Shown here one piece after another: positions 1 through 63,220 of a DNA stretch of 63,220 nucleotides. Made by a program: the position numbers and the translations under genes. The notes beneath the pieces were generated by a model. The model was not told where the DNA came from. It saw only the letters and a list, made by a program, of their open reading frames with translations, and did not search any database. The DNA comes from Chiloscyllium plagiosum (Eukaryota): positions 151,211,478 through 151,274,697 of the forward strand of contig NC_057710.1 of NCBI RefSeq assembly GCF_004010195.1, given 5' to 3'. Position 1 is the stretch's first letter; every line of letters begins with the position of its first letter.

Positions 1-220
1 GGCACCAACCTCCAGTCTTCCGGCACCTCACCTGTGAGTATGGATGATACAAATATCTCAGCAAGAGGCCCAGCAATCACTTCTCTAGCTTCCCACAGAG
101 GTCTCAGGTACACCTGATCAGGTCCTGGGGATTTATCCACCTTTAACCGTTTCAAGACATCCAGCACTTCTTACACTGTAATCTGGACATTTTGCAAGAT
201 GTCACCATCTATTTCCCTGT
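1..220 (-). mobile_element. CR1/HER1-type LINE ORF2 fragment
   Basis: Closely similar to 40875-41100 (VDKSPGPDQVY..TLWEAREVIAGPLAEIF motif). Confidence 0.8.
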
Positions 221-776
221 CTGTTGAGAGTTATCAAACATCTCCTATGATAATTCTTTAAATTCCAGAGTGCTGACCCCAGGTTATAAGTTTTTCATGC
301 TCTCTATATCAGGACAGACCTTAAAGCGTCTGTTTTTCTCTCCAAAGCTGCTCAACATTTCCACTTTAATTTCCTTAAAAATTTACTTTGGCTCAGTTGA
401 TCATTGATTTTCTATTTTATAGAGAGGATAAAAAGAATTTCAAGAGACAATATCTGTGTGAATGGAGTTTGTTCAGTTCCAGATTATACACAAGATGCTT
501 TTGCAAAGATGTTACCCTGCCATCCCAGTATGTATCTGCTGGACGTACCAGTGCCAGTAAAATTAGATCAGTTACATAATTGTTACTGATATTAATGGAG
601 GTCACGTTAATGACAAGTTTACGTAATACCAAGGAAAATATACTTTTTAAGTAATCTGTTGTACATTCAAATCTGTTTCAGGTTATTAAAGCAGCCACCG
701 TATTTGCTGGTGCTATGTAAAACATAATGTTGCTTGAATTCTCTTGAATGAGGTAACAACTCCCTTTATTCTTTAG

Positions 777-868
777 GGTTCCAAATGATAAAGCCAAGGC
801 TGTGTATTCGTGTGAAGCAGAACATTACTCTGAGTTATCCTTCAAAGTAGGAGCCATATTTGAAAATG
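777..868 (+). CDS. ARHGAP10: Penultimate coding exon of a GRAF-family RhoGAP (N-terminal half of SH3 domain), ARHGAP10-like
   Basis: Acceptor tccctttattctttag (AG 775-776), donor gtgagt at 869. Translates VPNDKAKAVYSCEAEHYSELSFKVGAIFEN, an SH3 motif; AVY.CEAEH.SELSF..GAIFE resembles ARHGAP10 more than ARHGAP26/42. Splices in phase to the 3830 exon. Confidence 0.88.
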
Positions 869-2424
869 GTGAGTGTGACCAGAGATCTTCAATTATTTTC
901 CCCAGCTATGAACTGCATTGTACTCGTTACGAAACAGAAATATTGTACTCCAAAGTTATTTGTTAATCATCCATTCAATCTAGATTTGATTGGTACTGGC
1001 GAAACCACCTTGTGTTTTGGCTAAACAGGGCATCACTCATTCTCCTTCTGTGTAAAACCAGATCACCTTCCCAAAGACCTTTGGTGTTCCCTACCCAGGT
1101 AGTTGGGTTTTAGGTCTAAATTCAAATCTCGCTGTTGGAGTGGAATACATTTTCAGTCTCCCGTAATGCATTGGTTAGAGTCGAGAGTCATTATCGTTCT
1201 CACAGTTTGACTTTTTTTTCCAGCCAACCTGCAATGTTTGTTTCTTTCAGGATTTTCACTTGGGAAGTTAGAATGTTGTCTGCTAAAAACAGTGGCACTG
1301 TCCTTACTATAGCATGGGTTATGTTCACAAACAATTTATCCTTTTGTGTGGAAGGTCAACCTATAGGTAATCTCAGAAATATTTGGTGTTTGGAATACCC
1401 GGAATTCTCCACTTCAATATTTTGGATAGCTACCAGCTCCTGTATTTCTGACAGGGTGTATAGGTCACATCATCTTGGAGACTAAAACTGTTTGCATTTC
1501 CCCCTCTTTTTGGTCCCACAAATAAAGTGCAGATTTAATCTTGAAGGTGTCCCATTGACTCTGATGTATGCCATCAGATGGAATCAAGACTCTGGTGCTA
1601 AGATTTCTTCTCTGAGTTTGTGGAGAGTTTGGTATGCATCCCGTTCAACAAGTATTCTGCTTTACTTGCCAGTTAATAAAAGTAATGACTGTTAGAGCAT
1701 CATCTCCATTCTTAAGTAATAAATACTTTGATCAATTTATAAGATAGTCCACAAACCAAGCTATTGTTCCAGTGAAAAATACTCTCTCTAATCATGGTCT
1801 AATGTCCTTCAAGCTTTTGATAATCCAAAATAAGTGCTAGAAATAATTTTTGTATTCAGGTTCACATTGCAGCTATTCTGTGTCCTTTCAGCCAAGTTTT
1901 GTGCAGTTCCTGAAGTGGTTCATTGTTGTCAAATTTTAAACTAATTATGGAACCGTGCTGTGAAAAACCTCCTGTAGTTTTGAATTGGGATCTTCAGACT
2001 CTTTCAAAAGTTAAGATTTTCATTCATTTGAATGTATCTGAATGTGTCATCTTCAGTTTCTTTACATGAAAAACTGGACTCTTAGATTCATTGTGCATAG
2101 TTGGAAAATTAGAAAGTTTGTTGAGTCAGTCAGTTTGGAATTCTGTCAGAAGACTGCTTAAGGGGGACACACACATTCCCCTAAGTAAAAATTGCTTCTC
2201 AGTTTCATTTGAACCAATACTTTTGATATTTTACCTCAAGTAAGGCATTGTTTTCTCTGTTAAATGGTCGTAAAAGCATCAGTATCTCTTGAATGGAGCA
2301 CTATGGGGTGTCTCGATGATTATTTGTTTCCTATGGTACAAAGGGCAAAACAGGACCAATTGTGATTGCTACATGAATGTTAACTTTCCTTCTAATTGTT
2401 ACCAATATTTCATTTTGTTTGATC

Positions 2425-2730
2425 TTGGAATGTGAACAACACTGGTAAAGTCAAAATGTATTGCCCATCTGTAACAGCTCTTGAGAAGTGGTGATGAATC
2501 TTTTGAACCACTGTGGTCCTGTGATACAGGCAAGCAGTCTTATGGAGGGAGCTCCAGAATATTAACCAACTTACAGCAAGGGAACAGCAAAATAGTTCCC
2601 AGTAAGCATTAGTAACTTAGTGAACTTGCTGGCAATCGTGTTCCCATGCATTTCCATCCCTTGTCTGTCTAACTGGTAAAGATCATGTATTTGGAAGGTA
2701 CTGTCTCAAATGAATCTTAGCAAATTTGCA
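2425..2730 (-). mobile_element. Degenerate LINE 3' end (L2/CR1 group), same family as 16320-16900
   Basis: Reverse complement of the ...caccacttctcaag..gatgggcaata.. tail shared with the SINE at 2975-3335. Confidence 0.5.
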
Positions 2731-2974
2731 GGAAAGAAACTAAAGAGACATTAAAGTTAATTCTGTCTCTTCCACGATTTTGTATATTTTTACTGTTCAT
2801 GGACTAATTTATAAAGGACATAATTTGTTGAAGCTTTTTTTTGTCTTGCACCCACCAGGACAATTTGCAAGAAGTACCAAAGTAAAGGGAAAACAATACA
2901 AGTACTATGTGAGAGGAGTGTACTGATTGGCAGAAGGGTTACCATGATGATTCAGCAGTTAATGATTTTATAAT

Positions 2975-3335
2975 GATGACAGGGAAGGCATGGCTGAGTG
3001 GTACTAACGAGGACTGTTTAATCCAGAGACCCTGGTAATGTTCTGAGAACCTGGGTTCGAATTCAACCACGGCTGATGGAATTTGAATTCAATAAAAATC
3101 TGGAACTAAGTGTCTGATGATGATGAAACCATTGTCGATTATTGGAACAACCCACCTGGTTCACTAATGTCCTTGAGGGAAGGAAGCTGCCATCCTTACC
3201 TGGTCTGGCCGACATGTGACTCCAGATCCAAAACAATGTGGTTGACTCTTAACTGCCCTCTGGGCAATTAGGGATGGGCAATAAATGCAGGCTTAGCTAG
3301 TGATGTTCTCATCCCACAAATGAATAATAAAAAAG
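2975..3335 (+). mobile_element. tRNA-derived SINE (SacSINE1-like), near full length
   Basis: B-box-like gggttcgaattc; body gaaggaagctgccatccttacctggtctggcc; tail gggcaattagggatgggcaataaatgc...gaataataaaaaa. Related copies at 6740-7060, 17765-17945 and 20350-20405. Confidence 0.65.
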
Positions 3336-3829
3336 ATTGACAGCTAACAGCTAAACACAGTTTACATTGTAAACAAGACAGGCTGTCTCAGGTCAAAGTG
3401 TTTTGTTGAGTTGAAATAGGTGCAGTGTGTGGACATGTGCTTTCTGTTTGCCAAGAACAAGGCCCTGTATGTTAATAAATGTAGCTTATAAATAATACAA
3501 GTCACAGAGTCTGTAATACAGTGTGTAATACTGTGAGTCCAATGAACAACCTTTAACAGAGTCATCTCGACTCGGAACGTGAGCTTGCTCTCCATGGTTG
3601 CTGGCTGACCTGCTGCGATCTCTAGCATTTATTATTTTCAGGACAATCCTGACGATCTTTTTCAGCAATTCTCAAGTTCGGTGCGATGAAATGGTCAGTG
3701 TAAAAAAAGAAATTCTGTGCATGTAGTATGTTGGTATGTTTGCTTATTCTAATAAAATAAAATTTCCAATAAAATAAGTGATGGTTTGCACTGAAATTAA
3801 AACTTGTTCTTTGCTTTTTCATTCCCCAG

Positions 3830-3918
3830 TTCACTTCTCACAGGAACCTGGCTGGTTGGAAGGAACTCTCGATGGCAAAACAGGGCTCATTCCACAAAAT
3901 TATGTTGAATTCCTGTAG
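3830..3918 (+). CDS. ARHGAP10: Last coding exon of ARHGAP10-like gene (C-terminal half of SH3 domain and stop)
   Basis: Acceptor ttgctttttcattccccag (AG 3828-3829). g868+tt gives V, then [31 protein letters not shown] at 3916-3918; SH3 GW...GLIP.NYV signature. Confidence 0.9.
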
Positions 3919-4840
3919 CACCGAACCCCGTTTAAATTTATAGAAAATGCTATTCATGGTATCCATGGCCATGTCCTTGATGGAACAGAATTCCTGTTTG
4001 TTTGAACCTAACTCCATGACTGAGATTTCTCAATTGGAATCAAGAGGAATATCAATTTCTATAACTAACATACAACCAATCTCAAACCTCTGTAAACCTG
4101 TGTGCTTTTAAAACTTCAATATTGCCCAAAGTGTTACTGTAACTACTTCATGTCATTTTAATTATTACAAGCTTTTATTATAGGATGAATTGGTACAGTT
4201 TTAACAATATGTTTGATGTTGTAATAACCTGAAACAAAACTCGTTCTATCTGTTTTGACTTCAGTCTACTTTCTATGAATTCTCTTATTTTCATGTTGCT
4301 TTCTCAGCAAATGAAGAAGGACTCGCAATAAAAGGTTGTTTGGGGGTGGGGGAGAGTTGTTCCTGTGAAGTTTTACTTTTTCATTGTTGATTATGTCAAA
4401 TGGTTAGATGTTTCAGTTTTAAGAAACATTGGGAGAGCTTTTTTTTACAAAACATCTTGTGCATTTCTACAACATGTGAAGTAATTTGCTGCATTTTATC
4501 TTTCAATATCAAATAACAGACCTAATGATGGCAATGGACTTTCATTTTAACATAATGTTAGTGAATGTTGGATAGGGTTTTCATCGATATTTGAAAATTG
4601 GGAAATTCCATTCAGTTTTTAACAAGAAGAGGTATTTACAGATTCCTCACTGTGTATTTGTATTTATTTTAACTATGTGAAATGTATTATTTCTGATTTA
4701 ATGATTTATTGTACTTCTGAAAACTATCCTTAAATAATCACATGCGCCTGAACATGGTCAACAAAGTCACAAACCTAAAGCCTTCAGAAATCTTTATTCT
4801 GTAACTGTATGAGAAAATAAAGATCACTATCAGTGATAGT
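3919..4840 (+). other. ARHGAP10: Probable ARHGAP10 3' UTR with polyadenylation signals
   Basis: AT-rich, repeat-free stretch after the stop; AATAAA at 4327-4332 and 4816-4821. The end point is inferred. Confidence 0.55.
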
Positions 4841-5218
4841 TTCACAATTTTATTATTAATTTGATTGAAGCATGTGATTCTCAATATTTAATTTAATTTT
4901 AATATTTACTGAAATTTCCTTAAATTATTTCAATTCAATCTTAGTTTTAAAGTAACTAAATTGGGTCACTTCCATTGTGGCGCAATTTATAAATTAGTCT
5001 GAATTTTAAGTTTCACATTTTCAACTGCTTTTTTTAATGTGTGTTCTGTTGAGAGATTGCAAATCAATCGCATTTGGGTGTGCAGTAATACTTTGCTGGT
5101 GTTATCTATCATTGCTGAGTCATTCCACTTGTTATAAAAATTTGGGTAATATAATTGCTGATGTCAGCCATGGAGGCATTAAAGGAAGTGCCATTTTCTC
5201 CAGTGCACTAGGGTCAAG

Positions 5219-5490
5219 AAAGTTAAAAATCTCACAACACCAGGTTATAGTCCAACACATTTAATTGGAAGCACTAGCTTTCGGAGCGCTGCTCCTTCAT
5301 CAGGTAATTGTGGAGTACATAATTGTAAGACACAGAATTTATAGCCTTACAACTGTGTACTCCACAATCACCTGACAAAAGAGCAGCGCACCAAAAGCTA
5401 GTGTTTCCAATTGAACCTGTTGGACTATAACCTGGTGTGGTGTGATTTTTAACTTTGTACACCCCAGTCCAACACCGGCATCTCCAAATC
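5219..5490. mobile_element. Penelope-derived short element (family A) as an inverted dimer carrying hammerhead motifs
   Basis: 5219-5318 is the reverse complement of about 5356-5457 (cacaacaccaggttatagtccaaca / tgttggactataacctggtg). The same unit occurs at 6295-6382, 21827-22832 and 39282-39400. Confidence 0.75.
5272..5306 (-). ncRNA. Minimal type-I hammerhead ribozyme motif (family A), intact core
   Basis: Minus strand reads TAC-CTGATGA-A-GGAGC-AGC-GCTCC-GAA-AGCT-A-GTG: conserved boxes, 5-bp stem II, palindromic stem III, CUA cleavage triplet, 3-bp stem I. Confidence 0.75.
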
Positions 5491-6040
5491 AGGGTTAGGA
5501 AAATAAGTATTAACCAGGACCCATAGTTCTGATAACTGTCCTGTGGAAGTCAAGGCAGGACAAGGTCACACAGTCACTTAGAGCTACCACAGTAAGGCCC
5601 AGAGACCATGTCTGAGTGAGATATAGACAGACTGTAGGAGAGAATTTGATTCCCTGGGATTGGTGTGCAGGAGAAAGAGGTGATTTAAGGAAGGTTTATT
5701 TCAACTTGTGATGTTTTAGTTCAATTTATTAGTACAAGGTTTTATTAATAGTGTAATGTTTATTAGTATTGGTAAGCTTTTTATTAGCATTAACAGGATT
5801 ACCTTGTTAAAAAAATAAATAAAGGATTGGCTTGGCTTTTTCAGCTTTGAGAATGCCCATCCTGCAGTACATGGGAATTCTGGAGACGTTTCCTGTGTCC
5901 CGGATAAACATTGATGCGGGAAGTGAATCCATAATAGCAACTTGAGCTTCAATGTTCATAATTTGAACAGCTGTCGTCATCACTGCACTGTGTCTATTTC
6001 ATGAGAGCTACTGCGCAAGCATGTTTATAGGTGTGGTCAC

Positions 6041-6168
6041 TAGGAGAAAGTGAGGACTGCAGATGCTGGCGATTAGAGCTGAAAAATGTGTTGCTGGAAA
6101 AGCGCAGCAGGTCAGGCAGCATCCAAGGAGCAGGAGAATCGATGTTTCGGGCATAAGCCCTTCTTCAG
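6041..6168 (-). mobile_element. Penelope-derived short element (family B) with hammerhead motif at 6141-6168
   Basis: Minus strand CTGAAGA-A-GGGC-TTAT-GCCC-GAAACATC followed by gattctcctgctccttggatgctgcctgacctgctg; same tail as the Penelope copy at 15385-16022. Confidence 0.75.
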
Positions 6169-6294
6169 TCACTCGATAGCTGGACTGTATATGGGGTGAG
6201 AGGGAATGGGGTGATCATCGGGTAGTACAGTCCCATCAGTGCACCGTGCCAGTTAGACTGCAATCTTGCTTGCTTACTTTGATTATGATTTGGA

Positions 6295-6382
6295 CAACCA
6301 CCTGATGAAGGAGCAGCGCTCTGAAAGCCAACGCTTCCAAATAAACCTGTTGGACTATAACCTGGTGTTGTGTGATTTTTAC
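6295..6382 (+). mobile_element. Family A Penelope-derived fragment with hammerhead core (cleavage site mutated)
   Basis: CTGATGAAGGAGCAGCGCTCTGAAAGCCA at 6302-6330, then aataaacctgttggactataacctggtgttgtgtg. Confidence 0.7.
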
Positions 6383-6739
6383 CTTGATTAGTAACTCTAC
6401 CTTTCAGTTCTCTAGCCACATCCTTGTTTACGGACATTTTTTGACTTCCCTTTGTGATTGCTTGACAGCTTTAATTAAAAAACCTTTTGATGGTATCTAG
6501 GGCCCTTTCAATCTCTACCCAGGCCATTCCTCTCAGTGTCTCATTGATATTTAACAAATCATTCCATCATGGGCTGAATATAGAAGGGGAAGTGGTGTGA
6601 CGTAGTGGTGCTGTCACTAGATGAGTAATCCATACTTCTCACCCTGACAGATGGTGAAATTTGAATCCAATTAAAATACAAATACAAAGTTATATCTATA
6701 AAACCTTAACCATCAATTGGCATTAAGGCCCAATGATTG

Positions 6740-7060
6740 GGCAAGAGATGGCCTAGTGGTATGATCACTCGACCCTGGTAATATTCTGAGCACCTGGGTT
6801 TGAATCTTGCTATGACAAATCATCGAGTGTGAATTCAATAATTGTCTGGAATTAGGAGTCTAATGATGGCCGTGAAACCACTGCCGATTATCAGGAAAAG
6901 TCCATCTGGTTCACCAATGCCCCTTGAGGGCAGGAAATCTGCCATCTTACCTGGTCTGGCCTACATGTGACTGCAGATTCACAGCAATGTGGTTGACACT
7001 TAGCGCAGTTAGGGATGGGTAATAAATGCTGGCCTAGCCGATGACTCCTACAGCCCATGA
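6740..7060 (+). mobile_element. SacSINE1-like SINE copy
   Basis: Homologous to 2975-3335 (ggaaatctgccatcttacctggtctggcctacatgtgac; tail gggatgggtaataaatgctggcctagcc). Confidence 0.6.
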
Positions 7061-7141
7061 TTGATGCCTACATAATTTCCAATTAAAGCATTGCATATCA
7101 CACAAACCAAGCTATTTGACAACATTTACACATCATTAACG

Positions 7142-7955
7142 TAGAATAGTACAGGCCCTTCGACCCTTGATGTTGCACCGACCTGTGGAACCAGTCTGAA
7201 GTCCATCTAACCTACACTATTCCATTCTCGTCCATATGCCTATCCAATGACCATTTAAATGCCCTTAAAGTTGGTGAGTCTACTACTGTTGCAGGAACGG
7301 CGTTCCACACCCCTTACTACTCTCTGAGTAAAGAAACTACCTCTGACATCTGTCCTATCACCCCTCAATTTAAAGCTATGTCCCCTCTTGTCAGCCATCA
7401 CCATGAGGAAAAAGACTCTCACTGACCACCCTATCTATCCCACTGATTATCTTATATGTCTCAATTAAGTCACCTCTCAACATCCTACTCTGTAACAAAA
7501 ACAGCTTCAAGTCCCTCAGCCTTTCCTCATAAGACCTCCCTCCAAACTAGGCAACATCCTAATAAATGTGGGCGGCACGGTGGCATAGTGGTTAGCACTG
7601 TTGCCTCACAGCGCCAGAGACCCGGGTTCAATTCCCGACTCAGGCGATCTGTAACAAAAACAGCTTCAAGTCCCTCAGCCTTTCCTCATAAGACCTCCCT
7701 CCAAACCAGGCAACATCCTAATAAATCTCTGAACCCTTTCTAAAGCTTCCACATCCTTCCTATAATGCAGTGACCAGAACTGTATGCAATATTCCAAGCG
7801 CGGCCACACCAGAGTTTTGTACAGCTGCAGCATGACCTCACAGCTCCGAAACTCAATCCCTCTACCAATAAAAGCTAACACACTGTATGCCTTCTTAACA
7901 ACCTGGGTGGCAACTTTCAGGGATCTATGTACATGGATACTGCGATCTCTCTACT
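7142..7955 (-). mobile_element. CR1-type LINE 3' fragment, interrupted by a SINE head and a 79-bp duplication
   Basis: ORF 7675-7881 has the CR1 C-terminal motif LYKTLVWPRLEYCIQFWS..ALERVQR. Confidence 0.85.
7568..7647 (+). mobile_element. 5' tRNA-like head of an HE1-type SINE only
   Basis: gggcggcacggtggcatagtggttagcactg...cccgggttcaattccc matches the first 80 bp of 45279-45600. Confidence 0.85.
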
Positions 7956-8184
7956 CAACTTGGCAGTGTTTAATGTTTGGTTCATTTGTTCTACCTTGTC
8001 TGAACTCCAGGTGTGGTGTGGAATATGGAACATTTGCCTTTTTCCTAGTAATTGGCATTCTTTCTTCACTATTTAGCCCATGAAATGGGTTTTTCAATCC
8101 AAATTTATTTGGAGGGGCATTCCCCACTATGGGGTTTCTTTGTGAGAAATGTTGAAACAGGTCAGGGCTGAGTCATAGTGCTAA

Positions 8185-8350
8185 ATAAAAGCCGAAAGAA
8201 TTGCAGATGCTGGAAGTCATAAACAAAAAAACAAAATTAATATTTTGAGTTGGGTCTGTGGAAGGGTCACTTGACCCGGAAATGTTCACTCTGATTTCTC
8301 TCCACGGATGGTATCAGATTTGCTGAGCTTTTCCAGCAGTTTCTGTTTTT
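8185..8350. mobile_element. Older Penelope-derived short element with decayed hammerhead motif
   Basis: gcagatgctgg head, ctgtggaagggtcacttgacccggaaatgtt (GGGTC/GACCC stem), ttttccagca tail. Confidence 0.5.
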
Positions 8351-9227
8351 AAGTCATACCGAACTGGGAACTGTCCACCCGTGGTCACTAGACAATATGT
8401 TTCCCTTTTTGCTATCAGTTAGGAGATCGATGAAGTCAATTTGTAGGTCCTCCCAAGGGTTTTTACTCTAGCTTGGTTGGTTGACAGGGTTTATAACCTT
8501 TCCTGTATTATGCCTTAAACAGATCAAAACCTTCTTGGCCATTTCCTGGCCCAAGCCCAGACCACTACCAGTGGCACTCTCTCCTTCTGCACCATTCCGT
8601 GGTATATTTCCAACAAGTAGACACACACCATGGAACTGCTAATCAACCTTCCTTTTACCAAATGTCATCCTCTCCTTTTCAGGCCCCTGTTCTTTCCCAC
8701 TGTTCCTGGGCTTTTTCCTCATAAAAGTTTTAACATTGACCTCCTCTGGGTCAAAGGTACTTGTTGCCAAAGTCAGAGTTTTTGCAATGTCTTTTGCCTC
8801 CTTTTGCTTTCTGGATGTAACCATCTATTCTTAGCTGGACCTTGACTTTTCTGAAAGCCCCCTTAACTGACGGCTTGCTGCCTCCACTGGTGGTTGAAGA
8901 ATTTCTTTGTGTCTGATGAGACCTTCTGCAATCTCGAAGGCACATTGACAATGCTAGTAAATGTTTATGTGTTCACTGTCACACCATTTCTCTAGGAATG
9001 CTACTAGCTTATCTATGTAAGCAGAGAAACCCCTTCCAGAGTTCCTTGTTTCACCATTAACCCTTTCCGTTATATTCTGGCCCATAGAATCTTGGGCTTT
9101 CCATCTATCTAGCTTACAATCCCTGACTACAAACAATTCCTCAACTTACTCTGAAGGGGATGTCCTTAACTCCACTACTTTCCTCATCTCTAACTTGTAT
9201 TTTACAATAATGGGCCTCTCCCTCTGA

Positions 9228-9740
9228 TACACTGTTGGAATATTGCATGCAATTCTGGTCTCCTTCCTATCAGAAAGATGTTGTAAGTCTTGAAAAAGTT
9301 CAGAAAAGATTTACAAGCTATAGGGAGAGGTTGAATAGGCTAGGGCTATTTCCCCTGGAGCATCGGAGGCTGTGTGGTGACCTTATAGAGGTTTATAAAA
9401 TCATGAGGACATGGATAGGGTAAATAGACAAAGTGGGGGAGTCCAGAACTAGAGGGCATAGGCTTAGGGTGAAAGGGGAAAGATATAAAAGAGACCTAAG
9501 GGGCAACTTTTGCACACAGAGAGCGGTAAGGGTATGGAATGAGCTGCCAGAGGAAGTGGTGGAGGCTGGTACAATTGCAACATTTAAGAGGCATTTGGAT
9601 GGGTATATGAATAGGAAGGGTTTGAAGGGAAATGGGCTGGGTGCTGGCAGGTGGGACTAGATTGGATTGGGATATCTGGTCGGCATGGACGGGTTGGACC
9701 GAAGGGTCCATTTCCATGCTGAACATCTCTATGACTCTAT
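9228..9740 (+). mobile_element. CR1/HER1 LINE 3' end
   Basis: LEYCMQFWSP..LEKVQKRF and SRTRGH..RVWNELP motifs; 3' tail ctctatgactctatg. Confidence 0.9.
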
Positions 9741-9744
9741 GAGT

Positions 9745-10645
9745 ATCCTTTCTGTCGGGAATAGTGTTACAGCTGCAGTGAAAGTGCAGAGAAAGATCAA
9801 CTTTAATATATGAGAGGTCCGTTCAAAAGTCTGACAACAATGGGGAAGAAGCTGTACTTGAATGTGTTCATATATACTTTTGTATCTTCAGCCGTACGAA
9901 AGAGATTGGTAGAAAGTACAACTGGAGTGGGGGGGGTGGGGGGGGGGGGGGGGGCTGATTATGCTGACTGCTCTCTTGTGGTGGTGGGAGTCAATGGATG
10001 GAAGGCTAGTTTACAAGCTGCATGGGGCTATGTTCACAGCTCTCTCATTTGCTGTGGTCTTGGGCATAGCAGTTACCACACTTAGCTGTGAAGCATCTGG
10101 ACAGGATGCTTTCTATGGTGCATTTATAAAAATTGGTAAGTGTCTTTATGGACATGCCAAATTTCCTTAGTCTCTGAGGAAGCAGCAGCATTGGTGTGCT
10201 TTCTCGACCGTAGCATCAATGTGGATGGTCCAGGAGAGATTCTTGGTAATATTTACTCCAAGGAACTTGAAGCTCTTGATCATCTGCACCTCAGCACCAT
10301 TGATCCAGACAGGGGAGTGCCCTCCAATCTACTTCCTGTAATCAATGACCAGCTCTCTTCCAGTTTGCTGACATTGAGGGAGAGGTTGATGTCTTTACAC
10401 CATGCCACCTAAGCTCTCTATCTCTTTCCTGTATTCTGACAATGTTTGAGATCTAACCCACTACGCTGATATCATCAGCAAACTTGTGAAGAGAGTTAGA
10501 GCAGAATTTGGCCACACAGGGGTGAGTGTATAAGTAGTATAGTAAAGGGTTGAGTACACAGGCTTGTGGGGCACTGGTGTTGAGGATTATTATGGAGGAG
10601 GCATTGTCACCTATCCTTACTGATTGTGATCTGCAGGTCAGGATT
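9745..10645 (-). mobile_element. Rex1/Babar-like LINE 3' fragment, decayed
   Basis: Minus strand carries fragments such as KFADD, NLSLNVSK, FKFLGVNIT.NLSW..HIDAT typical of Rex/L2-group reverse transcriptase C-termini. Confidence 0.65.
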
Positions 10646-11379
10646 AATTAAGTAATTTACTTTCCAAATTAAAACCGGTATATTTCTGTGACATTGCTTC
10701 TAAATCTGTTTGATTATGCGCCCTTTGTGCTCTGTGGTAGGTGTTGAGAGCGACTAGAATAACAAAGGATGCTATCTCAGTCACATTGTGAGAACAGGAA
10801 CATGAATTGGTTTGAACTGAGGAATCTGTGACATGGGGTCAGGGGACAAAGTTCCATGCACACAGCAAAATCAGAATTTCCTAAACAAATTTCCTCCTCA
10901 CTTAACACAGCTGTGATATAAACAGAAGCTAATTAATTGAACAATTTTAAACTGTTCTTCAAATCACTAAGGTACATAGAAGAGCAGCAAACTGCTCAAT
11001 TTTAAGCATTAATGAGTTTTTAGTTGAACTATTAGTTTCACAATATCAATTTCAGTCATTAATAAATTGTATGAGCAAAGTTCTGTTTGTTTAAGCATCA
11101 CTTTAATTCTGATGATTTGGAGTTGTACAAAGGAAAATATTTTTAAATTTTACTGTCTTGCTTTATTGACATTATTTATTGTTGCCTTGTGGATAAATTG
11201 GAGAATTCTAAAATCTTTATTTTTAAATAACAAATGCTGGATAATAGGGCCTCATTTCTAGCATGCTACTCCAGTGAGGAATAACTGCAGAAACTGAGGA
11301 CTGGTTCATCGAGAATTTCACAGGCAGCGAGAAGTTGACAGATAGGACTATGAAGCCCAGTGAGGTAAAATAGGCAAAA

Positions 11380-11570
11380 CAAAACTGCTGGAGATATTCA
11401 GCAGGTCTGACAGCATCTGTGGAGAGAAAACAATGTTAACATTTTGAGTCTGTTTCTTCAGAAAGGTTACTGGATTTGAAACATTGACTCTGCAATCTCC
11501 CTACAGACGCTGCCAGACCTGCAGCTCTTTTATTGTTTCAGACTTAGGGCATCAGCAGTTCTTTGTTTTA
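11380..11570. mobile_element. Older Penelope-derived inverted short element
   Basis: gcaggtctgacagcatctgtggagaga pairs with tctccctacagacgctgccagacctgc; decayed gaaacatt core between them. Confidence 0.5.
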
Positions 11571-12177
11571 AGTAAAAGACAGTTGTGTTTTCTTGTTTTT
11601 ATATATTTTTTTTAAAATTTCATCTTAAAATAAAATAAAATAAAAGTAAAAATGCTTTTTTAAGCAAGGATTAGTAATCTACAATACAGGAGCACACTAT
11701 TTGGTACATAGATTGCACAAGACTGTATGAGGGGAAACTCTGACATTTAATATTGCTGCCTGACTCAGCTAGGACAAATAATGATAATAATCAATATGTG
11801 TGAACACATTTTCAAACTAAATACTTCTTATTGTTCTACTCTAGATCATCAAGATCGTGATAGGTTGATGACAGTGAAGCAAATTAAAGAATTTTGCTCA
11901 TGTAAGAAAAAGCCGCTGTTAAATTAACAACTAGTACGTGGAAGTTTTTTTTTACTTGTTTGAAGTGTACTCTGCGTTAGTGTCAGCATTGCTAGCTTCT
12001 GCTAACAGAAACATGGAAGCAATTTAAATATAAAACGAACCATAGCCAAAATAACCATCCAAATTCAACTGGGTAATGACAGAATTGGGTTGTCCTCTAA
12101 TCTCAGGTTTCAAATAACTATTATTTAAAAGGACGATCTTCATTTATCTGAAAATATCATAAAGGATAATCGATCAA

Positions 12178-13257
12178 CTAGAGTTGTAGAGATGTACAGC
12201 ACGGAAACAAACCCTTTGGTCCAACCCGTCCATGCTGGCCAGATATCCCAACCCAATCTAGTCCCACCTGCCAGGACCCGGCCCATATCCCTCCAAATCC
12301 TTCCTGTTCATATATCCATCCAAATGCCTCTTAAATGTTGCAATTGTACCAGCCTCCACCACTTCCTCTGGCAGCTCATTCCATACACGTACCACCCTCT
12401 GCGTGAAGATATTACCCGAGAGGTCTCTTTTATATCTTGCTCCTCTCACCCTAAACCTATGTCCTCTAGTTCTGGACTCCCCCATCCCAGGGAAAAGACT
12501 TTGTCTATTTACCCTATCCATGATTTTATAAACCTCTATAAGGTCACCCCTCAGCCTCCGATGCTCCAGGGAAAACAGCCCCAGCCTGTTCAGTCTCTCC
12601 CTGCAGCTCAAATCCTCCAACCCTGGCAACATCCTTGTAAATCTTTTCTGAACCCTTTCAAGTTTCACAACATCAGAAACCAGAACACCACACAATATTC
12701 CAACAGTGGCCTAATTAATGCTCTGTACAGCCACAACATGACCTCCCAACTCCTGTACTCAGTACTCTGACCAATAAAGGAAAGCATACCAAACACCTTC
12801 TTCACTATCTTATCGACCTGCGACTTTACTTTCAAGGAACTATGAACCTGCACTCCAAGGTCTCTTTGTTCAGCAACACTCCCTCAGACCTTACATTAAG
12901 AGTTTAAGTCCTGCACTGATTTGCTTTTCCAAAATGCAGCACCTCACATTTATCTAAATTAAACTCCATCTGCCACTTCTCAGCCCATCTGATCAAGCTC
13001 CTGTTGTACTCTGAGGTAACCTTCTTCGCTGTCCACTACACCTCCAATTGTGTCAAATTTAATAACTATACCTCCTATGTTCACATCCAAATAATTTATG
13101 TAAATGACAAAAAATTGATCCAAAAATGGCACTGCACTGGTCACAGCCCTCCACCACCACCCTCTGTCTTCTACCTTTGAGCCAGTTCTGTTTCCAAATG
13201 GCTAGTTCTCCCTGTATTCCATGAGATCTAACCTTGCTAACCAGTCTCCCATGGGGA
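12178..13257 (-). mobile_element. CR1/HER1 LINE 3' ~1.1 kb, ending in a fold-back
   Basis: ORFs 12258-12695 and 12665-12853 with CR1 C-terminal motifs; collinear with 39690-40615. Confidence 0.9.
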
Positions 13258-13320
13258 ACTGGTTAGCAAGGTTAGATCTCATGGAATACAGGGAGAACTA
13301 GCCATTCAGATACAGAACTG
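13183..13320. repeat. Inverted repeat (~63-bp arms) at the LINE truncation point
   Basis: aatggctagttctccctgtattccatgagatctaaccttgctaaccagt is followed by its exact reverse complement after ctcccatgggga. Confidence 0.92.
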
Positions 13321-13839
13321 AATGCAGCATTCCAACTGATCAATGAATAATTGATGCTGAAGATAGTGATGACTTGTTTGTTCAGAACAATGTTCCCCAG
13401 AGCTATGTGGTTTTACTAGTGTGACAACTGACAATTATATCTCCACTCTGAATTCTGGTTTGAAGTCACTCCATAGTCTACCTTGCTCCTATGGAATTGA
13501 GAGTTGCTGCTACCAGGCAGGAAGTTCATCACTTCGAGGCACAACAGACAGCCGATAGGCGAAAGAAAGGTAGCGGCAAACATTCCACCTCAACAGTCAG
13601 GAACAACATTTTTTGATATCCTGCCTTGATGGCAGAAAGTCAGGACTAGGTACTTTGCAGCCTCTGAATAAAAAATATCTATGCCAACCCAAAATGGGGT
13701 GATCAAATGCTGAGTGAAAAAGGTGACTTTTAAGACTGAGGGGGTTGGGAATATGTTCCTGCATGGTCTGGGTGACTAATGGCATGGCCACATATGCTAG
13801 TGTGAAGGGAATGAGGCAAGTAAATGGAATGGTTGAGAA

Positions 13840-14343
13840 AAGAAACTTGAAAGGGTTCAGAAAAGATTTACAAGGATGTTGCCAGGGTTGGAGAATTTGA
13901 GCTACAGGGAGAGGCTGAACAGGCTGGGGCTGTTTTCCCTGGAGCATCGGAGGCTGAGGGGTGACCTTATAGAGGTTTACAAAATTATGAGGGGCTCGGA
14001 TAGGACAAAGAGATAAAGTCTTTTCACTAGGGTGGGAGAATCCAGAACTAGAGGGCATAAGTTTAGGGTGTGAGGGGTAAATTATAAAAGAGTCCTAAGG
14101 GGCAACTTTTTCACGCAGAGGGTGGTATGTGTATGGAATGAGCTGCCAGAGGATGTGGTGGAGGCTGGTACAATTGCAACATTTAAGAGGCATTTGGATG
14201 GGTATATGAAAAGGAAGGGTTTGGAGGGATATGGGCTGGGTGCTGGCAGGTGGGACTAGATCAGGTTGGGATATCTGGTCAGCATGGATGGGTTGGACCG
14301 AAGGGTCCGTTTCCATGCTGTACATCTCTATGACTCTATGACT
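13840..14343 (+). mobile_element. CR1/HER1 LINE 3' end
   Basis: cttgaaagggttcagaaaagatttacaaggatgttgccagg... through ctctatgactctatgact tail; near-identical to 9228-9740. Confidence 0.9.
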
Positions 14344-15384
14344 GTAAAAGGAAGGGCTACAAAAATGGAGGCAATGCAATGGAGATATTCATGAAACGAG
14401 CAGGATTTTAAATATGAGGCATTGGTTTTTGACCCACTAATGGAGATCAGGAAAGACAGTGTGCAGGATTTCCTGTGCAACTGAACACTGGCAATGGAGT
14501 TCAAAACAAGCTGATGTTTATGGAAGGTGGCCTGTGGCTTTGGGTTTCAGTTACAGATAGGACCTTAGACTGGGTTAGGTGTTGTCAACATTCCTGTGAA
14601 AGCTGCCTTCAGACCTTTAAATGATGTTGTGAGAGAAGAAGCTGTAGGTGAAGCAGAGGAGATGAAAGAGAACTTTTTTGGGAAACTATTAAGGTCCTAG
14701 TGTGTGGGGCATAAAACAAAACTGTTGATGTAAATGGTCTGACAATGATTTGATCAGAAAGGCTGGAAACAATGTAGGACTATTCCACTGAGCAGGACAA
14801 TTAAGACACATGATGTGATTAATTCTATCGAAGGCTGTGAAGAATTTGAGAAGAACAAGGTTTGTAATAATTAGTCACAAAGGACATAATGTGTGATTTT
14901 GATAATGGCCATTATCAATGCTGTAACAGAAGTCAGCACCTAATCAAATTGATTCAATTGGAGTGGTGGGGATCAATCAGAGAATTGAGGAGGAGACAAC
15001 ATGTTCAAGGACTTTGGTGTGGAAAGGTGAGACAGAGATCAGGAGGTAAATTGCAAGGATAGTATAGGGGAAGGATTTTCAGGATGGAGAGATGACATGA
15101 ATTTATGTAGTTAAAATAATAGTCTGTTAAGACATCAGCATTAGTCTGTCCATCATCTGACTTGCTGTCCAGAATATTTTCTTATTAATGGGAAGCAAGC
15201 GTAAGAATGTGTAAGAATAGTTTATTTTGTAAATTGTGTTTATTGACTGAGAAAATTCCTTAGATAGGTTTCTGTTCTTCAATGGCACATTGATTCATTA
15301 TGGAAGAAGGTACTTAACAGACAAGTAATTACAGAGTCAAATGTACCAGTGAAATGAGATTAACCATGAATTTTCAGATATTGT

Positions 15385-16022
15385 TCCTGGATTAGTGGTG
15401 CTGGAAGAGCACAGCAGTTCAGGCAGCATCCGAGGAGCAGTAAAATTGACGTTACGGGCAAAAGCCCTTCATCAGGAATAAAGGCAGAGAGCCTGAAGGG
15501 TGGAGAGATAAAGGGAAGTTGAAATGTTGGGCCACAGAGCAGTGTGGTTGATTGGTGCAGGTGTCCCAGAGATGTTCCCTAAAGAGCTCTGCTAGGAGGC
15601 GTCCAGTCTGCCCAATGTGTAGAGGAGACCGCATCGGGAGCAACGTATACAATAAATGATATTGGTGGATATGCAGGTAAAACTTTGATGATGTGGAAGG
15701 CTCCTTTAGGGCCTTGGATGGAGGTGAGGGAGGAGGTGTGGGCGCAGGTTTTGCAATTCCTGCGGTAGCAGGGGAAGATGCCAGGATGGGAGGGTGGGTT
15801 GGAAGGAGACGTGGACCTGACCAGGTAGTCACGGAGGGAACGGTCTTTGCGGAAAGCAGAAAGGGGTGGGGAGGGAAATATATCCCTGGTGGTGGGGTCT
15901 TTTTGGAGGTGGCAGAAATGTCGGCGGATGATTTGGTTTATGCAAAGGTTGGTAGGGTGGAAGGTGAGCACCAGGGGCGTTCTGTCCTTGTTACGGTTGG
16001 AGGGGTGGGGTCTAAGGGCGGT
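15385..16022 (-). mobile_element. Penelope-like retroelement 3' fragment: Cys-rich linker, GIY-YIG endonuclease (frameshifted) and hammerhead-bearing terminal repeat
   Basis: LTFHP..AFRKDRSLRDYLVRS..PCYRRNCKTC, then FTCISTNIIYCIRCSRCGLL and IGQTGRLLAELFREHL..VAQHFN across frames. Followed by CTGATGAAGGGCTTTTGCCCGTAACGTC at 15475-15448. Confidence 0.88.
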
Positions 16023-16319
16023 GACCCATTCTATGCTAATCAGTTAAGCCTGTAAAATAACTATATTAAAGTAGCACTATCATGACACTAAATTCCTCAT
16101 TGATAAATATTAAAAACACTCATGAAATGAAAATAGTATAGTTGGCAGTTACAATTTAATAAAGTGTATAAGTTTTCACTCATTGAAAATATCACAAAAA
16201 AGACAGGTGAAGAATATCATTAAGGTATTTTAGTTTATATATCCACAAATATCTCATGGCTTCTCTCTCATTTGTAATGCTTCACACTTTGTTGGACTCT
16301 GGGAAGAGAGTATCTAATC

Positions 16320-16900
16320 ATTGTACCTTGACATTCCATTACCATCACCAAATCTACCACTGTCCACATCCTTGGGGTTATCACTGACTAGAAACTGAAC
16401 TGGATTAGCCATACGAATACAGTGCTACAAGACACGCTATGAATCTTGTGGCGATAAATTCACCTCCTGACTTCCCAAAACCTGTCCATCATCTATGAGG
16501 CACGAGTCAGGGGTATGATGGAATACTCTCTATTTTCCTGAATGTATGCAGTTTAAACAATACTTAAGAGGCTTGATAACATCCATACAAAGAAGCCTGC
16601 TTGATTGGCACCTCAGCCACAAATATTCAGTCCCTCCACAAGCAACACTCAGTTCTAGCAGTGTGTACCATGGACAAGATGCCTGATGTAAATTTACCAA
16701 GGCTTCTTAGACAACATCTGCCAAATCCATGACCATTACATGCAAGTTCCCCTCCAACCCACCCACCATCCAGATTTTGAAAGATATCATCATTCCTTCA
16801 GTGTTGCTGTGTCAAAGTGCTACAACTCTTTTCCTAACAGCTATGTAGGCCTACCTACATGATTAGCAGGTTCAAGAGTCAGCTCACCACCACCTTGAAT
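16320..16900 (+). mobile_element. Decayed LINE 3' region (L2/CR1 group)
   Basis: Remnants resembling ILGV...KLNW.SH, TIY.A.VR..MEYS and ending gcagg ttcaagagtcagctcaccaccacctt. Confidence 0.55.
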
Positions 16901-17764
16901 TCTTCATGCTTTCTCACTTTCTGCTTACCTGTTTGAAAAGGCTGCCCCATCTTCCGGGATGCCACATTTTTGCCCTTGCCTGAAATAGTATCAATCAATT
17001 AATACAAAAATCTGATATCAATACTTTAAAGAGGTCAGTTTTTATCAATGGTATAATTTAATTTTAAATGATTAAGAAGTAATGAAAATGCTAGCTAACA
17101 GGTCTATGTTGCTTTTAAATGATAAAGCATGAGAATTGCACAAGAAAATTTGTCATTTGCTTCTCGTTCTCTGTACAGTCTTCTGCTTTCTTTGACGATC
17201 AAACTGAATCAGGAAGTAAGTGATCAAGCACAAAGCAACTGCTGTGTGGTGTGTGGAATATTTAGTCAGAATTCCAAGTCCATTAACACAACTGTATTTC
17301 AGGACACAAGCCTCTACCTTGTATTTGTGCTGTATTTTCCAGCAGTGTGAACTTTGAACTCTGTCATCAATCATCACACTAGGATGTTGATGCTGATCAA
17401 GTTGCAGAAATGGGAAAATGTCAAACAAGATGATATTTTCACTCCTTAAGCAATCAGAATTTCAGTACAAAAAGAGAGAAGTTTTTGACATGTCTGTGCC
17501 AGCTTCCCTTTCAGAGAAGTTTAATTTTCCACCTCTTTACTATTTTCCATAAAAAGGAATAATAATTCTTTTTTCAACAGCAAGTTGGACATTTATCATT
17601 TTGAATAAAAAAAATTATGTGAATCTTCTCTCATGTTGTTGGTGATAATCAACAGCAAAGAAACAGACAACTGGTATTTATATAATGTCTTTAATATTGC
17701 AAAATGACACAATGTGCTTCTAAGGAGCATTGTCAAACAAAATTTGATACCTAGCAACAAAGAG

Positions 17765-17945
17765 CAGTTAGTTCATTAATATCCTACAGGGAAGGAAATC
17801 TACCACCCTTACCTGGTCTGGCCTACATGTGACCCCAGTCCCACAATGTGATTAACTCTTAGCTGTTCTCTGGGCAATGGAGGATGGGTGATGAATGCTG
17901 GTCTAGCCAGCAACACCCATGTCCCACAACAGAATAAAGAAAGAT
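17765..17945 (+). mobile_element. SacSINE1-like SINE 3' half inside an older L2-like fragment
   Basis: gggaaggaaatctaccacccttacctggtctggcctacatgtgac...gggcaatggaggatgggtgatgaatgctgg. Confidence 0.55.
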
Positions 17946-18399
17946 AAAAGACAGGTAATGAAGAAAATTTTGAACAGGATCATCTTGAAGGAGCAAAGGG
18001 TTTTAGGAAAGGGATTTTAGAATTCGGGGTCTAAGTGGATGAGGCTAAGATCACGAATGTTGGAGCAATGAAAATTTGGGATGAGGCAGGAGAGGAATTA
18101 AAAGAAGTGCTGGAGCTGGGTGCAGTCAATTTCTTTGTCTGATTTACTGTGCTGGTATTTACCCTCTCAGAGAAAGGTTAAGTTACATAATTATCTGGAC
18201 CCTGATCTAAACTTCCAGGTTACTGCAGGTACCCCAACTGACTGGAAGTCTCAACTATTCTGGCTCATGCTGCTCTGAAACAGATTGTCTAATTGGTCAG
18301 GGCTAAGAACAGTTTAGGAAGGCTTTAGAAACCATAATGTGTCCCTTGTATCCAGCTGACAGGCTGGAAATAGCCACTTATGAGAACAAAGGCTTTTTG

Positions 18400-19404
18400 T
18401 TGTGTTAATGTGTACTGATTATAATTCTCCCATCCAGCAATTGACTCAATAACAATGAAAAAGACATTAAAAAGTGGAACTAGTAATTTAATCATCATAT
18501 ATTTAATATTCTTTGCTGACACAAATGTAGATGCTTAAGTGCTTCCATGGAAATATAAATCAACTTATTTAGAACTATTTTATAATTCTGCATATCATTT
18601 GGCTAAGTACAGTGTATGGATTACCAAAAGTGCTACATCAGGACTCCAACAGCATAATATACAGAAACTTTATAGCAAAGCACAGAAAATTATTAGACAA
18701 TTCTAAAAAGGTTGGAAAGAACCTAGGATTATCAGGGTATGGTTCCACCCTACTACTTGATTTATTTATTGGAAAGTTGTAAGAAAAGTCAGCTATATGC
18801 ACCTTTTTGCCATTTTATCCAGTACTTCCCTATTGCTACGGCACAAAACAACAGGATGGAACTTGAAAAGCCTCCTAACAGCGCAGCAAGAGCGATATTG
18901 TTACAAAGCAAAAGACACTAGTGACGGGCAAAGGGGAAAAATTAATTAACATAAAATTAATTACAAAATAGAAGAAATATTTAATATGTCAGCTAGTATA
19001 TCTGTGGTTTATTTACAGCTAATGCTGTAAAATGGTTAAATTAGATATGATACTAAAAAGGCACAGCTTTCCCTTTCTTAAATACACTGTAAACGTCAGA
19101 TGTTTATGCATGCAGAAACATTTCACTTTACAAAAAAATTACCTTTAGAAAAGAGACTGTATTACAATTTTTCCTGCCAAAATATATTTCTTTCAAAAAA
19201 TACTTTTCCTCGGCCTCCTTTTAACCTTTGAACATATCCATTTTCATCTCATTAATGTAGTTCCATGTTATATCAGTCCCAAACCTTCATTAAGCATTTC
19301 TTTAGTGTGTAGCGACGTACAGGACACCAAGCCTGCTAAAATAATTTTTAAAGCCAGCAAAACATGAGGAGGAAAATTTAAGGCAAAGTTCAACTTTAAA
19401 AGGA
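18400..19404 (-). other. NR3C2: Proximal NR3C2 3' UTR (distal boundary uncertain)
   Basis: AT-rich, repeat-free sequence downstream of TGA; minus-strand AATAAA (tttatt on +) near 19008 and 18762-18770. Confidence 0.5.
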
Positions 19405-19560
19405 TCACTTCTTGTGAAAAAGAAGGGATTTGGTCATTCCTGCTGTAACCTCTGGCAACTGGTCATTGATGATCTCCACCAGCATATCCGGGAACTCAAT
19501 TTTCAGTGCCTTTGATTCCACAAATGTATAGAAACAGAACTGCAGTAGCCCACTGACCAG
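19405..19560 (-). CDS. NR3C2: Mineralocorticoid receptor last coding exon (helices 11-12/AF-2, C-terminal tail), 156 bp including stop
   Basis: Acceptor ttttccctacag. Translates [60 protein letters not shown] and DQLP are MR-like; convergence with ARHGAP10 matches known NR3C2 synteny. Confidence 0.92.
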
Positions 19561-21005
19561 CTGTAGGGAAAAGATGTGCAGAATTAGAAACAGAGTCTGA
19601 GATTTCTGCATTTGTGTCACTATTTTTAAAAATGAGCTGGCACTTCCCTTGGTGTCTTGGTTTTTCTGAACTTTATTAGTTCAACTCCATCAAGAATAGA
19701 AGGTGAAAATATTACAGTTATCCATTTAGCGTCCCTGAATCATCATGCTTAATAACTCTTCTATTGGTTTTCTTGCTGCGGTGTGATGCACAACTGGGGC
19801 CATAAGTGGTCTGCACTACTGAAAAAAACACTTGCAATACAATAGCCTTCGAACAGCACCTACAGTCATCAGTGACACAACCTCGATCTTGGCTGCTGCT
19901 TTTTATATTTTCTAAGAACAATACAGCACAAAAAAACTTGCAATTTGATTGTGTGTTGGCTCTTTGAAAGACCAGTTGAATCAGTTTCACTTCCAGCTCA
20001 GAGAATGGTTCATCACCTAGCTGAAAACCATCTTTTGTTAAGTTGAAAAATCCTACTTGACCTGGTAAGGGACAAAGTATCTGCCTGTCCCTTCGGAAAC
20101 CAGTCCTATCAAGTGTGGTGGGTATTGGGGATTTGCCAATAGTGGGAGTTCCAACTTCCTCTGCCTATAAGAAACATGGCACAAAATGGAAGCTTGCATG
20201 GTCTGGCAAATGAGATGTTCTCCAGAAGATGAGTCCAACTAGCCGTATGGCCAGCTGCCTGTATGTGAGAAATAAAAATTGAGAGAACTGCTGTTATATA
20301 CGGGAATGGGAGTAATGTGGCCAAGAAAACATGCAACACAAGAGCAAATAGGAATGGGAATTAAATGCTGGCCTTGCCAGGGACACCTACATCCCATCAT
20401 TGAATAGACAGTGGTTTCTGAGGGGCAAGTGGCAGAATACTAGCAACATTAGTTCGTGGGTGCCGAAATCACTCTACAAGCGATGAAGGAATTTGCTGGT
20501 CCCATCATAATTTGAGAGCCCCTTCATTGATCCCTTAAACTCTGACAGTGTCAGGGTGGAGGGACACTGAGAAATATAATTCAGGTCAATTTTCTGAGTC
20601 ATGGATTTTTGGCTAACTATTTCATTTTTCCCCAAATGCAAACACATTTTTCCCAAATGCAAACACATTTATAGATAATTAAAATGTTCAATTTTCACAA
20701 ATTTCCATTATAAATAGCTCTTACAAGGAGGGTGACCTACTCCTACTTTTCTTCCAATGTAACTCAATGGTGGCTCCTGGTGAGGTGTTGTATGGTAAAT
20801 TTGTGCCCTTAGGGGAAGCTGTGAGCTAAGAACAAAGCTCAGCATCTCAGCAAAAAAAGTAGTATAATTTTAAAATTGTTACCACACTGAAATAGCTGCC
20901 AGTTTCAGTTTTGTCAAGAAGCCTGATGTAATTCAATACCATGCCATTCCCTGCCATTCAATATGATGATGATATAGTTACTGCTGATGTTAATTGCTTT
21001 TTATT

Positions 21006-21322
21006 GGGTGGCATGGTGGCACAGTGGTTAGCACTGCTGCCTCACAGCGCCAGAGACCCAGGTTCAATTCCTCCCTCAGGCGACTGACTGTGTGGAGTTT
21101 GCACATTCTCCCCATGTCTGCGTGGGTTTTCTCCGGGTGCTCCGGTTTCCTCCCACAGTCCAAAAATGTGCAGGTCAGGTGAATTGGCCATGCTAAATTG
21201 TCCATAGTGTTAGGTAAGGGGTAAATGTAGGAGTATGGGTGGTTTGCGCTTCGGCGGGTTGGTGTGGACTTGTTGGGCTGAAGGGCCTGTTTCCACACTG
21301 TAAAGTAATCTAATCTAATCTA
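21006..21322 (+). mobile_element. HE1-type SINE (tRNA head, V-SINE-type core, CR1/HER1-derived tail), full length
   Basis: A/B boxes (tggcacagtgg, ggttcaattc), core gtggagtttgcacattctcccc..ggtttcctcccacagtccaaa, tail gaagggcctgtttcc and (taatc)n. Confidence 0.9.
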
Positions 21323-21826
21323 TATTTTTTTTACTATACCTCTGGAAGTGGTTCTCAGGACATTTGACATTTGAAATACTATTCCTAAACTATTGTGCAA
21401 ACTCTTCCTAGCTGAGAGGCTGGCTTGTCCATTTTTGGAGTGCAAACATGCACCAATTACAATCTACAAGATGACAGTTTGTGTCTAACAAATATCAAAC
21501 TAATAGGAACATTAAAATATAATTTCTAACTAAATTGTACTGCAAGTTGAGACTCAGAAAGCAGCAGGATATACATGACTATGGGGGCTCATACTATCAC
21601 AAACCACAGGAGAACATCACATAACTGACAATAACTTATCTCAGGAAGCACCGGCTCCAGAAACACAAAGAAACCCACTGTTTGTCAGGTTTTCTACGAC
21701 CATCAATGTAAGTCTACATTTGACTGACACCATGAGGTGTCTCATGACATCTGAACATACTCTGGTGCTCTATGAAACTCAACTCTCAATATTACCTATT
21801 TTATACTGATGTGGAGGTGCCGGTGT

Positions 21827-22832
21827 TGGACTTGAGTGGACAAAGTTAAAAACCGCACAACACCAGGTTATAGCCCAACAGGTTTATTTGGAAGTACTAG
21901 CTTTCAGCATGCTCCTCCTTCATCAGGTAGTTAGTGTGGCAGGATCATAGAACACAGAACCTAATAGCAATCTAGGTTTGTTCAATATATTGTATCAGTT
22001 GTATGACTGTGGTGTTTTGCTTTAAGTCTTTCATCTGTTAGAATGGGTTGCAGATTTTGATTCATTAATATGTAAATCCCAGAACTCCTTTCAAGTCATA
22101 TTCCCAAGATAACTTCAGGTTTTATCAAAAAAAAGCTTACATCTCAGCTCAGACAATGCAGTAAAGGTGTGAGGTTAGAGTCTGTCTGTATCCCAATCTT
22201 GAGTCAGACTGGTTCTATTTCCAAAGTAGGAATTTATAAAATATCACACAGATTGACTGCCTACAGATTGTGTGCTTTTTGAACAAAATAGAATTATCTT
22301 CAAATAAAATTCTGCAAATGCAATTTCACCCTATAGACTCATACATGTGTATGCGTACATTTGTGGAATTGTATTTGCAGACATATTCTATTTTGTTCAA
22401 GAAGCACACAATTGTGGGCAGTCAATCCATGTGACATTTTATAAATTTCTATTTTGGAAGTAGAACCAGTCTGACTCATGATCTGAATACAGACAGACTC
22501 TAACCTCGCACCTTCAATGCACTGTCGGAGCTGAGATGTCACCTTTTTTTTTTATATAACCTTAAGTTATCTCAGGAATGAGTTGAAAGCAGTTCTGGGA
22601 TTTACATATTAATGAATTGAAATCTGCAACCCACTCTAACAGATGAAAGACTTAACAGCAATCCAGGTTTGTTCAATATATCATTTCAATTGCTTGACAT
22701 TGTAATCTTTTGCTTTACATTCTGTGTTCTATGATCCTGCCCCACTAGCTACCTGATGAAGGAGCAGTGCTCTGAAAGCTAGTACTTCCAAATAAACCTG
22801 TTAGACTATAACCTGGTGTTGTGTGATTTTTA
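21827..22832. mobile_element. ~1-kb palindromic Penelope-derived element (family A inverted dimer) with hammerhead motifs near both ends
   Basis: About 21848-21960 mirrors 22720-22832 and about 22022-22320 mirrors 22358-22655. Flanks ctattttata / ctattttgta may be a degenerate TSD. Confidence 0.8.
22750..22784 (+). ncRNA. Minimal hammerhead ribozyme motif (family A)
   Basis: TAC-CTGATGA-A-GGAGC-AGT-GCTCT-GAA-AGCT-A-GTA; stem I TAC/GTA, stem II closed by G-U. Confidence 0.7.
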
Positions 22833-25688
22833 TCTATTTTGTAGTTAGTAGTTTTTCAGTGTACCAGGTACAGTTGTGCTTGCTGGTTCAGAATAATTAA
22901 GGAAAAGCTCAGCTGAAGATCTCCCAAACTATTGCCATACTTGCTAATGCTTTTGAGTTGTTTCTACTGTTTCTCAGGGGTCCTGTTAAAATTGTGGTAA
23001 TAGATTCACAGTGAAACTCCATGTGGAAATTGCTGCTGAAAACACCTGGCAGACTGTGATTTGTACAATAAACACTCCAGGAATGGACGGAAGCCCATCT
23101 GAAGATGAGAAAGACATTCCCATGCAATCAAAACCAAAAGTTCAGTAAATTATTTTAAAACGTCAATTGGATTATAGAGCCAATCCAGCATTATAGACCA
23201 CTGCATAAAGCCAATTCTTGGTCCCATGTTGTGCACCTGGCAGGACGTGGGCAGAACCTACAGGAAAGCAATTGTGATCCATGATTCCATAGTCATCTCT
23301 GTCAAATTCCTGGACCCTGCTGATAGCACTAACAATCAACAAATAGCCAGTGCAGTGAAACTGAGAGAACGTTTCAATTCTATTCCTTTACTCACAAATT
23401 GTAACTGTACGGTTATGGCTAAATTCTGCAGTTAAGGTTGACAACAAGACTTTCTGTTCATTTCCTCAGTAAAAGATTATTATTATGCATCATCAGCAGT
23501 CCAGCAGGGAGCAGTATGGTGACAGTGCGCTTTCAGCAGCTGATTCAAGATTTAGTATTACTGAAAATTTTGTCAACAACCAAAACAGATTGCAAGAGGA
23601 AATTAGTTTTTGGCCTCACATTTAAGTGAAGTTTGGTTGTCCTTAAATTTGGTTATTCAAATTTAAAGTGTGCTTATTCCCATTCAATATAGATTCCAAG
23701 CAGAATCGTATCTTTTGGGAATGTTTAACTATATTGTAGAAAATAGGAGTATTTTTGTTGCCACACCAGAATGCAACTATTAGGTGTGCCTATTTAAAGA
23801 TGCGAGAAGGGCTCAAGAACCAAAAGCAATCTATCCGACTGCATTTACATTTTATATAATAAGTTGTTTTCAGGTGTTAACTGATTTCATAGGGAAGGAA
23901 TGCAACAAAAATCAAAAGGTATCACACATCATGACGATTATTAGTTTGCATAAACTCACATGGCAAAGGCTGCTCGATATGATTATCAGTGGGAATTTCT
24001 AATTATATCACACAATCAATTGACACAATTGATTTGTTATAATTTTTGAATGAAATCACCTTGTGTAATATTAATAACCAAATGTGTGATAAAATGGTGT
24101 TAATTTCGCATAAATAAATTTCATCCAATTGAGTAGATAAAAGCTGCAAAATCTAATTCGGTGGTACTCATAATTTTGGTGTTACAGACATCACTTTTCA
24201 GACACAGAAGGGTCTGAGGTAACGTGCTGGTGCTCCCCACAACAATCACTATTTTGGTAATATATCTGATATATGCACAGCAGGCAAATCAGAATGTCAG
24301 TAAGCTTTTAGTACTAATTTGACTCTACTGATGCCATTTTTGACCTGAATGATCCAATTAATGCCTCCTCTTAACTTGAGGTAGTTAATCATGCATTCAA
24401 TAATAAGAAGGAACCCTGCTAGTTAAATCTAAAGCAATCATTGGCTACTAACGTTGGTTAGTAGATGATTGATTTCTACTGCCTGTTGTTGAGTCGGTCA
24501 AAGTATTTGCAGGATTATATTGATGTTAAAGGTTAGTGAACTCTACAGCGAGTGGTGTGTTACATGCTGAACATCTTCATTCTTAATTAAAAGGTATGAT
24601 GAAAGATGTATTACCATTTAGGATTTGAATTTTAGAATAGTGCCAGATATATTTTTGACAATTCTACTGTTTTAAATGGTCAGGAAGTCATTTGACACTC
24701 ACGCCCCAGAATATACATAGCTTCAGTCAAGTGCCTGGCAGGACACCGGTGGTGTAAATGAATGGAATGTTTATTTTGCTGAGTTTATAACAAACCAAAG
24801 GGCATCTCCATTTAACTTCTGACTTCAATTTAGAAGAATCAGGAATTCAGTTCAGGAGGGAGAACAGTTTGCTTCTTGCAGGAGAATCAAGTTTTAGTCT
24901 GTGGGAAGCAGCCACTTTAGCCAAAGTGTTTTGAATTCATGAAGCTTCTAAACTGTAAGGGTTTGTAGTCTTCACATTGTTGGAACTGAAAAAGAATAGG
25001 CTGTTGAACTGAGAAAGAATCATGCCAGGACGCCCAAAATGAATCAAAACATGTTTGAGCACTGCAAAGAAGAAGAAGTGGGAAGTGTCAGTTAAGTAAG
25101 ATATTAACAATTGACCTCGGAGTGATGGCTCTCTGGGATTGAATATTTATAAAATGATAGTAGAACATAGAACTGTACAGCATCAAAGCGGGCCTTTCAG
25201 CCCATGATCTTGTGCCAAACATGATGCCAAATTAGATTAATCTCTTCTGCGGGCCCTTTATCCATATCCCTTCATTCTTTGCAAATTCATGGGCTTATCT
25301 AAAAGTCCCTTAAATGTCCCTATTGTAGCTGCCTCTACCATCACCCCTGGCAGCACGTTCTAGACTTCTACCAGTCTCTGTATAAAAACCTTGCCTCTCA
25401 CATTTCCTTTGAACTTTCCCCCTCTCATGCCCCATAGTATTAGGTATTTCAACTCTGGGGAAAAAAATGTTCTCACCATCAACCCTGTAAATGCATGTTA
25501 TACTTCTATAGACTTTTATCAAGTCTCCCCTCAGTGTCCGCCATTCCAGAGAAAACAACCCAAGATTTTCTAGCCTCTCCTTATAGCTAATCCAGGCAAC
25601 ATCCTGATAAACCTCTTCTGTAACCTTTCCAAAGCCTCTACATCCTTCCTGTATTGTGGCAACCAGAACTGAACACAACACTCTAAGT

Positions 25689-28011
25689 GTGGCCTAACCA
25701 AAGACTTATAAAGCTGCAACATGACATCCGGACTCTTGTACTCGATTCTTCGACTAATAAAGGTGAGTGTGCCATATGCCTTTCTTACCACCCTATCTAC
25801 TTGCACGGCCACTTTCAGGGAGCTATGGGCTTGAACCCCAAAATCCCTCTGTACATCAATGCTGTTCAGGGTCCTGCCATTAACTGTATGCTTTTTCTTA
25901 ACATTTGATCCCCTAAAGTACAGAACCTCACACTTACCTGGATTAAATGCCATCTGCCATTTCTCCACCCATACGTGCAACTGATCTATATTCAGCTGTA
26001 TCCTTTGACAACCTACACTATTTACAACTCCACAGATCTTTGTATCATCCGCAAACATACTAACCTACCCATCCACATTTTCATTCAAGTCACTTATATA
26101 TATCACAAACAGCAGAGGTCCCAGTATGGGTCCCTGTGGGACACCACTAGTCACAGACCTGCAGCCAGAAAAACATTCTTCCATCACTACGTTCTGCCTT
26201 CTACGAGCAAGTCAATTCTGAATCCATGTGGCCAAGTCATCGTGGATTCCAAGAATCTTAATTTTCTGGATGAGCCTACCATGAGGGACATTGTTGAAAA
26301 CCTTACTAAAAAACAATGTAGACAACATCCACTGCTCTACCCTCATCGATCACCTTTGTTACCTCCTCGGAAAATCCAATCAAGTTAGTAAGACATGATC
26401 TGCCCCACACAAAGTGATGCTGACTGTCTTTAACAATTCTCTCCAATAGCTTCCCAATTACCGATGCGAGACTCATCAGCCTATAGTTTCCTGGATTATC
26501 CTGATTTCCCTTCTTGAACAGAGGAACAACATTAGCTACTCATCAGTCATCCGGGACCTCTCCAGTGGCTAGCAAGGATACAAAGATCTTGGTTAAGGCC
26601 CCAGCAATTTCTTCTCTTGCCTCTCCCAATATCCTGGGGTAGATACCATTGGGGCCTGAAGTCTTCTACACCTTAATGCTTTTCAAAAGATCCAACACCA
26701 TTTCTTTCTTGAACTCAAAAGGCCATAGCATATTAGCGTGCTCCATATAAATCACGAGAACTGACGGCTCCCAGTTCCGGTAACATGTAGAGTGAGTATA
26801 AGCCAGACCCGTTGTAAGTATGAGACCTGGTTGTGGCGACGCTGCGGGGAATAAAATGCTCATATTCTAGCAGACTCGCCTCTTGGTCGTTTGTTCTGTG
26901 TCAGACTACTCTCCTACGAACCTGACCTTGAGAATTTTTTAAAACAGTGGCCTAACCAAAGACTTATAAAGCTGCAACATGACATCCGGACTCTTGTACT
27001 CGATTCTTCGACTAATAAAGGTGAGTGTGCCATATGCCTTTCTTACCACCCTATCTACTTGCACGGCCACTTTCAGGGAGCTATGGGCTTGAACCCCAAA
27101 ATCCCTCTGTACATCAATGCTGTTCAGGGTCCTGCCATTAACTGTATGCTTTTTCTTAACATTTGATCCCCTAAAGTACAGAACCTCACACTTACCTGGA
27201 TTAAATGCCATCTGCCATTTCTCCACCCATACGTGCAACTGATCTATATTCAGCTGTATCCTTTGACAACCTACACTATTTACAACTCCACAGATCTTTG
27301 TATCATCCGCAAACATACTAACCTACCCATCCACATTTTCATTCAAGTCACTTATATATATCACAAACAGCAGAGGTCCCAGTATGGGTCCCTGTGGGAC
27401 ACCACTAGTCACAGACCTGCAGCCAGAAAAACATTCTTCCATCACTACGTTCTGCCTTCTACGAGCAAGTCAATTCTGAATCCATGTGGCCAAGTCATCG
27501 TGGATTCCAAGAATCTTAATTTTCTGGATGAGCCTACCATGAGGGACATTGTTGAAAACCTTACTAAAAAACAATGTAGACAACATCCACTGCTCTACCC
27601 TCATCGATCACCTTTGTTACCTCCTCGGAAAATCCAATCAAGTTAGTAAGACATGATCTGCCCCACACAAAGCGATGCTGACTGTCTTTAACAATTCTCT
27701 CCAATAGCTTCCCAATTACCGATGCGAGACTCATCAGCCTATAGTTTCCTGGATTATCCTGATTTCCCTTCTTGAACAGAGGAACAACATTAGCTACTCA
27801 TCAGTCATCCGGGACCTCTCCAGTGGCTAGCAAGGATACAAAGATCTTGGTTAAGGCCCCAGCAATTTCTTCTCTTGCCTCTCCCAATATCCTGGGGTAG
27901 ATACCATTGGGGCCTGAAGTCTTCTACACCTTAATGCTTTTCAAAAGATCCAACACCATTTCTTTCTTGAACTCAAAAGGCCATAGCATATTAGCGTGCT
28001 CCATATAAATC
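25689..28011. repeat. Direct duplication of 1065 bp (25689-26753 and 26947-28011) with a 193-bp spacer
   Basis: Constant offset of 1258; ORFs 25975-26388 and 27233-27646 are identical. The only mismatch noticed is T26415 vs C27673. Confidence 0.95.
26754..26946 (+). mobile_element. Probable 3' end of a young LTR
   Basis: CpG-rich compared with flanks; TATAAG, then AATAAA near 26850, GT-rich tcttggtcgtttgttctgtg, terminal ...AACA. Confidence 0.55.
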
Positions 28012-30594
28012 TCACTACCCTCCATATCCTTCTCTTGGGTGAATATTGATGCAAAGTACTCATTTAGGTTCCTCTGCCTCCAAGCACAAGTTCCCTCCTT
28101 TATCCTGGAGTGATCCTACCTTCTCTAGAGTTATCCTCTTACTTTCTATGTATGTATATAATGCCTTGGGATTCTCTTTAACTCTTCATGGCCCCTTCTG
28201 GCTCTTCTAATTCTCTGTTTGAGTTCTTTCCTGCTTTGTTTATATTCCTCACAGGCCCTGTCTGATTTTTGCTTCCTATAGCCTTAGATATGCTTCTTTT
28301 TTTTCTGTTTGACTAAATTCACAACCTCCTTCATTATCCAGGATCCTTGTCATCCTTGTCTTTCCTCCTTACTGGAACATGCCGGTCCTGAACTCTGATC
28401 AGTAGGCCTTTAAACAACTCCAACATGTCAAATATAGACTTGCCCGATAACAGCTCTGCCCAATCAACATTCCATAGCTCCTGTCTAATACTTATGTAAT
28501 TTGCCCTCCCACAATTTAGTACGTTCCTGCAACGTCCTGACCTATCCTTATTCATAGTTATCTTAAACTTAAAGAGTTTTGATCACTGTTTCCAAAATGC
28601 TCTCCCACTGAAATTTCAGTCATCTGGCTAGGCTCATTGGCCAATACAAGGTCAGCATGGCCCTTTGTCCATTTGGACTATCCATATATTCTTTCAAAAA
28701 CCCTTCTGGATGCACTTAACAAACTCTACCCTGTCTAAGTTTCTTGCTCTAAGGGAGTCCCAGTCTTATATTGAGAAAGTTGAAGTTACCAATATGACAA
28801 CCCTGTTGTTATTGCATGTTTCCATAATCGGCTGACATATTTGTTCCTCAATGTCTCGGTGGCTGTTCAGTGGCCTACTGTATAACCCTATCAGAGTGAC
28901 TGCACCAATCTTATTTTTGAGCACTCTCCATATTGCCTCAGTGTATGAGCCTACAGTATATCCTCTCTGAGTGCAGATGTAAGATTCTCCCTAATTAATA
29001 ATGCAACTCCTCCACCTCTTTTACCTTCCTCTCTATGCATCTAAAACAACAAAACCCTGGAAAGTAGAGCAGCCAATCCTGTCCCTCTCTCAACCATGCC
29101 TCTGTAATGGCTACAACATCATAGTCCCAGGTAATGATCCAGGCTCTAAGCTTATCTGCCTTTTCTATAATACTCCTTGCATTGAAATAAGCATACTTTA
29201 GGCCCATTAGTACCATTGTGTTCATTTACCTGTCCTTCCTTTCTGTCTTACTGGTGCTAATATCTACCTTCCCCTCACTCCCTTCATTGCCAAGATGCTG
29301 CTCTGGTTCCCAGCTCCCGGCCTGTCTAGTTTAAGCCATCCTGAGTAGCACTAGTGAACATCTGCATGAGGATATTGGCTCCCCTCCAGTTTAAGTATAA
29401 CCCATCCTTCTCATATAGGTCACCTCTGCCTCAGCAGAGGTGCCAATAATCCAAGAACCTTAAACCGTGCCCCTGCACCCTTTCCTTAGCCTTGCATTCA
29501 TCTCTCCTATCTTTATATTCCTTGCCTCACTAGCACATGGCACTGGTAGTAACCCAGAGATTACTACTCTCAAGATCCTGCTTTTCAGCCTCTTTCTGAA
29601 CTCCCTGTACTCACTCTGCAGGACCTCTTACTACCTATGTCATTGGTACTAATGTGTACAATGACCTCTGGCTGCTCACCTTCCCCCTTAAGAATTTCAC
29701 CTAACTGCTCAGAGACATCTTTGACTCTGGCACTAGAGAGGTAACACACCATCCTGGAATCTTGAACACGGCCACAGAAATGCAACACTGTGCCCCTAAC
29801 TAGCAAGTCTTCTACCAATATCGCTTGCTTGGACTTTGCCCAACCCGGTGCTACAGCAGAGTCAGTTGTGGTGCTACAGGCCTGGCTGCTGCTTTTATAA
29901 TACCCTGAGATGCTTACCCCACAACAGTATTCAAAACGGTATACTTGTAAGACAGGGAATAGCCACCGGAGACTCCTGCACTACCTGCCTACCTCTCCTG
30001 GCAGTCACCCATCTACCTGACTGAACCTGTGGGAAACTGAGTGAATGAATGATTTTTATTGTGATTTTACAGTGTAATGATTTTACAGTGAGAAAAACAG
30101 TAAAATACAGTGAAAAGCTTTTCCACTGTCACCACACTATGATGCCACTTCAAATAGTTTTAAGAATAACAGATATAGAACAATACAGCTTAAAAAGAGT
30201 CTATCAGTCCTGAACCAGCTCATCATCAACAACGCCTTTGTGCCATCACTCCTCCATAGCCTCACTGCCATCTACCCTGGACCCAACCAACATTGAAGTC
30301 ACCATCTCAAAGATGCCATCTTTTGACATTGGGCCCATTCTTCACAGCCACCACCTTGTCACCATTCGCTCTGGACTCTCCAACGTCACAGACGCATCTC
30401 TCACAGCTGGACTCACCTCGTTGATTTTGCTATGATGCCCTTCTACCACCACTTTGTCACCTGGGTCCAACCAATCACGGAATTGTCAATCCTCAGGCGC
30501 CATCTTTCACCACTGAGCCTGACTTGCCAACATTATCTCCATCAGTGTAGCAGCTATTGATTCTGATGCCAGGTCCCATGCTTGCTCTAGAAAA

Positions 30595-31410
30595 GCGGAG
30601 GCCCTTGCAGCAATTTTTGCTTCAAATGTAGCCACTGGTGAAGTTCCAGAAGAGTGACTAATGTTGTTCCATTGTTAAAGAAAGGTAGCAAAGACAAGCC
30701 AGGGAACTACAGGCCAGTGAGCCTGACATCAGTGGTAGGCAACTTGTTGGAGAGGATACTGAAGGTCAGGATTAACCAACATTTGGATAACCAAGATTTG
30801 ATTATGAATAGTCAGCATGGATTTGTGCACAGGAAGTCATGTCTGACAAATCTTTTAGATGTTAGGTTACACTTGTAAAAGTCGTTGGTGAGGTCGCACT
30901 TGGAGTATTGGTCATCCTGTTACAGGAAAGACAGTTAAACTGGAAAGAGTGCAAAGAATATTCATGAGGATGTTGCCAGGACTAGTCGGCCTGAGTTATA
31001 GGGAGAGGTTGGCCAGGGTAGGAGTTTATTCATTGGAATATAGGAGAATGAGGGGTGACCTTATTGAAGTGCATAAAATCAGGAGGGGTTGGATAGGATG
31101 AACGCATTTTTCCCAGGGATGGGGATTTGAAACTAGAGGGCATAGGTTTAAGGTGAGATGGGAAAGATTTAAGGAGGACCTGAGAGGCAACTTCTTCACA
31201 CAGAGAGTGGAGCATATATGGAATGTGCTGCCACAGAAAATGGTTGAGACAGGTACAACTGTAACATTTAAAAAGTACATGGATGGGAAGGGTTTAGAGG
31301 GATATAGACCAAATGCAGGCAATTGGAACTAGCTGAGTGGGCACCACAGTTAGCATGGACCAGTTTGGGTCGAAGGGCCTGTTTCCATGCTGTATTACTT
31401 TATGACTCCA
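30595..31410 (+). mobile_element. CR1 LINE fragment with internal deletion
   Basis: NVVPLLKKGSKDKPGNYRPVSLTSVVG..SQHGF..SCLTNLL joined directly to the C-terminal region and 3' tail. Confidence 0.88.
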
Positions 31411-33510
31411 AGGTTAATTCCTTGAGACCTGCAGAACATTCTGGTCCAGAAAACCCGACTTCAGACCACATCACTTCAGCTTGGATGGCGGCAGCCGCCT
31501 GCATTTAGCTCTTTGCCCTATCTAAAGGCCATTTGTGCCTTTTGTTTCGTGAAACGCAGATCCTACCTCTCAACTAAACCTCTATGCAGTTTCAGTATCT
31601 GAGCTGATAGCCACAAAAGTGTGCATGAGTAATGTTATTCCTTCTTCAGCCCTGTTTGTTTGGTCTTTGTCCTTAACCACTGCCTGATCAGGTTAGTTTT
31701 TGGGTGCCTGGAAGGATGAAGCCAAAGGCTTGGATTCTGTTGTTGTTGGTGATGACGATGGTGGAGGTGGTGGGGAGGGTAGTATATCATAGATAAATGC
31801 TCAGTCTCAATGCTGGCCACGGCCCCCACAATGGTTGTTATGATAATTGGTACCCATCATCTCCTCCGTGTAGGTAAGGACATGCAGCTGTCTACTGCTC
31901 TGTGGTGGCTAGATACAAGATGTGAGCTAAGTGGTACAGGTTGTTGAATTCAGTATTTAAACATGCATTTGCGGAACTCAACCACTCAATACTGAACTTC
32001 ATGCAGCACTGCACCAAGGTACAGGGAACTAGATTCCTGCCGCTGACCAAAACAGCCACCTGGTACCAGAGCCTTCTTGTCAGGACAGCCTCCTGTGGTA
32101 AAATGGAATAATTCCTCCTCAGCAGCTCCTTCACAAGATTTCCAGTGTTGCACCAAAAAATCTGGATGACCAACCTTGCCATGATTCAGTGTTTTTTTAA
32201 AAATACAGAGCTCTGCTCTATGAATGCAAGCAGAAATAACCTGCTCTTTAGTTGGTGAAAGCTGGCTTAAGTTCCAGCCTTTCACGGTTTGATCAGATAG
32301 GCAGCCACTCAACAATATGCTTCGTTCTGGTGCATGCTCCAATAATACATGTTTGCATGCTGCTTTCATCAGTTACACCTAAGTTAATTGCATATTGTGA
32401 TTTGCTTGCCCCTTTTCTGGCCTTGTCAAATTTTGTAACCAAAGCTTTACGGAAAATGACAAATTTTAATCTGGCCTTTGACTTAACTCTATTGTAATAA
32501 TCAAACGATTTTGAGAAAATTAGATTCTGTTGTGTTGACTAGGTTTTTTTACACTATAGTTTGGAGTTTTCTGACTCACTGGAACAAAAACATTTCTGTA
32601 CAGTACATGAAATGAGACATTTAATGTTGAAATTGGACGACATTTTTCTTGCAAATATTCATCATGTTAAATTCAATCTATGTTTGCATTCCTTTTTCAC
32701 AGACAGTTTCCACAGTGATTGTTGAGAATACATGTTCAGTTTGTGAATTTGACCAGTTCAACTTCATGTAAAGGCTCATTCTTTCCAATTCAATTCGAAC
32801 CTATGATATCTAGATCTAATGTGAAGATTGGTCTGTATTATGCCAGGGCAGGGTAATAGGTGATGGAAAGTGCATTATGCAACAGAATCAACTCCAATAG
32901 GGAGCCGCCCTGCCACATTCAGCCAAGATCCAAATATCACACCTCAAAATAAATTTTTTGTTTTTAGAAATTAAGGTTTCTATCCAAAATATGACACCTC
33001 AGAAACAATTCTAAAATAGAGGGATAATGTTTTCAAACTGCTCCACACTGTAATGTTTAGGATGTTTGCCTGAATCTATGAAAAGACACAAAGAAATCAT
33101 GCTAATGTTGTTGTGAAGTTGGGTAGAATAATTGCAGATTGTGAGACAGGAAGTTAGAATTTGCTGTGTGTAAAAGTGTAAAATGCTAGGAGGGGAAGCA
33201 TTGCATGGTCTCTTTAAAAGATGGTGTTTTTTGAATGTGTAAAGATTAAAATGGATGTCTGTGAGCAGCAGGTTGGGCGTGTGCTGGTGCACAGAGAGTC
33301 CGAACTGCAACATTGTACTGTCTTTCAATACAAGCTAGTAGGTCAAGCAGCAGTTTTTATTGAGACAACAGGTTTTTTGAATTTAGCCACTCAGTTTGAA
33401 CCAGGCACTTAGATACCAAAAATCAATTAAATTTAAATCTGATGGTTTTGACAACATAGGACCAATCCTATTGTAAGGAATATTGATATGTTATCAAGGG
33501 TATACAAGGA

Positions 33511-33563
33511 GGCAGATGGCAGTTCACCCTGGGACAAGATCCCAGGGTGAACTGCCATCTGCC
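33511..33563. repeat. Perfect 24-bp-arm hairpin with 5-nt loop
   Basis: ggcagatggcagttcaccctggga-caaga-tcccagggtgaactgccatctgcc. Confidence 0.95.
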
Positions 33564-34451
33564 AGAGCTAACAGCCCTCAGTGCTCTCTCTCTCTCTCTC
33601 TCTTGAGATTTCGAGACTAGTTTTTTTTTGTTATATGAGTGGGAATTGTACTTATTAGAACAGCATACCAACTTGTTTTATTCAGGAATAGTTTGTAGTT
33701 AGATGAGATTTATTTGGTTTGTTAATTGTTTAGTTAATTTGTTCATTGTTAGAGTTAGATAAATAAGTTATTACTTGTTGATTTTGAAGTGAATGTCAGG
33801 GATTTATTTTACTTAACCACTAGAAGTTGCTAGAAAGCAGGTTACATCACTTTTCACCCTCTTTTTGCAGATTATAGGGTGAGGTGATCCTCTTTAGGTG
33901 TATCGGTTTTGATTCTTGGGGGGGTGGGGTCAACCTCCACTTTATCACAATGTGCACACTGTGAGTAGCTGAAAGTTGCAAAGGGACATCATAGTTAGTC
34001 AGTTCTTTCAGCAACAATCTTGAGGACAAACACCAAAATGCTGTAAAGCTCAGAATGAATGAGGCAACAAAAATGCCCCTGCCTGTCCTTTTACTACCCA
34101 AACAATATGTTTGCCTTTTCACCTCCTCTGTGCAGGAAGCCAGGTACCAAAGTATGCAGATTCATTATGCCAATTGTCAAACATCAGGCCAAGTGATCAC
34201 AGTCTAACAAGAAAACTGAACACAAACCAGCAAGGGATTTCATGAGCCAGTGATTATTAATACATCTTTTAGTGAAAATATTGATGTTATCTCATCAGGA
34301 TCTCTAAAAGCCATTTACTGCTTAAAGATTTTTATTTGCTTTATTCACTGATGCTGTTCTTTAAATAGTCATGACTGATATTGCAAGAAGCCATCACTTG
34401 ATAATTTGGCCATCACGGGCAATTTAAAACCAATTTAGTTTGAGCAACTTA

Positions 34452-35401
34452 TGACAATGTAAAAGGCTGTATTTTGATTTTCTGTATTTTTGACTGTGTA
34501 CTGAATTGGGAAAAGAACTGTCTTAAAAATGAAAAAGATTGAAGGATTGCTTCACTTTTTAAAAACAAGTAACCTGACATCATTGTAAGTATTGTTTACA
34601 TAGCTGTTTGTTCAAACTGAGGTGGAAACCTGGTTTGCAGATTAGCTGAAACCAAGAGGTGAGTATGAATAGAGCTATGGTAAAGCTTTGGCTGGCAGTA
34701 AGTAACTGACTGGTCTTGCACTAGTGACCAGTTATTAATGACAAAGGCCTTCTGCCTATCAACAACAATATGATTGGCTCACAGTTAGCCAACCAGCTTG
34801 GAGGTATGAATGTTTTAGCAGAAATCATAAGATCTCCACAGCATAAAAAGTTGCTCGTGCTCTGCATTAAAAAGCATTAAGCCCTAAGTTAGCCAGTTTA
34901 TTTCCATCTTTTGGTTGCTGTAAGATGTGACTTTTAATTCACAAGTTCAAGATCTTTATAAATGGGAACCAGTCACCCTGTGCCTCCTGCAAACTGATGA
35001 AAGTATCTGGAGAAGGAACACAGACAGGCAGCTTTCTGATGAGGACAAGAATTATCTTAGCAAACTGTGTGAACAGGGACCACTGAACTGCTAGTCTTAA
35101 TCTTTCCCTCTGTATGTAAAAGGTCTGTCTGTATGTATTCTTAGAAAGGAGTTTATACTGGGGCTAGGGTTTTAACTCTTAGTTATTATGTCAATAGCTT
35201 GTAACTGCTTAACTGTGGCTTGAATCTGTTTATTTGTCATAAACAGTCATTCTTGTTAAGTAAAAAAATCTACTTCCTGTTAACCTGGGTCTAAAAGACA
35301 AGTAAATTGTGGAATTCTGTGTACTTACTATAATTTCTAAATGTCATGACAATCCCAGGATTAGTTTCATTTTCATTGCACTATCCCTGCTAGCTGTAAC
35401 A
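34452..35401. mobile_element. Candidate solo LTR (950 bp)
   Basis: TG...CA termini flanked by ACTTA at 34447-34451 and 35402-35406; 3' end gctgtaaca. Confidence 0.45.
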
Positions 35402-35549
35402 ACTTAGTGATCTCAGGTTAAATCTCACTCTCAGTGAATATCTTTTTAATGTTGGTCTCAACATTTGCTGCAAAAACAAAATTTAGCCCAAGGCTCAGAA
35501 ATGTTTGGTAATATGTATAGTTAGACAGTGATATTTTCTTAAAACTTAC

Positions 35550-35707
35550 CTCATGCATACTGTCAAGGACTTTGGTCAACTGATAAAACCGTTGCCAGTT
35601 TTGTCCACAATTATTTTCATTTCTTGCTATAACTCTCCTCAACTCCTTGATATAGTTCAATCTCATTTCGTCAAATGCAGTTTGACTTTTCAGGCCATCT
35701 TTTGGAA
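35550..35707 (-). CDS. NR3C2: Mineralocorticoid receptor LBD exon (equivalent to human exon 8), 158 bp
   Basis: Acceptor ttgcattacacag, donor gtaagt. Translates (I)[52 protein letters not shown]; EMR.NYIKELR and NN.GQ are MR-like. Confidence 0.92.
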
Positions 35708-37639
35708 CTGTGTAATGCAAATACAAACATTCTGCCAATTAGTGCATCATTTTTCAAAAACTTAAAATTCACTTAACTCCTAACAAATCCCATTACATTG
35801 CTACTCTTAGATCAACAAAAACAAACAAGAGGCTAGACACTGAATTTTAATGTTTAAGGTTTTCACTGATAAAACACCAGTGCTGAGTTATTGATTGATG
35901 GTGAGTTTTCCAGACTATCATGTTTATTTAGACAGTGTAATTCTGTTGCATAATCAAAGATTCTGTGATCCCCTTTTCGATGGTGATTCATTCAGTAGTA
36001 ACAAGAAGAAATGCAAACTGTTCAGTTCTTGGAGAGATAGGTCGGTATAACAGCATTAGGCAGATCTTCCAAGAATTTTCTAATACTTCCACAAATTTTC
36101 AAAGCAATTTCTAAATCTTGCCTCTAACTTAAAAGATGCAAAAGTGCCAACAATGGGAGACTTCCTAGAATTCTTGATTTATTTTCTAATACGGTAAGCA
36201 TCCACAAAAATGCTCCAAAAATTCTGAACATGAATAAATTTAGATTTACAAAGGAGTGACTGACAGCTTTGTGAATTGATGGAACCCTGATTCTATCACA
36301 TCTGTCATTTGTTTAACATACCTAACATATCAGGAATCAGCCCTACTGGGATAATATGGGATCCATTCTCATTCCATCAGCAGAAACTAGGAATTGGCCT
36401 CTGTCCAATCAGTACAAGCTAGGGATGAATCACCTCTCAGCAGGACAAGTTGGAATGACTCATTGTGCCACCAAGGCATACTGGAACATAGGGATATAAC
36501 AACAGAGGCAGTCCACGCAGTCCACTATAAGGCCTGTCAACCACACTATTCTGAAATGTAAGGTCATGGTTGGCAGCACTATTCTAAAAGGTTTCACTGC
36601 ATGAAGACTGCTCTGAAGTGAAAATATGTTCTGAGAAAGCACTTTAAATGGGGAAACACTGCGTATGTATCAGTCTTACCAGCCTTCGTTACGGGTGAAT
36701 CTATAGCCAGTTATTTGGTTGTGCATTGGATTGATTTTCCTTTTACTTTTAGGTTGATTCCAGATTACATTATTTTTTATTTTCATTTTCCCTCCTTTCC
36801 TCTCTTCATGATAGAGGATTGGTATACAAATGCTGGAACTTTCCAGTATCTCATGCTTTTAGCCATTCTTCAAGACAGTGATCACTGACACAGTATTCCA
36901 CCACAGAGATCATCACAGTTAATTGCAATCCTGTCCTCCTTCATATCTCTGTCAAGAATCACTTGATAATGGTCAAGAGCATGATCAATCCTCTTCTCTG
37001 TAATCCAGAGGCAGTGAGGTTAAAAAGGTGTCCCAGTTATCTAGCTGTGATCAGCTGGTTGAGGAAACAAAATGAGAACATTTGGACTGCATACCTTAGT
37101 GCAAAGGTTTTCACTCATTTTTGATTAAGAACCACAATTCCAAGCAGTGGCTTGCTTGAAGAGTGTCTTCACTTGAACACATTGTCTTTCTTTGTAAATG
37201 TTCATAAATTAAGCTTTTAAGGAGGAAAAGGTTTAATATAACAGGGCTAACATCTGATAAATAAAATAACTAATTGTGTAGTGCAGAGCTTTCCATGGTA
37301 TTAAGTATATTATCTAGGAAATGATCAGCAAATCAAGAAGGGCAACACTGGCATACAAGTTTGCTGAATTGATTTAGTTAGCTGAATATTTAAAGTTGTC
37401 AAAGGTCTCCGATTCATTATTTTTCCAAAAGTAATCCTTATAATGAGACATGTGGAACTAGAGCATTGCCACAGATTTATTTGGAATAGCCTGTTGCAGT
37501 GCTAATGGTTCTCTGCATTATGAGAGTGTTCAGATGAAACTCCCTCACTATATTCAATGTTTAGAGATCATGGAGTAAGTTAGGTATTGTCAGTTCATAG
37601 TCGGGTGACTTGAGAAAATTGTAACTCAGTCTGATCACT

Positions 37640-37660
37640 NNNNNNNNNNNNNNNNNNNNN
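37640..37660. other. Assembly gap (21 N)
   Basis: Run of n characters. Confidence 0.99.
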
Positions 37661-38004
37661 GAGACAGTTTGCATTTTTGAGACCACAACAGTCTTTGTCT
37701 CTTAGAGTCATATTGGACTCAAGACATTAACTCTGTTCCTCTCTCCATAGATGCTGCCAGACTTTCTTCCAACCATTTGTTTCAGATTTCCAGCATTGGC
37801 AGTATTTTACTTTTTTAATAACATTATTGTTAGACTTGGTAAACCATTATCAAGGTTTGATTTGATTCTGTGTACAATTATCAGAAATGTTATAATTGGG
37901 TTTGAGGAGTTTAGGTAATGAAAACTCCACTGCTGTAAGGGTGATTTACTCTCCTATTTATGTTTTCTAGATATGATATGATCTAGTATTCATTATTAAA
38001 CTAC

Positions 38005-39142
38005 AGACAGAATATCTGCTTTGTGACGTGTATATTTACCCCATTGCCAAATGTAGGCAGCTGTAATACTTTTCTTTGGATCTAAGTGCAATATATACTG
38101 TCCACAGGACTTGAATCTAATGAAATTGAGGATGCTCTGCGATAATATTGATATTGATTTCTAACTGTGCACTTGTGAATTCAGCATCAGTAGTTTTTCA
38201 GATTACGTTTTGTCCTGGAATTGTTTTGAGTTTGAAACACTATGGGCTCAATTTGTTCCCTGCCAGGAAGAAGATCCTGAAGCCCATTTTATAGGGATAA
38301 GGAAAGCAGGCAAGGCATGTGACAAGAGGACAACCTGCTGCTACTCATTGCTAACAGTTAAAATCTTTGTTCTCAACCGGGACATTCCTTGATTCTGTGT
38401 TCCTCGCAGACATTCATGCTTGCAGAATGCAGACTTGGCCAGAGAATTGGGAACCTATCGCCAACCTGCATTCCCCTAATGTACGACTTTTTCTGGAAAA
38501 TGTGGAACTTCTCTTACTAATGAGGTGTTTACAACAGTGAGAGCAAGGAGAAGGGGGAATTATCCAAATTTTCTCGCCTGGAGAAAAGTCTTACTTGCAG
38601 CCAGCCTATATTTTGGATGTTTGCTGCACATCATTTTCTGAGTATAAATTTGTTTTAAAAAATCACACTGTATCTAATGGTCTTATTAGATGAGGCCATC
38701 ATCAGTTACTCGGTCAGAAAGCTATCATAAATTCAATTTACTTCTAAACAATCATCAATCACAACACAAAGATAAATAAATGGAAATGATTGCTTATTCC
38801 TATAATCCTCTCCTGGTCTATTTTGCATTTGTTCTGTTGCTCCTCTTCTTTCTATAAACTTTCATCTTGTTCTCCTGCTTCTTGCTTAATCTGCTAGTTT
38901 TTCAACAGTTTGCAATCCTGATGAATCTTTTCTTCATGGTTTGCAGTCATTGATCTTCTGCATTCCACATATGGACAGAATATCTGCTTTGTGACATGTA
39001 CATTTACCCCATTGCCAAATGTAGGCAGCTGTAATTTCTTAGATCCAAAGAAAAGAAAATACAGCTGCCTACATTTGGCAATGGGGTAAATGTACATGTC
39101 ACAAAGCAGATATTCTGTCTTATGTGAAATGCAGAAGATCAA
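38005..39142. repeat. Triplicated 60-82 bp unit including a long hairpin at 38950-39142
   Basis: 38974-39033 is the exact reverse complement of 39060-39119; 38005-38086 is a near reverse complement of 39038-39120. Confidence 0.92.
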
Positions 39143-39281
39143 CAGACACATTTCAAGCTTCCTTATGTGTTCTCATGAACATTGACAACTTCCACACAAA
39201 AAAAATGCACTATTTAGTTTTAGCAGTTTGGTTGTTATGATCATTTGCTTTTGAGGATCAATTTCACAGCCCGTGTGTATC

Positions 39282-39400
39282 TGATTTGGAGGTGCTGGTG
39301 TTAGACTGGGGTGGACATAGTTAATTATCACACAACACTAGGTTATAGTTCAACAAGTTTATTTGGAGACACTAGCTTTCGAAGCGCTGCTTCTTCATCT
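39282..39400 (-). mobile_element. Family A Penelope-derived fragment, truncated within the hammerhead core
   Basis: tgatttggaggtgctggtgttagactgggg...cacaacactaggttatag...ctagctttcgaagcgctgcttcttcatc. Confidence 0.7.
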
Positions 39401-39689
39401 GTGCAGTGTGCTAATTTATAGTAGAAGCAGGAGTGTGGTATTGATCAAAACAGTAGAACTATATGCCTAATCATTCTTTATTGTTTGAACATTAAAATGC
39501 ATTATCAAGGTTCATTCTCAGTTCATCCACTGTTGTCTAGACCAGAGGAACATTTGATACACTTTATGTGTTTCAGAGTCCAGGATCCCATTTTTGAACG
39601 GATCTGCACGTTAGGGCTTTGGTTCCTGTTGTTACACCTACTGCACTTTCTCTGAGTGATCAAGGAGTTTCACTTCACTTTCCCCTGGA

Positions 39690-41185
39690 GATAGAGTCAT
39701 AGAGATATACAACATGGAAACAGACCCTTCGGTCCAACCCGTCCATGCCGACCAGATATCCCAACCCAATCTAGTCCACCTGCCAGCATCCGGCCCATAT
39801 CCCTCCAAACTCTTCCTAATCATATACCCATCCAAAAACCTCTTAAATGTTGCAATTGTACCAGCCTCCACCACTTCCTCTGGCAGCTCATTCCATACAT
39901 GTACCACTCTCTGTGTGAAAAAGTTGCCCCGTAGGTCTCTTTTATATATTTCCTCTCTTACCGTAAACCTATGCCCTCTAGTTCTGGACTCCCCCACCCA
40001 AGGGAAAAGACTGCCTATTTACAAAATCATGCCCCTCATAATTTTGTAAACCTCTATAAGGTCACCCTCAGCCTCCGACGCTCCAGGGAAAACAGCCCCA
40101 GCCTGTTCAGCCTCTCCCTATAGCTCAAATCCTCTGACCCTGGCAACATCCTTGTAAATTTTTTCTGAACCCTTTCAAGTTTCACAACAACTTTCCCTTA
40201 CATTAAGTGTATAAGTCTGCTAAGATTTGCTTTCCCAAAATGCAGCATGTCGCATTTATCTGAATTAAACTCCATCTGCCACTTCTCAGCCCATTGGCCC
40301 ATCTGGTCAAGATCCTGGTGTAATCTGAGGTAACCCTCTTCGCTGTCGACTACACATCCAATTTTGATGTCATCTGCAAACTTACTAACTGTATTTCTTA
40401 TGCTTGCATCCAAATCATTTATGTAAATGACAAAAAGTAGGGGACCCAGCACCGATCTTTGTGGCAGTCCACTGATCATAGGCCTCCAGTCTGAAAAATA
40501 ACCCTCCACCACCACACTCTGTCTTCTACCTTTGAGCCAGTTCTGTATCCAAATGGCTAGTTCACACTGTATCCATGAGATCTAACCTTGCTAATCAGTC
40601 TCCCATGGGGAACCTTACTGAAGTCCATATAGATCACATCTACCGCTCTGCTCTCATCAATCCTCTTTGTTACTTCCTCAAAACACTCAATCAAGTTTGT
40701 GAGACATGAATTCCCACACACAAAACCATGTTGGCTATCCCTAATCAGTCCTTGCCTTTCTAAATGCATGTACATCCTGTCCCTCAGGATTCCCTCCAGC
40801 AACTTGCCCACCACCGAGGTCAGGCTCACTGGTCTATAATTCCCTGGCTTGTCCTTACCACCCTTCTTAAACAGTGGCACCAGTTAGCCAACCTCCACTC
40901 TTCCAGCACCTCACCTGTGACTATCGATGATACAAATATCTCAGCAAGAGGCCCAGCAATCACTTCTCTAGCTTCCCACAGAGTTCTAGAGTACACCTGA
41001 TCAGGTCCTGGGGATTTATCCACCTTTACCTGTTTCACGAAATCCAGCATTTCCTCCTCTATAATATGGACATTTTGCAAGGTGTCACCATCCAATTCCC
41101 TACAGTCTATATCTTACATATCCTTTTCCACAGCAAATACTGATGCAAAATACTCGTTTAGTATCTCCCCCATTTTCTGCAGCTC
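39690..41185 (-). mobile_element. CR1/HER1 LINE, RT region through 3' end
   Basis: KPGNYRPVSLTS, YMDFSK, GLPQRSVLGPLLFVIYINDL, KFADD and SRTRGH motifs in ORFs 39638-41095. Confidence 0.92.
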
Positions 41186-42371
41186 CTCCTTCTTGTACAG
41201 GTCACTTCTACCCCGAAAGAGATTCCAATCTTAATACAAATTCAATATAACAGCCAGGGCAATGGCTTCACTAAAAAAAGCTGGTTATATTGTTTAGTAC
41301 TGGATGAATAACCAAAAGGAACTTGGCATGGAGGGTATGGAATCTTCAGGGATTACAAGTCCCAGGGTGGAGGGTGAATGGGACATAGAAACACAGACCT
41401 ATGGAGGCATCTTGCCTGGTCCCAGAAGCCCGCCTTGATCCCTCAACATGAACACAGGGTTGGTGGTGCTGTTTCCGGGGGGGGGGGAAACGAGGTTGGA
41501 AAGGAAATGGTTGGGAACCAATAAGCCCCAAGCACCATCCCTCTCGACGCCCTTATCCCGGGTATTGTCTCTTAGGGTCACTGTTTAATTTGCTGGAATC
41601 CATTTTCCTTATACTATTTTGAGAATGGTGTCTTAAAACAAGCATGAGGCTCCTGACTTAGTAAAGCACCCAACCATACCTGTGGAAACCTCAGTCCTTC
41701 CTAATCCAATTTTGCATTTGCTGTTGTGCTTCATTTGGATATTTTGTGACATACTCTGAACATACATACAAACATATAGATTATGATCAGGAGAAGATTA
41801 TTTGGCTCCTAAAGCCTGCTCCATCAATAAGATCATGACTGATTTGATTGTGATCTCAACTCCATATTTCCACCTTGCCCAGTAACATTTGAGCCCCTTG
41901 TTAGTCAAGGTGGACATTTTCCTACTTTATACTTTATCTGTAAAAAATTTGTTAACTACGTAACCTTACTTAACTGCTTAAATACACAATCTATTTACAT
42001 CCTTTTGCAGACTCCTCACGTCCTCTTCACAACCTATTTTCTTATCTATTTTAGTTCATCAAGTAATTTAGTAACCATACACTCAGTCCTTTCATCCAGA
42101 ACATTGATATGAATTGGATATAGGTGAGGCCCAGCAATAATTCCTATGGCCAACCATTGCGCATTTAAGCTTACTCTCTGTTTCCTGTTTGCTAACCAAT
42201 CCTCTACACATACTTATACATTACTCCCTGCACAAAATCTTAGAACTTGAAATGGATGGTATGGAAACAAGTGAAATAAGTAAAGGTCAAAGCATAAAAC
42301 GGGACCCCCAAAGTACCAGAACTAAACCTTTTGTTTAGCCTCAGTGCATGATAAGAAAGCAACTTTGGTTT

Positions 42372-42685
42372 TTAGATTACTTACAGTGTGGAAACAGGCC
42401 CTTTGGCCCAACAAGTCCACACCGACCCTATGAAGAGCAACCCACCCAGACCCATTCCCCTACATTTACCCCTTCACCTAACACTATGGGCAATTTACCA
42501 TGGCCAATTCACCCTACCTGCACATCTTTGGACTGTGGGAGGAAACCGGAGCACCCGGAGGAAACCCACGCAGACACGGGGAGAATGTGCAAACTCCACA
42601 CAGACAGTTGCCCGAGGCGAGAATTGAACCCAGGTCTCTGGCGCTGTGTGGCAGCAGTGCTAACCACTGTGTCACCGTGTCGCCC
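42372..42685 (-). mobile_element. HE1-type SINE, full length
   Basis: Reverse complement of 21006-21322 and 45279-45600. Confidence 0.9.
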
Positions 42686-43299
42686 AACCAGGGAACGAAC
42701 CAGGAAAGAAAGTATACACCCGGAGTTTTAGCAGTTTGTTAAATGCAAAATGCAATTTATTGCCAAAGAAAATCTTCCCTTTCAGCAACAATTTTTAAAG
42801 TAACACAATTGTTTACATGCTCAGGTTAAACAGGTTGCTATCAACTAAGTGCAAACTCATTCATTGCTATGAATTAAGTCTGCCATTCTTCAGCTATTTT
42901 TAAAGTTCATAATCTAGTCAGTGCCTCTCTGATGTGAGGATAAATTCTTCACATTTCCAGAGCATGCAATGCACTTATTCCTTGTGCTATAATTATCTCA
43001 GAAGAGTAGTGTGATGAGACACAGGCCAATGTCAAATTCTCACACCAAGGGCGTGAATGATACCCATTGAAATTATACATTGGGAACATTTTATATGCAG
43101 GAGCTGCAGCAGCAAACTAAAGAACATGCAAACCATTTGAAACAGAAACTCAGCCTTCCACAATCTCACAAATACCCTGGAGCGTATTGGAAAATGGTAT
43201 GTATTAATCCAAACAATTGTATCCGCCAGTGTAGTCTGGTAATCCCTAGGTGCACACTGACAGACTTAATTTTCTTATGATATAACTGGACTGAGCACA

Positions 43300-44740
43300 G
43301 ATGGCAGAGTTGCTTGTTTCTTAGACTATTTTCTAAATGGGGAAAGACTTCAGAAATCTAAACGACAAAGAAACACAGGAGTCCTAGAGCAGAATTCTCT
43401 TCAGGTGACATGCAGGTTTAATTTTGAACCCCGTATCTAAGGAAAGATGTGATGGCATTGGAGACAGTTGAGCAAGATCGTGGGGGTGAAGGGCTTGTCA
43501 AAGAGGAGCTGTTGAGGATTCTAGTTCCATACTCGATGGGGTTTTGAAGGATGAGGGGGGATCTGACTGAAGCTTACAGAATACTGAGAGGCCCAGAGAC
43601 AGTGGATGTGGAGATGATGTTTCCACTAATAGAAGAGAAACTAGGATCTGAGCAAACACCCTCAGAATGAAAGGATGACCCTTTACAACTGAGATATAGA
43701 ATGATATAGAATCCCGACAGTGACCATTTGGCCCGACAAATCTGCATTCCACCATCTGAAGAGCATCCCACCCAGATCCATTCCTCTCCCTTACACCCCC
43801 ACCATGGCCAATGCACCTAATCTAAACATCGTTGGACACTAAGCTGTACAAAACTCTGGGGTATTGCATACAGTTCTGGCCACTGCATTATCGGAAGGAT
43901 GTTGAAGCTTTGGAAAGGGTTCAGAGGAGATTTACTAGGATGTTGCCTGGTATGGAGGGAAGATCTTATGAAGAAAGGGTGAGGGACTTGAGGCTGTTTT
44001 CGTTAGAGAGAAGAACGTTGAGAGGTGACTTAATTGAGACATATAAGATAACCAGAGAGTTAGATAGGGTGGACAGTTAAAGCCTTTTTCCCCGGATGGT
44101 GATGGCTAGCACGAGGGGACATAGCTTTAAATTGAGGGGTGGCAGATATAGGACAGATATCAGAGGTAGCTTCTCTACTCAGAGATTAGTAGGGGCGTAG
44201 AACGGCTTGCCTGCAACAGTAGTAGACTTGCCAACTTTAAGAGCATTTAAATGGTCATTGGATAGACATATGGATGAAAATGGAATAGTGTAGGTTAAAT
44301 GGGTTTCAAATTGGTTTCACAGATTGGCGCAACATTGAGGGTCAAAGGCCTGTAATGTGCTGAAATGTTCTATGTTCTATGGGCAATAAACATGGCCAAT
44401 CCACCTAACTTTGGACTGTGGAAGGAAACCAGAGCACCCAGCAGAAACTCATGCAGACAAGGGGAAACTGTGCAAACTCCACACAGTCACCCAATGGTGG
44501 AATCGAACCTGGGTCCCTGGCGCTGTGAGGCAGCAGTGTTAACCACTGAGCCACCATGCCATCCCATCTGAGATAAGGAGGAATTTCTTCAGCCAGACAG
44601 TGGTTAATCTATGGAACTCATTGCTAGTCATCAAATGTATTTAAGACAGGATTGTGAGGGTTGAGAAACGTATCAGCCATGATCAATTGGTGCAGTAGTC
44701 TCAATGGGCCAATTGGTCTCATTCTGCTCCTTTATCTATA
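43300..44740. mobile_element. Nested insertion: CR1 (+) interrupted by HE1 SINE (-, 43697-44567), itself interrupted by a second CR1 3' end (+, ~43840-44380)
   Basis: ctgagata duplicated at 43689-43696 and 44568-44575; ORF 43832-44080 has CR1 motifs; SINE tail at 43700-43835 and head at 44380-44565. Confidence 0.75.
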
Positions 44741-45278
44741 GTCAATATGCTACACTAGTACAAACCCAACAACACTTATTCACCCCTCCAAGTCACTACC
44801 ATTCAGACTTTTTCTGATTTTCAAAAGGCTTTTCCACATGATTCTAAAATCAGATTCCATTTCAGTTGTGGTGAAAGTAGTTTCTAATTCACAGTACAAT
44901 TTTTTCTAATACCCTTCTCATGTTATTTGCTTTCAAGTTTCAGCAGTGAACCTGGACACCAGCAAATAGAATGAAGCGTTGTAATTCGTACATAGGACAT
45001 GCTATTATGGTAATTGCTTTGAATCCATATTAGTTTTGTTCAAGTTTTTTGATGTGGTAGGTATTGTCCAATATTGGAAGAAATTTCATTGCAAGTACTG
45101 CAGGGATATACTGGAGAATTCTGAAAGTTGTAACAGCTGTTCTTTCAATAATTATTTCTGATTATGGAGAAGAGAATTGTATATATACTAAATTTATACA
45201 CATCTTTGTGTAAGGATTTCTAAAATGCAAGTGGAAATTCAATTTACCTGTTATATTGTCCTAATTGTTGGACCGTCT

Positions 45279-45600
45279 GGGCGGCACGGTGGCACAGTGG
45301 TTAGCACTGCTGCCTCGCAGCGCTGGAGACCCGGGTTCAATTCCCGCCTCAGGCGACTGACTGTGTGGAGTTTGCACACTCTCCCAGTGTCTGCGTGGGT
45401 TTCCTCCGGGTGCTCCGGTTTCCTCCCACAGTCCAAAGATGTGCAGGTCAGGTGAATTGGCCATGTTAAATTGTCCGTAGTGTTAGGTAAGGGGTAAATG
45501 TAGGGGTATGGGTGGGTTGCGCTTCGGCGGGTCGGTGTGGACTTGTTGGGCCGAAGGGCCTGTTTCCACACTGTAAAGTAATCTAATCTAATCTAATCTA
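45279..45600 (+). mobile_element. HE1-type SINE, full length, CpG-rich (young)
   Basis: Intact A/B boxes, core and (taatc)n tail. Confidence 0.92.
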
Positions 45601-48200
45601 AAAAAAATGTAATCTAAGATATTTGTTTCTTCCTCTGTTTTGCATCCAATGTCTTCTTTTCCAGGTCGATGATAAGTTTATTTGTTGATGGGAAGCTTTC
45701 GACAAGTTGTTTGCTTGAACAACTGCTGTTTAGTTACTCTAATTCAACAGTCTAATGAATATTCAGTTACACAGGACACTATCATCCTTTGGATCCTAGT
45801 GTCATTCATCTATTTATGGAGGACAATGTCTCGATTTGTGTTGGTAGCAACAGGGAATTGCTGTCAAGTGCACACCTTCAGAAAATCACTAATACAACAT
45901 CATACAATCGAAAGAAGGTCTATAACAAAGACTACAATATAGAATCTATTGCTATTGTAATTTTAGAGATTTTTAAACCTCATTAAATTTAATCAAGGCT
46001 TTCCAAACCAAGGAAATGTCATTCGAATGGCTAATGGGAAACGACTGGGCAGCTGAACTTCTAAATTTCTCTTTGAAGAGAGTTTGCCATGGACAGGCTG
46101 AACTGGGCTGTAATATTCGATGTTCCGAAATCAGTTTGATGGCACACATTAAAGCCAACTTCAAATATGACGTACACCTTACAGAGTACACCATGTAACT
46201 AGCAGTTTTCTTGAAGGTAACTGGATTAGATCTCTTCCCTTCAGAAGAAATAGCTGGTTTAATTGGTATTTCAAAGCTTGTGGCAACACTATATATTGAA
46301 GCTGTCAGAATTTTAGAGCTAGGGCCAATTTATTATTCCTTCTAATTCTAACCTTTGCAATATTATTTGCCACAAAATTGCCGCTATTATTAATTGTTCA
46401 GCTAATTTTATAAGATTGATGCCAATGTTCCTGTAAAACATTCATAGTACTTCCCAGCATAACCTACAGGTTCAAATAAACAGATTTAGGCATATGTGAC
46501 AAACAACTGGCTGCCAGATCTGACGGGACCAAATTTTATGAAAAGAGCCTCTAAGATCATTCTGGGAAGAAAGACAATCCTCAGTTACCTTTGACCATCA
46601 GCAACTGTTTCTTAAACCTTTCTCCACTGATTTTCTACCTTAAATTTAGCAATATGACAAGAACATGTTTTCATTAAGATAGGGATCATCAATTTAATTG
46701 TTTTCAACAAATGTCCTTTCCAACAAGTATTCATTCTCCTCAGCTCCCATTCTAGCCCAAAACCCTCACCGTACCTGTTGATCTTCTATTGCCTCACATG
46801 CCATCTCTGAGCTTATCTTTTCCATCAGATCCTGTAACCCCTCCTCCATATATTTCTTACCATCTGATTTCCCATCCTAGCCCTGACACTACCTGCCATT
46901 ATAAATGGCTTTCCCTATTTAGCCACTGGGCAACTCCCTTCCAAAAATGCAATAGTCACCCCTTTACCTTTAAAAATACCACCTACTGCCCTTCAACTTT
47001 TTTTTGCCTATTTAAACTCGTTGATGGTCTTGCCTCTCTCTAAATATTTATCCTCAAGTACTACAGCTCCTCCAACTGAGTTCTTCATCTTTCTGTCTGT
47101 AATCGCCTGTGCATATGTCCGAACTTCGCCATCAGACTCCTCGGCTATATACTCTGTATTTCTTTCCCCAAGACCTTTGCCTCAAAAACTCTGGGCCAGA
47201 CTTTTGTCCCAGAACAAACAAGGTGATAATGGGAATTAGGAAACCTGACACCATGAAAGCTTTGACTACAAAAGTTAATTTCATCTAATTTGCTGACTTT
47301 GTATGGCCTTTGCATGCTTTGGGAGGGCCTTGGATCACGATAACTTAGGCAGCACTTCGGAGGTTGGGATTGTCTTTGTGACCCCTATGGAGAATTTGAA
47401 TGTCCTCCTCATTGGCCATTTCCAATTGCAGTTCTGGATTTTGGAAGCCCCAAAACTACTTAGCAATAACACTGCCCACAGGTATCAGTTAAGCTATTGT
47501 GCAAAAGCCTGTGTTGCAGACAAGTAATTTCAGTGGGGTAGTAGGGCATATAGAATCAGAGAATCATACAGTACAGAAGTGGCCCTTCAGCCCACTAAGT
47601 CCACACTGACAAAAACTTTCTAAATATACACTAGTCCACATAGCGGTACATGGCCCATAACCTTGAATGTTACAATGTTTCAAGTGTTCACTCGAGCACG
47701 TTTTAAAGGTTGTGAGGTTTTCCACCTCAACTATCCTGCCAGATAGCACATTTCAAATTCGCATCACCCCTTTGGATGGAAACATTTTTCTTCAAATCTA
47801 CTCCAAATCTCCTAACTTTTACCTTAAAATGACATCACTTTGTTATTGGTCCTTCAACGAAGGGGAAGATCTGCTTCCTATCCATTCTGTTTATGTCCCT
47901 CTTTATCTTATATAACTCAATCAAGTCCTCTTTAATTACTCTGCGCTCTAAGGAAAACAACCCAAACTTATCCAATCTGTCTTCATAGCTAAACTGCTTC
48001 ATCCCAGGCAGCATACTGGTGAATCTCTCTGCACCCCATCCAGTGCAGTCACATTCTTCCTATAATGTAGTGATCAGAACTGCACACAGTACTCCTACTG
48101 TGGCCTAACCAAAGTGCTTACAACTTCAGCATAACCTTCCTGCTTTTATAATCTATCGCACCAACTGAAAGGCAAATGTCCCTTATTCCTCCTTAACTAC

Positions 48201-48663
48201 AGTGGAAACCATTTTTAGGACCCTGACTGGGCTGTCCTCGGAGGGAACCATTTTTTTAGCTGAGTTGTTTTCTAACTGAAGTTGTTTATGAGAATTCTTT
48301 TGCTGACTTTGCTGCTGTCTCTTCTCACCCACTGATACGTTTCTCTCTCTCTCTCTCTCTCTCTATATGGGAGCTCTGTTAGAACCACGCCACTGTTTAT
48401 CAACTACTAATTTCTGCAAACTGTGCTACGTGACCACCTAATGTTAGACTGCCTAATGTTGCTAGACATGCAATGTTCTGTAATTAACGGTCAGTCATTT
48501 GTAATTCTAGATAATCTGTGAAACCCTGTACCTTGGCGGAGAGGTCACGGTCCAGTCATGCTGAGTGGTCACTACTCCCTTCCCATGATATCATGAATAA
48601 ACGTGTCAATTACTCAAGGCCTGCATATGAAATTTAATTAGCGAGAAACAGAAAACTGCTACA
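48201..48663 (+). mobile_element. LTR-like insertion with 5-bp TSD
   Basis: ACTAC at 48196-48200 and 48664-48668; ends ...gctaca; AATAAA ~65 bp from the end; internal (CT)n; splits a CR1 copy. Confidence 0.55.
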
Positions 48664-48796
48664 ACTACCCTATTAACTTGTTCTGCCCCCTTCAGAGATC
48701 TGTGGAAAAGCACCCCAAGATTCCCCTGTTCTTATGCAGTTCCTCGTGTTCTGCCATTCATTGTGTACTCCCTTACTTGTTCATCTTCGAAAGTAC

Positions 48797-48910
48797 TAGG
48801 AGAAAGTGAGGACTGCAGATGCTGAAGTAGGGCTCATGCCCGAAACGTCGATTCTCCTGCTCCTTGGATGCTGCCTGACCTGCTGCGCTTTTCCAGCAAC
48901 ACATTTTCAG
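48797..48910 (+). mobile_element. Family B short element with hammerhead motif (48822-48849) and 15-bp TSD
   Basis: catcttcgaaagtac at 48782-48796 and 48911-48925; CTGAAGTA-GGGC-TCAT-GCCC-GAAACGTC. Confidence 0.85.
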
Positions 48911-51729
48911 CATCTTCGAAAGTACATCATCTTCCAAGTAACAGTGTTAAATTCTATTTGTCATTGATCAACTCATCTGACCAATCCATCTGTATTCTTT
49001 TATCTTAATGTAAGACCTTCTTTCTTACTGTCAACCACCTGGCCAATCTGCAAACTTACTTACCTAACCACCGTCCCCCTCCACATTTTCTTTTAAATTC
49101 TTTATGTAGAATACAGTGGGCTACATACCCATTTACTTGGTGATTTTTATGTTTAAGTCAAATGTCATGGATCTTGCTAGTGAATTTTCAACTGCTCCGT
49201 CCACTCCTCACGTGAGAGGCTTTAGTACAGATATAGACCAATGGTGGCATGCTTCTGAATTTTGCAAGCTAGGGACACAAATTTTTGCATCCCTGGAGAA
49301 GGTGAGGATGGTGTCAAGAAGGGCAAATAATTGAGTGAGAGGCACTCACCCCCTTCTCATCAATTAATGCTGGGTGAGATAGTCTATTGGTGACCTTGAT
49401 TGTTTAGCAAAAAGAGCCTTAAGTTGTCAATTAACAGGTACTCCAAGGGCTCAGATCACCAACAGCCCAATTAAAAGCAGACAGGGCAACTGGCCAGTAT
49501 GGGACTGGGGCCTCCAGCTGCCCTAATCTGGTGGCAATCAATCAAAGGGGTGGCTGCTGAAAAACACCACACAGCCTCTGCCTCCTCTCCTCCTCTTCCA
49601 TTGACCCCACTCTGTAAGACCCAAAATAAAAATGACTCACCCTCTTGTCATTAGATCACCCGACGACGAGATCCCCAGCCAGGATTTCTAGGACCCAGAC
49701 ACTGCTGTACCTTTGTTCCTGAACCGAAACTTAAATGTTGAGACTCACAATTCACCAAGGAGCTTTCTGGCCAGCTGATTGGAGATCCATTCAGAAAGCT
49801 TTCCCATTGCAGAGGCAGAGAGTCAGTTGCCACTAAATCCAGCTGCTTTGACACTTAGGTTGCAAAATGGAAAATCTCTGACTTATTCTTCAGGGGTGCC
49901 TGTGCAGATACTCCAACCCCATCCCTCATGATGTCATTCACACATTATTAGCATAAAACTGTTAATTTGGCTCATTTTCTTTGAAAACATAGATGCAATT
50001 TTTTCTTATGTACTGGTAAGGATTTTGAAACTGAACTACACATTCTGAATAAAATTCACTATTCATCCATGTATCACCAAAACAGTCAACTATATTGCAA
50101 CTGCTTAAGGTGTGAAGCATTACAAAAATGATTGTACATAATGTAGAGGGTTTCATGTGTTGAGGGATCTGCAGTCTCTTATAGAAATCTGTAACTTGAT
50201 TTATGCATTTCACACAAGAAAGCAATATTGACAGTCTGGACTTTAAACGCTTCTGATATATGTTTTGCATTAGACAACAGAATGACCTCCGTAGTCCTCG
50301 TTCCTTAAGAATGGTTTAGGTTTACTCGGATCCCTTTCTTGCAGAGGGTTCTGCTTTCTGGTAGGATACATGGCAAAATTTTTCACTGGGGTTGAAATCC
50401 CAAACATCAGTGGCAAGTCCACTTCTACTGGTTGGGCTTGCCTCACCAGCACTGAACGGTCTACAGTCCAAATAGCTTCAGGTGGGAAGTTCTCCCTTCC
50501 CTAGGCTGAAATCCCACTTTAGGGATTTGCAGGAGTAGGTTGAGGAGGGGTGGAGGATGGTGGTGAGGGGATGAGGAGAACAGGGTAGAAATCACACTTT
50601 GGGAGGGGTTCACATGAATACATCAATGAGCCCAGCAACCTCTTGGGCACCAAGGCTCAAGGCTTTTTTAACAAGGTAATTGCAGCAACTGTGGGAGAAG
50701 GCCCTTGACTGTTCGGTATTTAAAGGCATCAGTTTGCCCTCGAGCAAGCGATCTGCCCAAAACCTTCCATACCAATGGTAAAATTGCAGTACACATCAGG
50801 AACAGCATGATGCATGGACTTCCTACCTGCAATCCTGTAAATATCAAGCCATAGGTATGAATGCCCTTAACAGCGGCTACTCCAGTCATCCAATCACTAG
50901 AGCAAAGCACTGTGGTTTTAACTCTGGTTTAATGACCTGATTTATTAATTCCTATATATGCAGAATAATGCATTGATTTGTGATCATGACTGACAAAAGT
51001 ACACAACCCACTGAACCCTCTTAATTTCCCACGATCCATTTCACAAAGTCTTAATCATAATGTACGTTTGCTGTAGCACTTAATTGTTTCAAATGTGGTT
51101 CAAATTTGAAGGCTTGGTGGTTTCATCTAACATCTATCTTCATTCCCAATTACTATAATAGTACTGTAATAGAGACTCTACTTGGGATGTTAGTAGCAAG
51201 CAGTCTTCCAGTTTCTTTTATGCAACTTTAGCAGTAGAGAAAAACAAGAGGGAAGAAAGAATGATGTATTGCGTTTCTCCCACTTGCTAAATCGAGTGTT
51301 AAAACTACATGTTTACAATGAGCACCTTTTCTGCTTTCTTTCTTTCTTTTATAAGTTACTTTGCAGAGTTTCTCTGTCCCTCTCTGAAAGATTTTAAAAA
51401 AAAGTTTGAGTCTGCTTCTCAGCTCCACTCTTTGATTCACACTTTCTTTCTAGATTCTAAGGTTTCCTATACTTCTTCTTCAATACTCTACCTGAAAGTA
51501 GGTCCAATACACAATGTCACAATCTTCAGCATAGGTAGGGTAAGGATGGAGGTCCTAAATCCACCTCAGCCGGAATAGAAATCAAACCCCACACTGTTCA
51601 CATTAGTTTGATCCACACCAGACAATTCACTAAGAGGCCACTTGCTCCCCAGTGGAGTCTGAGTAATTGCAGCAATGTGGACTTTTACCTCCATGCTGTA
51701 GACCGGAGCCAAGACTAGTGATGGTACAG

Positions 51730-51909
51730 AGCTGGAAATGTGTTGCTGGAAAAGCGCAGCAGGTCAGGCAGCATCCAGGGAACAGGAGAATCGACGTTTC
51801 GGGCATAAGCCCTTCTTCAGCATGCCTGGATGCTGCCTGACCTGCTGCGCTTTTCCAGCAACACATTTCCAGCTCTGATCTCCAGCATCTGCAGACCTCA
51901 CTTTCTCCT
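51730..51909. mobile_element. Family B short element as an inverted dimer with 14-bp TSD
   Basis: tagtgatggtacag at 51716-51729 and 51910-51923; arms agctggaaatgtgttgctggaaaagcgcagcaggtcaggcagcatccagg and its exact reverse complement. Confidence 0.88.
51793..51820 (-). ncRNA. Minimal hammerhead ribozyme core (family B), intact
   Basis: Minus strand CTGAAGA-A-GGGC-TTAT-GCCC-GAA-ACGT-C: both conserved boxes, 4-bp stem II, palindromic stem III, GUC triplet. Confidence 0.75.
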
Positions 51910-52410
51910 TAGTGATGGTACAGGTTCCAATTTTCTTTCCATTCATATTTAACCAACATTCTTCCTTTCTCTCATTCTTATTTCTTGCAACTGGTACATG
52001 TTGGAAGAATTTACAAATTGATATTCAACCTGTTTGGCTGGGTTATGAATGCATTTTCCTTGACCATCACATCCTGGTGTCATGAATTTGGAGCTTAGAG
52101 GGTGGGATATTACCACTGAACCACACGTCCTCCTTTCTAATGATGCCATTGTGTGACTAGAAAGGCTTCAGACTAACTGCAACTCATCCAGCCAACAAAT
52201 TAGTGAAGTTTCTTCATACAGTTTTGATACATATTTCTTGAGGATTCATCTCTCAGCTACTGTAGGTACAAACACTTGGGAGGATAGCCTTGCAAACAAT
52301 CAATTATTGAAACAGATTTGGATTTTCAGCTTAAAAACTCAACAAAGAACTCTTATTCTATAATGTACAAGCCCCATCCTTAATAGTGCTAATGTGGATG
52401 TGAAACTTAC

Positions 52411-52541
52411 TTGTGCCAAGCAGGAGAAGAGCTTTCATGCACAGGAACTCCTCATAAGTCAACTGGAGGCGTACAAATTCTATGCTGATACTTTGCATCC
52501 CTTGACATAGCTCATACATAGCTGATTGTTGCATCCGCTGT
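52411..52541 (-). CDS. NR3C2: Mineralocorticoid receptor LBD exon (equivalent to human exon 7; helices 7-8), 131 bp
   Basis: Minus-strand acceptor tttgtttttaaacag, donor gtaagt. Translates [43 protein letters not shown]; phase-1 junction to the next exon gives I-PKDG. Confidence 0.92.
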
Positions 52542-55500
52542 CTGTTTAAAAACAAAATTAGATGTTGCTAATTAGACTGGAGTTTATCACACATGCTGGT
52601 TGACATTAAAATATATTCTATACACTCAAACTCACATTAATCCAAACTGACCAGATGTACTAAGAAACATTTAGAAGTAAAAACACATGAATGCTGAGTA
52701 AAAGCAGAACTACTGTGAAAGTTGGTTTTATCGTGAATTCAGATACATTTATGATTCTATGACTCTATAAATTTGAACATATTTTGCATTTTCTGGAGTC
52801 CACCTAATATACTTTCAAAATTACATTTATTGATACCCCTTTCTTAGTCTTTCCACAACAAATACCTTCAGTGGCAGACAAGATTGATGGAGGACTTGTT
52901 CTTCAAACTCTGTACCACTGGAATCTGCACAGGAATGAAACAGGCACAAACCCTGATCCTGAAAATCGTTGTAACATGCTGACTGGAATTTCAATGTATC
53001 ACTTTCTGAAAGCTTTTTTTAATTGCACCTTATGAAGGAATATGTTAATTTGTATTCCTATACATGTGAATATTGTGTAAATCAAAATTAGTTGTTCTCA
53101 ATGCCCTTGAAAGGTTTGATAAAAGGAAGAATTCATAATTAAATTCTAAATAGTGTCTTTTGGCTGATTAATCTAATCAACATATGCAAATTCAATTTAG
53201 GATAATCATTAAGTTGTTACCCCTTGTAATACGCAGATATCATTAATTAAATTAATAATTTTGTGTTTTGCATTTTTAAGTGAAATTATGAAATAGCCAA
53301 CAGCTCTCCAATCCGAACAGGAACTGAGGCAGATGTAGACACTGTTGGGAGTGCAGTCAGTATTCAATAAGAACTCATTGAGGTGGCTAGACTTGAAGGT
53401 AAGATGGACACACTCACCAGGGATATTCTTACAGGGTCCAGCAAACAGGGGATGGGGAAGGAAGTGTGGAAAAGGACCAGAACAGGGTAAGTCCATGTGG
53501 AGGTAGTCTGCTGTATTGAGAGAGAAGCCCTCCATGGACAATAGGTTGCTTGACAGGTCTGCAACCAAGTCGCCAAGGTACACCTGGCATCTTCACTATG
53601 TGACATGGGCAATATCAGCAATACCACTGGTGATGGGAGGTGGCTTTTAAATGACCACGGATCAGACAATAATTGCCTCAAATGGGTCAAGGGTAGGTCA
53701 CTTCCTGCCACCTATCACATGTTGGTAAAATAGCAGTAGTGATATGCAGGTAACTGGCATACTGCTGCTTGACATACCAGCTGATTTTGTGCTTCCCTCT
53801 CCAACCACGAATTTATAAGCCTGCTCCTGGGTGGAGAGTAAGCTTCTGGGTATGGGTCACTGATCAGCCAGAATCTCATTGGATGGTGGAACAGACCCCA
53901 GAGATCTAATGGACTATCCACATTTCTCTGTTTTTAGAATTTCATGGTAGGCCTCATTTTTACATCTGGTATACTTCACGTTCTTTATTGTTCTAGCTTC
54001 TTCATTGGTTTCTTCCATGTTCAGGATTTGGGAACTTATGGTCGAGGAGTCCCTGCTCTTCTTACCCCAGTTGATCCTAACAGGGGCAGAGGGAGGCTCC
54101 AGTATGTAAAACATTGCAAACTTTTGACCTTAGGCTGGCACAATGTAGTCCTAAGTCTTGCTTAATTTCTAGTCCTCCTGGCATATTGTAGTCTCAAACA
54201 CTGAGGATTTTCAGTCCTTTTATATCTATTACTGTAACAAATTTATCATTCAAATGTTGTAAGGCTAGGTGCAATGTTGGACAGGATTCTCCTGCAGGCT
54301 TTTGGAACACTGATGTTCAAACCAAATGTAGAGCAAGCTTGCTGGGAGCCCGACTGGAGTCGCCAGTTCTCTAGAGCAGCTACACAGTTTTCAACCTCCA
54401 TACTCTTCATCTACAGGCTATTCCCATTACAGGACAGACAACCCACTGAGAGGTAGGCACTGCTGAGATAGGTCCAATACCTCTAGGGTTCCTCAACATG
54501 CTGGCACCCACTGAAGTGTAAAAATAAATAATGATTTTCAATGGAAAATGCAAAAGACTCCCCAGAGGCAAAAAACCCCACCCTTCGGATTGTTTAGGCC
54601 TCATTCTACCCTTGATGCCTGTGAACTCTCTTTGGGAGAGCAAACCTAAGGCTCTGATGGCAGTTCAAATGACCGCAGGAGGGCCTCCTCCATTAGGTTG
54701 ACTGTTTCTGTATACATTAGGAAGCTGTTTCATCACAATGTCAATGAGTCCAGAAAATAATCTTAATTGGAACTCCTATTCTGTCAATCATCACCACATT
54801 CCTGCCCACCTGGAAAAACTTTCCTGGCAATGGACACACAACAGGGAGATGCCCCAGTACACCTACCCTATATTCCACCCCTCCCCCCAATCTCCAAGTT
54901 CGCTGGGTCCATTGACATTGTTTCACCCTCTTCACAGATGCTGCCTGACCTGCTGAGTCCTTCCAGCCCATATTCTGTTTTAATTGTAAGGGTGGTATTT
55001 TTGAAGGATCAATAACATTGTGAAAAAATATTTTTCTCCAACTTCACTTTATTTTCACAGAGTGCAACTGAGGTCAGTGACATATTATTAAATATGTTCT
55101 TATTATTTTTCACTCATTCAATTTTAGTCTGGATAAACAAGCACCTCATCACTCAAACATATACCCTAACTCTTAACAAATAAAGGAAAAATAAAATGAT
55201 TGATCGTTCTAGCCCATGTAACACACCGTGAGAAATCAGAAACACTGTATAAATACAGATAAACTCAACATTATGTAAATAACCAAGTTTTGGAACACTG
55301 CCAAAGTTAAGCAAATCTGAACCTTTTTTTCTTAAAGCAACATAGTAAACTGTCCAACAATTCAGTTATATGTTCTGAGAAATCTCATGCTGAGGATCCA
55401 AACTCTAAGGATGAAACAATATGTTGTAGATGGCTTCAGATCTGATGATGGACAATTAATGTTACAGTTCTTCACTGAGCAGGGCTAAACTTTTCCTCAT

Positions 55501-56249
55501 CAAATTTATGCTGTATCATTTAAAGTTTTACTTTGTATGGATCAGATGACCGCATTCTTTCACAGAACTGACATAAATATAGTTAGTGCCCTCACACCAC
55601 ATTGACTCTCCAATTACTTTGAAGTGCAGCAAGTGGTCATTATACATAGCTTTGCACACAGAGTGAATTGTAGAAAGAAAGCATTAACAGTTAATTTGCT
55701 CTGGTTTTTGAGTGAGGGGGCCAAAATTCATTATGTGCCCGCACCACCGGAATTGGACAGCAGGCAAAATTCATGCTTCCCTTTATATACTCTGATGTTA
55801 TATGTTCTGGAGCATGCCTGTCATTTCTGGGCAAATCTTTACATCCTATTTGAATGCTGATGTGCATTTACAATTATGTAGTCCTCTCACATCACTCCTA
55901 AGTCCAAGAAACTTTGGAAAATTATGAGTAGCATGTCTATAATTCCACTTTCTTCAATAGCCTTGGATGCATCTTATCCAGTCGAAGTGCCTAATCAACT
56001 TGAAGTACAGACAGTCTATTCAATACCTTTCAGCCACCTCTTCTTTCACATTAACTTGGGTAGCAATTTTCTTCTCTTGATAAAGGCAGATACAAAGTAT
56101 GAAATGACTCTGGTCATGTCTATTGCCTCCATGTGTAAATGTTTCTGTTTGTAGTCGCTCATTAGTTCCTTAGTGCATGCCCATTCATCTATAATTATTT
56201 TCTAATTGGGTTCTTCAATAGTTTTTAAAGAAGCCAATGCTTGTATTAA

Positions 56250-57320
56250 TAGACAATAGGTGTAGGAGTAGGCCATTCGGCCCTTTGAGCCAGCACCACC
56301 ATTCATTATGATCATGGCTGATCATCCACAATCAGTATTCTCTTCCTGCCATATCCCCATAACCCTTGATTCCACTATCTTTAAAAGCTCCATCCATCTC
56401 TTTCTTGAAAGTATCCAGAGACTTGGCTTCCACTGCCTTCTGAGGCAGAGCATTCCATATATCCACCACTCTCTGGGTGAAGACGTTTCTCCTCAACTCT
56501 GTTCTAAATGGCCTACTCCTTATTTTTAAACTGTGTCCTCTGGTTCTGGACTCACCCATCAGCGGAAACATGCTTCTCGTCTCCAGAGTTCCAATCTTTT
56601 AGTAATTTTATACTTCTCAATCAGATTCCCTCTCATCCTTCTAAATTCAAGTGTATACAAGCCCAGTGGCTCCAATCCTTCAACATATGATAGTCCTGCC
56701 ATTCTGGGAATTGACCTTGTGAACCTATGTTGCACTCCTCTTTGCTCCTATATGCAATTTCTCTTGTTATCAAGGCCAGCTTTAATAAAATTAGCTTTCT
56801 TCACTGCCTGCTGTACCTGCATGCTTGCTTTCATTGACTGATGTATAAGCACACCTCGATCTTGTTGTACTTCCCCTTTACCTAACTTGACTCCATTTAG
56901 ATAGTAATCTGCCTTCCTGTTCTTGCCAGCAAAGTGGATAACCACACATTTATCCACATTAAACTGCAGCTGCCATATGCATCCGTCCACTCACCAAGCC
57001 TGTCCAAGTCACCCTGTATTCTCATATCATCCTCCTCACATTTCACCCTGCCACCCAGCCTTGTGTCATCAGCAAATTTGCTAATATTACTTTTAATACC
57101 TTCATCTATATCAATAACGTATATTGTAAACAGCTGCGCTCCCAGCACCGAGCCTTGTGGTAGTCCACTGGTTACCACCTGCCGTTCTGAAAGAGACCTG
57201 TTTATCATTATTCTTTGCTTCCTGTCAGCCAGCCAATTTTCAATCCAAGTCAGTATTTTACCCCCAATACCATGTGCCCTAATTTTGCTCACTAATCTCC
57301 TAGGTGGGACTTTATCAAAG
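56250..57320 (-). mobile_element. CR1 LINE RT/3' fragment (different subfamily)
   Basis: AHGIGGKILTWIENWL..SGLPQGSVLG..SKFADDT and SRTRGHSLK motifs. Confidence 0.92.
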
Positions 57321-58154
57321 GTTTTCTTTTTAGCAGAGACATTGAAAAGAAAGTCAGCATGTATTTATCACTGGGACCATAGCCTTGGTGGACTGGGTGC
57401 AGACTCACTGCTAAATTGGCATATATTGTACCCATTACACTATATTCCAATTTCTATCCCTAAATGTTTCATAATATAGCCGAGGAACATAAGAGCACAA
57501 AGAAATGTCATTTTTAATAAAATTACCAAGTTAGCCTTTTCAGCACTTGTTCACCCACTGTACAATTCTAACTATATTACCGTGCAGTAATTTATTCGTC
57601 TTACTTGCCTTTCAGCTGGAAATTTACAACTCAATAGTATGGTATCATTAATAAAAGTGATGGATGATATTCATCACAGCACTGATGTGTCACACAGTGA
57701 AGTCAAGCATTCCATGAGGGATATTTGTGTGCATGTTAAACCAAGATACTGTTCATCACCACTGTTGATGTCACAATCAGAAGTCACCAATCCAGTTCAG
57801 AAACTCAATAAAATATCAGTGCATGATGAGAAGCTGTTGTATCTGTATCAAAAACTACAGAACTACCGTGAACAGAGGCAAAAAGAGAATCATCCAATAG
57901 ACTCTATGATGCCAAATTGTCAATGAGGCATGTAGTTATGAATGAGAAGTTGAAACAAGTTCACACTCATTAAGCTTTCCATGAACTGTGACACAAATTA
58001 GCAAGGAGATTACTGATCTAAGATTATAAGGGTTTGACTTTGGTTGCCTTTTTGAAAAAGTACAAAATATTTGTTGTTTCATCCTTGATGGGAAAAGCTC
58101 AATTAACTGGGGTAGTTGAACCTGAAGAGATGGAAGAACAGGGATATTTAAGCC

Positions 58155-58250
58155 TTCCTGATGATGGACTTTTGCCCGAAATGTTGATTTTCCTGCTTCT
58201 CGGATGCTGCCTGACCTGCTGTGCTTTTCCAGCACCACTCTAATCTTGAC
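58155..58250 (+). mobile_element. Family B short element with decayed hammerhead motif
   Basis: CTGATGATGGACTTTTGCCCGAAATGTT at 58158-58185, then ggatgctgcctgacctgctgtgcttttccagcacc. Confidence 0.75.
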
Positions 58251-59819
58251 ATGTTTTAGCTTGTGTTGCAGAATAAATTACTTTAAACCAGAGCTGTGAG
58301 TCAACATCAATATGTAGCTGCTTGGACTAGATGTATGACTTTGATTTTCCTGGAAATCTCTGGATTTTTAAAAAAAAATACGTAAGTGTTTTAAATTTTT
58401 ACTGCATTCTCACCCATTCCTGCTTGTGACAAGGTTGATAGTGTACTGAGAGAAAGAATAGTTGTGTGAGCACCTATGTGAGGACCATATCTTGTGTCTC
58501 TTGGGGGTAATCTTGGGAAGTGTCTATACTTCCTTTGCTGGCTGCCTGGAAGAATGTCCAATTTGGATGGATGCTAGGGTGAGCATCTTCATTAAATGGT
58601 ATGGTGCAAATTGTTGTCAAAATATTTGTGCAACACTTATGATGTTGCTGAGAAAAGTGTTGTGCTACTACTACTGAGGAGTACATGAAGGAAAGTGTTG
58701 AACAGTGTCATCTCTGCTGAATGTTGGCTTTTTGAAGAGGTTCTTTGGGAGCTGGAGGGATGTCCTCTTGGCAGGTGACTTCATGCAACTTCCAGCAGGG
58801 ATGAAAAGCCAGCTTTAGCTCTTAAGCCAATCTTAGGTTAATCCTTCTTGGGGCTTCAGCTGAGGTAATTGGTGCAGATTCTTTTGGCTCTTGTCAAATT
58901 GCTGTAAATAAGATGCAGCCCTGAAGATTCAATTGGTTTCTGTAGGAAAGAAAGGCTAAGTATCTAGAAGTAAAGTGATAAAAATGAAGAGAGTGAATCT
59001 CTCTCTGTTGTATGAAATGTTAGAAGCTCATCTATTAGTGACGCGCAGTGGTGTAAGAATGGATTAGAGAACTTAAGAGTTGGAGACAAAAGCTAAAATG
59101 TGCATGTGAACGGTCACATTTGGATTGTGAACTTCCTGTTATTTGCTCTACAGCTCCCTTGGGTTGGCATTCTCTCTCCTGCTGATTTATGAATTGGACC
59201 ATATTCCTTGATTCTTGACATTCAATTTACTTTTTCATTATTTCCCACAAAATTACTGCATCTTTCATTTTGCTCCCCACAAGTGAATTGGAATCTTTTC
59301 CCACATTAAAGACACTGTGCAATTACCATTTGTTGATTTTACTTTTTCATTGTACTCCGAGATCATTTTCTATTTCTCTGCTGGCCTCTGGATTAATGCA
59401 CTTTTCAAATGCTCCTTGGATCAATCTCCACAAAACCACAATCATTTAGCATAACCTCTGTTGTGTGCTGGCCAATTCTACAATTCAAATAGCTACATGA
59501 TTCAAAAAACCCATCCCCAGCCACCAATCCTTTAGCATCGCCACTGTTCCTCTTCTAGCCTTTCAATTACAATAGGACTATGGAGATTTTACCTTCTACT
59601 CCTCCTCTTTACGATGCAAAATTGGTTGCTGTCATCACTCTCGCTAAATCCATATGACTGTTACTTCTTGTTTCATCCATCAAGTTAGAACGTTTGTTAG
59701 AGGACAGGTATCTCCTCTCTTATCAACTCTGACCCTAAAGTTGCCTTCTTGCCATGCCCAGATATTTATTGCTAATCAATTCAATAATTCATGCAGCACT
59801 TGTTAACAATAATTTCTAT

Positions 59820-60740
59820 TTTTGTATAGCTATTTTAATATAATTAAATTTCCCAAGTTATTTGACATTAACATAATAAAGCAAAATTTGACACCACACC
59901 TCATGAGGGAATAATCAGTCAGGTTAAAGTTCAGTCAAAGAGGCATGCTTTAAAGAGACATGGACAGGGAATTCTGGAACTTGGGGATCTACAACTGAAG
60001 GCATAGCGACTAATGGTCAAGTAATTAGAATCAAAGGTGCATAAGAAACCAGAATTGGATAAGCACAAATATTGTAGAAGATTGTGGGGCTGGAGGACAT
60101 TACAGATGACTATGACTATGGAAGTCAGAGTCATACAGGTGGAAACTGACCCTGCAATCTAACTAGCCCATGTTGACCATGTTCCCAAACTAAACTATTG
60201 CCACCTGCCTGCGTTTGGCCTTGAAGCCTCCAAACCTTTCCAATTCATGTACTTATCCAAAGAGATTTGAAAGCAAAGAAGAGAATTTTAAAACCATGAT
60301 GTTGCTTGACCAGGAGCCAATGTAGGACTAAGCACAGGAGTTTGAGTTAAGATATGAACAGCAAAGTTTTGGATGACCTCAAATTTACTCTGATGTGGGA
60401 GACCTGCCAAAAGTATATGGAATGCTCAAGTCTAAAGGTATCCAAAGTACGAATGAGGGTTTTGGTCGCAGATGAGCTGGGGCACAAGTGAAGTCGGGTC
60501 ATGTTCCAAGATGGAGATAGGTGATGTTAGTGATTGCATAAATATATGGTCCAGAGCTTACCTTGGATTTAAACATGACAATAATTTTGTGAACAATCTG
60601 GTTTAGTTTCAGCCAGCTGACAAGGAAAGAAATGGAGTCGGGAGCTTGGAGTGGAGTTTAGAGTCGGAACAAAAATAATAGCTTAAGACTTCTCACTTAT
60701 AATTGAATAAAAGCTTTGCTCAGATAAGCAGTCTGATAAT
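59820..60740 (-). mobile_element. Old L2-like LINE fragment with a short CR1 3' end inserted at ~60125-60260
   Basis: Similar to 17680-18110 and 14390-14530 (aaaatttgacacc, gttttggatgacctcaaattta); CR1 tail agagtcatacag..ccctgcaatctaact. Confidence 0.5.
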
Positions 60741-62664
60741 TCAGTAGACAACGATGCATATGGCTTCTCAATCAGCTTCCAGCCAGAAACTATAAAATGT
60801 ACAAACAAAAACAACTAAGTGACAAAGAATGCATCTTTGGAGCAGGATCTGAATGAATAAGATAAACATTATACTACTATACATCATCCAGTTAAACTAG
60901 TCATATAATGCACAAATTACAATTGCATTAAGTGTAAATGTTCATTTAAAAATCAATTATAAATGAATAATTAATACAGCCTGGTAATTCTTTTGCTATA
61001 TAAATGTCCAAAATCAAGCAATTGAACATTTGATGATGAAAATTGTACACTGCAAATCCCAACGCCACTCGATAAAATGTTTAGGCAGCATTCTGTATCA
61101 GGTAATTTCCCATAGTTTCTGCTCACATCACATCTCTTGCCAACTGACTGAAACAGGAGGGGATCATGTAGTAATTCATGGAATAAATATTCTTCCTTTC
61201 CCCAGTGGCGAAGGTTATGACGGAAGCAGTCTAGAAGAGCAGCAAGCTGGATAACTGCAAAGTACTTCTTTTATGTTAGGAAACTTTAGAATATATTGCA
61301 CTTTAAGCGAGGAAATAACCAGCTGCAAAAGAGTGAAATATAGCATACCTGTTTAAGGGAATGTCTTTTTTTTCTGACTTTAAGTCTTTAAGTGCAGTGG
61401 TTAATTGCCTGTAATGTACATTTTAGTCTTGTAATCAATGAATTTGAATCCTTTCTCATTTGCTTGGCTATAATTTAGGGAAGTTTATCTCCCCCACCCC
61501 AGTTTGGTCTTGGAATGTGCACTCGAGATCATCTTCTGAAATTTCTTTGGAGCTATTCTGGGCCATTTGGAGGGAGTGGTCAGCAGGTTTTTATCCCCCC
61601 CGCCCCAGTCTGCTGGATATGACTTTGCAGGCTGTTAATAAAATGGACTCCACTGCGATTAATCTCTGCTCAGGAAGAAGAGCTGTTGAGACTATAGGTC
61701 CAACACCTAGTTACTGTGCTACGAGAACTCAAACTTGGACTTAATTGCACCTCATCACCTGCAGCACATCAATGCAATTCTTCTAATGTGGGGCAGAGTG
61801 GGGAGCTGTATTTTCTTTCTGAAGGACGAATACAATACTCCAGAATAGTTTTTATTCTATACTGGACTACTTTTTGGTTGCATATCAAGGCACTGATCAG
61901 CTGAGCCTTTTTTTTCCAATCAGACTTTCATATTTCATAAAACAAACAAAGGTCAATACCCAAGAGGATGGCAGTTTTGATTCAAAGAGAGTTAGGTTTC
62001 AACCTCAAGTTAGTGAAAAGTGTAACAATATGACAGTAACTTTAGCATCCAAATGCCTGAAAGTATACAAACTTCAGAAGTACAGTACTTAATTAGCTGT
62101 AAAGTGTTATAAAGACATGTGGTGGTCATGAAACATGACACAGTAGATGCAAGTCTTTTTGTTTATTTCTCCAGCAACTCCCTGTTGATTCCTTCTCATC
62201 TATTTCCACTCTCTTATATCAATCAAACGTCACTCACCAAAGTTATGAATAAACGTCTGTAGTTTTGAAACATTACATGTGGCCTCCTTTACTTCTCAGT
62301 AGCTTTTAAAATACCATTCTTGTCCAATATCTTTCAGCTATCAAGCTCAGTTGGACTGACTTCACTGGCTTCCAATTACCCATCCAACTGTGATTTCACC
62401 AATCCCAGCAATAACCTTTATTCCTGCATGTGTAGCATTATTCTCCTGAGTCTCCAGAAATCTTTTATCCCCTAAATGTGTTTTATACTTAATTAATTTT
62501 ACAGAATAATTATCTGCATGTTTAGCATTGTTGTGGCTGAAGAGGTAAATTTAGAGAAATTGTTTAAATGAAGGAAATTATGACCTTCTTATCCTGGTAG
62601 AAAACAATTTACTTCTGGACTAAAAACACACATCCTTTCCGTTACAAATCTATCTCTACATCCC

Positions 62665-63220
62665 ATGGGCAGGGGAATGTCTATGGATATTGTTTATATG
62701 TATTTCCAGAATGTTTTTGATAAAGTCCAACGTAAGAGACTGTTAACTCAGAATTGAGGGAAAATTTCTGAAATGGCTAGGAAATTGGTTGAGTGGTAGA
62801 CAGTAGGGATAATGGGTAAGTACTCCAATTAGCAGAATATGATGAGTGGTGCCCCACAAGGATCTGGGTCAGGGCCTCAATTATTCATATTATATATTAA
62901 TGACTTGACTAATGGCATAGAAAGTCATATCTAAATTTGCTGATGACACAAAGTTAGGCAGTGTAGATAATAGCATAAAATTACAAAGGGACATTGATAG
63001 ACAAAGTAAATGGGCAAAACTTTGGCAGATGGAGTTCAATGTAAGCCAGTGGCTATCTATTTTGGACTGAAAAAGGAGAGATCAGGGTGCTTTCTGGGTG
63101 GTATGAAGTTACATACAGTGGGTGTCCAAAAAGACTTGGGAGTTCAGGTGCATAGGTCTTTAAAATGTCACAAACGTGTCAGAAAGTAATCAAAAAAACT
63201 AACGTCGGCCATTAATTATA
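62665..63220 (+). mobile_element. CR1 LINE RT fragment running off the window end
   Basis: DIVYMYFQNVFDKV, SGAPQGSGSGPQLFILYINDL, KFADDTK, KWAKLWQMEFNV motifs. Confidence 0.88.

Follow-up and report, generated by a model that had tools for sequence, protein, structure and literature searches.

Minimal hammerhead ribozyme motifs in a shark genomic window as probable insertion remnants of Penelope-like retrotransposons

Short repeats carrying minimal hammerhead ribozyme motifs are dispersed through a 63,220-nt window (the whole stretch of Chiloscyllium plagiosum DNA analysed here), and they raise the question of whether they are chance likenesses, mobile units with masters of their own, elements serving the host or the debris of a larger retrotransposon. 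We propose that they are very probably insertion remnants of Penelope-like retrotransposons (PLEs), in which the hammerhead lies in the pseudo-LTR just upstream of two RT start sites. The finding is mostly ordinary, since it extends to shark families a known class, the minimal hammerheads of PLE pseudo-LTRs; two details go slightly beyond the 2014 description of that class, namely non-overlapping arms and, as a suggestive observation only, arm ends near the first catalytic base. Our literature search found no description of these shark families, and they may already be catalogued in Repbase, Dfam or subscription papers, which lay outside that search.

Hammerhead motifs in the two families

A preliminary description had named eleven hammerhead motifs, and 11/11 are present where it placed them, the minus-strand copies having been listed by their low coordinate. 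They amount to nine insertions (Table 1), because 5303/5372 and 21926/22753 each represent the two arms of a single insertion.

Table 1. Insertions of families A and B and older B-related insertions in the window; C3 is the first catalytic base of the hammerhead.
Insertion	Positions	Strand	C3	Features	Target duplication
A1	5221..5490	both	5303(-), 5372(+)	Two arms head-to-head; tail-less arm (-) with complete hammerhead, starting 45 nt upstream of C3; tail arm (+) with two core changes, starting 27 nt upstream of C3	Candidate 12 bp, 5210-5221/5491-5502, 10/12, borderline
A2	6286..6378	both	6302(+)	9-nt inverted tail arm 6286-6294 (-) joined to tail-less arm (+), which starts 7 nt upstream of C3	6274-6285/6379-6390, 11/12
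A3	21807..22829	both	21926(-), 22753(+)	Palindrome of 1 kb in which each arm begins ~410 nt upstream of C3; arm (-) with tail; arm (+) tail-less, complete motif	21792-21802/22830-22840, 10/11
A4	39282..39401	-	39401(-)	With tail; stem II with compensatory G-C to A-U; boundary ambiguous	None found
B1	6039..6168	-	6168(-)	With tail; similarity begins at C3; palindrome decayed	Candidate 6 bp, borderline
B2	15383..16037	-	15475(-)	5'-truncated PLE: coding remnant, then pseudo-LTR with hammerhead	
B2 coding remnant	16037-15509	-		RT thumb/linker, C-x4-C-x2-C zinc linker, broken GIY-YIG endonuclease	
B3	48797..48910	both	48822(+)	28-nt inverted tail arm (-) joined, with 3-nt overlap, to tail-less arm (+), which begins at C3	48782-48796/48911-48925, exact 15 bp
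B4	51730..51909	both	51820(-)	Arm (-) without tail, beginning 0-4 nt upstream of C3; arm (+) with tail	51716-51729/51910-51923, exact 14 bp
B5	58155..58247	+	58158(+)	Tail-less, decayed; similarity from about 3 nt upstream of C3	None significant
Older, two-arm	8186..8350	both	8256(+)	Decayed hammerhead, 5-bp stem II GGGTC/GACCC; inverted tail arm (-)	
Older, two-arm	11372..11570			Arms meet inside hammerhead region, about 11456-11462	
Older copy	3560..3640	+		Core decayed; stem II variant GAGTC/GACTC	
Older copy	37700..37815	+		With tail; core decayed; stem II variant GAGTC/GACTC	
Older fragment	54900..54986	+		No recognisable ribozyme core	

The heptamer CTGANGA alone is mildly enriched in the window (57 occurrences against 41 ± 6.9, with 2 of 100 shuffles reaching 57). 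A strict minimal-hammerhead descriptor gives 4 matches where 12/12 shuffles give 0; allowing one core mismatch raises the count to 10 against a shuffle mean of 0.75, and the loosest version finds 18 against 3.1, recovering 10 of the 11 named copies. The loose matches outside the families (2056, 11109, 37902, 40472, 46743 and 52455/52458) are no more numerous than chance predicts and were set aside; one of them, 52455, sits in a coding exon of a receptor gene. The descriptor is short, one loose match falls on that exon, and Rfam finds nothing: at gathering score there is no match for these copies and, up to E=10, no hammerhead family appears among 20 matches, the top ones being miRNA models that match palindromes. 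Nonetheless, a mere chance likeness of degenerate repeats to a short, permissive motif is hardly credible in view of the strict matches missing from every shuffle, the location of the motif where it is expected in a PLE pseudo-LTR, and pairing that is kept despite differing stem sequences.

The consensus proposed at first is idealised: 6 of the 11 copies have all 12 core positions, and only 2/11 (5303 and 22753) are structurally complete, with stem II, palindrome and a stem I of 3 bp all retained as well. The components of a minimal type-I hammerhead were found (CUGANGA, GAAA and UH core, stem II, palindromic stem III), and stem II is present in the minimum-energy fold of 8/8 segments. An anchored table of the copies also contains the hallmarks given in the available text of Cervera & de la Pena 2014 (PMC4209133): an extra base between A9 and 10.1, a G10.1-C11.1 pair and a palindromic 15.2-16.2. 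The initial identification of minimal type-I hammerhead motifs of Penelope-like origin is supported. The covariation claimed between A and B was overstated: outside the ribozyme the families are unalignable (local score 14 against a shuffled mean of 13.5), and they therefore represent a common fold in two lineages. Compensatory changes were seen by inspection, and only within A, at one pair (39401), and among the older B-related copies, as a G-C/A-U switch; a formal pair count on the gap-free A+B alignment, which mis-registers stems of unequal length, was matched by 34-116 of 500 shuffles.

The text of PMC4209133 available to us describes minimal hammerheads, occurring solo or as opposite-strand pairs 100-700 bp apart, as truncated PLEs, among them fish Neptune, Poseidon and Xena. 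These metazoan pseudo-LTR hammerheads resemble A and B in their core boxes, short stem I (about 3 bp in A and B) and mostly solo copies, whereas stem II measures 7-8 bp in Schistosoma and 4-5 bp in A and B. The same text, in which we found no mention of sharks, counts ~4,000 copies per genome in coelacanth and ~9,000 in Xenopus with a different descriptor, against a high local density of 63 strict matches per Mb here (4 in 63 kb; 95% interval 17-162). The repeats had been called as common as SINEs, which is borne out by count in the window, with nine A/B insertions against six tRNA-headed copies of the SINE profile; the other 6 of its 12 matches cover only its LINE-like 3' end.

Coding remnant and parents of the two families

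The B2 insertion combines the family B repeat with PLE coding sequence. The ORF at 16043-15582(-) is 85-86% identical to RT-endonuclease proteins of Chiloscyllium punctatum (best E=1.9e-57), which carry RVT_1 and, in P0001, a GIY-YIG match of 21.7 bits, just under the curated cut-off of 22.6. By tblastn, RT-linker and endonuclease pieces extend over 16037-15512 and end 37 nt before C3 at 15475; the RT core has been truncated away, and the endonuclease is frameshifted near 15690 and 15620 and has lost about its last 50 codons at ~15509. The B2 hammerhead has one core change, and the insertion ends at the tail-less end, its repeat copy covering 15383-15478. Pfam gave no family for either of the two PLE fragments of the window (0 for 2/2), and the identification came from homologues. 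Since the B repeat is contiguous with an RT-linker/GIY-YIG remnant, with the ORF upstream of the pseudo-LTR as in EN+ PLEs, B is the pseudo-LTR of an autonomous-type element. This remnant (15509-16037) and the five older B-related insertions were missing from the preliminary description. At 54740-54900, what seemed to be an old coding remnant was discounted, as 62 of 300 shuffles score equally high. Prokaryotic genome contigs scanned for contaminating copies gave none by DNA pattern, and none was confirmed among 92 protein-pattern matches.

Among 156 related proteins, 94 have the pattern GIY-x-C-x2-C-x-YIG, and 91 of these 94 have an upstream C-x2-5-C-x2-C linker; the window ORF carries C-x4-C-x2-C, and DKG is found in the relatives P0002 and P0006. 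Family B is thus assigned as the pseudo-LTR of a putative Neptune-type PLE, the clade being read from motifs and not from a tree with named references. Nematis, which shares the linker and DKG, is known only from other animals. According to the available text of Craig 2021 (PMC8557442), the C-x2-5-C-x2-C linker precedes a GIY-x-C-x2-C-x-YIG endonuclease in Neptune/Nematis. Neptune-clade EN+ PLEs described there are like the window sequences in their C-terminal GIY-YIG (two cysteines separating the GIY from the YIG), their linker, DKG (here in P0002), 5' truncation, inverted 5' copy and 30-40 bp tail at one end. They differ by a (TA)n target bias and by partial-tandem and full-length copies; the flanks examined here show no such bias, and no full-length or partial-tandem pLTR-ORF-pLTR copy occurs in the window.

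We infer from its architecture only that family A belongs to the PLE class. No parent ORF was found for it by six-frame translation over the 410 nt available upstream, with a profile of 6 proteins, or with 156 proteins and an endonuclease profile; a match from this last search at 58597-58713 (E=0.037) was rejected as a 5-residue resemblance, and a protein search using an antisense frame, limited to longer proteins, was empty. The upstream region of A3, an insertion inside the last intron of the receptor gene, is non-coding. Family A copies may perhaps be truncated within a long 3' UTR.

Both families had been described as short and non-autonomous, a view not supported in the light of the B2 remnant and of family A arms, which extend for 410 nt or more on the upstream side of the ribozyme, so that A is not a short unit. 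Still, the repeats might derive from short ribozyme elements, similar to solo retrozymes or SINEs, having their own masters and moved in trans by PLE proteins. This origin is unlikely; family A and the young B copies 6168, 48822 and 51820 are the cases in which it is most tenable. In 3/3 young B1-type insertions the ribozyme-containing arm begins 0-4 nt from C3, no coding sequence is present over the 410 nt upstream in family A, and, in the portions available of the two sources, PLE proteins are able to act in trans on pLTR-bounded sequence (PMC3846280) and retrozymes are interpreted as non-autonomous derivatives of PLEs (bioRxiv 10.64898/2026.07.22.740005). However, a PLE ORF adjoins the repeat in a sister B subfamily, family A 5' ends are spread from 7 to 413 nt upstream of C3, and a unit beginning at C3 could not fold a hammerhead alone because the 5' strand of stem I is missing. 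There are no tandem arrays, and the same boundary is found in unrelated and older families, for which a shared mechanism is simpler than several masters. A SINE-like family would have fixed ends, non-coding sequence and its own masters: B2 is coding and A has variable 5' ends, while the three young B arms starting at C3 are compatible. Coding sequence is present in only 1/5 family B insertions, B2, whose subfamily is 85% identical to the three youngest copies, so that these three may have had a non-autonomous master.

Animal non-LTR retrozymes, in the available text of Cervera 2020 (PMC7229834) and of the preprint of Li et al. (bioRxiv 10.64898/2026.07.22.740005), share with A and B a type-I hammerhead, PLE pseudo-LTR ancestry and dispersed monomers, and they were present in one chondrichthyan that was sampled. 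Retrozymes are, however, head-to-tail tandem repeats with a ribozyme per unit, whereas no A/B copy is tandem: Tandem Repeats Finder gave two arrays in the window, neither at these copies, self-BLAST of the window gave only inverted or distant pairs, and no copy in the window begins at the predicted cut site.

Fate of the dispersed ribozymes

The repeats had also been presented as a system of ribozymes, which does not agree with the lack of tandem copies or with a core that has no extra conservation: non-CpG mismatches among copies number 4/108 in the core and 42/611 at other positions (Fisher p=0.29). The copies decay neutrally. A role as functional host elements, for instance in cleaving the corticoid-receptor pre-mRNA or read-through transcripts, is very improbable. 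Three copies (21926, 39401, 51820) lie in receptor introns in sense orientation, and two copies keep all secondary-structure elements; but the three intronic ones are all defective, with a disrupted stem II, a changed core or a missing stem I, and the complete ones, 5303 and 22753, are arms of palindromes. The A1 transcript is predicted to form, from either strand, a long hairpin (-150 and -176 kcal/mol) that buries the motif. Moreover, the core is conserved no better than its flanks, and the sole same-family, same-strand neighbours (5372 and 6302, 930 bp apart) both carry core changes. As weaker evidence, the modelled active dimer would lie 7-32 kcal/mol above the cofold minimum in 9/9 arms, in a model that ignores tertiary contacts and protein; dimer cleavage has reportedly been studied by Lunse et al. 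On the PLE reading, the ribozyme would be selected only in active parent lineages, where, by analogy with published systems, it is probably a weak, protein-assisted or dimer-dependent cleaver; dispersed copies would be dead on arrival and then decay.

Two-armed insertions, priming and RNA ends

Two head-to-head arms with their 3' ends outward make up 7 of the 14 related insertions (nine A/B and five older B-related). One arm ends at the "tail" and the other stops 35-45 nt short of it, the tail measuring 36-43 nt in the A/B insertions. Two-armed architecture is seen in 3/4 A and 2/5 B insertions, which combine 5' truncation, an inverted 5' copy and a one-sided tail. At A4, similarity fades at the first catalytic box. 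Target duplications of variable length were compared with 400 random pairs for 13 of the 14 insertions, the 54.9 kb fragment being left out: four are significant (15/15, 14/14, 11/12 and 10/11; random-pair fraction 0-0.01), three are borderline (random-pair fraction 0.075) and six insertions have no detectable duplication. The best-preserved insertions are flanked by duplications of 11-15 bp, those of family A by 11-12 bp.

In two insertions, A2 and B3, the arms derive from different, non-overlapping stretches of the element; on the reference copy, B3 spans positions 100-128 with its tail arm and 0-90 with the other. The arms of B4 are identical over 50/50 nt, which indicates a young insertion, and its inverted arm contains 43 nt missing from the partner arm; the tail arm has no ribozyme, and the hammerhead at 51820 has an intact core, stem II and palindrome. 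Arms that do not overlap speak for priming on both strands of the target over fold-back. We therefore favour fold-back less for the inverted pairs, and consider it improbable that they arose by self-priming, with the first cDNA or an antisense template being copied as a hairpin, as Arkhipova 2013 proposed for PLE head-to-head repeats (PMC3846280, available text). The near-symmetric arms of A1 and A3 (109 and 460 aligned nt at 87%) would suit such a process; in contrast, a simple fold-back cannot copy sequence missing from the first arm, barring later deletion, and this opposes it for B3, for B4 and for A2 with its 9-nt tail arm.

With two-strand priming, the endonuclease would nick both target strands 11-15 nt apart; primed by each nick, uncleaved element RNA would be reverse-transcribed from one of the two start sites, and synthesis would mostly stop early, the two cDNAs joining in the middle. 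This model is drawn from seven junctions, of which two are old and ambiguous. The ribozyme is no more than about 130 nt away from the start sites, so that most copies, being truncated, contain little beyond it and resemble ribozyme-bearing SINEs. In L1 twin priming, a second primer, provided by the other strand of the target, gives rise to a 5' inversion, and the insertion is flanked by a target duplication; in the insertions here, by contrast, the second arm begins at a set position of the element and can overlap the first in sequence. For the Anolis Poseidon element PAc, the available text of Frangieh 2024 (PMC11167929) reports that both strands are cleaved and extended, that unprocessed RNA is the main template and that two internal RT starts define the tail. 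PAc is like A and B in that two RT start sites bracket a tail downstream of the hammerhead, and in both cases inserted copies span the cleavage site, as expected if uncleaved RNA is the template. It belongs to another clade, and the start of its ORF falls within the ribozyme, whereas six-frame translation showed no open frame running through the A ribozyme. PLE integration and the role of PLE hammerheads are open questions in the available texts of Craig 2021 (PMC8557442) and Frangieh 2024 (PMC11167929), and an insertion every few kb would offer thousands of young, duplication-flanked junctions for the computational study of priming and of 5'-end pile-up at the ribozyme.

Finally, one arm ends within about 10 nt of C3 in 5 of the 7 two-arm insertions, two of these five being old and ambiguous. 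The simulated p is 0-0.002 for that fixed interval and 0.004-0.11 when any interval is allowed, and the clustering is suggestive only. It backs a further reading, which we hold to be possible but rather doubtful, that shark PLE output is mostly ribozyme-sized cDNA by design: a dimeric RT-endonuclease with two fixed starts would prime on both strands of the target, copy one arm from the 5' pseudo-LTR and run off the RNA end at C3. If so, an RNA with this end would lack stem I's 5' strand, so that the 5' ribozyme would be disarmed, PLE head-to-head inversions would be explained without fold-back, and the transcript 5' end would be mapped from genomic fossils alone. Extrapolated from this one window, hammerhead relics would be of the order of 10^5 per shark genome, and shark genomes measure 3-4 Gb. 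In Penelope of D. virilis, transcription starts 46 bp ahead of an intron of 75 bp (PMC2377424, available text), and the end of that intron adjoins helix I; this start is unlike one at the ribozyme and therefore counts against the simplest version of the RNA-end reading. Candidate RNA ends at C3 are a transcription start, a splice junction and a protein-protected edge.

Relation of families A and B to Penelope-like elements

The preliminary description had claimed two dispersed families of hammerhead repeats, A and B, and all 11 motifs (9 insertions, A1-A4 and B1-B5) were indeed found in the window. The hammerhead descriptor search that it had proposed, run on the window, gave four hits at the strict setting vs none in 12/12 dinucleotide shuffles, and the loosest setting recovered 10 of the 11 named copies, with about three hits expected by chance; an Rfam search of the window detected no hammerhead.

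The pseudo-LTR part of B2 (15383-15478) runs upstream into a reading frame with 85-86% identity to C. punctatum proteins combining reverse transcriptase (RT) and GIY-YIG domains, and the closest named relatives of this retrotransposon protein come from Chiloscyllium punctatum in four of six hits, which makes a bamboo-shark-like genome the likely source. The tblastn matches lie in three frames across 16037-15512, immediately before the ribozyme, and comprise the terminal part of the RT thumb, a linker of the form C-x4-C-x2-C and an endonuclease remnant lacking about its last 50 codons. Among 156 related proteins, 94 fit a GIY-YIG endonuclease pattern containing a pair of cysteines between the two motifs, and 91 of these 94 also carry the linker. 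Judged by the motif definitions for Neptune/Nematis endonuclease-encoding (EN+) Penelope-like elements (PLEs) in the accessible text of Craig 2021 (PMC8557442), the putative parent of family B is an element of this type, and we infer Neptune. Because the B2 hammerhead is contiguous with the RT/GIY-YIG remnant, family B is, on sequence grounds, the hammerhead-bearing 3' pseudo-LTR of a protein-coding EN+ PLE. The earlier interpretation is half right: the PLE origin of the hammerhead holds for family B, while the non-autonomy of these units is unproven.

Families A and B could not be aligned outside the ribozyme, and translation, profile and protein searches found no ORF linked to family A. Having the same build as family B, family A would work like a hammerhead-bearing pseudo-LTR of an EN+ PLE. 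No description of these shark families was found in the papers and preprints searched; the accessible part of one preprint (bioRxiv 10.64898/2026.07.22.740005) has one chondrichthyan sampled for tandem retrozymes.

A profile search added five older B-related insertions, giving 14 A/B-type insertions in the 63 kb, the nine named ones occupying 2,676 bp. The older families (3560, 8256, 11456, 37700) have other stem II sequences (GGGTC/GACCC and GAGTC/GACTC) and what looks like a U at the cleavage site, differences that suggest several successive PLE waves. We also noted splice-acceptor-like stretches, one pyrimidine-rich and CAG-ending within the family A tail region (~5470, plus strand), the other a pyrimidine run and TAG ending the family B tail (~6038, minus strand). 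A 5' UTR intron is frequent in PLEs.

Insertion anatomy and proposed two-sided priming

Two head-to-head arms with their 3' ends outward make up 7 of the 14 insertions. Downstream of C3, the first catalytic base, the arm with the tail (an extra stretch at one end only) ends at 118-129 nt and the other at 76-92 nt. A2 is only seemingly solo: between its duplication and long arm lies a tail arm of 9 nt that reproduces the end of the family A tail exactly, a 9-mer found five times in the window. Against a random-pair null, target duplications were above expectation in four of the 13 insertions tested, borderline in three and absent in six. This anatomy matches published PLEs, in which a 5'-truncated copy is inverted and a tail of 30-40 bp occurs on one side (Craig 2021, PMC8557442; Arkhipova 2013, PMC3846280), and truncated PLEs have been described as the source of minimal hammerheads that are solo or on opposite strands (Cervera & de la Pena 2014, PMC4209133), as far as the accessible text of these papers goes. 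In the left arm of the 1-kb A3 palindrome, a 66-bp segment (21959-22024) is inverted relative to the remainder; it matches the right arm (22650-22717) in direct orientation at 79% and has short inverted repeats at its borders.

Arms tend to stop at the 5' edge of the ribozyme. Relative to C3 (minus, upstream), they start at 0 in B3, 0 to -4 in B4 and -7 in A2, and both old two-arm pairs have junctions within about 10 nt of C3, with ambiguous placement; the exceptions are A1 (-27, -45) and A3 (-409, -413). Counting the two ambiguous old junctions, five of seven two-arm insertions fall in a 20-nt window at C3 (six null models for the arm lengths gave p 0-0.002, or p 0.004-0.11 with any window allowed). 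Solo copies were excluded since cross-family similarity stops at the core anyway. One candidate explanation is that the RNA has its 5' end there, but the simplest version of this is not supported by D. virilis Penelope, whose unspliced RNA starts >120 nt upstream of helix I in the accessible text of PMC2377424 and PMC4209133. Junction microhomology and a short non-autonomous master are the other candidates.

All arms that carry the ribozyme run across the predicted cut; none begins there. This fits the Anolis PLE of Frangieh 2024 (PMC11167929), in whose accessible text the main template is uncleaved RNA, the ribozyme requires the protein, both target strands are cleaved and extended, and the tail is bracketed by two internal RT starts. 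In reference-copy positions, the B3 arms cover 100-128 and 0-90 and the B4 arms 43-127 and 0-92; the inverted arm therefore has sequence absent from its partner, and simple fold-back, which would also place arms head-to-head, cannot account for these two insertions. Two priming events would yield head-to-head arms covering different parts of the element. A term search of PMC11167929 and a wider literature search turned up no passage that ties two-strand priming to head-to-head copies.

Decay of the ribozymes

With each copy anchored on its boxes, all 12 core positions are retained in 6 of 11 copies; two of these six also have an intact palindrome, stem II and a stem I of 3 bp. Non-CpG mismatches vs the family majority number 4/108 in the core, 8/83 in stem II and 42/611 elsewhere; in the same between-copy comparison CpG sites are mismatched more often (12/64). 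No extra conservation of the core was detectable among copies (core vs other, p=0.29) in this test of little power, for which copies were picked by motif, a bias that should favour the core. Predicted folds contain stem II in 8/8 segments and a complete three-way junction in none of the eight, the modelled active dimer lies 7-32 kcal/mol above the cofold minimum for 9/9 arms, and the A1 palindrome is predicted to form a long hairpin on either strand. No tandem arrangement of A/B copies was found in the window; in this they differ from retrozymes, and a retrozyme assignment failed. From the dimer energies, the A1 hairpin, the missing three-way junction and the lack of tandem copies, the genomic copies are best read as inactive relics, as far as the models indicate.

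Genomic setting and other repeats

The DNA of the window is vertebrate and AT-rich and has a single 21-base gap. On its minus strand are the three 3'-most coding exons of a corticoid receptor gene, whose nearest matches are ancestral corticoid and mineralocorticoid receptors; among extant receptors, the mineralocorticoid receptor scores highest. Five of the nine named A/B insertions lie in introns of this gene or further 5' inside the gene span, and four past its stop codon.

Positions of insertions, exons and other repeats in the window
Feature	Position	Strand	Remark
A1	5221-5490		
A2	6286-6378		
A3	21807-22829		
A4	39282-39401		
B1	6039-6168		
B2	15383-16037		
B3	48797-48910		
B4	51730-51909		
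B5	58155-58247		
Older B-related insertions	3560, 8186, 11372, 37700, 54900		profile search
Corticoid receptor exon	ends at 52412	minus	recognised by eye only
Corticoid receptor exon	35708-35551	minus	sequence comparison with receptors
Corticoid receptor last exon	19560-19405	minus	sequence comparison with receptors
tRNA-headed SINE, six copies	7569, 21004, 42372, 43717, 44377, 45278		
LINE 3' ends	9316, 12179, 13842, 30934, 39691		
LINE duplication	25689-26753, 26947-28011		direct
Other palindromes	13183-13320, 33511-33563, 38950-39142		91-93%, near-perfect
Further dispersed repeat family	3028-3337, 6771-7064, 17771-17945, 20341-20403		75-79% identity

The 3' end of the tRNA-headed SINE matches the 3' ends of an abundant CR1-like LINE; we take these families to be HE1/HER1. 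A direct duplication of 1,065 bp (99.9% identity) in LINE reverse-transcriptase sequence is either a very recent tandem duplication or an assembly artefact. The three other palindromes, without a match to the A/B profiles, are possibly MITE-like or inverted LINE junctions, and part of the one at 38950-39142 recurs at 38005-38086.
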